Translations under genes and position numbers: made by a program | Assembly: GCA_002269645.1 (NCBI GenBank) | Contig: NIVC01001508.1 | Span: forward strand, 108,792 to 172,791 | DNA from: Macrostomum lignano | Taxonomy: Eukaryota | Length of the DNA: 64,000 bases | Direction of reading: 5' to 3' | In this document: positions 1 to 64,000 of the stretch, one piece after another | Layout: every line of letters begins with the position of its first letter | Position numbering within the stretch: the first letter of the stretch is position 1 | The notes under the pieces: generated by a model | Databases searched by the model: none | What the model was told of the DNA's origin: nothing | The model's input: the letters and a program-made list of their open reading frames with translations, nothing else

Positions 1-3000
1 TATAAATAAATAAGTTTTATGAAATTGGGCAAACAGAGAGGCCTGAATATGAAAATAGCGTGCACTCAGCAAGGAACCTTGACATAGTGTATCAAGCGCG
101 CGTTTGAGCAAAGCACTCGAAAAAGAGGAATGTTGCCAGTTTCAGGTAAATAACCCGAAATTGAGCCCTGGATCCCAAATACTGTACAATCCAACTCTGT
201 ATTTGTGAGCAAAGCCAGAGCTCTATAAGTGTATAAAAGTTTGACAGCAAAAGGCAACAAAAATTGTTCCAAAGAAAAACTTCGCAAGTCCCTATACGTG
301 AGGTATTTAAATATGGCGCACGACCTCGCAGCTCACAGCCGATCGCTGTCCTCAGCCATGGCGACTGCCGGGTTTCGCTCAACAAACGCAGCGGTGCAGA
401 GCGGCCTCGCAATGGCAGCTGAGGAGCTGGGCCGACTGCTGGCTAAAAGCTGCCACATCTTTGGCAGCTACGCTGACGGCTGGGGCTCCAACCTGTGCTG
501 CATCAATGGAGACGTCGCTCCAGACTCCGACATCGACGTGACGTACATCATGACAGACGCGAGCCAGCAAATCCACATTCACCCGCAAGTCGCTGACGGA
601 CAGCGGGCCGAATTTCGACACAACGACTGCCAGCTGACTGAGCCTGCGGAGTACGAGGACGGGCACGTCAAGGCGCGCGTTCGCAGTAAGGAAATTCTCG
701 CTATAATATCATACTAATGCATTAGATATGAAATTTAGATATGTACAGAAACGAAATATATCATCTACATCTGTCCTGAAAATGCAGTTTTAGCGCCGAA
801 TATCGCATTGGAAGTGTCGCAGATGTTCCCTGCAATAGACCTGATTTTGGCGCATTCCTGCTGCGGCTACCCTCACATCGAGCTGCTGCGGCCCGGATAC
901 AGGACTTGCATGTCCGATGACATCATGAGGGCGCTCAGAGAAGAGGTGCTGGGCGAGTCGCCAAGGTGCCACGCCGTCAGCAGCGCGCCGCCCGGTCTGG
1001 AGGGCAGCCGACTTCGAGTGAGCACAACCCTGCTGGAAAGGTCCGTCATGCAGCATCTCACCACCGTGCAGGGTCAGTTCTTCATCCTCGTCAAGTTCCT
1101 CATCAAGAGGGTGATCGGCAGCAGAGTGAGCGGTCTGAAGACGTACGTTGGCAAAAACTTGCTGTTCTACATGCTCGACGAGACACCGGCGAAGGACTGG
1201 AAGTCGGACAACCTGCTGGCGCTGGTGCAGCACTCGTTGGACATTCTCGTGGCAATGATGGAGAGCTCAGACTCCGAGGACGCCTGCATGAGACATTTTT
1301 TCTTGCGTGACGCCAGAGTGTTCTTCAAGCGAGAGCACGACTCAAAATCGAGGATTGTAGCAGCCGTCCGTCAGTCAGCAGACAACCTGCTCAGCGACCT
1401 GAAACCGTTCAAAGAGTCTCTGCCTAAATTTGAGGTCAACGTGATTCTCCTTTCGTTTATCTCTTACTACCTTCTAGCAGTAGAGTTACTGGAATGCAGT
1501 GATTTCAGCTTGACAAAATACGCTTCCACAATGCAGACGGCAACTGAGCTTTGGTTAAGCATCAGGAGTGAAGCTCCGGTCGGGTCTCGGTCTGGCAGAT
1601 TGACTCAACTTTTGTCGGACGTCGAGCGCCAGATTCCAGACAGCGCTCAGGTCGGCAAAGCCTATCTCAGAGCCGCTGCTCTCTTCAAAATGGGTCAGCT
1701 TGTCACACCAGAGCTGGAGGAGGCGGCAGGTGCATCTCTGGGCTATATTCGGTGTCCGGAGGGCGACGACAACTCCCTGACGGTGGCTTCGGCCAAGTCA
1801 CTAGCTGTGGACAAGCTTGTGCAGACTCGCTGCCTGGGTGTCACAGCGGCAAACGGCCAAATAGTGGACTGCCCGAAGCTGGTTAATGAATACGGGCCGG
1901 TTGTGTCTTTGTTTGAGAAGCACCTGTGCGGCTTCAAAGTGACGAGGCAGCAAATGCTTCTGGCCTTGGCTTCCGGCTCCCTTTGCGCAAGACTCTGGAT
2001 GAGTAATGTGAGTGCTCAAGAGATCGGGGGTCGCTTGTTTATTATTGGAAATGAGCTCTATTCACTCTTTTGAGCACCCAATTCCTAGTTAGTAGCAAAA
2101 ATGGAATACGAGCGTAGAAACGTTAGGGAGAAAAGCTTTTAACTAGCGCCGCAGCTTCAAACTATATGCTTGAATAGAAAACTCCTGAATACTAGCGATT
2201 GCGCAATAGGTGTCTAAATACAATTTGCACTGGTCCAAATCGAACACAAAGCACCATGCTCCGTTCTCCGCTTCAAGGCAACCGAGTACAACTCAAGGAA
2301 CACTATAGTGGGCAGGCATCTGCGTCACTTGGATATTTTTAGGCAGATCAGCGTTCAAAGACAAAGCGGTCGGCAGCAAGACGCTCAAGACGGAAGAGGG
2401 GACAATCGAGGAGACCCAGACGAGTCACGAGGCGATTCGAATGACAAGAGTTCCCAACAATGAAACCATATTAGACAGCTACTCTCGTGAATTAATTAAA
2501 AGTTCAAAGCAGCTACAAGTGCTGAAAAGTATCTCGACTATCTAAAGTGAATTTCTGACTCTGCAAAATTCAGATGTTAAAGCCCTAACCGCGCTCACCC
2601 TAGTTAACGACAGCAAGCTTTAATATTCTATACTTTTTCTAATTGTAGAAATTTTTGATGGGATATTGGGATATCTGTTTAACCCAGTCCGACGATTTTC
2701 ACAATTTTTTATCCGAGCTGTTTGTCATGAAAAGTTGATGTGGAAGCGTAGCTCTTTACTTATTTCGACTGCTGATTAGCACTTCTTTGTCTTTGTAATG
2801 AACATGCAGCTGCCTAATCATGAAGTGAAGACGCTTCTAAAAATGGTATATAGTTAAGGAGACTGTGAATCATATTTCAAACGGTAAAAATAACCACACG
2901 ACAACATGGTAATTCTGATTGGGCAGATATGAGTCTGTTTTCAAACGCTTCAAAATGAATTCTTAAATTGACAGAGGCGTAAGCGTAAGCAGGAATTCTA

Positions 3001-3085
3001 ATTGGAGGGTGCCGCAACCTTGATTGGTGCAAATATTTGGTTTTCTTGTCTCTAGGTGGGCATCCCTTTCTCTTGGTGGGCGCCC
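1..3085. repeat. Segmental duplication copy A (partner about 21088-24575)
   Basis: Near-identical sequence at an offset of about 21.09 kb covering upstream DNA, exons, introns and about 1 kb downstream. Copy A runs off the window start. Confidence 0.95.
313..2444 (+). CDS. Mab-21/cGAS-like nucleotidyltransferase (cGLR-type), copy A, spliced. Exons about 313-685, 788-2007 and a putative last exon 2343-2444
   Basis: GT-AG intron 686-787 (gtaag...tgcag) joins the two ORFs in frame. Motifs: GSYADG...SDIDV, AIDLILA (third acidic residue), LRVSTTLLE (cf. cGAS WRLSFS..E), LKTYVGKNLLFY, CMRHFFL, followed by a helical C-terminal region. The last exon and any additional short in-frame intron near 1435-1480 are inferred. 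Confidence 0.8.
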
Positions 3086-3378
3086 AGCTGTCTCTTGATG
3101 TCCACGCCAGTCTGTTGGTAGGTGTAAAACGAGTGAGGTTTGAGATTGCGAGAAAACCGTTTTGGCGCTCAGGCCTGACAATTGATATATATTATAAGCC
3201 GAAGATTGAGGTGGGGTTTGGGTGTTGCACACGCACGGGCGCAACCGCACGTTGCAAACAACCACCCCCCATATACAAGCACGTACAAATATGACTACGA
3301 ACAACATTAGAATATTTATAGGTGCATAGAATGCTCACACCACTTCCCCACCAGGGTTTAAAAGACACAACACAATGT

Positions 3379-6300
3379 CTATGGCAAAAGTTCACAGAAA
3401 ATCAAGCATTCACATTGGGCGATAAAAATCAGGAGGTCTTCGCTCTCTGGCCGACCGTCTCGGCAGCTGAGCCTCTTGCTGATTGGTCTCGGTCGCTGCA
3501 GCTGAGCCTCTTGCTGATTGGTCTCGGTCGCTGCAGCTGAGCCTCTTGCTGATTGGTCTCGGTCGCTGCAGCTGAGCCTCTTGCTGATTGGTCTCGGTCG
3601 CTGCAGCTGAGCCTCTTGCTGATTGGTCTCGGTCGCTGTCTCATCCGGTCCGCCGTTACCGTCGAACAGCTGCACCCAGGCATCAGGCGCCTGGAGCTGA
3701 GGGTCAACCAGTCCGTCAGCAGCCTCATCTGCGGTAGCCTGCAGGTCGTCGCCGGGCCGTAAGGAGTTGCGCCGTTCCACAAATGGTTTGAGCCGGTCGT
3801 GGTGCACCACCTGCCTGCGTCGCATCCGCACGCCGGGACCCGAGGCCGGCCGCACTCGGTAGTTGACCTCGCCGAGCCTCTTCAAGATGATGTACGGCCC
3901 GGTCCAGCGGTTACTGAGGCTTTTTGATCTGCCAGGTTTCACCACCTTGCAGCTCAGCATCACCAAGTCGCCCTCTTTGTACGGCCGGAACCGAGTCTCC
4001 ATGTTGTACCGCTCGTTGCGCTCGGTCTGTGACGCCTGCAGTTGCTGATGGACACGCGCCCGGCTGTCCAGCAGGCGCCTCTGAGTTGCCTCTGCAAAGT
4101 CCAGCGCATCAGTGAAGCCATTCAATGCTTTGGGCAGCTTCGAGTCGATTGGCAGCCTTGGTGGCCATCCGTGCAGCGTCTGGTACGGCGACAGGCCCGT
4201 GGTCGAGTGCACCGAGCTGTTGAAGGCCCACGTGACGAAGGCAAGTTGGAGGTCCCAGTCGTCCTGATCCTCTGCCACAACCGTCGCTAGCATGTCACCA
4301 AAGGTTCGGTTTCCGCGCTCGACCAGGCCGTTGCCGCTGGGATGGAAAGGCAAAGTGCGGCTTTTCTGCATGCCGAGCCGCTGGCACAGGGACTGGAACA
4401 GATGGCTTTCGAATTGACACCCTTGGTCGCTGTGGATTGCGTCTGGGACGCCGTGCCGAAGCGCTACCTGCCTGACCATAGCGTCGGCCACCCGCTCAGC
4501 CTCGATGCTCGGTAGAGCGCAGGTCTCCATCCACTTTGAGAAGCAGTCAAAGATGCTCAGCACGTAACTGTTGCCTCGTGGTGTCCTTAGCAGCGGACCC
4601 TTGATATCGATCTGGACCATCTCCCATATGGCCTCGACGGCAGTGGAGTCGCTTGCAGTGGTGATCGCTGCGGCCGACTGCTGTTCTTCCGCCGAAGACA
4701 AGCGGCGCAGCTGGCGACCAGTTCTTGACGTCGTTGTGCATGCCCGGCCACCAGCAGCGGTCGGCGAGCTTGTCCAGCGTTCGGTCTGTGCCGAGGTGAC
4801 CGCTGCAGGCGGCGTCGTGCGCGTCAGCCAGGAAATGCGCACGCAGGTGGCTGGGCACCACCGGTTTGCCCTGCCGGACCAGCTCACCGTGTTGCCCGAT
4901 CTCGATGTCGCCATTTGCTATGAATTCTTCGAATCGCTGCTGACAGCCTTTGGACAGGTGGACGAAGCTGTCACTGATCGCCTTGAAGACATTCTGCAGA
5001 AGGCTGTCTCGGAGCTGCTCTGCCAGGAAGTCATCGCGATTTGCTAGTTGAGTGACAGCCGTCCGACTGAGCAGGTCTGGCACCACGTTCTCCCGCCCTG
5101 CCGATAGCAGAGCGCGAAATTGAACTGCTGGATGGTGTCGAGCCAACGTGCCAGCCGACCCTCTGGCTCCTTGGTCTGCAGCAGGCCCTTGAGCGGCTGG
5201 TGATCGGTAACACAGTGAAGTCTTTCACGTTGCACAGGTAGGCTCTGAAGTGCTTGAGACTCCAAACCAAGGCGAGCAGTTCCCTGTCAGTGGCCGAGTA
5301 ATTTCGTTCCGCCTTGTTGAGGGTCCTGAAGGCAAACGCCACTGGAAGCTCCGCGTCTCCGTAACGCTGGCAGAGAACCGCACCCACTGCGATGGCGCTG
5401 GCGTCGCAGCTCAGGACAAATGGTCGGCTGAAGTCCGGCAGGCGAAGCACAGGTGCTCGCCCAAGTTGGTCCTTGAGCGTCTGGAAGGCCGTCTCGCACT
5501 CGTCTGTCCAGGTGAAGCCCGTCTTCTGTGTTGCAGCATGCAGTGGTGCTGCTGTCTTGCTGAAGTCCCTGATGAATCTGCGATAGAAGCACAACATACC
5601 GATGAATCGTCGCACCTCCTCGGCAGAACTTTGTTACTGAATCTTGGCCAGGGCCTCCACTTTGTCCGGATCCGGCCGAATTCCTTCCCGGCTGACGATG
5701 TGGCCCAGGTACTTCACGCTCCTGTGAGCGAACACCGACTTGTCCTTGTTGAGCTTCAGTCCCGCAGCTCGCAGCCTGTCAAAAACTTTGCGCAGGCTGG
5801 CCAGATGCTCTTCGAAGCTCCGACTGAACACGATCAAGTCATCCACGTAGACTAGCACCTCCTCCCAGGTCAGGCCGGACATAACGAGCTCCATTAGCCT
5901 CTGGAAGGTCGCAGGAGAGTTGCAAATACCGAAGCCCATCTTCTTGAACTGCATAAGGCCTCGCGTGGAATAGAAAGCAGTCTTGTAGCGGTCTGCCTCG
6001 TCGACCACGACCTGGTTGAGCCCCTGCTTGCAGTCGATGGTGGTAAACCAAGAGCAGCCCGCCAGAGCATCCATCGATTGTTGCAGGTGCGGCAGGGGGT
6101 AGGCGTCCTTGATGGTCACAGCGTTCAACTGACGCCAGTCGGTGCATAGGCGGATGTCGCCGCTCTTTTTCCGGACGACGATCAGATTGCTGGCCCAGGG
6201 CGAGTTGGACGGCTCAATGATGTCGTGCTCCAGCATCTGGCCGATTTTCTGGTCGACCTGGTCACGAACCGGCAGCGGAATCGGTCGCTGGCGCTGCTTG

Positions 6301-7606
6301 TAGGGCTCGCTGTGGAGCCGAGGTCGTACTCGTGAGTGCTGAATAGGTCACCGTTCGCCTTGAGCAGTGCCAGTAGTCTCTGCCTTTCAGCCGCATCCAA
6401 GTCAGGGTTGACATCCCAGCAGTCCGACTGCTTGACTGTGCCAGCGCTGTTGTTGATCAGGTCGGCAGCTTCAAAAGAGCCGACGGCCTTGTTGGCGTAG
6501 AGCAGCACCTCCTCGGAGCCTAAATTGCACACCCGGACTGGAATCTTCTGATCAGCTGAAACGGTCAAAACTCTCGAGACAAGCAAACCAGTCGCTGGTA
6601 AAGTTGGCGTCGGGCTCGAAGATGCCTTGCTCGTCTTCCGACTTGACGCGGAGCCACACCAGCTTTTCGCTGCGTGCTGGAACACTTGTGTTGCTTTCCA
6701 CTCGAGCAACGAGGGTGCCGGTCACCATTCGGACGCTTGAGCTGCTGTTGAAAGAACGGGACTTTCTCTCCGTTGAGGCATACGGTCCTACCAACGATGT
6801 CGATCTGAAGCTCTCGGGTGGCTTGGGTGATGAAGTCCATGCCGAGGATGAGATCAGACTGATGTTCTCCACCACGTTGAGCTCGTGGACGACCTTGACT
6901 GACTGGCCGACTTGAATTGTGGCTCGGGAAATCCCGATGCAACTCAGGCGGCCACCATCGACCGAAGTCGGGCAGCAGCTTCACCGGGCTCGATCTGAAG
7001 GCCGCAGACTTGCGCGAGGCTGCGGCTGATCAAGGATGTCTGTGCGCCAGTGTCGAGCAGGAAACTGACCTCCTTGCCTTGCAGAAGCGCACGCACGAAG
7101 ATGGAGAGTGCAGATTGGGCACTTGATTGACGGGTTGGAGCTGGCCCTTCGCTGCCAACCCTCAGAAGTTTCCCGACGGCCGAGCCTTTGACGGACAGAC
7201 AGCCGCGCCGTGGCCCCAGCCGGAGCAGTTGAAGCAGCGACCTTGGCCCTGAGATCCGCCAGCAGGGCACCGGCGGGCGATGTGGCCTTCTTACCGCACC
7301 GAAGCAGCCTGATGACCGCTGCTGCTGATCTCTCTGTCTGCCGCCACCGCGTCCTCTCGCGCTGCCGCCCCTCGTCACCGCAGCCGTCAGGGTCTCCAGC
7401 TGCTGCTCCAGCCGTGCCAGTCGATCTTCAACCATCGCCACTGCGGGCGAGTTGCCTGGTTTGCATTTTCTCGCGATTTGCTCCAGCCTCGTGGCCTGCT
7501 CGACCAGCTCCTCCAGCGTGCAGGAGTCCAGGTCCCTGTCCTTGAGCAGGGTGTCGCGTATTTCCGCAGTCATCAGCTGAAGTCGATAATTTTCACGAGT
7601 AACCAA
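3379..7606 (-). mobile_element. Ty3/Gypsy LTR-retrotransposon internal region (gag-PR-RT-RH-IN), frameshifted, no LTRs found
   Basis: Protease LLDTGA; RT SPWASNLIVVRKK and YVDDLIVFS; RNase H LSCDAS and YSATDRELLAL; integrase zinc-finger H-H (AHDAACSGHLG), IHSDQG, GNGLVERGN and a GPY motif. Gypsy domain order, spread over several frames. Confidence 0.93.
3462..3637. repeat. 35-bp tandem repeat x5 (GCAGCTGAGCCTCTTGCTGATTGGTCTCGGTCGCT)
   Basis: Read directly from the sequence; lies at the 3' end of the Gypsy pol. Confidence 0.95.
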
Positions 7607-8032
7607 AGGAAACTCTTAATTAACAAATTCATGAATTGCTGATGTTTCCAAAACAGAGGTTGTTTTAACGTTCTAGTCAATGCATTTAAACATTTTATGT
7701 TTTTAAAAACATTTTCTGTCAAAACGAGTACTCGTAATTTTTTAGTTCTTTAATTTTTTAGTTTTTAGTTTTTTAATTCTTTTTAAAGAATTCAGTGTTT
7801 TATTACATGCAGTAGCTGTATCCCCTGTGTGTGTTAGAATTTTACGGGTCAGCTACAATAACCGGCACAATCAACTTTGCATGATTTCCGCTCCAGTTTG
7901 AAGACATTAAATTTATATTGGAAAAATCACCGAATTGCTTCCTGTCGAATTCAATATAAAAGCAAGCGTGCATCGTGATTATAGGCTAAACAATTTCAAA
8001 ATCAGTGAAAGCACTGAAAAAACGATTGAACA

Positions 8033-8498
8033 ATGAACTTCAGTTTGAAATTTCGGACTCGAGTCGTCGTGCTGCTGCTTGTGGCAGCCGCAGGCGTCAG
8101 TGGCGGCTACGACTGCAACCCAGGTTACGCCATAGAGGTCGTTCCGGGCTACGAAGAAGCGCTGATCCGGGGCTTAATGAACGATTTTGGAATGAGCCCA
8201 GATGAGCCTCTCATTCCCGTAGACTACAAGGAACTCGTAACCCAAATGGGTATGACGTTCTGCATGGGCCAAACGGTCAGCCACGACTGGGGCGACCCCT
8301 GTGACAAGCGGGTGGTGCATCAGTGCTCGTTCTGCCCAATTTTTTCACCGGTGTTTTCACCATGCGACAATTCTGACGCTTCGAGATGCTATTTTGCTAA
8401 ATAATAACTATACTTATGCATCATCATGCGGTGCCTGCTGCACGAAACCACTGACAACCAATTGGCTATGCGGATGCACTCAGAATCTGGGCTTTTGA
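8033..8498 (+). CDS. Small secreted cysteine-rich protein, orphan. 123 aa as written; 154 aa with 12 Cys if one A at 8399-8401 is removed
   Basis: N-terminal basic plus hydrophobic signal-like segment (MNFSLKFRTRVVVLLLVAAAGVSG). Seven Cys before the TAA; the Cys-rich text continues in the adjacent frame (SCGACC...WLCGC). Confidence 0.6.
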
Positions 8499-8789
8499 TT
8501 TAAATACACGTATTGTACTGAAAGAACTGTTGCAGTCAAATTTTAAGCCTAACTTACGAGCTCGTAATTAACAGTAGGAATACCAAGCCATTTTCCGCCC
8601 GTCGAACTACCAAAGAGGGGGGAAGTTCCCCCCCCCCTGACAATTTTTTTTGCACCGGAACGGAGCAACGCAGGCACAAGAAATTCAAGAACACGGGCCA
8701 ACTTTTTTTGCGCACCTGCTCAAACAAGAATCAAGTCGCCAGCCCTTCAGACCGTCGAGATATTGGACGATTCTGCCAGAATGTCGGAT

Positions 8790-8875
8790 TTTTCCCATAA
8801 GTGCTAGTGTATGATCAGTACACCCCTGTGCGACAAGCAGCACTGCGCCTCAACACAGCCTTGCCAAGTCTCCAA
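8790..8875 (+). pseudogene. Possible fragment of a hAT transposase C-terminal dimerization domain
   Basis: YTPVRQAALRLNTALPS resembles the hAT YP.V....LRYNT.LPSS motif but breaks off before VERLFS. Confidence 0.35.
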
Positions 8876-8934
8876 ATTTCAATAGCTCGTCGATGTGTCT
8901 GTGTCTGCATCAGCAGCTGTGACTTCGTTGGTCC

Positions 8935-9330
8935 TTCAGCCTTCACCCAGGTGGAGCTTCTGGACCTTCAACAGGTGGCACCAGCTGACTATAAACACCC
9001 TGATACGAATTTCTCGAGTTTCGCTGATCAAGCCTCGACAGTGGGCAAACCTCAACTGCTAGGTATCCTCAGCTAGTCTCTTGAGCATTCCGTCATCACC
9101 CGGACACCGTCGGCACCTTTAACAGATTACACCAGGTGATTATGGACATCCTGTTGCAAATATGTCAGGTTTTTCTTATTTATCAAGCTTCAATAATGGG
9201 CAAAACCTCAACTACCGGACATTCTCAGCTAGTCTATCGAGCCTTCAGTCATCACCCCGACGCCGTCGGGACCTTCAATAGGTGGCACCAGGTGAGTAAG
9301 GACACCTGAGCGTGATTTGTCATCATGCTC
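8935..9330. repeat. Degenerate ~155-bp tandem repeat (2-3 copies); a related copy lies near 50670-50780
   Basis: ATCAAGC..GGGCAAA(A)CCTCAACT..CTCAGCTAGTCT..GTCATCACCC recurs; GGGCAAA occurs at 9043 and 9198. Confidence 0.7.
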
Positions 9331-9488
9331 TTAACATTTCTGAAGCTCTTAAAATTTTTTAAGCACGTACATTGCTTTAGCTAAGCTTGAACTCATGTTG
9401 CTGTACATTTATATTATTAATACACATATTCTATACATAGGAGCTACATACTATATTTTATTCTACAAGCTGTTTAGTTTATTCAACT

Positions 9489-13294
<3,806 letters not shown>

Positions 13295-14212
13295 ACAAGC
13301 TGTTGAAACCCGCGGATTTTGAACCCGGGGAATTCCAATCCCCGGAACTACTTTTGCATGTATTCTGAAATCTAAGGCCATACACAAACAAATTAATAGT
13401 TAGTAGGATAGAGGTAGACATAAAATGGAGCACATTTGTGTAAAATTAGGTTTTGAGGCAAACGTTGATATTGTTTGCTGGAATGCTAGGGTACTCCACA
13501 GAATGCCAGGCAATGTCTGTCTGACTCTAAAACATGTATTGGCAAAATCTGGCCTCTCCCTGACTCTCCCTATGTCCCTTGGATCCTTTAAAATTTCTAT
13601 CGTCTCTTCTGTTTCCTTTCTTCTCTCTCATCCCTCGTCTCTCGTCTCTCCTCTCTTCTTTCGTATCTTCCCTCATCTCTCTTCTCTTTCATCTCTCTTA
13701 TCTCATCTCTTCCCTATTCTTTTCTCTCTCCTCTCCTCTCTCCTCTCTACTCTTTCGTTTTCTCTCTCCTCTCCTCTCTCTTCTCTCCCCCTCTTCTCTC
13801 GTCTCTTCCTTCTCCTCTCTATTCTTTTCTCTCTTCTCTTAACTCTCTCCTCTACTCTCTCATCTCTCCTCTCTACTCTTTCCTCTCTCTCTCCTCTCTC
13901 TTCTCTTCTCTCGTCTCTTCCTTCTCCTCTCTATTCTTTTCTCTCTTCTCTTAACTCTCTCCTCTACTCTCTCATCTCTCCTCTCTACTCTTTCCTCTCT
14001 CTCTCCTCTCTCCCCTCTTCTCTCGTCTCTTCCCTCACCTCTTTCCTCTCTCTCTTTCCTCTCATCTCTTTTCTTGTTTTATCTCTTCTCTCTCCCCTCG
14101 TCGCTCGTCTCTTCCCTCACCTCTCTTCTCTCTCGTCCGCTCTTTCATCTCTCCTTTCTCTTCTTTTATATTTTCTCTCTTATCTCTTCTCGTTTCTCTC
14201 TGCTCTGCGCTT

Positions 14213-14290
<78 letters not shown>

Positions 14291-16348
14291 CCCATCTCTC
14301 TTCTCCTCTCTACTCTCTCCCCTCTTCATTCTCCTATTTCCTCTTCTCTCTCCCTGTCTCTCCTCTCTCCTCTAGTCTCTGTAATCTCTTCTCTCTTATC
14401 TCTCCTCTGTTCTCTCCACTCTCCCATCTCTGGTCTGTTCATCTGCTCTCTCATCTGTCATCTTTACTCTCTTATACGTTCTCTCACGTATCTCCTCTGT
14501 ACTCTTCTCTTCACCTCTTCTCACTCCTCTCTTTCCTTACTCCTCTCTTCTTTTCTTTTCCCTTTCTATACTCTCTCTCCTCTATTATCTTCTCTCGTCT
14601 CTCTGCACTCTCCTCTCACCTTTTTCATCTCTCATCTCTTCTTTGATCTGTCTCATCTTTACAATCTCATCTCTTTCCTCTCTCCTCCTCTTCCCTTTAC
14701 TCTCTCATCTCTCCTTTCTCCCCTCTTCTTACACCCCTCTCTTATCTCTATCTCTTCTCTTCTCACCCCTTCTCTCCCCCTCTTATCTCCTCTCTTTTCT
14801 ATCCTTTCTACTCTCTCCTCTCTAATCTCTCATCTCCTCTTGACCCTCTGTCATCTTCTTTCTGCTCTCTCATCTCTCATCTCCTCTCATCTCTTCTCAC
14901 TCTTCTCTACTCTCCTCTCATCGATCCTCTGTCTCATCTCTCCCCTCTTCTCGCCTTTACTCTTTCCTCTCCCTCCTTTCTCCCCTCCTCTCACTTCTTC
15001 CTCCCTTCTTCTCTGCTCTCTCCTCACCACTTGTCTCTCCTCTTATATTCCATGTTTTCTCATACCCCCTCTCGCCTCTCCTCTCTTCTAATAGTCTATT
15101 CCTTCTCCTTTCCACTCTCATCTGGCCCGCACATAAGCTGGATTCTTTATCTGGCTTTTGAAGTAAAAGTCTGCCCATTCCTGCTTGGTAAGCCATGCAG
15201 TTTGTGGGACGTACTACTCTCATGGTTGTTCTCATGCTTTGATCACGTCATTTTTCTTGCCAATTTGCAGCCCTGAAAGGAATTTGTGTATTTTCAGCTC
15301 CACTGCAGTCTGCATCAGTCTAACAACCAAGGAAATAAGCATTTCTTAGGACATTTAATATTTAAAGTACTTTTAAGAGAAACCTAAAATTTCCATGGTG
15401 TGACTAATTTAGTAGGGTTGTATTGCATTGCATCGCCTTTTCATAAATCTTTCGCTTTTACAAACCATGCTGGATAGTGGATTCCCTCGATTTGCCCATT
15501 GCCAATTGCCATCCACTGTTAAACTGCTGCAGAGTTTGCCTATACAGAGGGGAGGGCAGTGGTTAGAATTTCTCACTAAACTGTCATGGCTAAACGTAGC
15601 CTCTCCACTCTCGGTGTGCAGAGAAGGCTATAAATAAAGTTATTCCAAAACACTGTACATTCGCTATGTACATTGAGCCCTATCGCCTGACCCTTCGTCT
15701 GGCTCTGGGGGGAATGAGTGATTGAGTGGCACAAACAACAGAAAAAGCAGACAAACTTTACATGTTTACAGTTTCTGTTCTGATTGAGTTAGAGAGTTGA
15801 AACTTTACATTTAGACAGAGAATAAGTCAATGAAGAATTGTGTCAAGTTTGAAGTCAATCGCTTTACTTGGAGCAAACTTATGGCAGCTGAAGGTTAGTC
15901 AATTTTGAAACCCTTTTACACATCTGGGCCCAGATCGGGAAAGAGAGGCAGGCGGGCGGAGGTTGGGGTGGCTGCCTCGCTGAAAAAAACAGCCAAACTT
16001 AAAAGTGCACAGCGGCTTTCAGGATTAACTTTGAGATTTGAAATTTTACACGATTGTGTCAAAATAGTTGAAAATTGCCTGTGTCAAATTTGAAGAGAAT
16101 CGGTAGAAGTGGAGCGGCGCTATGGAGGATTTAGTGAAAAAATCGCGCATTTTGAGCAGTTTTTTGTACTTTTAGGTAGGAAGACTTGAGTCTAGGAAAT
16201 TAAAAGGTAGCCTAAGACATTTTCCGTAGTGAGTTTAGGGTGGGTGTAAAGTTTGGTGTAATTTGGTTGAGTGGTTTGGGAGTCCATAGCGATCAAAATT
16301 GTCCACACACACACACACACACAGAGTTTTGATTTTTATATGTAGAGA
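13295..16348 (+). mobile_element. Non-autonomous Helitron/Helentron-like element, unit 2 (head-to-tail copy)
   Basis: Same start and end motifs and colinear internal sequence as unit 1; followed by TT. Confidence 0.6.
13570..15125. repeat. Polypyrimidine low-complexity tract with a (CT)n core
   Basis: Homologous to the tract in unit 1. Confidence 0.95.
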
Positions 16349-16520
16349 TTAAAATAGCCTAAAGCCTGCTCCGGAAAATTTGCAGTTTTCCCATATAAGT
16401 TTCAACGCTGACTTGGCAGAATTGTAGGAGTTCACTTACAACATACATACAGACAAACATCGCACCAACTTTAGTATTAACGGTTTTAGTATTAGGAGAG
16501 AGAAGATAGAAGATAATATA

Positions 16521-17223
16521 CCTTTTTACGTTCTATTTGATAAAAACTGCAACCAATTTGGCCACGGCTCAGCCTGACCATAGACATAGAATTTTCCACA
16601 GACAGCCACCGCCAGCGGCAACCAATTTGGCAAAAACTGCGAGCTATTTTGCCAGCTTGAAGATAGCAGCTGCTCTGATGGCGAATCGTGGGCCGTACCA
16701 AAAGATAAGTCAGCTGGATCGAGAGCGAATCGTGAGAGCGTACAGGAGTGGCGATGACTGGGGAGAGCTTGGCAGAATGATGGGGATGAAGAAACCGACA
16801 GTGAGGAACATCGTGACCACGTATGAACGAACTGGTAGAGTTGGCACTCTGCCAAAAGGAGGAGTGAAGAGGATGGCGCTGACGGAGGCTATGGTGGACA
16901 CCATTGTTCAATTCGTCGAAGGTCAACCTACTGCCTCTCACGCCTCTCAAGTGCCTGCGCTGGATCAACCATTCCCAGACGTACTTCAATCGGTGCTTGA
17001 ATGCTGAGGACATAATGTTCTGACTTCGTGCATGTATTGTTAACATTCTTTATCGTTATTGTTATGCTATTGAGCTGCTATCTTCAAGCTGGCAAAATAG
17101 CTCGCAGTTTTTACCAAATTGGTTGCCGCTAGCGGTGGCTGTCTATGGAAAATTGCTGCGGCTGCGTCAGGCTGAGCCGTGGCCAAATTGGTTGCAGTTT
17201 TTATCAAATAGAACGTAAAAAGG
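16521..17223 (+). mobile_element. Internally deleted Tc1/IS630-like DNA transposon with ~150-bp TIRs and TA TSD
   Basis: TA|CCTTTTTACGTTCTATTTGATAAAAACTGCAACC... is the reverse complement of ...TTTATCAAATAGAACGTAAAAAGG|TA. ORF 16678-17007 encodes an HTH-like N-terminus (ISQLDRERIV...KPTVRNIVTTYERTGRV). A transposase-like C-terminus (CLRWINHSQTYFNRCLNAEDI) follows out of frame; no DDE core. Confidence 0.85.
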
Positions 17224-17448
17224 TATATTGAACCCAATTTTTATGCAGAAAGGGTTATGCTTTTAAAAAATAAAAAAACCGATTGAATTTACTGGCACGC
17301 AAATGAAATTTAAGATCAAGTAAAGATAATTACTGGTATTATAATAAAAAAGAAACGAAAATTAGCGCAAAAGCATGATAGCTACTACCGTACATTCTCA
17401 AGAAATCCAAGAATGATGACAAAGTTTTTCATTATCCTTAAATATCCT

Positions 17449-19218
17449 TCAATTTTCTGATGACATGCACAACAAATTCGTGGCCGGAAATCTGATCGTG
17501 CTCCTTCTGGCTGGATTTTTACTGTTGGTTGTAGCAGGTGTCGCACAAGTAGACATCGTTTCGATGCCTCTTGCACACGAAACTAGCGCAGTTGGCACAA
17601 TTTTTGTTTCGCGTTTCAGCGAGTACTTCTCCGCACTTGTGCTCCTTTCCGCCATGCACAGTCGGCATCGCCCTCGCTCTCCTGCTGGCCGATCGGCGGT
17701 AGCGCATTCAGATAGCTGATAATTTGGTTGAATTTTCAGCACCGTGTTGAAAAGACTACGTAGATGAATTGACATGCCGGTTTGGGTCATTCGCACGGCG
17801 TTCAATCTGCGGTGGAAGCAACCCGGAAGCAGCTTGAAGGAGAAATTCTTTGCGAGTTAGGCCCGTGTGACCTGAAAGACGGTAAACCGTATGTCCGTTG
17901 ATCCACACCACATTGAGCATGTGTCCAGTGAAAATTGTCTTTTCAAGACAGCGCGATATGCGATGGCAGTTCATAGTGGTAACCATTCTGTTGATCGTGT
18001 CGGTGCCGGCCTTCGTTGCGTTGTAGTGCTGGATCAGCTCTGGTTTGTTTTTTGGAGGCACACGTCGGCTGTCATGGTGATTAGTGGATAACAGAATTAC
18101 AGTCCTCCGCTTGCTTGAGCACGCACGACTGTAAGAGGCCCGTCATAAAGGAACTCCGGCTGACTTGGTCTCTTGTTGCCCTTGAACTGAGGTGGCAGGC
18201 GATCAGCGGTAATGTTTACCCAAAAGCCTTCAAAGTTGTCGGATAGACGAAGCAGCACTTGCTCGCCACTCTAGTATTTGCCGACGCCACCGCTCTCCGC
18301 TTTCATCAGCAGGTTGTTGTATGCGGTGTACAATTTTGATTTGTACACATAATGCAGTGTGTCACTGCTTTCTTCGATCGGATTTCGAGCAGTCGTTGCC
18401 ATGAAAAACTTCAGGCCGTTTCCTGCTGGCTTGTCCTTCATGAAGACAGCAAAGCTGCAGTCATTGCTATAGTATCGAATGAGTTGTTCATCGATACAAA
18501 TGTAGGCTCCAGGCAGGACGGGCATTGCGAGGCGATCTTGAAAAGTGCTATACAGAGCTCGAATGCCGTAAATCGGATCTCTGGCAGCCTTTGCAATCCG
18601 GCTCGCGCGACATTCAAACGAGAGACAACTCCATAATTGCGAAAATCTGTTTCTCGAGAAGCCTGTCACCAAAAAAGCGTGAATCGGATGACAAGGGTCG
18701 ACAGACCAAATTTGCTGTACACTTGCGTTGTGCATGTTGTGGGCTCCTAAATAAAGTAGTGCTCCAATGAAGCCTTCCATTTCAACAACATCACAGTCTT
18801 TGAAGTCATTGCCAAGTCTGCGATGGCCAGTCTCATTTGTCGCTCTGACAATTTCTTAACAGCATCTCTGGGCAAAAAATAGGACGCATTCCGTTGGCGA
18901 GTCGAAAGAAAAGTTTGGATTGATCTGCGGTTCGAAACGCAGCACAGAGTCGCTTGGCCATCGCCTTGGGTGTGGATGTTGAGTGCTATAGCTAAATTCA
19001 TGATCTGGTAGGGGCTTGATTTCATTAATTACTTGTAGTTTTGACGGCGCTAAAGATACTTCGGGCGACTCCTCATCGGACAGAAACTCGTCTGCGTCAG
19101 CTTCACTTACTTCCGAATCACTTGAATCGGTACTGGTCGATCTTGATTCGTCAGTTGGGTCAGAACCTTTGGGGCATCTGCCGCTATAGCTCGCCATTGC
19201 AATCCAAAGCAACGACAT
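17449..19218 (-). mobile_element. piggyBac transposase remnant (frameshifted; ends not identified)
   Basis: ICIDEQLIRY...FMKDKPAGNGLKF, NITADR, KPELIQHYNATKAGTD and a C-terminal Cys cluster (CRLC...CANC...VCKRH...CDTC). Confidence 0.85.
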
Positions 19219-19319
19219 CTTTGCAATCCTTTTACTCTGTATGCCAAAATCCGGAGATTAGGCGATGCTATTTGAACTAGTAAATAAAATCTTGCTGAAA
19301 AGACACGGTGAAATATACT

Positions 19320-20876
19320 CAGCAACATTGAAAAGTCGCCATCACTCCGTCTAGCTGTACTCGCCACTTTTGAGAGTGCAAGTAAAGTCTCGGAATCTTG
19401 CGAGTGACGCAACTTGGCTATGCCACGCGACAGACTTGGATTGAGGAATGAAGTAGGGGAGCGGTGTGCGAGGGTGGGACGGATTAAAGCTACCCGGATC
19501 AGTTTTATTGGCATCTTTTTTTCAGAACAGTCCAAGAGAAATTGCTCACTAGCTAGCGCACAGAGTGGCGACTTTTTAACGTTGCTGGGTATATATGGTC
19601 GAAATATATACTTGATCTACGAGCAATCATTATCTAGACAAGGACTACTTAAAGCAAAGCAAAAGCTGCATCTTCCGAGAAATATACGTTACTTTTGTCG
19701 TCCTTGTATCCGCCATTCCTTAGATCTATCAAGCGAACACTCGATAAACATGCAGGTATTAATTTTGCCACCGGAAGGGGAGCCTATTGGGAGCCAGGAA
19801 GCAAATTCGGTGCGCAGCAAGGTGCAAGTCCACGGCATATGAACCAGATTAGAGATCGGCAAACTCCGACCCGCTAAGCCCCTCTCTATCCGGTCCCCTC
19901 AGGTGCTTTGAAACTTTGCAATAGCAATTCAGCCTGCTCGATCAAGGCTCATCTCTTCTCAGCTCGATCTGCTCTGTCTCCTCTTTTCTCATTTATTCCC
20001 TCGCCTCTCCTTTCTCCCATCACTCCTCGCTCTTCTCTAGCTACTCCCTCTCTTTTCTGCCCTCTTCTGACCCTCAGTCAGTCGTTAGGTTTCTTTACCT
20101 GCCCTTGAGGTAAAAAAGTTTTCGAACTCTTGAGCTATTGTACACATGAGGAGCGAGTTTAACGATACTGTGGTATTCAAAGTGTGTTGACTTGGCTGGG
20201 TTGATTTTTGTTTGTGGTGTTAGCTTGCACTTTATTTAGTGTTTTAGTGTGGTGTTTTTTACTGTTTCGCTGTGGGCGCCTTTCTACAATATCTTGATGT
20301 ACGCTCTTACTGATGTACGTTCTTTATTCTGGACACTCTTGTTCTCAACCCTTAAACCTTATCCACTAAATGTATCGTGCTCAGTATTTACAATATAAAT
20401 CGCAGTCGCTTGCCTCGTATCAAGCGTACATGTATACTGATCTTCTACAATCTAAAGTGAAGTCTTCACAGAAAGTTTACTTGTACCTCTGAATAAAAAA
20501 ACAGATAAAATTGTCTATCAAACAAGCTGCTAGAAAGTTCAGCATGTTCCGTTTTACGAGAAAATATATATACTCAGAAACATCGAAAAGTCGCCATCAC
20601 AGAACATTCCGCGAGTGACGCAACTCAGCTACACCACGCGGCAGACTTGGGTTGAGGAATGAAGTGGGGGAGCGGTGTGCGAGGGTTGGGTGGATTATTA
20701 AAGCTACCTCTCAGTTTTCTCGCGAGCACTGCATGAGCAGAAAAAAGGAGGGAAAGGTGACCCAGAACCAGAAAGAAAAGCAGGGGAAGGAGAGGAGTCA
20801 GAAATTAATTAATTGAAGCAGAAATCCGCTGGACGGCAGGGCGCATAGAAACAAAAGCTGCATCTTCCGAGAAATA
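19320..20876. repeat. Diverged direct repeat pair (about 19320-19690 and 20575-20876)
   Basis: Shared blocks in the same order: GAAAAGTCGCCATCAC, GAGTGACGCAACT..CCACGCG.CAGACTTGG.TTGAGGAATGAAGT.GGGGAGCGGTGTGCGAGGGT, AAAGCTACC, CAAAAGCTGCATCTTCCGAGAAATA. Confidence 0.75.
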
Positions 20877-21402
20877 GCAGAAGACTGAGTCGGAGCGCCA
20901 TGCAGTCACATTTGTGGACTGAGACGTCGCCCTCAGACATGCCTGCATATTGAGAAGCCACCCTGAAGCAGACGGGTGAAGGTTGAATTGAGGCTGCCAA
21001 CGGGACTCTAGTGCGGGCGCCCAGGACAGAAAAAGTGAGTGTTGCGGCTCGACAACCTGGTTCTATGTAGAAATCTATTTAGAAAATATATAAGATAAGC
21101 TTTATGAAACTGGGAAAATGCTGATGGGAGCGAAAAGAGGGGCCCTAAATATACTAATGAACTCAGCAAGGAACATTGACATCAAGCGCGCGTTTTGAGC
21201 AAAGCACTAAAAAAGAGGACTGTTGCCAGTTTCAGGTATATAACCCGAAATTGAGCCCTGGATCCCAAATACTGTACAATCCAACTCTGTATTTGTGAGC
21301 AAAGCTAGAGCTCTATAAATGTATAAAAGTTTGACAACAAAAGGCAACAAAAATTGTTCCAAAGAAAAACTTCGCAAGTCCCTATACGAGAGGTATTTAA
21401 AT

Positions 21403-23945
21403 ATGGCGCACGACCTCGCAGCTCACAGCCGATCGCTGTCCTCAGCCATGGCGACTGCCGGGTTTCACTCAACAAACGCAGCGGTGCAGAGCGGCTTCGC
21501 AATGGCAGCTGAGGAGCTGATCCGATTGCTGGCTAAAAGCTTCTACATCTTTGGCAGCTACGCTGACGGCTGGGGCTCCAACCTGTGCTGCATCAATGGA
21601 GACGTCGCTCCAGACTCCGACATCGACGTGACGTACATCATGACAGACGCGAGCCAGCAAATCCACATTCACCCGCAAGTCGCTGACGGACAGCGGGCCG
21701 AATTTCGACACAACGACTGCGAGCTGACTGAGCCTGCGAAGTACGAGGACGGGCACGTCAAGGCACGCGTTCGCAGTAAGGAAATTATCGCTATAATATC
21801 ATACTAATGCATTAGATATGAAATTTAGATATGTACAGAAACGAAATTTATCATCTACATCTGTCCTGAAAATGCAGTTTTAGCGCCGAATATCGCATTG
21901 GAAGTGTCGCGGATGTTGCCTGCAATCGACCTGATTTTGGCGCATTCCTGCTGCGGCTACCCTCACATCGAGCTGCTGCGGCCCGGATACAGGACTTGCA
22001 TGTCCGATGACATTATGAGGGCGCTCAGAGAAGAGGTGCTGGGCGAGTCGCCAAGGTGCCACGCCGTCAGCAGTGCGCCGCCCGGTCTAGAGGGCAGCCG
22101 ACTTCGAGTGAGCACAACCCTGCTGGAAAGGTCCGTCATGCAGCATCTCACCACCGTGCAGGGTCAGTTCTTCATCCTCGTCAAGTTCCTCATCAAGAGG
22201 GTGATCGGCAGCAGAGTGAGCGGTCTGAAGACGTACGTTGGCAAAAACTTGCTGTTCTACATGCTCGACGAGACACCGGCGAAGGACTGGAAGTCGGACA
22301 ACCTGCTGGCGCTGGTGCAGCAGTCGTTGGACATTCTCGTGGCAATGATGGAGAGCTCAGACTCCGAGGACGCCTGCATGAGACATTTTTTCTTGCGTGA
22401 CGCCAGAGTGTTCTTCAAGCGAGAGCACGACTCAAAATCGAGGATTGTAGCAGCCGTCCGTCAGTCAGCAGACAACCTGCTCAGCGACCTGAAACCGTTC
22501 AGAGAGTCTCTGCCTAAATTTGAGGTCAACGTGATTCTCCTTTCGTTTCTCTCTTACTACCTTCTAGCAGTAGAGTTACTGGAATGCAGTGATTTCAGCT
22601 TGACAAAATACGTTTCCACAATGCAGACGGCAACTGAGCTTTGGTTAAGCATCAGGAGTGAAGCTCCGGTCGGGTCTCGGTCTGGCAGATTGACTCAACT
22701 TTTGTCGGACGTCGAGCGCCAGATTCCAGACAGCGCTCAGGTCGGCAAAGCCTATCTCAGAGCCGCTGCTCTCTTCAAAATGGGTCAGCTTGTCACACCG
22801 GAGCTGGAGGAGGCGGCAGGTGCATCTCTGGGCTATATTCGGTGTCCGGAGGGCGACGACAACTCCCTGACGGTGGCTTCGGCCAAGTCGCTGGCTGTGG
22901 ACAAGCTTGTGCAGACTCGCTGCCTGGGTGTCACAGCAGCAAACGGCCAAATAGTCGACTGCCCGAAGCTGGTTAATGAAATCGGGCCGGTTGTGTCTTT
23001 GTTTGAGAAGCACCTGTGCGGCTTCAAAGTGACGAAGCAGCAAATGCTTCTGGCCTTGGCTTCCGGCTCCCTTTGCGCAAGAGTCTGGATGAGCAATGTG
23101 AGTGCACAAGAGATGGGGGGTCGCTTGTTTATTATTGGGAAAGGAAATGACGTCTGTCGCGACTTTCCTAGTCATTTCTTTAGTGCATCTTCACTTGCCT
23201 CTGTTTACTGTTTTCTCTCTCTCTCTCTCTCTCTGTCTAGCTCAATCTTGTTATTCTTATCTCTCTCTCCCTTGCTGCGTTCTGATTGGCTCTCCTTTCT
23301 CGCCTCTTTCCTCAGTCGCGCACTCCATCCCCTTGTCTTATCTTGCACCCCAAAGTTAGTCTTATCTCGTATCTGTTTGGGCCCTGCGCCCACTTACTGG
23401 CTCCTTATCTTATTTATTCAATTTAACATCTAATTTAAATGTATATGTAGTATGTTTACTCTTATTATTTTCTCGACAACCCTATTAACTCTTTTGAGCA
23501 CCCAATTCCTAGTTAGTAGCAAAAATGAAATAGAAACGTTAGGGGAGAAAATCTTTTAACAAGCGCTGCAGTCATCAGAATGCAGATGTCTATGCCATCG
23601 CACCTGGCTGACATGATTTACGGTAGCTAATTATATATTAGCAGGTAAATGCAAGCTTCAAACTATATGCTTGAATAGAAAACTCCTGGATACTAGCGAT
23701 TGCGCAATAGATGTCTAAATCCAATTTGCACTGGTCCAAATCGAACACAAAGCACCATGCTCCGTTCTCCGATTCAAGGCAACCGAGTACAACTCAAGGA
23801 ACACTATAGTGGGCAGGCAACTGCGTGAATTGGATATTTTTAGGCAGATCAGCGTTCAAAGACAAAGCGGTCGGCAGCAAGACGCTCAAGAAGGAAGAGG
23901 GGACAATCGAGGAGACCCAGACGAGTCACGAGGCGATTCGAATGA
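21403..23945 (+). CDS. Mab-21/cGAS-like nucleotidyltransferase, copy B, spliced. Exons about 21403-21775, 21878-23097 and a putative last exon 23844-23945
   Basis: Colinear with copy A, same intron and same catalytic motifs. About 16 amino-acid differences by eye. Extra ~340 bp of CT/AT-rich sequence at about 23150-23490 in the inferred last intron. Confidence 0.8.
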
Positions 23946-24550
23946 CAAGAGTTCCTAACAATGAAACCATATTAGACAGCTACTCTCGTCGATTAATTAA
24001 AAGTTCAAAGCAGCTACAAGTGCTGAAATGTATCTCTATCTAAAGTGAATTTCTGACTCTGCAAAATTCAGATGTTAAAGCCCTAACCGCGCTCACCCTA
24101 GTTAACGACAGCAAGCTTTAATATTCTATACTTTTTCTAATTGTAGAAATTTTCGATGAGATATCTGTTTAACCCAGTCCGACGATTTTCACAATTTTTT
24201 ATCCGAGCTGTTTGTCATGAAAAATTGATGTGGAAGCGTAGCTCTTTACTTATTTCGACTGCTGATTAGCACTTCTTTGTCTTCGTAATGAACATGCAGC
24301 TGCCTAATCATGAAGTGAAGACGCTTCTAAAAATGGTATATAGTTAAGAAGACTGCGAATCATATTTCAAACGGTAAAAATAACCACACGACAACATGGT
24401 AATTCTGATTGGGCAGATATGAGTCTGTTTTCAAACGTTTCAAAATGAATTTTTAAATTGACAGAGGCGTAAGCGTAAGCAGGAATTCTAATTGGAGGGT
24501 GTTGCAACCTTGATTGGTGCAAATATTTGGTTTTCTTGTCTCTAGGTGGG

Positions 24551-24670
24551 CATCCCTTTCTCTTGGTGTGCGCCCCTGTCTCTTGTTTGGCGCCCCTGTC
24601 TCTTGGTGGGCGCCCCTGTCTCTTGATGGGCGCCCCTGTCTCTTGGTGGGCGCCCCTGTCTCTTGATGGG
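24551..24670. repeat. 20-bp minisatellite (CTCTTGGTGGGCGCCCCTGT); continues at 27215-27310 beyond the Ginger-like insertion
   Basis: Read directly on both sides of the insertion. Confidence 0.9.
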
Positions 24671-24679
24671 CGGCACCGG

Positions 24680-27210
24680 TGTTATGCCAACCATTATCCT
24701 AGGCAGAAAAGTATTCGGCTGAATAACTTTGGATGCGTTATTTTATCTGGGCCCAGATTGAATACGGCACGACACAAGTCATGCCAAGCACACTCCTAGG
24801 CTGATTTCTCTCTGGGGTTTACGAGATTAAAAACCTGTCAATAATCACAGTTTAAGCCGTGATCTGATATCACCTACATAAACACTGCTGAAAATTTATA
24901 GCCACGCATTCTCGTCCGCAAGTCTGTTGACAAAATTTTAAAGTCCTTTGACTTTCAGTACATCAAAATCTATGCAGTATACGTACAATTGTACATTTTG
25001 TGACGCAATACGTTGCCTATAAATAACTGCAAGTTTAAATATTTCGACTAAACTGGACTTCGTGCACTTGGCTTTCTTATTTTGAGGTACTAATACAAAA
25101 ACATGTCTGTCGCGTATTTCGACATAAAACTTTACTTGCTTAGTGGCGCATACGACGTCCCTGCGTCTTTGACAACAACTAAGGAGAAGAACAACTTCAA
25201 AAGCAAGGTTCGGCAGAAGCGCGCAACTTCAGGCACGAGGGCCAGCAGCTGTTCTATCAGCTCTCAGCTCGGGATGATAGTCAGAAGAAGCGCCATAGGT
25301 CAAGTGAGTGTCGCCTGGAGGTGGAAGATCAAGAAGAACGGTGTCGATTAATTTAAGAATCACACCTCTGTGACTGGAGGAGCTCATCAGGGGATAAAGT
25401 CTACCCTATCGAAGCTGCAGGGGCGATTTCATTGGGACGGCATGACAAAATCTGTGCAAGATTACCGTACGTTCAGAATTGCGCCGTCTGCCAGCGCAAC
25501 AAGAGGGCCGTGGCGAACGAACCCCAGTTGACGCCAATTTTAATTCCGTTGATGGCCGAACGAGTATTCGGTTTTGTCTGTGTTGACTACGTCAGGTTCG
25601 AGTCATCTTCGAAAGGTGATTGATTAATAGATTAATAGTTTTTGTGGTTACATGTATCAAATCAAACTAGCATACTCTCATTCATTTTAATGTAAACTTA
25701 GCAACCCAATGCTCCACTGGGAATCAATACCTGCTGACAATTTGCTGCAAATTTACCAAATTTGCATTGGCGTCAGCGCACAGCAGGAACGACGCACAGA
25801 CAGCCGCAAAACAGCTGTACAAGGCCTTCTGCGTCTTCTCCCGGCCCGACATCTTGCTGACCGATCAGGGACAAGGGTTCAACAACAACCTGAAGAGCTG
25901 CTTGTCTGAGAGGATTGATAAGAGACGAACCTCTGCTTATCCCCCCCCCCCAGGTTAGTGAGGTGAATATTTTTTCCCTTACATGCTCTCTCAATTATAA
26001 GTCTTAATTCGAATAAATTCGTATTCGATATTAAATAACTGACAATGCTCTTTCAGACCAACGGTCAGTGCGAGCGCCTCAACCAGAGCTTAGTCGCAGC
26101 TCTGCGCAAAATTTGCGACCAGGACTCTGACTCTGCGGCATGGGATGATTATGTCGATGGCGCAGTTCTGGCGTACAACAGTCGCGTGCACTCGACAGCT
26201 GGCGTCTTGCCTTACAAGGCCGTGTTCGGCAACGAACCAAGACTTCCCCATGACAGCATCGGACCAGCAGACGCTGCCATGGTCGGTGACGTCACGATTC
26301 GTCATGTAGAGAGAAAGGCAGAATCGCGTGGGCGGACCATTGAGTTGATGCGTCGACGCATCCGTCGGGCGCAGCAAGCTATGCAGCAGTACCATCAGCA
26401 GCGTCTGGCGTCTGCCAGCAGCCTCAGCATCAAAACCGGAGACAAGGTGCTGCTGCGGAACTTTGACCGCGACGATCGGAAACGCGGCAAACTGTAGACA
26501 CCATGGTGCGCCAAGGTTTACACGGTCGAACGTGTCCTAAGCAACAACTAAGGGAGATTTACAGCGATCAATGGCCGCCACCGGAAAAAATACCACGAAT
26601 AGGTGATCTACAGAATTTGAATTTCTATTATTTGACAGTAGTTTTAGGCTTCTAATTAAAAAAATCGAAATGCTTCGTATGAACTAGAGACTAAAAAAGG
26701 TTTTTAACTTGACTCACTAGAAACTTTGTGCTTTAGACCAATGTCAACTTAATGGGAGATTTTGAAAGCTCGTATAGGACTTAATCGATAAGGAAATTTG
26801 ATAATTCAACATATGCTCGTAATTTTTTGTGTATGTTTGCAAAATGTGCAGGATTTATCTAAAGGACAGGCTAAATTAGCTATTTACGGTTAATATATAT
26901 TTCACATTATGCCTTATAACATTATAATGTCCATTGACTAATTTTGTGTACGAGTACTTCATTCAGTTCTGGATTGTTGTTGTCTTTTTGTTGCAATGTA
27001 TACTTTGCAGTAATAATTTATTGTCTACTCGCAATGTTGTCGGAATATTTTAAGACGAATAAAATAAGGCATAAGATAGTTTCTGCTCTGTGAGAGAATT
27101 CAAAATGACCGAATGAGTTTGGATAACTGAAAAGTAATTTGGCCAATACGTTTGTCGTCTTATTTCATTCAGCCGAATAAAACAAGGCAGAATTTTTTTA
27201 AGACGTGACA
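24680..27210 (+). mobile_element. Ginger/GIN-like DNA transposon (Gypsy-type integrase with spliceosomal introns), decayed
   Basis: CCGG|TGT....ACA|CCGG (4-bp TSD). TATTCGGCTGAAT occurs inverted about 32 bp inside each end. Stand-alone integrase from 25103 with H-H-C-C (SH..AHQG..CAVC), VDY, LTDQG, QCERLN and a GDKVLL..KRGKL tail. GT-AG introns at 25616-25701 and 25954-26056. No RT, gag or LTR. Confidence 0.85.
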
Positions 27211-28015
27211 CCGGTCTCTTGGTGGGCGCCCCTGTCTTTTAGTGGGCGCCCCCGTCTCTTGTTGAGAGGCCCCGGTCTCTCGGTGGGCGGCCCTGTCTTT
27301 TGGTGGGCGTCACTAAAGCTATCTCCTATTGGTCAGGTTGATGCCAACTTAAAGAGGTGGCAGAAAGTTGAGCTTCTCTGTAATTCGTCTAGCTTTGGAG
27401 CGCAATTCTTGTGACGAAAAGTAGAAACTTTCATGGTTACTCCATCAAAATTGTTTAGCTAGCACAAGGCCTGGGTAGGTTTACTCAGCAGCGAGAATAT
27501 ATACTTGGCTAAAACTGACAAAAGAAAAACTGCCTGTCACTTGTGGCTACTGTGCGTACATTTTAGTTGGCTAATTCAGAAGAGAAAAATTGTTCTCTAA
27601 AAACAGAAACATCTAGCTACAGACCATGGGTCCTGACCGACCGAAATCTGTTCTGGTTATAACTGCTCTTAAAGACAAGCTTGCATACACAGCAAAGAGT
27701 TTACTCGAAAGCGCAAAGACTAACCCATACTATAAGCTGCGAGCGCATGAGACATTCTGTTTGAATTGGGTTTCTTTCTTGCTCCGAATTTGGACCGAAA
27801 TGCACCCGTGCCAATTGGATGTACATTGCTGTTTTCGTGTCTTGGTTTGAGGTGGAGCCACGTCAGAAGTTGAGAGGTGCTGTTTCTCTCTCCATCTTTT
27901 CTTCATTCTCTATATAGTGCAGAAAGAGAAAGCCAAGCATAAGCAACGCCCTCAAAGAATTTTCGTTTGCAAGAAATTATAGTTAGACGAAAGTTGAAAT
28001 TCAAGCAACAGAATT

Positions 28016-31000
28016 ATGCAGCAGCAAACTACGCCGGATGCCTATGCCTACAATGCTCAGCAGCAGCAGGTGCAGCAGCAGCAGCAGCAGCAGCAGCAGG
28101 TGCAGCAGCAGGCATTGCAGATGCCACCTGCACTGCAGTACTTGGCCTCTCTCGATCAGATTCTAATCAAGCAACAGAAGGAAATGATCGAAAGTGAGTT
28201 GATATGCGATAATTGGCAACAGGTGTGAACCCAGCCGCTATTAATGTGAACACTTGGTGAAAAAGCAAAAAAAATATTTTAGATCTTCTATCACAGACTA
28301 CAAAAAGCATTTAGCGAATGCCAGATACTAGAGGGGTTGTAGCCTAGTAGTCAGAGCGTCGGACTCACGACTTAAAAGTTGGGAGTTCGATTCCCGATCC
28401 CACTGGAACAATTTGTGTCCCTGAGTAAAGCACTTAACTCTGCACTGCTTCAGTTCACCCAGCTGTAAAATGGGTGCCAGCATTAGCTGGGGTAATTGAG
28501 GGTGTGTGTGGCGACCCCCCAGTCCTTTGACTGAACAGCCGTACGCAGCCTTCAAATGCGCCACGCAATAGCTGCGGCTGAGCTGTCAGTTGCACATTTG
28601 GCCCAATTAGGGCAGGTGTAATCAATAATAGTTATTATTATTTTTATACTAAATCATCCTGTTAATATTATATAAGTGAAACTATATGTCGTTAAAACTT
28701 AATATCATCAAACTGCAATTTCAACGAAAGTTCTTATCGGCTGGGAGACCGCCAACAAATATATCGTGCTCAACAATGTCGGTCAGCAGGTGTTCTTTGC
28801 CAAAGAGGGTGAGTTTATACAGATAACTAGATATGCAAGCCATCAGTCAGTTACATGTAAATATCTAATAGTCAGTCAGCCAATAGTCACACGACAAACC
28901 TCCCAGTCCAAACTTCATGTCCCAAAAATTATCAATTGAAGCTAGTGGGTTTGACCGCGGGAGTGCTGCCATATCAGATAAGTCGACATATCATTTGCAC
29001 TGACTGAAGTTACACGTTCTTACTTGTACTTTGACGTAGCTACACGGCGCGCATTCTGCAATTCCGGAATTGAACAAAAGTGTCAATGAGGTGCTGAAAG
29101 AATCTCCAACTTCACACACACAAAAGAATTATCAAGCATCAATCGTCAGTTCAAGCCTCACCCTCCCTCCAGATTCCAGCACCTGCGATCGTCAGTGCCT
29201 CGGCGCCCAGCGCCCGTTCGAGATGCTGGTGACTGACAACACAGGCCAGGAGGTGATCCACATCAGCCGGCCCTACAAGTGCATGTGCTACGGCCAGTGC
29301 TTCTCCTGCGCAAAATGCTGCCTGGACAAAGTCACCGTCGAGGCACCGCCAGGCAGAATGGTTGGTACGGTCACGCAGGTGTACGAAGGGTGCAGCGCGA
29401 ACTACACGATCCAGGATGCCCAGGGCAACACGGTGCTGCTGATCCGAGGGCCCAGCTACTGCGCATGCCACTGCCCTGGCGATGACATACCGTTCGCGGT
29501 TAGTGACTTTCTTTTCTGTAATGCGTACATGAACGAGTATCGCTGATAAACAATCGCGACCGATTAAAAATGCGAAAAGTTCAGTACTTTCGGCTGAGCT
29601 GGAACAGGATGTATTCTTAGAAATTTACCCAACCTGATTGACACCACCTTGACTAACGTGACGAAAGTATACATTGACAAAAGTACATTTCTACTTTTGC
29701 ACTATTTAACTACACAGCTAATGACTACGGACGGCAATAACGAGATCGGCAAGGTCTCTAGGCAGTGGTCGAACCTACTGCAGGAGTACTTCACGGATGC
29801 CGACAACTTTGGTATTACGTTCCCTATGGACCTGCATGTTGACATCAAGGCCACAATCAGTGTTGCTACAGGCATTTGAAAAAAAATAGACGCAGCCGAT
29901 AAAAAAAACGCAGGCAGTACTAAAAATTATAATGAAGCTCAGAACTACTCTATTGTACATTCATGCCTCTGCCCTGCCTACGTGGGTGTGCTCTGTGTTT
30001 TTGCATATGTACACGGCACCGTGTAAAGCAACAATTTTCTTAACAAATCCGAAGCCTGCTGTCCTTAATTTTTAGATGCGAACTGCTAGTACATTACATG
30101 TTAGATGCCAGTCAGTAGCTAATACAAGTATTAAGAAGCTGTTCTCGAGTTGCACAACTGCAGGCTGTACCCTTGTCTGTTGAGCAAATAATGATGAACG
30201 ACATCAAGGAGTTCGAGGAACAAATTTACATTGCACTATTAGTAGAATACAGAGAAATGATCTAGGCCCTGAAACATCCTAGCACTGTGCCCTGGACATA
30301 CAACTATACTGTATAAATGCACACAAGTGACTAGCAGCCCTAGGATGATTAACAACAAGATACATTAGCAACGAAACATGTTCTTATATCTAATGCATAA
30401 TAGAAAATCACGACGATGCTGAGCAATACGATAGTAAAAAGGCTGAGAGTACATCAGTACATTTTATTCCAAAATCAACACGGCTACCAGCCAACCAGCA
30501 GATGTCATAAATGGTCACATGCAAAAATTTATGTTTTTCCTCTTTAATCAGCAGCGGCCAGCGAGTGCACAAAAATTGGCCGATGGATATTGGCTAACAG
30601 ACAAACTAGGATACGCAACTTATCCTGCACTTATTGGGTTGTCCAGAAAGTTCTGTCCAATTTTTTCACATGGTCTAACTTCCTTATACTAAAACTTTCT
30701 TATCTATTATCCATTGTTGTTCATATTTGCCTATTAGCAATGCATGTTACTCACCTTTCTACCACCACCTGCATCTAACTGAAAGTTGCTTCTTTCCAGC
30801 AAAGAATGGCACATGATAAGGAGCACCTTTTGCACTGCTTGCTCTATCTATCTATTCCGCGCCATTGACCGGCATCTGCAAGGCAAGAGCTTCGACAACA
30901 AACTGGCCCTCATCTCGGAGATCGGCAACTTTTTCGACTCTCGGCCAGAGCAGTTCTACAGGGACGGCGTTGGTTCCCTGCCACACCACACCGCTGGCGA

Positions 31001-32623
31001 CAGGTGGTGGACCGTGGACACCGATGTCGCATACATTACCGACTGAAACCAGGTTATTCATGAAAAATAGTCGAACGAACATTTGTATAAAAAAATGGAC
31101 AGAACTTTCTAGACATTGGACAACCTATACATATAAGAGCGACAGTGAGTACGTATACGTGCAATATGTGTATCTCGATCGATGACCGATGCAAACATAC
31201 ATGGAAACAGCACGACAACAACAATGCAACAACTTGAAGAATAAATGTAAAAATTCATGTCATCTGTTACTCTTTCAGTTCTCACTGTCTCTACCCTCTC
31301 AGTCACTCAAAGAGCAAGATTGCGAGCATAGCTGTTCGTAATAAAATGCATGTAAAATAAAACTGATGCCTAGATCATACCTGGATGCATCTTTGTTGCA
31401 AACCCTGTATCCCCATATGCAGTGTTTGGCAAAGTTCATTTTTGGAAAAGTTCAATTCATTTTTAAAATGATATTGAAAGAATAGCAGAATGAGATCATT
31501 TTTAACTGTTTGGCAGTAGAATGAGGTAAAGAAATGGTTGTTACTCGAGCATGACTGACCAAGTAGGAAATGCCCTTGCATAAAGTTCAAAAGTTCGTTG
31601 TACGAAAGTTCCTTTTTCGTGAACTTGCCCAACACTGCCTATCTATTTATGTCTATGTAAGCCCAAAAATCATTGTTACCAAAAGTTACCGGCGTCACTT
31701 TTTGAAATAACTGGCGATGGTAGACTCGGTCGCCTTCTCCTCCAACTTTCTCTTTTTCTCTTTGAGGCCCTCAGTCTCCTTCTCCAGTGTCTTGCGCTCA
31801 ATCGCTAGGGCAGCTACCTGTCGCTGATATTCGTCAAGCATTGCGGCAGCTCTGTCCGCTTGCGCATCTACCTCCAGTCTCCTCTTCCGTATGCTCTCCT
31901 CCTTTGCCTGCAACTGTGCAGAGTGTGTTGCCTTCTTAATTTCCTGTGCAATTTCTACTGCCAACTCTCTCTCCTTTGCCAACTTCTTCTGCTTCTCCTC
32001 ATTCTCCTCCCGCTGCCGCTCCAGGTGCTGTAAACAGCTAGCAAGTAAAAACGCAGAATGAAAAAAAACGCAGAAAAAAACGCACGAACGCAGATTTTTC
32101 AAAGAAAAAACGCAGCTGCGTTAAAAACGCAGCCTGTAGCAACACTGGCCACAATTCTCGGAGCCTGCTTTCTCATCGTGAGTAGATTTTATCTTTAGTG
32201 GATAAATTTGCGCAAAAATTCTGGGTGTGTTGAGGTGGTGGGTGCAGTTAGTGGCGGGCGCAGTGGGTGGTGGGTGCAGTGGGGTGGTGGGTGCAGTGGG
32301 GTGGTGGGTGCAGTGGGGTGGTGGGTGCAGTGGGGTGGTGGGTGCGGTGAGGTGGTGGGTGCAGTGAGGGGGTGGGTGCAGTGGGGTGGTGGGTGCAGTG
32401 GGGTGGTGGGTGCAGTGGGGTGGTGGGTGCAGTGGGGTGGTGGGTGCAGTGGGGTGGTGGGTGCGGTGAGGTGGTGGATGCAGTGGAGTGGTGGGCGCAT
32501 TCATGCGGATGTTGCGTCTAATATTTTCATTTGAATTAAAAAAACTCCCGCACACACTATGGTCAACCCCCGTTTCAATTTCAGGACTTCATGTACTTTG
32601 AGAGGTCGGGAAATGAGCACTAA
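28016..32623 (+). CDS. PLSCR: Phospholipid scramblase family gene, interrupted by a TIR insertion. Exons 28016-28193, 28731-28808, 29173-29498, 29718-29857 plus 32156-32177, and 32585-32623
   Basis: Spliced translation gives PPALQYLASLDQILIKQ..GWETANKY..FFAKE..RQCLGAQRPF..RPYKC..IGKVSRQW..FTDADNFGITFPMDL..KATILGACFLIDFMYFE. Poly-Q N-terminus. Confidence 0.92.
28333..28641 (+). mobile_element. tRNA-derived SINE with a CORE-like domain, in scramblase intron 1
   Basis: A box (TAGCCTAGTAG), B box (GTTCGATTCC), then TGTGTCCCTGAGTAAAGCACTTAACTC...CAGTTCACCCAGCTGTAAAATGGG resembling the MIR/CORE consensus, and an (ATT)n tail. Confidence 0.75.
29858..32147 (-). mobile_element. Non-autonomous hAT-type TIR element, 2290 bp, with an 8-bp TSD
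   Basis: GCCACAAT|CAGTGTTGCTACAGGC ... GCCTGTAGCAACACTG|GCCACAAT: perfect 16-bp TIR. A-rich subterminal AAAAACGCAG repeats. Residual coiled-coil ORF at 31695-32102 (-). Removing the element and one TSD restores KATILGACFLI. Confidence 0.9.
30634..31127 (+). mobile_element. Internally deleted mariner element nested in the hAT-type element
   Basis: TA|TTGGGTTGTCCAGAAAGTTCTGTCCA ... TGGACAGAACTTTCT(agacat)TGGACAACCTA|TA. Mariner-like N-terminus (MAHDKEHLLHCLLY) is fused to a C-terminus (YLFRAIDRHLQGKSF...FFDSRPEQFYRDGVGSLP). Confidence 0.85.
32262..32490. repeat. 16-bp G-rich minisatellite (GGTGGTGGGTGCAGTG) in the last scramblase intron
   Basis: Read directly. Confidence 0.95.
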
Positions 32624-32893
32624 AAACTGAATTCCAATTGCTGACAAAATAATTGACAAGAATCTAAAAGAACAATAAAAACATTTAGCACCTTTCTAAC
32701 CATGTCTTATTCAGTGGTAGTAAAAGTTATTTTCTCTAAATACTCCTTTTAATACCACGCAATTCCTTAAATACCAAAATACCAAGAAAAGTAAATTCCA
32801 TATTTATTAATAGATTATTAGCCAGATAGAACAATGCAGTTTATTGTATATTTCAAACTTATTAAATCAACAATAAGAAGACAATGTCACAGG

Positions 32894-35319
32894 TTAAAAG
32901 CTGTGACTCCACAGGCACAGCAGGTGATCATAGAATGAGCAGGTGGCCACAAGCTGCCTGTCAGACTCGGAGAAGCTGCCGACCCAGTCAGCGCCGTAGG
33001 CTATGCTGCTGTGAGGACTGTTGAACTCTTCGAGAAGCTGCAGTCCAGTTGCTAAATAGGAAAATATGAGGATCGTAAATCAATCAACAATTTGCATCAA
33101 ACCCTTAAAATAATTGAAGCAAGAAATTCTCATCAATTAAAATTCTTAGAAAGAAGAGAATTCCACTGCAGTTCCTTTGCTTATGTACGAGCGTACTGCC
33201 AGTGCATGCGATAAACAGACTGCAGCTATTGTGTTTTATATAATCAAATGTTATTTATAAAATAAAATAAATCTTGCAGCTTGTTCGAATATCATTAACA
33301 TCTGTGTTGTTCTTTTGCCTTCCGCTACGCACTTTTTCTTTATAGTTTGCTAAGTTTCACCGAAGGTACTGGCGCCCCTTGGTGCCGGCGCCGCTTGGTG
33401 CTGGCGCCGCTTGGTGCTGGCGCCGCTTGGTGCTTGCGCCGCTTGGTGCTTGCGCCTCTTGGTGCTGGCGCCCCTTGGTGCTGGCGCCTCTTGGTGCTTG
33501 CGCCCCTTGGTGCTGGCGCCTCTTGGTGCTGGCGCCCCTTGGTGCTTGCGCCCCTTGGTGCTGGCGCCCCTTGGTGCTGGCGCCCCTTGGTGCTGGCGCC
33601 CCTTGGTGCTGGCGCCCCTTGGTGCTGGCGCCCCTTGGTGCTGGCGCCCCTTGGTGCTGGCGCCCCTTGGTGCTGGCGCCCCTTGGTGCTGGCGCCCCTT
33701 GGTGCTGGCGCCCCTTGGTACTGGCGCCTCTTGTTGCTGGCGCCCCTAACCAAAACCTAATTCCTGAACCCTAACCTAAACCTAATTCCTGAACCCTAAC
33801 CTAAACCTAATTCCTGAACCCTAACCTAAACCTAATTCCTGAACCCTAACCTAAACCTAATTCCTGAACCCTAACCTAAACCTAATTCCTGAACCCTAAC
33901 CTAAACCATAATATATACCCTTAGATAAACCCTAACTTCAACTCTAACCTACCCTTTAAATCCTAAGCTAAACCATACACTGTAATTCTTAACCCAAACT
34001 TAACTGTTGGCAGTCCAATTGTCACGGGCTCAATCTAGACCAATCGGAAAGAGAACCTCACTACTTGTTAATACGAGTAGTGAGAATCAAGCGAGAATCT
34101 CAAACATAAAAATATCTTAGGAACGAGAGTCTCAGCCCAGTCTGTTCTCACGCTGCGATGAAGAAAGCCCTGCACTCACCGACGAGAAGGCCAGTACTTT
34201 GAACCCGTTGTACATGGCCGCGCACAGCAGCCTCTGGCAGCAGGCCGACCATTTCAAACGCCAGACGCCGCCGCCAACGCTCAGCGAATGAACTGGACGG
34301 CCGAGGGCTCGGGTGTCCCACACGCGGACTGACTCATCGTAGCTGGGCGATCACGGTAGGACGGGTAGATTAGAGATTGAAGGTGAGACTAGATATCGAA
34401 ATTAAGACTAGAAACTGAGGGAGGGTGAGAGTAGAGATTGAGGGAGGGTGAGAGTAGAGATTGAGGGAGGGTGAGAGTAGAGATTGAGGGAGGGTGAGAC
34501 TAGATATTGAGGGAGGGCGAGACTAGAGATTGAGGAAGAATGAGACTAGAGATTGATGGAGGGTGGGACTAGAGATTGATGGAGGGTGAGACTAGATATT
34601 GAAGGAAGGTGGGACTAATATTGAGAGAAAATGAGACTACATATTGAGGCAGGGTGAGACTAGATATTGATGGAGGCTGAGACTAGAGATTGGGGAGGGT
34701 GAGACTAGAGATTGAAGCACAGAGTCGTTAGACTAGATACTGAGACAGGGTGTTACTATATACATGGAGGTGAATTGCGACTATGATTGAGCTGCTAAGA
34801 CTAGATATGGGATGAGATTTTCAGTTTAGAGAATCGGCTGATGGATGGAGAAAATAAGACTAAAAAAAGTCAAAACAAAAGCCTGCAGAAGAGAAGACAA
34901 ACCGTTTTACCTGCCAGACAGGAATAGATAAGGCACGGTTGGATGCTCCACTATCATGGTCACACCAGCGTCGTGTCTGCGTGGGTTTTTTTCATAGCAA
35001 CATTCATCGTGAGCGAGTTTTTCATAGCATAAATGGACAGGCATTCAACGACACACAGAAGCAGGCACCCCACCTGAGGCTGCGACTGCAGGCGCCCGCC
35101 GAACGCCGGTCCCACAGCTTCAGCCGGCAGTCGTCGCCGCCGCTCAGAGCCGCCTGGCTGGACCAGCGGCTGGGCTGGCAGACCCAGGCCTCCAGGTCGT
35201 GGGCGAGCCAGGAGCTGCTGGTTGCGGATGCCTCCTGATGCTCGGGATGTTCTAGGAGTGCGCAGTGACCCGTTGAGTAGCTGGCTGCCACTCTGGGGAT
35301 AGATAGATAGATAGATAGG

Positions 35320-35379
<60 letters not shown>

Positions 35380-35380
35380 C

Positions 35381-35450
<70 letters not shown>

Positions 35451-35846
35451 ATGGATAGATAGATAGATAGATAGTAGATAGCGAGAAAGAGCGAGCGAAG
35501 CGAGCTCTTTCGAGCTTGCTTGCCGCAGCCAATCAAGCTGAAAGCACGCACACAAGATCACCGGAAACGATTAAGGCAGCTGGAAAGCCAATGGGCGCGG
35601 TAAGCGCTTTTATCCAGAGGAACTACCTGCTGGAACCAGCCATGCCGAACGAAAATCAGACTACTCAAGTAGTGCAAAAGAGTACGTGCAACTACCGAGA
35701 AATCTAATTTTCGTAACCGCTCCGGTGCAGGTCCTGGCTATAGATAGTAGATAGCTTGCTTGCCGCAGCCAATCAAGCTGAAAGCACGCACACAAGATCA
35801 CCGGAAACGATTAAGGCAGCTGGAAAGCCAATGGGCGCGGTAAGCG

Positions 35847-35922
<76 letters not shown>

Positions 35923-35923
35923 T

Positions 35924-35956
<33 letters not shown>

Positions 35957-35977
35957 CAGAGACAGACAGACAGACAC

Positions 35978-36020
<43 letters not shown>

Positions 36021-36021
36021 C

Positions 36022-36076
<55 letters not shown>

Positions 36077-36077
36077 C

Positions 36078-36116
<39 letters not shown>

Positions 36117-39038
36117 TAAGCGCCAGTGCAAAGCCGCACACCTGTCCTCAAAGCAGTTAACAGACAGGGCGATGCAGTGCCCAGAACAGCCGTCCCCATG
36201 CGGAGCCCCGGCAGCAGCTGCGGGAGGCGGCACGGAGGCGGTCACGGTGAGGTCCTGCAGCCCCACGCTGTACATGGCCAGGCTGCCATCAGCGTTGGCA
36301 GTCCACAGGCGCGGTGAGTCTCCTGTGGCATCCCCGGCCCAGCTGAGGTCCAGCACGCCGCCGAAGGCGCTGTCGCGGCTGTACATCATTACGGCGGAGG
36401 TGGCACCAGAGGCGGCTTCGTCTTTGATCTCCAGCAGGTGCAGCCTGCCAATCCGCTTGCGGGACTTCGGTTTGTGAATAAGTGAGTCAAGATTAGGGGA
36501 GAATAAAAGCTTCCATTTTCAGCATCAAATATTATACCAAACTAAAAACAAATCCACGAGTCAAAAAATCTAATCTACCGTTACAAAAATCAAACCTACA
36601 ATCTTAAGAATCAGATTTACCATGTCAAGAATCGAATCTACCAAGTTAAGAAACAAATCTACCCTTAAAAAAGCAAATCTAACATGTCAAGAATCAAATC
36701 TACTATTTCAAAAATCAAATCTACCATTTCAAAATCAAATCTACCATTACAAAAAGCAAATCTACGATTTAAAAAATCACATCTACCAAGTTAAGAATCA
36801 AATCTAATATTTCAAAACTCAAATCTACCATGTCAAGAATCAAATCTAATATTTCAAAACTCAAATCTACCATGTCAAGAATCAAATCTAATATTTCAAA
36901 ACTCAAATCTACCATGTCAAGAATCAAATCTAATATTTCAAAACTCAAATCTACCATGTCAAGAATCAAATCTAATATTTCAAAACTCAAATCTACCATG
37001 TCAAGAATCAAATCTAATATTTCAAAACTCAAATCTACCATGTCAAGAATCAAATATAATATTTCAAAAATCAAATCTACCATTTTAAAAATCAAATCTA
37101 CACAATGTCAAGAATCAAATCTACCATTTCAAGGGTTTAATCTACCATCTCAAGTATCAAATCTACCACTATCAGTATCAAATCTACCACTATCAGTATC
37201 AAATCTACCACTATCAGTATCAAATCTACCACTATAGGTATCAAATCTACTACTATCAGTATCAAATCTACTACTATCAGTATCAAATCTACTACTATCA
37301 GTATCAAATCTACCACTATCAGTATCAAATCTACCACTATCAGTATCAAATTTACCACTATCAGTATCAAATCTACCACTATCAGTATCAAATCTACTAC
37401 TATCAGTATCAAATCTACCACTATCAGTATCAAATCTACTACTATCAGTATCAAATCTACCACTATCAGTATCAAATCTACCACTATCAGTATCAAATCT
37501 ACTACTATCAGTATCAAATCTACCACTATCAGTATCAAATCTACCACTATCAGTATCAAATCTACCACTTTCAGTATCAAATCTACCATCTAAAGTATCA
37601 AATCTAGCACTATCAGTATCAAATCTACCACTATCAGTATCAAATCTACCACTATCAGTATCAAATCTACCACTATCAGTATCAAATCTACCACTATCAG
37701 TATCAAATCTACCACTATAAGTATCAAATCTACCATCTAAAGTATCAAATCTACTACTATCAGTATCAAATCTAGAACTATCAGTATCAAATCTACTACT
37801 ATCAGTATCAAATCTACTACTATCAGTATCAAATCTACTACTATCAGTATCAAATTTACCACTATCAGTATCAAATCTACCACTATCAGTATCAAATCTA
37901 CTACTATCAGTATCAAATCTACCACTATCAGTATCAAATCTACCACTATCAGTATCAAATCTACCACTATCAGTATCAAATTTACCACTATCAGTATCAA
38001 ATCTAGAACTATCAGTATCAAATCTACTACTATCAGTATCAAATTTACCACTATCAGTATCAAATCTACCACTATCAGTATCAAATCTACTACTATCAGT
38101 ATCAAATCTACCACTATCAGTATCAAATCTACCACTATCAGTATCAAATTTACCACTATCAGTATCAAATCTACCACTATCAGTATCAAATCTACCACTA
38201 TCAGTATCAAATCTACCACTATCAGTATCAAATCTACTACTATCAGTATCAAATCTACCACTATCAGTATCAAATCTACCACTATCAGTATCAAATCTAC
38301 CACTATCAGTATCAAATCTACCACTATCAGTATCAAATCTACCACTATCAGTATCAAATTTACCACTATCAGTATCAAATCTAGAACTATCAGTATCAAA
38401 TCTACTACTATCAGTATCAAATTTACCACTATCAGTATCAAATCTACCACTATCAGTATCAAATCTACTACTATCAGTATCAAATCTACCACTATCAGTA
38501 TCAAATCTACCACTATCAGTATCAAATCTACCACTATCAGTATCAAATCTACTACTATCAGTATCAAATCTACCACTATCAGTATCAAATCTACCACTAT
38601 CAGTATCAAATCTACTACTATCAGTATCAAATCTACCACTATCAGTATCAAATCTACCACTATCAGTATCAAATCTACCACTATCAGTATCAAATCTACC
38701 ACTATCAGTATCAAATCTACCACTATCAGTATCAAATCTACCACTATCAGTATCAAATCTACCACTATCAGTATCAAATCTACTACTATCAGTATCAAAT
38801 CTACCACTATCAGTATCAAATCTACCACTATCAGTATCAAATCTACCACTATCAGTATCAAATTTACCACTATCAGTATCAAATCTACAATCGTGAAGAT
38901 GAAAGCGCAGCTCCCTACCGGTTCATCGTACCGATAGCATCCGCAGGCCAAAAACCTCGGCGTCTGACTTCCGACACTCGCTGGGCAGAACTCTGCACTA
39001 TCGGCCTCCAGGCCTGTGTCGAATTTGTCAATGAGTCG
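32894..39038 (-). CDS. DPH7: Diphthine methylesterase (WD40), spliced; start exon not found. Exons about 39038-38919, 36464-36142, 35292-35074, 34976-34911, 34342-34180, 33037-32894
   Basis: [113 protein letters not shown] junctions keep the frame. Confidence 0.9.
33366..33745. repeat. 16-bp minisatellite (GGCGCCCCTTGGTGCT), about 23 copies
   Basis: Read directly. Confidence 0.95.
33751..33905. repeat. 25-bp repeat x6 with telomere-like CCCTAA/CCTAA words
   Basis: Unit CCTAACCTAAACCTAATTCCTGAAC. Confidence 0.9.
34365..34800. repeat. ~23-bp purine-rich minisatellite (GAGGGAGGGTGAGAGTAGAGATT)
   Basis: Read directly; lies in a DPH7 intron. Confidence 0.9.
35298..36115. repeat. (GATA)n block at 35298-35480 and compound (GATA)n(GACA)n block at 35847-36115, with a duplicated ~90-bp unique segment between them
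   Basis: Read directly; duplicated segment at 35513-35606 and 35753-35846. Confidence 0.95.
36560..38890. repeat. 21-bp satellite family: degenerate monomers, then a 42-bp dimer, then about 80 homogeneous TATCAGTATCAAATCTACCAC monomers
   Basis: CAAATCTAAT recurs at 36841 and 36883 (42-bp period). Homogeneous array from about 37150 to 38885. Confidence 0.95.
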
Positions 39039-39594
39039 CTGAGAATGAGCACAGTAAATCTTTATTTAGACAATGCAGAGCTCAACAATATTCTCTTATA
39101 GTTGATCTTCTCTTAAAACCGTAAAAAATAACTAAGGCAAAAAACATTGACACAACATTTAAAACTCAAAATTGTCGGTAAGTCAAAACTTTTAATGTTT
39201 ATAATTAGCTTTTTAAATTACTACTAACTAAATTTACTCCGCCCTGTTGCAAACTACTCTACTTACAAGTAGTAGCTCGTAGTGTAAAACAGATATTAAA
39301 AAATCTTAATCGATGATCAAAACGCAGATTCTCTTATTAAAAATGCTGAAAAAGAAATGCAGTCAGACTGGAAACGCGAGTTAGTGTTATGTAGAAAGAG
39401 TATTAATGCGCAAGCGAGGCTATTATAAAGTGCACAGGTTAAAACTGGTAAATAAAAACTTGGAGTACATTTCAGTTGTAAACTTATAGACTCTGAAACG
39501 TTTATAAAAATAATAATATTACAACTTCATATTTTGCGATAAGATGTGATTACATATATTCAGGTATTTGACTGTGCTCAAAGAGATTCTAAAA

Positions 39595-39860
39595 GCGATT
39601 CTCAAGGTGAGTTAGGGGCGATTCTCAAGGTGAGTTAGGGGCGATTCTCAAGGTAAGTTAGGGCGATTTTAAAGATGATTTCGGGCGATTCTAGACGTGC
39701 TTGGGGGCGATTCTAGAGGTGAGTTTGGGCGATTCTAGAGGTGAGTTTGGGCGATTCTAGAGGTGAGTTGGGGCGATTCTGGAGGTGAGTTGGGGCGATT
39801 CTAGAGGTGAGTTGGGGGCGATTCTAGAGGTGAGTTGGGATGCGATTCTAGAGGCTCGTT
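39595..39860. repeat. ~21-bp minisatellite (GGGGCGATTCTAGAGGTGAGTT)
   Basis: Read directly. Confidence 0.9.
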
Positions 39861-40153
39861 GTGGCGAATTTTAAAAACAATGTCTGGTCGCATTATCTAC
39901 TGCATTTATAGATGATTTTGGACGCGACTTTTAGAGAATTTAATTTGATGACGAGAATTCCAAGATCAGATAGATCTGAAAGGTGATTATACAAGTAACA
40001 AATATTTTATAAAAGATTCAAAAAGCGTTTTAAATAGGAAAATGCTGAAAAAATTGTTTAAAATAAAACAAATGCAGCTCTGGGAGATTTGCGATAAAAA
40101 TATTAAAAAATTGCAAAAGCTTGGCACAAAACTTCGCGCCAAAAGTCGCAAGA

Positions 40154-42161
40154 TTAAACAACCGCAGGTCCGGGCAGCTCGCCGTTGTCCCTATAGGCAC
40201 CGCAGTCTACCAGCTGCCTACCAATCAACTGGTAGAGCCGGCTGTTTGGCCCAACCACACACTTGGCCACGGCCACCCTGTCGTGGCACACAATGCCGTG
40301 CACCCTGCTCCGGTGAGCTATCCTACTGGTGTAGTTGGTGAACAGTTTCCCACAGCCAGCCTGACCGCACAGCAGCAGCACCCGGTAGCGCTGGTGCCTG
40401 CCGCCCGAACTGGTCAGTCGCTGGAAATGCGAGACGGCTGCATCTGCCCGATCGAATTTCAAATCGCATTCGATACACGCGATGGGGGTAGCGGCCAGGG
40501 CGGAGTCTCGCGGAGGCTGATGCTCCTGCAGGTGAATGTCCAGCTGGCAGCCGCTAGAGGCCACCCGGCATAAGCTGGAGATTGGAATCGACAGGCAGTG
40601 CTGGCCGGCCAGCCGACAGCGCAGGGTGACCAACAGGCAGAGAGCTGACTGGCCGACCTCATTGGCCAAGGACAGGCTGAGCTGCTCGATTGAGTCCCGC
40701 AGCCTGCGGCACCTCCGTGTCGGTTGCGGGCACCGCTTCTGGGAGCGAAACACGCCGCTGACCTGCTCAGACTGCGGGTTTGGGGGCGAGTCTGGGGTAA
40801 TTTTAGGGCGATTCTGGGGGTGATTTTGGGGCGATTCTGGGGGTGATTTTGGGGCGATTCTGGGGGTGATTTTGGGGCGATTCTAGAGATGATTTTGGGG
40901 CGATTCTAGAAGTGATTTTGGGGCGATTCTAGAGGTGATTTTGGGGCGATTCTAGAGGTGATTTTGGGGCGATTCTAGAGGTGATTTTGGGGCGATTCTA
41001 GAGGTGATTTTGGGGCGATTCTAGAAGTGATTTTGGGGCGATTCTAGAGGTGATTTTGGGGTGATTCTAGAGGTGATTTTGGGGCGATTCTAGGGTGATT
41101 TTAGGGCGATTCTGGGGGTGATTTCGGGGCGATTCTGGAAATTATTTTGGGGCGATTCTGGGGGTGATTTTGGGGCGATTCTGGGGGTGATTTTGGGGCG
41201 ATTGTAGAGGTGATTTTGGGGCGATTCTAGAAGTGATTTTGGGGCGATTCTAGAGGTGATTTTGGGGCGATTCTAGAGGTGATTTTGGGGCGATTCTAGA
41301 GGTGATTTTGGGGCGATTCTAGAAGTGATTTTGGGGCGATTCTAGAGGTGATTTTGGGGCGATTCTAGAGGTGATTTTGGGGCGATTCTAGAGGTGATTT
41401 TGGGGCGATTCTAGGGTGATTTTAGGGCGATTCTGGGGGTGATTTCGGGGCGATTCTGGAAATTATTTTGGGGCGATTCTGGGGGTAATTTTGGGGCGAT
41501 TCTGGAGGTGATTTTGGGGCGATTCTGGAAATTATTTCGGGGCGATTCTGGAAATTATTTTGGGGCGATTCTGGGGGTGATTTTGGGGCGATTCTGGAGG
41601 TGATTTTGGGGCGATTCTGGAAATGATTTTGGGGCGATTTTGAAAATTATTTTGGGGCGATTTTGGAAATTATTTTGGGGCGATTCTGGGGCTTGGGGCG
41701 ATTCTGGAGGTGATTTTGGGGCGATACTGGAAATGATTTTGGGCGATTCTGGGGATGATTTTGGGGCGATTCTGGGGGTGATTTTGGGGCGATTCTGGAG
41801 GTGAGTTGGAGGCGATTCTAGAGGTGAGTTGGGGCGATTCTAGGGTTGAGTTTGGGCGATTCTAGATGTGAGTTGGGGGATTCTAGAGGTGAGTTGGGGC
41901 GACTCTAGACGGGAGTTGGGGCGATTCTAGAGATGATTCGAGGGCGATTCTAGAGGTGAGTTGGTGAATCTTTCCTACTGTCTGTCTCACCTTCTTCCTA
42001 GCCGCAGTGCGCAAGTCCAGGGCCATCTCACTGTGCTCAATATCGCCAAACAGCAGTTCAGACTGTCGCAAAGCGCTCTGAAAGCTAGCAGAGCCGCCTT
42101 CATCCAGCAGAGAGTCCAAGTCGATGCTAGCGAAAGCGGAGGCGGAATTCGATGACGTCAT
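40154..42161 (-). CDS. C2H2-type zinc-finger protein, about 262 aa; exons 42161-41991 and 40771-40154
   Basis: Donor AAG|gtgaga and acceptor cgcag|TCT join in phase 0. Contains CIECDLKF..SH and CGQAGCGKLFTNYTSRIAHRSRVH (C-x4-C-x12-H-x4-H). Confidence 0.65.
40790..41960. repeat. ~22-bp minisatellite (GGGGCGATTCTAGAGGTGATTTT) filling the zinc-finger gene intron
   Basis: Read directly; same family as 39595-39860. Confidence 0.95.
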
Positions 42162-42559
42162 GACTGTGAGCTGCTAATTCAAATGTCGGATTTAAATCTG
42201 GAATGAAACGATGTGAAAATCGCTTTAGAAGGGACTATAACTAGGTCAGCCAGACATACTACTGATTAAAGCAAAGAAAGAAACAAAAACAAAACATATC
42301 TTCTTCAAAACTTTTAAAGTAGTAAATAACGTGTATTTAGGCGTTGAAAAAAAAACGAAAGTAACATGATTAAACTAAAAAACAGAAATGTAAAAAATAA
42401 AAAGAAAAAAACCTGTTTATCAACACTGAGATTTATTAACAAAATTATGTTTTCCAATACTTTTGGATGAGTTGTTATAGGGGGGGGGTAAAAAACTTTA
42501 ACAACACAGTTTGGTTGATTTTGATAGCGGGTAGGACTTTTCTGGTTCTGGTTGGGGTT

Positions 42560-42870
42560 TATGAGTGATGGATAGGTGGAGTTTATGACCGATGGGTGGG
42601 TGGGGTTTATGAGTGATTGATGGGTGGGGTTTATGACTGATGGATGGGTGGGGTTTATGAGTGATTGATGGGTGGGGTTTATGACTGATAGATGGGTGGG
42701 GTTTATGACTGATAGATGGGTGGGGTTTATGACTGATAGATGGGTGGGGTTTATGACTGATGGAAGGGTGGGTTTATGACCGATGGATGGGTGGGTTTAT
42801 GACTGATGGAAGGGTGGGTTTATGACCGATGGATGGGTGGGTTTATGACTGATGGAAGGGTGGGTTTATG
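42560..42870. repeat. ~24-bp minisatellite (GGGTGGGGTTTATGACTGATAGAT)
   Basis: Read directly. Confidence 0.9.
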
Positions 42871-43269
42871 AGGGTGAGGTTAATGAGTGAGGTTGCATAG
42901 TAAACAACTCAAGCCACAAAGAAAAGCTTTGTGAGAGCAGCAGAACATATTAATTACCATGGCAACAAGGGAGCGCAAAGGTAAAGTAAGAAAAAATAGT
43001 GCTAAAATCAGCACATGATACAGACTACTTGGCAGTAACAAAAACAAGAAAAATGCAGAAAAAACTCGATTGCAAGCCAAATGCAAGCTTAAACTGGATG
43101 CACAAAAAATCTTCAAGAAACAACTAGGCAGCAAGCTTAAGCAAGATGATGAAAGCAGATTAGCAAAATACGCAATGAGAAACTGCGTGAAAATAACAAA
43201 AAATCAACACAATATTTGAATTGTGTTGAGGGCAATTTTAAACGGGAGCCTGAGGGTGATTCTGTATTA

Positions 43270-44655
43270 TAATCTGAGGGCGACTCTCTCCATTAGACTC
43301 TGAGAACGACTCTCTCTATTAGAATCGAGGGCAATTCTCTCTATTAGAATCTGAGGGCGATTCTCTCTATTAGAATCTGAGGGCGATTCTCTCTATTAGA
43401 ATCTGAGGGCAATTCTCTCTATTAGAATCTGAGGGCGATTCTCTCTATTAGAATCTGAGGGCGATTCTCTCTATTAGAATCTGAGGGCAATTCTCTCTAT
43501 TAGAATCTGAGGGCGATTCTCTCTATTAGAATCTGAGGGCAATTCTCTCTATTAGAATCTGAGGGCAATTCTCTCTATTAGAATCTGAGGGCGATTCTCT
43601 CTATTAGAATCTGAGGGCGATTCTCTCTATTAGAATCTGAGGGCGATTCTCTTTATTAGAATCTGAGGGCGATTCTCTCTATTAGATTCTGAGAACGACT
43701 CTCTCTATTAGAATCTGAGGGCGATTCTCTCTATTAGATTCTGAGAACGACTCTCTCTATTAGAATCTGAGGGCAATTCTCTCTATTAGAATCTGAGGGC
43801 GATTCTCTCTATTAGAATCTGAGGGCGATTCTCTCTATTAGAATCTGAGGGCAATTCTCTCTATTAGAATCTGAGGGCAATTCTCTCTATTAGAATCTGA
43901 GGGCGATTCTCTCTATTAGATTCTGAGAACGACTCTCTCTATTAGAATCTGAGGGCGATTCTCTCTATTAGATTCTGAGAACGACTCTCTCTATTAGAAT
44001 CTGAGGGCAATTCTCTCTATTAGAATCTGAGGGCGATTCTCTCTATTAGAATCTGAGGGCGATTCTCTCTATTAGAATCTGAGGGCGATTCTCTCTATTA
44101 GAATCTGAAGGCGATTCTCTCTATTAGAATCTGAGGGCAATTCTCTCTATTAGAATCTGAGGGCGACTCTCTATTAGATTCTGAGAACGACTCTCTCTAT
44201 TAGAATCTGAGGGCGATTCTCTCTATTAGAATCTGAGGGCAATTCTCTCTATTAGAATCTGAGGGCAATTCTCTCTATTAGAATCTGAGGGCGATTCTCT
44301 CTATTAGAATCTGAAGGCGATTCTCTCTATTAGAATCTGAGGGCAATTCTCTCTATTAGAATCTGAGGGCGACTCTCTATTAGATTCTGAGAACGACTCT
44401 CTCTATTAGAATCTGAGGGCGATTCTCTCTATTAGAATCTGAGGGCAATTCTCTCTATTAGAATCTGAAGGCAATTCTCTCTATTAGAATCTGAGGGCGA
44501 TTCTCTCTATTAGACTCTGAGAACGACTCTCTCTATTAGAATCTGAGGGCGACTCTCTCTATTAGAATCTGAGGGCGATTCTCTCTATTAGACTCTGAGA
44601 ACGACTCTCTCTATTAGAATCTGAGGGCGACTCTCTCTATTAGAATCTGAGGGCA
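43270..44655. repeat. 26-bp satellite (GAGGGCGATTCTCTCTATTAGAATCT), about 50 copies
   Basis: Read directly; each unit has an internal inverted pair GATTCT/AGAATC. Confidence 0.95.
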
Positions 44656-44751
44656 ACCTAATTGATCTGGGACGCTTCTTGGCCTGGCTGGCTGGTAGCG
44701 GTTTTCACCTGAACTGCTCAGCACAGCACTAACAAACGGATTACAAAAGTC

Positions 44752-47700
44752 TCAGTTAACTGAACTGTTTCTCCTCAACTCTCGAGCAAGATCCCGCCGA
44801 TTAAGCATTGTTAAATCAAGAAATGCTTTCAGAAACCGGACATGATCGGAAAGTGGGGGCTGAACTCCCCTCATCTGGACACTGTCCACACAGCGCCTGG
44901 CAGAGAGTAAATCCCCAGCAATGGTGTACAGGACAGCCAGGTTGTAGAGCTGGCTCTCATGATGCGGTGCCTGTGTACAGCTGCCGCATGCGATCAACAA
45001 CTGGATGGCCTCAGGGATGTGGCTCGATGTTGCTGGGTCGTTGGACACCTGCAAAATTGTGGTTTGTGCCGCAGTACGCATGATTTTGCAGGATTGTCTG
45101 TATTATCCTGTGGGATTCTGTGTCTGTATTATCCTGTGGGATTCTGTGTCTGTATTATCCTGTGGGATTCTGTGTCTGTATTATCCTGTGGGATTCTGTG
45201 TCTGTATTATCCTGTGGGATTCTGTGTCTGTATTATTCTGTGGGATTCTGTGTCTGTATTATCCTGTGGGATTCTGTGTCTGTATTATCCTGTGGGATTC
45301 TGTGTCTGTATTATCCTGTGGGATTCTGTGTCTGTATTATTCTGTGGGATTCTGTGTCTGTATTATCCTGTGGGATTCTGTGTCTGTATTATCCTGTAGG
45401 GTTCTGTGTCTGTATTATCCTGTGGGGTTCTGTGTCTGTATTATCCTGTGGGGTTCTGTGTCTGTATTATCCTGTAGGGTTCTGTGTCTGTATTATCCTG
45501 TGGGGTTCTGTGTCTGTATTATCCTGTAGGGTTCTGTGTCTGCATTATCCTGTGGGATTCTGTGTCTGTATTATCCTGTAGGGTTCTGTGTCTGTATTAT
45601 CCTGTGGGGTTCTGTGTCTGTATTATCCTGTGGGGTTCTGTGTCTGTATTATCCTGTAGGATTCTGTGTCTGTATTATCCTGTGGGATTCTGTGTCTGTA
45701 TTATCCTGTAGGGTTCTGTGTCTGTATTATCCTGTGGGATTCTGTGTCTGTATTATCCTGTAGGGTTCTGTGTCTGTATTATCCTGTGGGATTCTGTGTC
45801 TGTATTATCCTGTGGGATTCTGTGTCTGTATTATCCTGTAGGGTTCTGTGTCTTATATTGAACACTGTACGATCATGCACGTGGGATTATGTATAAGATT
45901 GCGTCAGTTCACAATCATGGGATTCTGGAACATTCTGTGAGATGACTTTATTACATCTAGGTCTCGGGACAATTAGCAAAGAAAACTTACCTGCAGATGA
46001 ACCAAAGCCTGTGCCAGGTAGTCCCTGGCAAGGCAGGTCTGCGACTCGGACAGCCCTGGCTGAGTCAGCAGTTGGCGGCAGCACCGCTCAGCCCGGGCGA
46101 AGTCTCCGAGGCCCAGGGCGCAGTAGGCGGCGACGGAGAGCGCGGCCGAGCGGAGCTCGAGAATGCGTCGGCGGCTGCTCAGGTTGCCAAGGCGACCCGG
46201 ACTGAGCGGTAGGGACACCTGGGTTCCAATAACGATTTTTCATATGCATTGTGCATGCTTCTATAAGACTTATTAGAAGACTTATTATAAAACTGAAATT
46301 TTTATTAGACTCGGTGCCTGTGCGCTGGCGAGAGGCATTATTGCCAATGCCGCCGACTCCGCTGAGCAGGCGGATACGTACGCAGTCATACGCACAGGCA
46401 CACACACAGGAGTGTACAGCAGCCCTAACTTAGGCATGTACATTTTAGATTCCAATTTAGCCCCAAATTAATGTAACTGCACTTGGAATCGAGCCTGGGT
46501 TAGAGCGCCGCGCTGGATCACTGGGCTAAAAATATTTAAGATCCCTATTTGAGGGAAATTAATTGATTCCAACCAAATAAATCAAAGATCCTAACCCAAC
46601 AGTTCAAAGATCCCCAAACCAACAAATTAAAGATCCCATATTAATAAATCAAAGATCCCCAAACCAATAAAACTAATATCTCCATATCAATAAATCAAAG
46701 ATCCCCAAACCAATAAAACTAATATCTCCATATCAATAAATCAAAGATCCCCAAACCAATAAATCTAAGATCCTCATATCAATAAATAAAAGATCCTCAA
46801 ACCAATAAATCTAAGATCCTCATCAATAAATCAAAGATCCTCAAACCAATAAATCTAAGATCTCATATCAATAAATCAAAGATCCCTAAACCAATAAATC
46901 TAAGATCTCATCTCAATAAATCAAAGATCCCCAACTTAAATAATCAAAGATCCCCAACCCAATAAATCAAAGATCCCCAACCCAATAAATCAAAGATCCC
47001 AAACCAAACAATAAAAAATCCCATAGGCGTAATCCAACTCACATGGCCACCCGGCTCTGTCAGCGGTAGCAGAAGCAGAGCATTGCTGGCGCAGATGGCG
47101 CCAAACTCCAGCGTAGGCGCCGGCATCGCGGCCATTGAGTCGCCATTATTAATTTTATTAGATTCGCCATTTCCGCATAGCAACGGATTGAGAACTAACT
47201 TCCGGTGCAAAGTGGAACCGATTGATTCAATTCGCCAAGCGCATTGGCGGTCTGCGATTGACTGCTGATGCTGGTGAACGCAGCATTCAGCAAGGCGAAG
47301 CCATAGACAGGGATTTCCCGGAAATTTGTTGGCCACTTCTAGCAGACAGTTGAACGCCTGTGCCGGCCTGCCGCTGTCAAATGTTTTGTTTTGCGCGAGC
47401 ACGTGATAATCATTAGCACACAGGCATTAGGATAATAATTAGCACAGCAGATATTAGTATAATCATTGGCACACAGGCATTAGGATAATAATTAGCACAG
47501 CAGATATTAGTATAATCATTGGCACACAGGCATTAGGATAATCATTAGCACGTAGGCATTAGGATAATCATTAGCACACAGACATTAGGATAATCATTAG
47601 CACACAGGCATTAGGATAATCATTAGCACACAGGCATTAGGATAATCATTAGCACGTAGGCATTAGGATAATCATTAGCACACAGACATTAGGCATCCGG

Positions 47701-50514
47701 CAGATATTAAGCAGATAAGAAAACACTATTTTATGTAATATAATAAGACACACCTAAACAGCAAAGCCAGACCCAGATTGTGCAGCAGCTCAAAGTGCCG
47801 ATCGGACGCGAGCATGCTCAAACTGGCTGTATGCGGTTGCCATGACAACGTAGACGCAGTTTCATCTGCCGATTGGCTTTGCTGTTGAATCAGCTGATTG
47901 CAATCCTCAACTTGACACTGCAGCGCTTGCCTGAGACAGTGCTGAGCCAGCCTAGGTTTACCCTGCCGCAAATACACGCAGGACAGATTATTGAGAACAA
48001 TGAGACTATGGTCTCTGTTGGCCGTGGCGATAGAGCGCAACAATGACAAAGACTGCTCAAGGCTGCCAGAGAAATACAATAATTGAGCTTTGCGAATTTC
48101 TGACAGCAATTTGAAGCTTAACTTGACCTCGTCTGCCGATTGTACCTGCAGTTGGGAAATAGGCACGGTAATCAAGAATCTTTGAGTGGGGAGAATCTTC
48201 AGGGGAATGGGGAGAATCTTCAAAAGAATGGGGAGAATCTTCAGGAGAATGGGGCACCAATCTTCAGGAGAATGGGGAGAATCTTCAGGAGAATGGGGAG
48301 AATCTTCAGGAGAATGGGGCACGAATCTTCAGGAGAATGGGGAGAATCTTCAGGAGAATGGGGCACGAATCTTCAGGAGAATGAAGAGAATCTTCAGGGG
48401 AATGGGGAGAATCTTCAGGGGAATGGGGAGAATCTTCAGGGGAATGGGGAGAATCTTCAGGGGAATGGGGAGAATCTTCAGGAGAATGGGGCTCGAATTT
48501 TCAGGGGAATGGGGAAAATCTTCAGGGTAATGGTGCTCTAATCTTCAGGAGAATGGGGAGAATCTTCAGGGTAATGGTGCTCTAATCTTCAGGAGAATGG
48601 TGAGAATCTTCAGGGTAATGGTGCTCTAATCTTCAGGAGAATGGGGAGAATCTTCAGGAGAGTGGGGAGAATCTTCAGGAGAATGGGGCACGAATCTTCA
48701 GGGGAATGGGGAGAATCTTTAGGATGATTGGGGAAAACCTTCACGGGAATGGGGAGAATCTTCAGGAGAATGGGGCTCGAATTTTCAGGGGAATGGGGAA
48801 AATCTTCAGGAGAATGGGGCTCGAATTTTCAGGGGAATGGGGAAAATCTTCAGGGTAATGGTGCTCTAATCTTCAGGAGAATGGGGAGAATCTTTAGGAT
48901 GATTGGGGAAAACCTTCACGGGAATGGGGCTCGAATCTTCAGGGGGATTGGGAAAAATCTTCAAGGGAATAGGGCTCGAATCTTCTGGGGAATGGGGAGA
49001 ATCTTCAGGGGAATAGGGCTCGAATCTTCAGGAGAATGGGGCACCAATCTTCAGAGGAATGGGGAGAATATTCATGGGAGTGGGGAGACTTAGCATTCTA
49101 GAATGAAAGAGAAGCAAGAGGCAAACATACAGTACCACAAGAATTTAATTAAGACACTATAAAAACTGGAACCTACCTCCGTACACAATTCAGTTACTAG
49201 GCTTAACGCTCCATCAAATTTTTTGAGCATCAGTGAGGCCTCGATTCTGGCATCCAATTGAATTAAGCGTTCCCTAGTATCTTGCTTCAGACTAGCATGG
49301 ATATCTGAGTCTGAACAGGCGCTATTGGAGCCAGGTTTTGGCGACAGAGCCTGAGCAACAGCTCTGAGAATAGCGGCCTGCTCAGGAGAGCTGGGAGCCG
49401 GCGGCCTACTTTTAGCCTCGCTGTCAATCAGCTTGATGGCGGCGTCTGGCAGGCGCAGCCGCAACAGCAGGGTGTCCAGCAGCAGTTCACGGATAGCAGC
49501 GCCCAGACGGCAGTCAGGCGGTGCCAGAGGCAGCGCCAGCTCAAGCAGGCGCCTGGCCTCTGAGTGCCTGCGCTGGTAGTGCAGCACCAAGGCGAAGTTG
49601 TACAGCAGGGCGGAGCAGGCGGGGTCTTGGGCGGCGGCAGGCTGAAGGTTGGGACAGTCAGTTTTATGAGAGGATCTGGGAGGCTGGCCCAGCAACTGAC
49701 ACTCTGGGAGGCTGGCCCAGCAACTGACACTCTGGGAGGCTGGCCCAGCAACTGACACTCTGGGAGGCTGGCCCAGCAACTGAGAATCTGGGAGGCTGGC
49801 CCAGCAACTGAGGATCTGGGAGGCTGGCCCAGCAACTGAGGATCTGGGAGGCTGGCCCAGCAACTGAGGATCTGGGAGGCTGGCCCAGCAACTGAGGATC
49901 TGAGAGGCTGGCTCAGCAACTGAGGATCTGGGAGGTTGGTGGCCCAGCAACTGAGGATCTGGGAGGCTGGCCCAGCAACTGAGGATCTGGGAGGCTGGCC
50001 CAGGAACTGAGGATCTGGGAGGCTGGCCTAGCAACTGAGGATCTCCTGAGAAATGTAGGGCCTGGAAATACAACTAAGACAATATCATAAAAGCATAAAA
50101 ACTAAAAAGTTCTATTGTTTGTCTTAATCGAATGCAGCAAATCAAACAAGCTCCAACCTCTTCAGCTGTTTGAACCAGCAGTTCCTGCCAGGAAGAATCA
50201 GCGGCAGCAGCAGCAGCAGCCAATGCCAGTTCCTGGCCAAATTTGTCCACACAGTTACCGCCAGAGTTATAAAATTGCAGCACAGCCCAGTTGACAAGCA
50301 GGCCAGGATGATGGCTGTCACAAGCTTTCAGCCAGTTAAGTGCAGTCTGGCATTTATCAAGCTGGTTGCTATAGAAAAATTCTGTTGCTTGACTGGCTAG
50401 CAGAGATTCTTGCACACTAAATGGCTGGTTGATATTGCCCACACACTTGAGCTTATTCGCTAGAGGCTCATCTCTGTCTTGTAGCTGATGCTGCTCTTGG
50501 GCTGAGTTTGGCAT
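44752..50514 (-). CDS. CNOT10: CCR4-NOT subunit 10 (TPR-rich), spliced. Exons approximately 50514-50158, 49645-49165, 48140-47757, 47372-47040, 46190-45990, 45048-44752
   Basis: LVNWAVLQFY; ALLYNFALVLHYQRR; VLNNLSCVYLRQGK; RHFELLHNLGLALL-SGRPAQAFNCLLEV..NPCLWLRLAECC; AYCALGLGDF..LLTQPGLS; LYNLAVLY..AFLDL. Motif order matches CNOT10. Exon ends are approximate. Confidence 0.85.
45093..45850. repeat. 26-bp minisatellite (TGTGTCTGTATTATCCTGTGGGATTC) in a CNOT10 intron
   Basis: Read directly. Confidence 0.95.
46480..46530 (-). mobile_element. Possible short tRNA/SINE remnant
   Basis: Minus strand TAGCCCAGTG (A-box-like) and GGCTCGATTCC (B-box-like); too short for a full tRNA. Confidence 0.3.
46570..47010. 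repeat. 21-23-bp A-rich minisatellite (CCAATAAATCAAAGATCCCCAA) in a CNOT10 intron
   Basis: Read directly. Confidence 0.9.
47405..47695. repeat. 26-bp minisatellite (CATTAGGATAATCATTAGCACACAGG) in a CNOT10 intron
   Basis: Read directly. Confidence 0.9.
48190..49085. repeat. 21-bp minisatellite (GAATCTTCAGGAGAATGGGGA) in a CNOT10 intron
   Basis: Read directly. Confidence 0.95.
49672..50042. repeat. 28-bp minisatellite (GGAGGCTGGCCCAGCAACTGAGGATCTG) in a CNOT10 intron
   Basis: Read directly. Confidence 0.95.
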
Positions 50515-53500
50515 TTTTAGAATCTTGAGTGCACTCAAATGGAAGTCTGAAATTTTGAAATAAAAAAATTGTGATTGTTTCTTAAAAATTAATTATATCC
50601 AGTTTCTTAGTTATTTAGTCATTCATCATCCCAATGCTATTGTCAACTTCAACTTCCTGTTGCAACAAAGTCAGATTTTTCTTATCAAGCTTCAATATTT
50701 TGAACATACATTATTATACATTACAATGGGCCAACCTCATTTGTTAGGTACCTTGAGCTAGTTTCTCAAGCATCTGGTTGTCATTCAAATGCTGTTAGCA
50801 CTTTCAAAAGACAAAAAGAAACCTGACTATAGATATAAAAAGATTTTTAAGATTGCTACTGTGCAGGGCCCCTCCCGATTTCTTTATAAAATAGTCACCA
50901 TTTAGTCAATTTGAATTCATGGCAAAACTGAGAAACATATTTTGTTTTAATACTCATATTTTCTATAATATTTTACGCAAACTAATTTTTGTTTAAACTA
51001 GCAGTAAATTTTAGTATAAATAGAAGCAATTTCAATGGAGGAGAGACCAACCTTGTGCATTGTGGTTCCGCAATAAGTGATTGATAGCGAATAGTAAGAG
51101 TTCGGAGAAAATAAGAATTGAAGAAGTGTTTTCTGTGTTAATTCCTTTTAGGAAGTAAGAGTGAAATAGACTGAAGCATATACAGTACATACTATTGAGA
51201 AGCAGCAGTATTGAGTAGTAAGAAACTACAAAGTAGATCTGAAGTGATACGTGTTAGAATAACTGGAGGCTGTGACCTTCTGATCTCGGTAATGCCCAAG
51301 GACTTGCAAAGTACATGGAATACATATACCAGTATAGCCAATAGACCACTCAGGCCAAAAATACAGCAAATGCTACCGGAATCCGAATATACGCTACCAG
51401 AATAACAGAGGAATAAAATCTTTAAGGGCTAATAGTTTCCAAGAATAATACTCAGACTAAAAACTCAGACTAAATACTAAGATATATACTCAGATCAATT
51501 CTAAGAAATGTTTCTCAGATTATTCTAAGATTGATAAACTCATAATTTATTAATAGGATAATCCTGGTGGCAGCTACCAAAATTTATAATAACAGGAATT
51601 TAGCCCTTTGACAATTTTAGTGACAGCTATGGAATCATTTGAAGAGACAGAAGAATCAGCCCTTTGACACTACCAAGTATACATGAAATCAAATAAAATT
51701 ACCATTATAATCAAAACAAACTTTTCAATATGTTGAGTTTTAAGTAATAGCTATCATACTTTAATTGTAATTGTATTTTATATGTCTAGTATCATCTGTT
51801 GAAGGTGCCAAATAGCAATAGGGTAATAATAAAATGATTAAAGACTAGCTAAGGATACCAAAAATATAGACTTAGTAGTAATTAGGCCTTGATAATGAGG
51901 TATTTAGCCTTAATATAAAATAGTAATAGTTACTCCTCTTATTTAACCAAAATTGCATTAATTTTTCTTTAGGGCTTTTTTTCCTAAGTAAGTTACATTT
52001 TTGGTCAAAAAGTAAATTACATAGTGTTAACATTTTGTCAACATTGGTTGCGAATGACAAAAGTTATCAACTTTTTACTTTTTGTAAAACTATATTTACT
52101 TTTTACTTTAGTAAATCAAGTGCATTACATGGGCCACCTTACAAATCGGGTGAGTTGAGTAGGCCTATATATGAAAAAAGTCAGAGCAAATGCAAACACT
52201 TGCTTTGGAAATAATATGCTAATAAAATTAGAAGCTTGGCAAGGCTACACTAAGGTATAATGCTGGTTGGTGCATAAGAACATTTTGAATAATATATTAG
52301 CACTTATAAGGAAAAAATGAAATCAAATTATACAAAAAATAGTTAGGCTTTTTGTCTAAAATTATAATTAATAAAATATATCTAGTCTAGATAGGCATCT
52401 ACTTATAGCAGAATCATTGAAGATTGAATAGGCCTATCTTAATTTTTGATAGTCTAAGGTTTGGCAACTAGACTTTTCAAACTTGAGTCTTCTTATTTGA
52501 GAAGGTATATTAACAAAACAGTTAGCATATATTCTTAAATCTTATATGCCTGAATTGCTTTATTTTAATATAGCAAAATTGTCAAAAATCCCCTTTTGAT
52601 AGTTTGACAAGTGGAAAATGGCATAGTATTCTTATTGCTATAAAGAACTAATAGACCTAAACATAATTTAACCTTAGCTAGGCATATATGCTATATCTGG
52701 TAAAAAAAAAGTTATCATAGGCCTTATACATAATTGATACTAAAATTGCTAGGGACCTATATCTATAATTATGATTATGAACATAGTATGTAGTACATAA
52801 TCATATTAAGTTATTTAACAAGTGTTTACTTATCAGCTTATCCCATGTGCATAAGCGCAATTTCTGGCTAATCTAGCTAATCTACCAAGCATAAATTAAC
52901 AGACCAATGATAAGTTGCAAAATTTGTCATTAGAAATTTTTAGCTTATGATATAACAAATAAACTTTTGAAAAAATTATGACCTAGGCCTATATATAGGC
53001 CCTATTTATTAGTCTTAAAAGACATTATTTAAAGCTTCATCTTTATTATGATAACTAGAGCCTATGACATGTTCTATAATTTGGTTAGCATTTAAATTAA
53101 AATACTTAAAATTGTTTAAAAATGACATTTAAAGCCCTAGCAAGACAAAAGCCAAACTAGGGCCTATACTAGATACTATACTATTCTTCTATAGCCTAAT
53201 TTTGAATGATGGGCCTACTTCAATAACATTAACAATAAAAATCCTGGTGAGATATTAAAAGTGTTATCAGATCAGTGATTAGCTCAAGTTCCTCTAAGAG
53301 TTCGCATTATATATATCTCTAATTTCATCATTACTTACAATATAAATTAGGTTACATAAATCTAAGCCTCTGCTCTAGCAATATTTTCTTACTTTACACG
53401 GCCGCCTGTTAGAACACCACATGTTAGCTTGTTAGCCTACACTGAACTATGCTGCACTGCACGAAGCTACTGTACAAAGCCTGTCCAGTATTGTGTGCAC

Positions 53501-54255
53501 CGTGCTACATTGTGCACTAGTTAAAGTACCTGGCATGCACGCTTGCCCGTTTCGTTTTAAAGTTGTGCATGATCAAAGTCGAGAGCAAAGGTTACTTTTA
53601 TTTTGAGTACGTTGATATATTTGCTATAATAAATTTAGCACAGATACACAATTATTTATTTTTAAAGAGTTCTAACCAGCTTCATTAAATTTCTTTGTGT
53701 TTTAATGTACTAAGCCTTAGCTGATTCTATTCAAAAATTAGATGGATTCAGCCATAAAAAATTGTGTTTAAAAACGAATATAGTCAAACAGTACTATTTG
53801 TTTGCCAACTCAAATTTGAGGTGGCATCGACCGACGGATACAGCGTGGAGGCGGAGGAGACTACCGGCCCATTCCTCAATTAGCCCCCATGGCGACCAAA
53901 GCCCGTCCAACGAAGTGGTATCGCGATCAGGAATCGTCAGTCTCACGCCTTTAATTGCAGCGCAGTCTTTCTCACCAGTGGCGGAGAAGAAATTAGCTCG
54001 TCCCCACATGTCCCCAAGGTTACTTAAAAGGGAATTGGCCCAGAGGTGAGTGATTTTGTCCTTGATGGTGAAAACAGGCGCAAAGTAGAAAAGTACTTTG
54101 CGTTTTTTACTGTGCCTGCGATTGTGACAAATGGATCCTCACGCAAAAACCTGGCCCTGGGTGGCTAGAGAAACAGCCATGCCCAGAGGGGGCCATGCTG
54201 ACTGCTCGTCTAAGGTTTCTGAGGTTGAGCAAGCCTAATTAAGGAGCTTATGGCT

Positions 54256-54573
54256 CTAATATGTACAGCTGGAAGTGCAGGGGAGAGTTGGGGATCGGGA
54301 CTGGCATGCAATTAAATGTACAAGTGTTGTACGTGAACCTGCGAAGATTCTCAGAGTCCATGCCCAGCGTCTACAGGCGGGATCTGAATCACCGAGAAGT
54401 TGAGAACGGCGATGGGGGCCGGGCAGTGCGGTAGAAATGGAATTTGAGTTGTCTGCACTCGCTCGTGTCGTGTCGAGGCTGAATGACCTTGTAAGCCTAG
54501 CTCTGGCAGCAGCTCTGGATCGAATAGCGGCTTTCATGGGATTGAATCCGTGAACAGTTTGACCCTGTCGCAC
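54256..54573 (-). pseudogene. Possible decayed non-LTR retrotransposon C-terminal (CCHC-like) fragment
   Basis: GDSDPACRR...TLVHLIACQS loosely resembles the C..C..ET..H...C knuckle; weak. Confidence 0.25.
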
Positions 54574-55094
54574 TTCTCGAGAGTCTTGATCGATCGTCTG
54601 GAGTGCGGGGTAAGCGAACGCATCTTAAAAGCCTGAACTTTTCTTAAGGCTAGCACAGCGTTTCAGAAGACACCTGGTGCTCTTTGCCGCTTCTCCTTTG
54701 ACATGTAAATATTCTGAGGAAGAGCACTGAGGAGGAAAAAGCATTCCAATGCCTTCAATGGGAGTAGAGGGTGCGCCCATAGTCGCACGGCAATTTACAT
54801 GTAGCTTGCCCTGGACTCTGTAGAGAGCGTTGCTTCTAGTAAAGGAAATGAGCCTCCCTAGGTAGTGTCCACGTTGCGCCTGATCTGAGCCAGGACAGGC
54901 CAGGACAGTTCATAGTGAGGCGCGGTAGGAAGCCGGCCCCCTTCTCTATACAATATATTTTCGTGGGGCTTCGTGACCCAGAGCAGTAATGGTTGGTACA
55001 TGTAAACATGACCGCTGGGATTTCGACTCTGCTAAGAGAGAGGGAGGCCACGCTGGTTCGCTCAGACGCTCCGCTCGCCCCAGGAAACCCTGAA

Positions 55095-55638
55095 GACAAA
55101 CAACAACAACAATTAACTACACAGCTCATCATGAAAGGTCACAGTTAGAGTAGGGTGCGTCAGATGCGCGCCGCAGAGCCTGAGAGCGGACGAAGTTGTC
55201 GGACGCCCCGGCATCGCGTAGGAGGCAGTCCACGTATCGACGGGTTTGAGCCTGACCCCGCCTGAACGGGCCCTGCAAGGTGAGCAGCAGGATGTCCTGA
55301 ACAGGTTGGGGGCAGTAGCCCTCGGCCCGGATCACGTGGCCCGCCAGTTGAAGTCGCCGCCGGCGCAGGATGGTGGACGGGCGCTGCAGTTTGGCCCGAT
55401 CGTACAGGGCCTCGGTCCCGACGCTCTCGTCAGCTCGAAAGGCCGCACGGAGCAGCCCTGAGTGCGCCGAGAGTCCAGCTGCCGCTCTAGCGTAGCCGTC
55501 AGCGTTGTAGAGCAGGACGGTTTCAACCACCGCCTGCCACAGCCGACGTCCCGAAGAAAATCGCTGATGAAGATCTCTGATGTCGACCAAAGCGGCCGCC
55601 ACAGTCAGCGTCATAGCACACCTTGAGAATGGGGTCAA
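55095..55638 (-). mobile_element. 5'-truncated LINE (non-LTR) 3' fragment
   Basis: LLRAAF..TEALY..PSTILRRRRLQLAGHVIR..GPFRRGQ..RRYVD is typical of the post-RT C-terminus of LINEs; short simple-repeat tail downstream. Confidence 0.7.
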
Positions 55639-56175
55639 ATGGAGATCGCTGCAAAGCGTATTCAGTAAATATAAAATTAAAAAGGAAATCTCGGAAAAGG
55701 TTTCGAATGTTAAAAGCTTTATACTGTTAGAGGATAGAGTATAGTACTTTACCTTAATGACACCCGTGAGACAGAAATTCTAGCAAATTTGTCGAAGACG
55801 TGTTGTAAGCTAAATCCAACTGCCAAGAACTACTCAATGTAGGGCGGGAAACTAAACTACATGTACGTTTTTTTAGAAAATATGTTAAAAAATGTTTTTT
55901 TCGAGAAAATAAACTGTAGAGATAGGAAGCTAATTTCATTTCTTCAGTACAAAAATTGCTCTCGCTTTCAATAGGAGGCAGACCCAGCCTATGTTCATCT
56001 TTTAATATGTTGTGCCTTTCATAGCTCTATTGATACTCATAAAGTTTTTCGTTTAGAAAATTACGATTCTGTTTAAATAACTAGCAGCTAAATACTCTGT
56101 TTGCGCACGAGAAGGAATATTTATTTACTAGCGAGATTTATTCACCGGGATATTTATTCACTTTCTTTCGTTGTA

Positions 56176-59100
56176 TTATTTCGACGGCTTTGACTTAGAG
56201 AGGAAACTGCTAAGCAAGCATGAACCATGAACCGCGACAGAACCATGGCTCGGCACCGAAGGACCCTGAACTCTGGGTTCAACTGCACCAGGGAGCGGAT
56301 TTCTTGCCCTTGTAAGCTTTGAGGGGTCAAGCTGACTCATAGGCAGTGTAGCGATCGCATCCAGAAAGGAGGCGAGATCCTTCACCTCATAGCAGTCAGG
56401 TGATTGGTGTTGTCAAGATCCCGAGGGTCATGGCCCAGCTTCGAGCTAATGACAGCCCAATCGGTATTCCTGGCATTTCGGCTTCATGGGACCTTTGGCT
56501 TTTGCGTAGTCAGCCCGAGGCAAAAGTGAACAAAACGGTAGCCCTAGAGCGATCGAGCTAGCCGTCGTCCGACCACGTCAGTCCAGGTGAGGGGATGGCG
56601 GATGTCAACGTCTTCGGCCCACCTCCCGTTGATGAACTTGAGGTGTATGCCCTCGTTTCAAAAATAAAATTTTCGTGCTGCTGACGTAGGCCAGCAGCTC
56701 TTAGCCTCTGTTGTTCGGTCTTGCAACCCCAATGCAGGTGGTGCACATTTACATCCCCTGCAATGAGCAACTCGAACTGCCGGGACGCAAACGTAGTAAA
56801 TGAGGTCGACTAGCGCGTCGCAAAACACGGAAGCGTCGCCCGGGAAGTAGGCGGATGCTACTAGGGTGGATTTATTGAAGACAAAATTATTGATTTGGAC
56901 AACACAGATGTCCCCAGTCGAAGGATCAGGTCTTACCCATGCCTCAAAGATTTTTGCAAAAAAGATCATATATCTTGGACAAGGCTGAGAGTCTGCCATG
57001 CAAAAACAGTTGTAGCCAGATAGAACATTATTTTGCTTACCAGGTCATCCAGGGCTTTTGTACAAAGATCAGGCTCGGGAGATGCTGTGTTGTGCGCATC
57101 AGGTTGGCTAGTGCCCATAAGCAGTGCTGGGTATTGATCTGCAGACATTAGGTTGACGCTGGAATCGTGCACAGCAGATCAGGTGTTGCAGCCGCCAGGT
57201 CGAGTTACTCCTCCTCATCGACGCTCACCAGCTTCGGGTTGGGGTCGCTGGTACCCATGAGCTCCTTAGCAAAAGGTCCCTGACCATTCGGAAGGCAGCT
57301 TAGACGGCATTCGCTTGCCCTTTGCTCAACGACTGCGGGGTCCCCCGCCTCAGACTGGCCCAATGCCCTGGAGCTCCTTGAGAGTTCTGCCTCGAGAGGG
57401 ATTGGGCCCATGCAACTGGGACGAGCTGGTGCGCCTGGGCGTTCCGGGGACCTCTCACCTCAACAAGCTGATTTTTGCTGTGAGAACCGCTTCAGCTGCT
57501 CGCTAGAACAGGCTGCGCCGTCTGGTGCTGCGCGCTGGGAGTTGGCCGCCTCCGCCCTCAGCAAGCATTTATCCTAGTCCTCGCGGCCTTACTGCCAGGC
57601 GGGGCGGTTCTCTCAGCAGCTGCCAGGACCCCGGCATATGGTGAGCCCAAAACTGAAAGTCGTGCCTCAGTGCTGTCAGAGTGGCCGTTTTGAGCAGGGT
57701 CATGACAATCGGGTTATTTGGAGGCACTACGGTTGATGGTGCAAACCACCGCACCGTCGACGTAGCATGGCTTACCTGCAGGCCACCTGCTCATAGAATA
57801 GAATGATGGCGAGCAGCGGCAGTACCGTCTCATTGGCGTTGATATGCTCGCTCAGGAAGATGCCACCGGCGTCACTGCAGAAGTCGACGAGGCGGAACTC
57901 GCGCCGGCCATCAGATGTGCTCAGGATCATACCACCGGCACTAACGCAGTAATCTGTCTCGACCGCTGAAAGCACTCGAGCACGTCGCCACAGCTTGTCG
58001 GTCGGGAACACTGGAATTGCATGTTGCCAGAACTGCAACTGTGCCAGAAGCTCGCCGCGCACCGGTACTAGATGATTCTGCTTTGGAATCTCCATGAGTG
58101 CGCGAAGCAGGGCCTTCGCAGGTTTGGCCACCTTGCAGAACCAGTTCAGTTTGCCGACTAGGTGATGAAGGCGACGTTTTTGCAGGCTTTTTGAGTTGGC
58201 GCAGTCCTGGAGCAGCTCTCTAAGGCCGTCCATCTTCTCGGTAGGCAGCGACAGCAGGCCAGTCAATGTGTCGATCTGCACGCCCAGGAAAGTGACCGAA
58301 GTGTCTGGGCTCTGCGTCTTGACTCAGTTGATCCAGAAACCCAGGCAGAAATTTGTGCAGCTGTAGTCCCGGGCAGCTATGCAAAAATCTAGAGGTAGAG
58401 GTAGGCGATGACGGTGAATTTTGACAAATGCGAGAGAATTGTCAGTACAATGTAGCGCTTGACAGCTTGCGCTAGGCGGTGGAATATATGCCGCCGCACT
58501 GAAGCTGCACCGAATGGGAGTCGCGTGTCAACCAGGTAGGTTGGCTGACCGTCCAGCTCAAACGTCCACCTGAAATCCGTCGCCTGGTAGTAGTCTGGGT
58601 GCACTTGAGCGAGCGCTTCGGTAGGCGCGGCAAAGGTCGACCTTGCTGAGGAACCAGCCTGGTGCCAGTTGTGCAAACTTGTGCAGATCATTGAGGCTGT
58701 GGCACTGTAGCGCGGACGTGTCTTGAATCCTGGACGTGTCTGCCTTCGGGATGTCGCCCAGTGGGCTGATGATGGTCGGCCTGGCGATGCCCAAGTCAGT
58801 TGCGCAGATGTACTGGGCGGCCACGACCTCCTCCTCGCTGATATGCAGTTTAATGACATGCCAATTTGCTTCGCAGCGGGCAAATGCATGATTCTCGAGC
58901 TGGAATTCGCTGGTCGGGGAGTCGTCGGTGATGTGAAAGCCATCGCAAATTCCCGTGCTCAGAAACTCTGCCTCCGAGTAGCCGAGCAAGAGCTTTGGAG
59001 TGCAGCCACCAGGTCGGCGGCGAGGTCCGCAGCAGGGCCAGCGGCAGGGCTAGCGGCAGGGCAAGCGGCAGGGCTAGCGGCAGGGCTAGCGGCAGGGCTA

Positions 59101-59900
59101 GCGGCAGGGCTAGCGGCAGGGCTAGCGGCAGGGCTAGCGGCAGGGCTAGCGGCAGAGCATCTGTCTCGCATGAGGGGAAATTGGATATTGGACTGTATTG
59201 ATTATGCTGAAATATTGGACTGTCTAGCAGACGCCGTCCGCTTAGGACTAAAAATGGACCCGGCTCTTTGATTAGTTGTTTTATTCGGCAGCCACCGAGC
59301 CGTGTTGCGGCTTTGAGTGGCTCCCTTCACAGATGCGGCAGATGTGGGCGAAATTGCAGGTGTTTCTGTGACAGCCTTTGTTGCTATTGAACAAGCCGCA
59401 GATGACCCCAGCAGATGACAGCTGACCCTTGCTCCGGTGACTTTGGACTCCTTGACTGACGGCCACTGGGCCAGCAGCTCGTAGGTTTTTGGGCGCCGTC
59501 ATATGCTTGATGATGAGGTTCAGATTGGGGCTGTCCAGTCGCGCTGTCATAAGTGCTGCTGCAGCCTCATGTCCTGGTCTTACTTAGGCACCAACTTCCA
59601 GTCGTAGCACGGTTCAATCAGCTTACCAACGTGGATGTTGAAGTTGGGGTAGGCACTCAGCCTCTTGCAGTCGGGTTCTCCATCCGTACCGGGCGCCACC
59701 ATGAGCTGGCCGGTCTCCAGAAGCCGCTGCATGATGCGCGCATTGGCAACCATGCACCCACTAGCCGAAGTTGACTCCTGTGTAACGCAGGCATATAACA
59801 GAGACGCAAGGCAGGTTCCAAAAAGGGAAACTACCACACCCTGCTTTGGAACCAAAGGGAAACCATTCGCGACCATGACGATGACCATGACTCGATCTAT
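56176..59900 (-). mobile_element. Decayed DIRS/Ngaro-like tyrosine-recombinase retrotransposon (gag-RT-RH, probable YR)
   Basis: gag-like ANARIMQRLL..YDWK plus zinc finger CGLFN..GC..TCNFAHICRICEGSH. RT: GICDGFHI..ISPLGDIPK..SKVDLCRAYR..VDTRLPFG..TFLGVQIDT. RNase H: LVGKLNW..HINANE. The YR region (56176-57200) is too decayed to read its catalytic residues. Confidence 0.75.
59040..59155. repeat. 12-bp repeat (GCGGCAGGGCTA) about x9, inside the DIRS-like element
   Basis: Read directly. Confidence 0.95.
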
Positions 59901-60159
59901 GACTAAGCGTCCATATCAGCAGTTACAACAACAACAACAGAACAGGGCGCCTCAAGGCCAGGTCGCAAATGAACGCCGGCATCAGCCAGCAGGCAGTCGA
60001 CGAAACGCCGAGTGCGCGCCTGCTCGCCTGTGGCCTGCCAGCTGGAGTCGCCGATGGTGCAACAGGTCGCTTGGACGGACCAGGCCGGCGCGGTGATATA
60101 AAGCCGCTTTGGTCACTCGCTCGTAGCCAATCTTGAAGGCAGCGCGCTGCAGGCGCGTT

Positions 60160-60450
60160 TGCCTGCGGGAAGTTTGCTAGCCGACGTTTGCCTGTCGAAG
60201 TTTGCTAGCCGACGTTTGCCTGCGGGATGTTTGCCTGCGGGAAGTTTGCTAGCCGACGTTTGCCAGCCGACGTTTGCATGCGGGACGTTTGCCAGCCGAT
60301 GTTTACCAGCCGACGTTTGCCAGCCGATGTTTACCAGCCGACGTTTGCCAGCCGACGCTTGCTAGCCGACGTTTGCCTGTGGGATGTTTGCCAGCCGACG
60401 TTTGCCAGCCGACGTTTGCGAGCCGACGTTTGCCAGCCGACATTTGCCAG
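60160..60450. repeat. 14-16-bp repeat (GCCAGCCGACGTTT)
   Basis: Read directly. Confidence 0.9.
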
Positions 60451-61019
60451 CCAACATTAAGTCAGTGAGTGAAAAATTTGATACTAAAATATTCGCAGTT
60501 TAGCGGTTTGAAAAAAACGTTTTTTAACCGGTTATTCGCAATTATAAAAGTTCGAAAACAAAATCTATACAAATTATGCAGTTCATCAATCTAACAGCTA
60601 GTTTAACAAAAATTTCTTTGAATGTGAAAATATTATAAAGTTTACTTCCGACAGTTTTGTATCGCTTTTCCCACTTTGAGATGTTTAATTTTTGATTTGC
60701 GAATGAATTGACACGCAAATTTAAACGGGAATCTCCGGCGAGCCAAGTTTTGAGCAAATAAAAGAACTGCTAGCTTAAATACTAGTGTAGTGATCCGCTA
60801 GTTGGTGTTAGGCGTCGCGCTTTGTCAGCAGTCGCCCTTGCTTTCGCCCTCGCCCTGGGTTGCTGTCCGCCGTTGGTCAGCTTCCCGCCTCCCTCCTTTT
60901 GTCTGTCTGTTGCTGCTCCCTTCCCTCGTTTTTCCCGTTTTGCCCCTTTGTTTCTCAGCCCTCAGCTTCTCTCCTGTGGGCTGTCGCTGTTTCGTCAGTC
61001 TTGTTTTCCCCTGTCATGT

Positions 61020-61335
61020 GAGCCAGTCACATGACAGGTCTCTCGTTCTTGGAGTCCTAAAGTGCAGTAAACAAGTTTACTGCACTCGCTGGTCCTGTTT
61101 ACTGAGTGAGTCACGTGCTTTCGGTCCCCTCCCTTCTCTAAGGAGAGGAGTGATTCATGTTGCTAAAAATAGCAACTGAGTCACAGCCGCGTGTACTTCT
61201 GCCCGGAGACCCCAAGTGACGTCAGTTCTAAAAATAGAACGAGTCACGAGATCTTGTGCAATGGGACAGAGGTGAATCCTGCGCTATAAATAGGACCCCT
61301 CTCCCCCTTGTTTCCGTCAAGGAGTTTTCAGTTAT
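61020..61335 (+). promoter_or_regulatory. Candidate promoter/LTR-like motif cluster
   Basis: GTCACATGAC, TGAGTCACGTG, TGAGTCA, TGACGTCA, then TATAAATA at 61285; no downstream gene recognised. Confidence 0.25.
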
Positions 61336-64000
61336 CAGTATTTGCAGCCGAGTTCCTGAGATTCTGACTATTCGTCTTCGGAATCTTCTTCTTGTCTAGT
61401 TTTCCGGACTTCGTTCAGTTGTCCATTTAAGCTATCTGTAATTGGCCTGACTAAAACTTAGACGCTCAAGCCTAAGGGAGGCTAACACTGCCTTCCCAGC
61501 CACCCCTGAGCCCGGCGGGGATTTGCTGATCAGGACGCCTTGTTCATTAATCTGCAAATCTGCACGCTGTGCTGAGTTCGTTGACTTGTTTATTTCGTTC
61601 CGACGGGAAGCTCACCTCACCGAAGGCCGAGACCTGCACTTTGAAGGAACTGGTGGCAGCACTACCTACGCTACTAGGAGCTAAGAGAACTTCACTGAAG
61701 GGGCTCGAGTCTTAAGGTAATCTTAAGTGCCTAAAACGGGAAGAAACACCAATCTACTTCACTTCCCAGTTCATTGGGAGATCCAAAAGTAAGTGAATTA
61801 ATTCCAATGCAGCTTGTCAAGTGCACGCTGTCATGGCCAAACTCCGTTAAGCAGAGTTTGGCTATTGAGTAAGTAATATACCATTACTACCATTACAAGT
61901 CTATACCATTATGGATGTCTCAGTCTTTTCATTTAGCTTGTAAACACTTAGCTTGTTTGGCTACTGAGATGGAAAGGGCCATTCCATGGCATACATAGAC
62001 ATCAACTGTGACGGTGGAAACTCCTATTTTGTATTTTTACCTTTATTTACCTTTTAAATTACCTTTTAAAAGGCCTTCCAAATACACAGTGAATTAGCAA
62101 GCATTCCACGTAGCACTAAGCAATGTAACCTGTATATTGCTTAGCAGTAGAAGGGAGTGTGACGTTGCTAGTTTAAAGTAGTCCCACAAAAGGGCCGTTG
62201 GACTGTAATTTCCCTTGCAATTTCTCACTTAAATTTCTCCAATAGTTTTTTTTAACGTTTACTTATAGTAGCGTGCAACTAATCTGTATCAATTGCTAAT
62301 TCACTGTGTATTTGGAAGGCCTTGCGTTCGTCTGTAAAATTTAGCACGATGATCGATAATTTCAAGTTCTCTCGCCAGCCAATGAAAACTCTCCGCGTGC
62401 TTATTGCTAGCCCTCTGCGCTCTTTATTAACCCCCGCCTGGCGGCGGGCTGGGGGCCTTCACTTGGCTTTCTCTTTGCTTTCTCTTTGCTCCCTTGCGGC
62501 CCTTGTGTTTTCGTCTCGTTTTCCTTCTCTCGCCTGGCTGCCTCGAGCCTCCTTATCTCACGCCACGGCTCCTCTGTCTGGGCCCGCCTGTCTACACACC
62601 GTTACTCCACTGTGTACTGCCACGGCTCACGCCATTCTCGCCGCTACTTATCCGCCCGTCTACTTGCTACTCACTGCTTCCACTGTGCTCATCGCCATCA
62701 CCCACCACGTTACGTCACCATTGTATCCTTCGTCTGCTACTCGACTTCATCATTCTAAATTACCTTCAAAACCTTTGTTGCAGTCGCCAGTGTCCCAAAG
62801 CGCAATAAGTTTTGTATTGACATTAACCAGTTCTAATATTGATCTCAACAATAAATTAACTACGGCAGTTTCCTGCCCTTATACGCCAAGTGCTCCGCTA
62901 CACAATCCATTTTGCAAGAATTGACTTCGATTCATTTTGGGACTACAACGACTTACGACAACTCTCGTTAAAACGGCCCTTTTAAGGGTCCTAGCACGCC
63001 AATAACGTGACAGGAGCCAGGTGAAATTAGATTAGTGCTATGTCCACAGTTTTCAAATGCAAATACATGTAAGCCTAGAGAGAGCAAACTGCCGCACACT
63101 CAAGACAGTTACCCTATACTTAAAAGACCTGCCTTAACACTTACGGAACACTTGCTAATTATAGCACTCACTTTCTATTTGTTAATAAAAGAGCGCTGTT
63201 CAGACTGTTTGATAAAAATATTCACTTAGATACATGTATTTCACTAAGCTTATAAACACATCCCATCACCGAATACATATTTTCCATTCTGTAAAAGATA
63301 TATGCTGTACATTTTCTTCATGTTTAGTGCAAATTGTGATAAGCAAGGACCACCAGCTGTATATAACTGTTATCGAGTGGTCCTTGTGATCGAGTTTGTT
63401 AATTTTAATTTTGTGCTTTGCCAAACTTATTAACTGCTGCTTTGCCAAATTTAAGTGCACACGTTTGAAAAATGTAAGTGTCACTATTAAATTTGATGAA
63501 ATAAAAATATTTTAGGAGTTGAAAAACTCCTAAAAACACAAAACAGAAAGAAACAAGCGCAAACGATTGAACAATTTTTATACATGTACATGTAGATATC
63601 TATAAATTTCAACATTCTCCGTTTCAAAATTCAATTACTTTTAAATCTCTCAGAACTGCATATACTATGCATATACGAATGGTTTATATGAACCGAACCG
63701 CCACAATTAACAACTGGGATTTATTGCATCGTGCCTTCCTTTTTTTTTTGAAGTTAAAATTTCGCGATGATATTATCGCGATAAATAAGTTCTACTAAAG
63801 TTAGCTGCTGTTGCCACAAAAATTAAAAAAAACAATTGTATTAGCTTATAGCATTCTGCTATATTAACAATTAAGCATAAAAAAGTTTGTTATAACATTC
63901 AAATAATTTAAATTTAAGATAAAAATGTTCAAATATTGTTTGTCAAGTACTCAAGTTACTGCTATTGACTAACTGCTAACTGAGTATCAAATAATATATT

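What the first reader, a model, noticed from the sequence alone, without database searches (positions are those of the whole stretch)
313..23945. Recently duplicated cGAS-like receptor pair: catalytic core invariant, substitutions concentrated just before the GS motif
Seen: both copies are open after splicing and keep the GS loop, DxD, the third Asp and the LKTY..K motif. Of about 16 amino-acid differences, five (R/H, L/F, G/I, C/F, H/Y) fall in the ~30 residues before GSYADG, while the ~150 residues from IDLILA to LVQ are identical. Known: in cGAS/cGLRs this N-terminal spine helix contributes to nucleic-acid sensing, and invertebrate cGLRs make cyclic dinucleotides. Inference: two innate-immune sensors that keep the same chemistry while ligand recognition diverges.
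Basis: partly seen in the sequence, partly recalled or inferred. Interest (0 to 1): 0.7.

Follow-up and report, generated by a model that had tools for sequence, protein, structure and literature searches.

The report
Duplicated flatworm cGAS-like receptor genes
Two intact, about 98% identical copies of a cGAS-like (Mab-21 fold) enzyme gene lie 21 kb apart in what is almost certainly Macrostomum lignano DNA; they are ordinary recent members of a family already catalogued in this flatworm, and the evidence that their ligand recognition is diverging is weak.

Summary
The duplication is real. A 3-kb unit (gene plus about 220 bp upstream and about 630 bp downstream) occurs twice in direct orientation (91-3097 and 21181-24585) at about 97-98% identity, separated by transposon-rich and minisatellite DNA. 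Both copies have three open exons. Its exon 3 uses the wrong acceptor and frame; the conserved frame ends at 2463 and 23958.

The proteins (592 and 590 aa) are near-identical to Macrostomum lignano 'Mab-21 domain-containing' proteins. A structure model matches oyster Cv-cGLR1 and cGAS best. The GS loop, D73/D75, D142 and the LKTYxxK motif are intact. Li et al. 2023 already listed this family as predicted cGLRs and cloned five M. lignano members.

The clustering is only borderline (scan P about 0.04-0.08), and the ratio of amino-acid-changing to silent changes there (6:1) does not differ from neutrality. The changes are split between both copies and mostly hit hydrophobic or family-variable positions. 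The invariant core reflects purifying selection (4 silent, 0 replacement changes). The proteins are mildly acidic (pI about 6.1), unlike known nucleic-acid-sensing cGLRs.

Verdict: new member of a known kind. Divergence in ligand recognition is not shown.

The parts
91..3097 (+). Duplicated unit, copy 1 (gene plus about 220 bp upstream and about 630 bp downstream)
   Evidence: Self-BLAST and MAFFT: 97.8% and 96.3% identity to 21181-24585. No collinear homology beyond the unit.
21181..24585 (+). Duplicated unit, copy 2
100..312 (+). Conserved promoter-proximal region of copy 1, with a TGTATAAAAGTTT (TATA-like) box about 75 nt before the ATG. The equivalent in copy 2 is about 21190-21402.
   Evidence: Alignment of copy 1, copy 2 and the 84% paralogue L001. 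A promoter role is inferred, not shown.
313..685 (+). Copy 1 exon 1: ATG, N-terminal helix, strand beta-1, GS (463-468), D73 (529-531), D75 (535-537). Donor CA|GTAAGG.
   Evidence: The start MAHDLAAHS matches the NCBI paralogue PAA85217.1, which starts MAHRELAAHS.
376..456 (+). Cluster of substitutions, codons 22-48: 6 replacement and 1 synonymous nucleotide changes. The copy 2 equivalent is 21466-21546.
788..2007 (+). Copy 1 exon 2: third catalytic Asp D142 (838-840), RVSTT..E and LKTYVGK nucleotide-site motifs, C-lobe helix bundle, and a family-specific C-terminal domain of about 200 aa (about 1387-2007). Donor AAT|GTGAGT.
   Evidence: Model of the C-terminal domain.
2278..2463 (+). Copy 1 exon 3 in the conserved frame (ATEYNSRN...DKSSQQ*).
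21403..21775 (+). Copy 2 exon 1
21878..23097 (+). Copy 2 exon 2
23144..23653 (+). Intron 2 of copy 2: CT-rich insertions of 334 nt (23144-23477) and 84 nt (23570-23653) that copy 1 lacks. They do not touch the coding sequence.
23779..23958 (+). Copy 2 exon 3 in the conserved frame. Its stop is TAA at 23956-23958, two codons earlier than in copy 1.

Best explanation
The window carries two head-to-tail paralogues of one Macrostomum lignano gene from a large, lineage-specific cGAS-like receptor (cGLR / Mab-21 fold) family. A small 3-kb duplication copied the whole gene with its proximal promoter, and transposons and minisatellites now fill the 18 kb between the copies. The duplication is about as old as the divergence between this neopolyploid's subgenomes (silent divergence about 3%). 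Both copies remain intact and under purifying selection.

Each protein has three parts. The first is a nucleotidyltransferase domain of about 330 aa, with a GS activation loop, the metal-binding triad D73/D75/D142, and C-lobe nucleotide-site motifs RVSTT..E and LKTYxxK. The second is a family-specific alpha/beta domain of about 200 aa with no known fold relative. The third is a fast-evolving tail of about 60 aa, probably disordered.

By homology (inferred, not shown), each protein is a ligand-gated enzyme that makes a cyclic nucleotide signal. Its mildly acidic charge and lack of a zinc thumb argue against a cGAS-like DNA-binding mode. The ligand, product and receptor are unknown.

The amino-acid differences between the copies are what two constrained young duplicates accumulate at weakly constrained sites. 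The cluster before the GS motif is a borderline excess without a selection signature.
For: - Duplication anatomy.
- Intervening Ty3/Gypsy-type integrase and reverse transcriptase, piggyBac-type DDE and Tc1-type HTH fragments.
- Identity: the best hits are M. lignano Mab-21 proteins. P0001 differs from copy 2 at 2 residues over exons 1-2 and at 2 more in the exon-3 tail; P0160 is close to copy 1.
- Fold: model with pTM 0.78, whose top PDB matches are Cv-cGLR1 (8gjw) and cGAS.
- Motifs. The signature recurs in about 70 representatives at 50% identity.
- Prior cataloguing: Li et al. 2023, Table S3, entries 89-93.
- Selection: omega 0.56 overall, 0.29 in codons 51-330, 0.37 in 331-531, and 0 in 139-272 with 4 synonymous changes.
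- The differences fall on variable columns and derived changes are balanced between the copies.
- The conserved upstream 210 bp is present in both copies and in the paralogue.
- Silent and non-coding divergence of 2-3% compares with a published 2.2% between M. lignano subgenomes.
Against: - There is no expression, enzymatic or ligand evidence.
- Pfam gives only a sub-threshold Mab-21_C hit for this protein (23.7 bits against a 24.1 cut-off). Sequence-level similarity to solved cGLRs is weak (E = 0.015).
- The residue before GS is Phe, not the Q/T of the strict published motif.
- None of the five M. lignano relatives cloned by Li et al. is named in the main text, which describes the 15 active enzymes.
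- In the hand-picked window of codons 22-48, replacement changes nominally exceed the neutral rate (P about 0.01), so selection there is not excluded.
- Assembly copy-number errors are common in this genome.
Confidence: 0.72

Rival explanations
1. One reading: after duplication the two sensors keep the same chemistry, while positive selection on the N-terminal spine helix next to the activation loop shifts ligand recognition (neo- or sub-functionalisation).
For: - Five of 16 differences fall in 27 residues (scan P = 0.044). Seven nucleotide changes fall in 78 nt (P = 0.041).
- dN/dS is about 2 in codons 22-48, and dN there is about 3-fold above the silent rate (nominal P about 0.01).
- The same segment has a lower omega (0.5-1.1) against the older paralogue.
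- In cGAS the spine helix contacts DNA. This rests on established knowledge of cGAS structures, not on a test here.
Against: - The 6:1 replacement:synonymous count equals the neutral expectation (P = 0.44) and does not differ from the rest of the gene (Fisher P = 0.20).
- The window was chosen after seeing the data.
- Residues 47-48 are in strand beta-1, not the helix. Positions 40, 47 and 48 are hydrophobic positions in the family, and only R22H changes charge.
- Gly at position 40 also occurs in the paralogue P0006.
- The protein is not basic (pI 6.1-6.2), so a nucleic-acid-binding spine is not evident.
Confidence: 0.12
2. Assembly artefact: the two 'copies' are homeologous or haplotype variants of one locus that the assembler placed in tandem.
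For: M. lignano has three about 2%-divergent subgenomes, and expanded or collapsed variants are reported as common assembly errors. The divergence between the copies (about 2-3%) matches the divergence between subgenomes.
Against: Only 3 kb is shared. The 18 kb after copy 1 and the 39 kb after copy 2 show no collinear similarity. The left boundary of homology lies inside the window at about 64-91. An earlier assembly's proteome already holds at least four distinct variants of this gene, so several real copies exist.
Confidence: 0.08
3. The proteins have the Mab-21 fold but are not signalling enzymes: they would be scaffolds or regulators like MAB21L1, or nucleotidyltransferases with another substrate.
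For: - No activity is reported for any M. lignano family member in the text of Li et al..
- cGAS and STING are reported lost in the flatworms examined.
- The strict h[QT]GS motif is not matched.
- There is an extra domain of about 200 aa with unknown fold.
Against: S52, D73 and D75 are invariant in all 16 aligned family members (G51 is Ser in two of them), and D142 is kept in all but two doubtful gene models. The signature persists across about 70 diverged representatives. The nucleotide-site motifs RVSTT..E and LKTYxxK are nearly invariant. That degree of conservation is hard to explain without catalysis.
Confidence: 0.2

Closest known systems
Macrostomum lignano 'Mab-21 domain-containing proteins' A0A1I8HXT9 (P0001), A0A1I8J9H0 (P0160), A0A1I8IF86 (P0002) and A0A1I8HWK5 (P0159)
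   Same: These are essentially the same genes in an earlier assembly. P0001 carries the copy-2 N-terminal states (H, F, I, FY) and differs from copy 2 at 2 residues over exons 1-2, plus 2 more in the exon-3 tail. P0160 carries the copy-1 states.
   Different: None is identical to a window copy. The database models start at Met16 and are annotated only by domain name. The tandem arrangement is not described in what I could read.
M. lignano predicted cGLRs catalogued and cloned by Li et al. 2023 (Table S3 entries 89-93, e.g. PAA57558.1 = P0006)
   Same: Same family, with the same GS..(D/E)GWG..SD(I/V)D signature, the same LKTYxxK motif and the same C-terminal extension. P0006 is 43% identical to copy 1.
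   Different: These are different and much older paralogues. The window pair belongs to a subgroup (with BOX15_Mlig005485) that is not among the cloned five.
Structurally solved invertebrate cGLRs: Cv-cGLR1 (8gjw) and Sp-cGLR1 (8gjy)
   Same: These are the best fold matches (probability 1.0), and Sp-cGLR1 is the best sequence-profile match (E = 0.015). The two-lobed nucleotidyltransferase cage and the catalytic motif layout are shared.
   Different: Sequence identity is only 14-20%. The window proteins have a 20-residue rather than roughly 11-residue spacer between GS and DxD, an added C-terminal domain of about 200 aa, and pI about 6. The characterised nucleic-acid sensors have pI above 8.5.
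Vertebrate cGAS
   Same: Same fold. 'GSY' follows strand beta-1. An acidic triad is present. RLSFS..E corresponds to RVSTT..E and SYHVKT to LKTYxxK.
   Different: There is no zinc thumb (a gap in the alignment), no basic N-terminal tail and no basic surface, so these are not orthologues of cGAS.
MAB21L1/L2 developmental proteins (5eom)
   Same: Same fold. The C-lobe aligns structurally (about 200 columns, rmsd about 4 Å).
   Different: Per Li et al. (Figure 1 legend), the closely related Mab21L1/2/3 genes lack a predicted functional active site, whereas the window proteins keep a complete motif. The Pfam Mab-21 N-terminal domain was not detected.

Membership tests
cGLR (cGAS-like receptor), as defined by Li et al. 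2023 | G[S/G] activation-loop motif plus [E/D]h[E/D] X50-90 [E/D] catalytic triad (the Methods wording) | tested here: met
   G51-S52, D73-I-D75-V, 64 residues, then I-D142-L in both copies. S52, D73 and D75 are invariant in 16 family members. Criterion read.
cGLR (cGAS-like receptor), as defined by Li et al. 2023 | Strict motif h[QT]GS X8-20 [DE]h[DE]h X50-90 h[DE]h (the Results wording) | tested here: inconclusive
   The regular expression fails only because Phe50 replaces Q/T. The GS-to-DxD spacer is 20 residues, at the upper limit. The M. lignano entries that the authors themselves accepted have the same deviation (VMGS, VFGS, ILGS).
cGLR (cGAS-like receptor), as defined by Li et al. 2023 | [quoted passage not shown] | tested here: inconclusive
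   C-lobe: Pfam Mab-21_C at 23.7 bits, just under the 24.1 cut-off. Paralogues carry PF20266. The profile hits Sp-cGLR1 at E = 0.015 and cGAS at E = 0.36. The N-lobe is recognised only by motif and by predicted structure.
cGLR (cGAS-like receptor), as defined by Li et al. 2023 | Predicted structural homology to known cGLR / CD-NTase enzymes | tested here: met
   AlphaFold2 model of P0001 (pLDDT 72, pTM 0.78). The Foldseek top hits are 8gjw (Cv-cGLR1) and many cGAS entries, with probability 1.0, about 355-380 aligned columns and TM about 0.5 on the target.
cGLR (cGAS-like receptor), as defined by Li et al. 2023 | Ligand-dependent synthesis of a nucleotide second messenger | not testable with these tools
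   This needs recombinant protein assays. No M. lignano enzyme is named in the main text, which describes the 15 active cGLRs.
Nucleic-acid-sensing cGLR subclass (cGAS, Drosophila cGLR1, Cv-cGLR1, Sp-cGLR1) | High isoelectric point (above 8.5) and a long basic ligand-binding surface | tested here: not met
   The pI is 6.1-6.2 for both the full-length protein and the Mab-21 domain. Criterion read. Surface electrostatics could not be computed.
cGAS orthologue | Zinc-thumb insertion (H-x5-CC-x6-C) between the lobes | tested here: not met
   hhalign places a gap opposite the cGAS zinc-thumb segment. No such motif occurs in the window proteins.
cGLR-STING pathway | A STING (or other cyclic-dinucleotide receptor) gene in the same genome | not testable with these tools
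   The window holds none, and no searchable M. lignano genome was available. The literature reports loss of cGAS and STING in the flatworms examined, and nothing was found on Macrostomum.
MAB21L1/L2-type (non-catalytic developmental Mab-21) | Strong conservation of the Mab-21 N-terminal domain with an incomplete active site | tested here: not met
   There is no Pfam Mab-21 N-terminal hit, the catalytic motif is complete, and the family is a lineage-specific expansion.

The most novel reading that the evidence does not exclude
Macrostomum, unlike other flatworms studied, would run an expanded, acidic cGLR clade with a private C-terminal domain of about 200 aa. This clade would sense a non-nucleic-acid ligand and signal through something other than canonical STING. 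Within it, this young pair would be caught in the act of adaptive remodelling of the helix and beta-1 packing that controls the GS activation loop: three smaller residues in copy 1 (F32L, L40G, F47C), while copy 2 gained H48Y and carries Ile at 40 and Phe at 47.
Probability: 0.1. Interest if true: 0.6.

Novelty: new member of a known kind. Interest (0 to 1): 0.3.

Why it matters
Most flatworms are reported to lack cGAS-like receptors and STING, so Macrostomum's large family is a useful exception for asking how this signalling works without the usual partners. That family was already catalogued, however, and this pair adds only a well-resolved example of a recent local duplication with both copies kept. 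It offers a natural two-allele experiment (residues 22-48) if anyone reconstitutes these enzymes. By itself it does not change what is known.

Tried and rejected
- Gene conversion from a diverged paralogue as the cause of the N-terminal cluster. Polarising with the 84% paralogue (L001) shows that the derived states are private to copy 1 (3) or copy 2 (3), not imported from that paralogue. More distant paralogues are too different to be donors. Rejected for known donors.
- Mosaicism among database variants (P0001, P0002, P0159, P0160). No four-gamete violation was found by hand. There is only one rooting conflict (site 32 against site 113), which is too little to claim recombination.
- Direct sequence match to solved structures with the single protein found nothing relevant.
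- hhalign to human cGAS aligned only the C-lobe, with low probability.
- A spliced window protein could not be handed to the structure, representative-search or contig look-up tools. P0001 was used as a proxy.
- A fold search of the C-terminal domain found no significant match (best E = 0.8).
- Literature searches for Macrostomum with cGAS, STING or Mab-21 gave nothing specific beyond Li et al.'s tables.
- A search for STING in M. lignano was not attempted.

Full report
**What is in the sequence.** Self-comparison of the window shows one pair of long, high-identity direct repeats. These are 91-2051 with 21181-23142 (97.8% identical) and 2153-3097 with 23654-24585 (96.3%). A global alignment joins them into one unit of about 3 kb. 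The only large difference is a pair of CT-rich insertions (334 and 84 nt) in copy 2 at 23144-23477 and 23570-23653. Homology starts at about 64-91 and stops at 3097/24585. A sensitive BLAST of the 18 kb after copy 1 against the 39 kb after copy 2 finds nothing collinear. The unit is therefore one gene with about 220 bp of upstream and about 630 bp of downstream sequence. The DNA between the copies holds a Ty3/Gypsy-type integrase and reverse transcriptase on the minus strand (3379-6236 and beyond), long CT-rich minisatellites (9.5-16.3 kb), a Tc1-type HTH fragment and a piggyBac-type DDE fragment.

**Gene model.**
They join in frame in both copies.
- The ATG at 313 is supported by the NCBI paralogue PAA85217.1, which starts MAHRELAAHS.
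Every database homologue continues ...WMSN|ATEYNSRN...DKSS(QQ), which uses the acceptor at 2277|2278 and another frame.
- In the genomic sequence of an 84%-identical paralogue (L001, M. lignano contig NIVC01000340.1), that frame stays open despite two in-frame 3-nt indels.
- The corrected coding sequences end at 2463 and 23958 and give 592 and 590 aa.

**Checking the counts.**
Five differences (R22H, L32F, G40I, C47F, H48Y) precede GSYADG at residue 51.
- The identical block runs from residue 139 to 272. IDLILA to LVQ is 132 residues, not about 150.
- The corrected exon 3 adds three substitutions and a two-codon length difference.
- Random placement of 16 differences on 564 positions gives at least five in some 27-residue window in 4.4% of trials (8.3% with the corrected model).
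- At the nucleotide level, seven changes in 78 nt has P = 0.041.
- A longest identical run of at least 134 residues arises in 20% of trials.
- The cluster is borderline and the long identical run is not unusual as a run.

**What the protein is.**
- All named homologues are Macrostomum lignano proteins. The best are 'Mab-21 domain-containing proteins' that differ from the window copies at a handful of residues. The window is therefore M. lignano or a very close relative.
- Pfam gives only a sub-threshold Mab-21_C hit, and a plain sequence search of the PDB finds nothing.
- A profile of 15 family members weakly hits Sp-cGLR1 (E = 0.015) and cGAS, aligning LKTYxxK with SYHVKT.
- An AlphaFold2 model of P0001 (pLDDT 72, pTM 0.78) has Cv-cGLR1 (8gjw) as its best PDB match, followed by dozens of cGAS structures and MAB21L1. 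All have probability 1.0 over about 355-380 columns, with TM about 0.5 on the target.
- In the model the order is helix (residues 23-41), strand beta-1 (47-50), G51-S52, then strand beta-2 carrying D73 and D75, and a later strand carrying D142. This is the canonical nucleotidyltransferase layout.
- The looser published cGLR motif is matched. The strict one fails only at Phe50.
- S52, G56-W57-G58, D73 and D75 are invariant in 16 aligned family members. G51 is Ser in two of them (P0005, P0009), and D142 is missing only in two doubtful gene models.

**The family.** An exhaustive profile search found 626 relatives, 76 of them at E < 1e-30 among representatives clustered at 50% identity. About 70 of the representatives I inspected carry the same GS..(D/E)GWG..SD(I/L)D signature, and many have long N-terminal additions such as ankyrin repeats. 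Li et al. [quoted passage not shown] Nevertheless, their Table S3 lists five M. lignano proteins of this very family among the 140 cloned for their screen, including PAA57558.1, which is P0006 and 43% identical to copy 1. Their Table S2 lists ankyrin-containing M. lignano entries. No M. lignano enzyme is named in the main text, which describes the 15 active enzymes. The kind of gene, and its presence in this species, is therefore already known.

**Selection.**
- Nei-Gojobori estimates between the copies are dS 0.029 and dN 0.016, giving omega 0.56.
- By region, omega is 0.29 for codons 51-330 and 0.37 for 331-531. It is 0 for 139-272, with four synonymous and no replacement changes (P = 0.004 against neutrality). 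It is about 2 for codons 1-50.
- The 6:1 replacement:synonymous count in the N-terminal cluster is what neutrality predicts (P = 0.44) and does not differ from the rest of the gene (Fisher P = 0.20).
- Taken alone, six replacement changes on 61 sites exceed the silent rate (nominal P about 0.01), but that window was chosen after the fact.
- Against the older paralogue the same segment has omega 0.5-1.1. Codons 51-138 are at least as relaxed (0.8-0.9), and the tail is neutral (about 1.2).
- Using the paralogue as outgroup, the seven changes in the cluster split into three derived in copy 1 (F32L, part of L40G, F47C), three derived in copy 2 (R22H, a synonymous change, H48Y) and one ambiguous. 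This rules out a single conversion tract from that paralogue and any one-sided burst.
- Across the gene, derived changes are balanced, so neither copy is decaying.
- The 16 differing positions lie on columns that vary more than average among distant paralogues (mean entropy 2.12 against 1.60; P = 0.004). The 139-272 block is the most conserved part of the family. The pattern 'core invariant, differences elsewhere' is therefore the expected footprint of purifying selection.

**Bearing on ligand recognition.**
- Residues 47 and 48 lie in strand beta-1, not in the helix.
- Positions 40, 47 and 48 are hydrophobic throughout the family, so they are probably buried. Positions 22 and 32 are variable. 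Only R22H changes charge.
- Gly40 also occurs in P0006.
- The proteins have pI 6.1-6.2, both full-length and in the enzyme domain. Li et al. report pI above 8.5 for dsDNA- and dsRNA-sensing cGLRs and suggest that acidic ones respond to something other than nucleic acid.
- Nucleic-acid sensing is thus not the default expectation here, and nothing shows that the two copies differ in what they recognise.

**Age and reality of the duplication.** Silent and non-coding divergence is about 2-3%. This is close to the 2.2% genome-wide (1.1% coding) divergence reported between the three subgenomes of this neopolyploid, whose assemblies are known to contain mis-represented copies (PMC10733133). An artefact cannot be excluded without reads. 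The short shared unit, the unrelated flanks and the existence of at least four distinct variants in another assembly's proteome all favour real paralogues. The upstream 210 bp, including a TGTATAAAAGTTT box, is conserved in both copies and in the 84% paralogue. This suggests, but does not show, that each copy kept a working promoter.

**Extra domain.** Residues of about 325-531 form a helical and beta-strand domain conserved in the non-ankyrin members. A separate model (pLDDT 73) has no significant PDB match (best E = 0.8). Its role is unknown.

**Mechanism, with shown and inferred parts marked.**
- Shown: two intact paralogous genes; the cGAS/cGLR fold; a complete catalytic motif; purifying selection on both copies; a mildly acidic composition; and absence of a zinc thumb.
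- Inferred from the family (Li et al. 2023 and cGAS structural work): each protein binds two NTPs with two metal ions at D73/D75/D142. It is switched on when a ligand repositions the GS loop, and it releases a cyclic nucleotide signal.
- Unknown: the ligand, the product and the receptor. cGAS and STING are reported lost in the flatworms studied, and I found no statement about Macrostomum.

**Verdict.** The assignment to the cGLR family is supported and already published for this species. The inference that ligand recognition is diverging is not supported. This is a new member of a known kind, of modest interest.

Noticed in passing
window 3379-7606 (minus strand): Degraded Ty3/Gypsy-type LTR retroelement directly after copy 1. 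It has integrase (rve, Integrase_p58_C) and reverse transcriptase (RVT_1) ORFs split over several frames, and it probably marks the right-hand break of the duplicated unit.
   Followed up: partly
window 9489-16325: CT-rich minisatellite field (12-14-nt periods, translating as SL repeats). Inside it a block of about 2.1 kb is duplicated about 3.07 kb downstream (11182-13260 with 14210-16325, 91.7% identical).
   Followed up: no
window 16537-17007 (+) and 18271-18780 (-): Transposase remnants between the two copies: a Tc1/Sleeping-Beauty-type HTH fragment and a piggyBac-type DDE_Tnp_1_7 fragment.
   Followed up: partly
window 1387-2007 and 22477-23097 (protein residues about 325-531): Family-specific C-terminal domain of about 200 aa (helices plus short strands, pLDDT 73) with no significant fold match in the PDB (best E = 0.8). 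It is under purifying selection (omega about 0.3).
   Followed up: yes
protein residues C185, H186, C291 and H294 (window about 967-972 and 1285-1296): Cys and His residues that are invariant across the family (PRCHAV and ACMRHFF) and could form a metal site different from the cGAS zinc thumb. The geometry could not be checked because model coordinates are not returned.
   Followed up: no
window 100-312, 21190-21402; L001 about 9800-10000: The upstream 210 bp, including a TGTATAAAAGTTT box about 75 nt before the ATG, is conserved between both copies and the 84% paralogue, although intron 1 (82% identical) and intron 2 (66%) have diverged more between copy 1 and that paralogue.
   Followed up: partly
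window 29070-29546 (+): ORF with a clear phospholipid scramblase domain (Pfam PF03803, E = 5e-27), probably one exon of a neighbouring host gene.
   Followed up: partly
window 32.2-50.0 kb: A striking density of long tandem arrays: 36.5-38.9 kb (21-nt period), 40.8-42.0 kb (23 nt), 43.25-44.65 kb and 45.1-45.86 kb (26 nt), 48.2-49.1 kb, and others. Several overlap long ORFs that are probably not genes.
   Followed up: no
P0023 (1606 aa, M. lignano 'PAP-associated domain-containing protein'): A database gene model that contains a segment 89% identical to this gene, fused to a PAP/NTP-transferase protein. It is probably a merged annotation of neighbouring genes in another assembly.
   Followed up: no
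L001 (NIVC01000340.1, 72697-95194): The 84% paralogue (BOX15_Mlig005485g1) sits alone between an ANAPC/TPR gene and a taxilin gene. It lies at a different locus with no tandem partner within 10 kb either side.
   Followed up: partly
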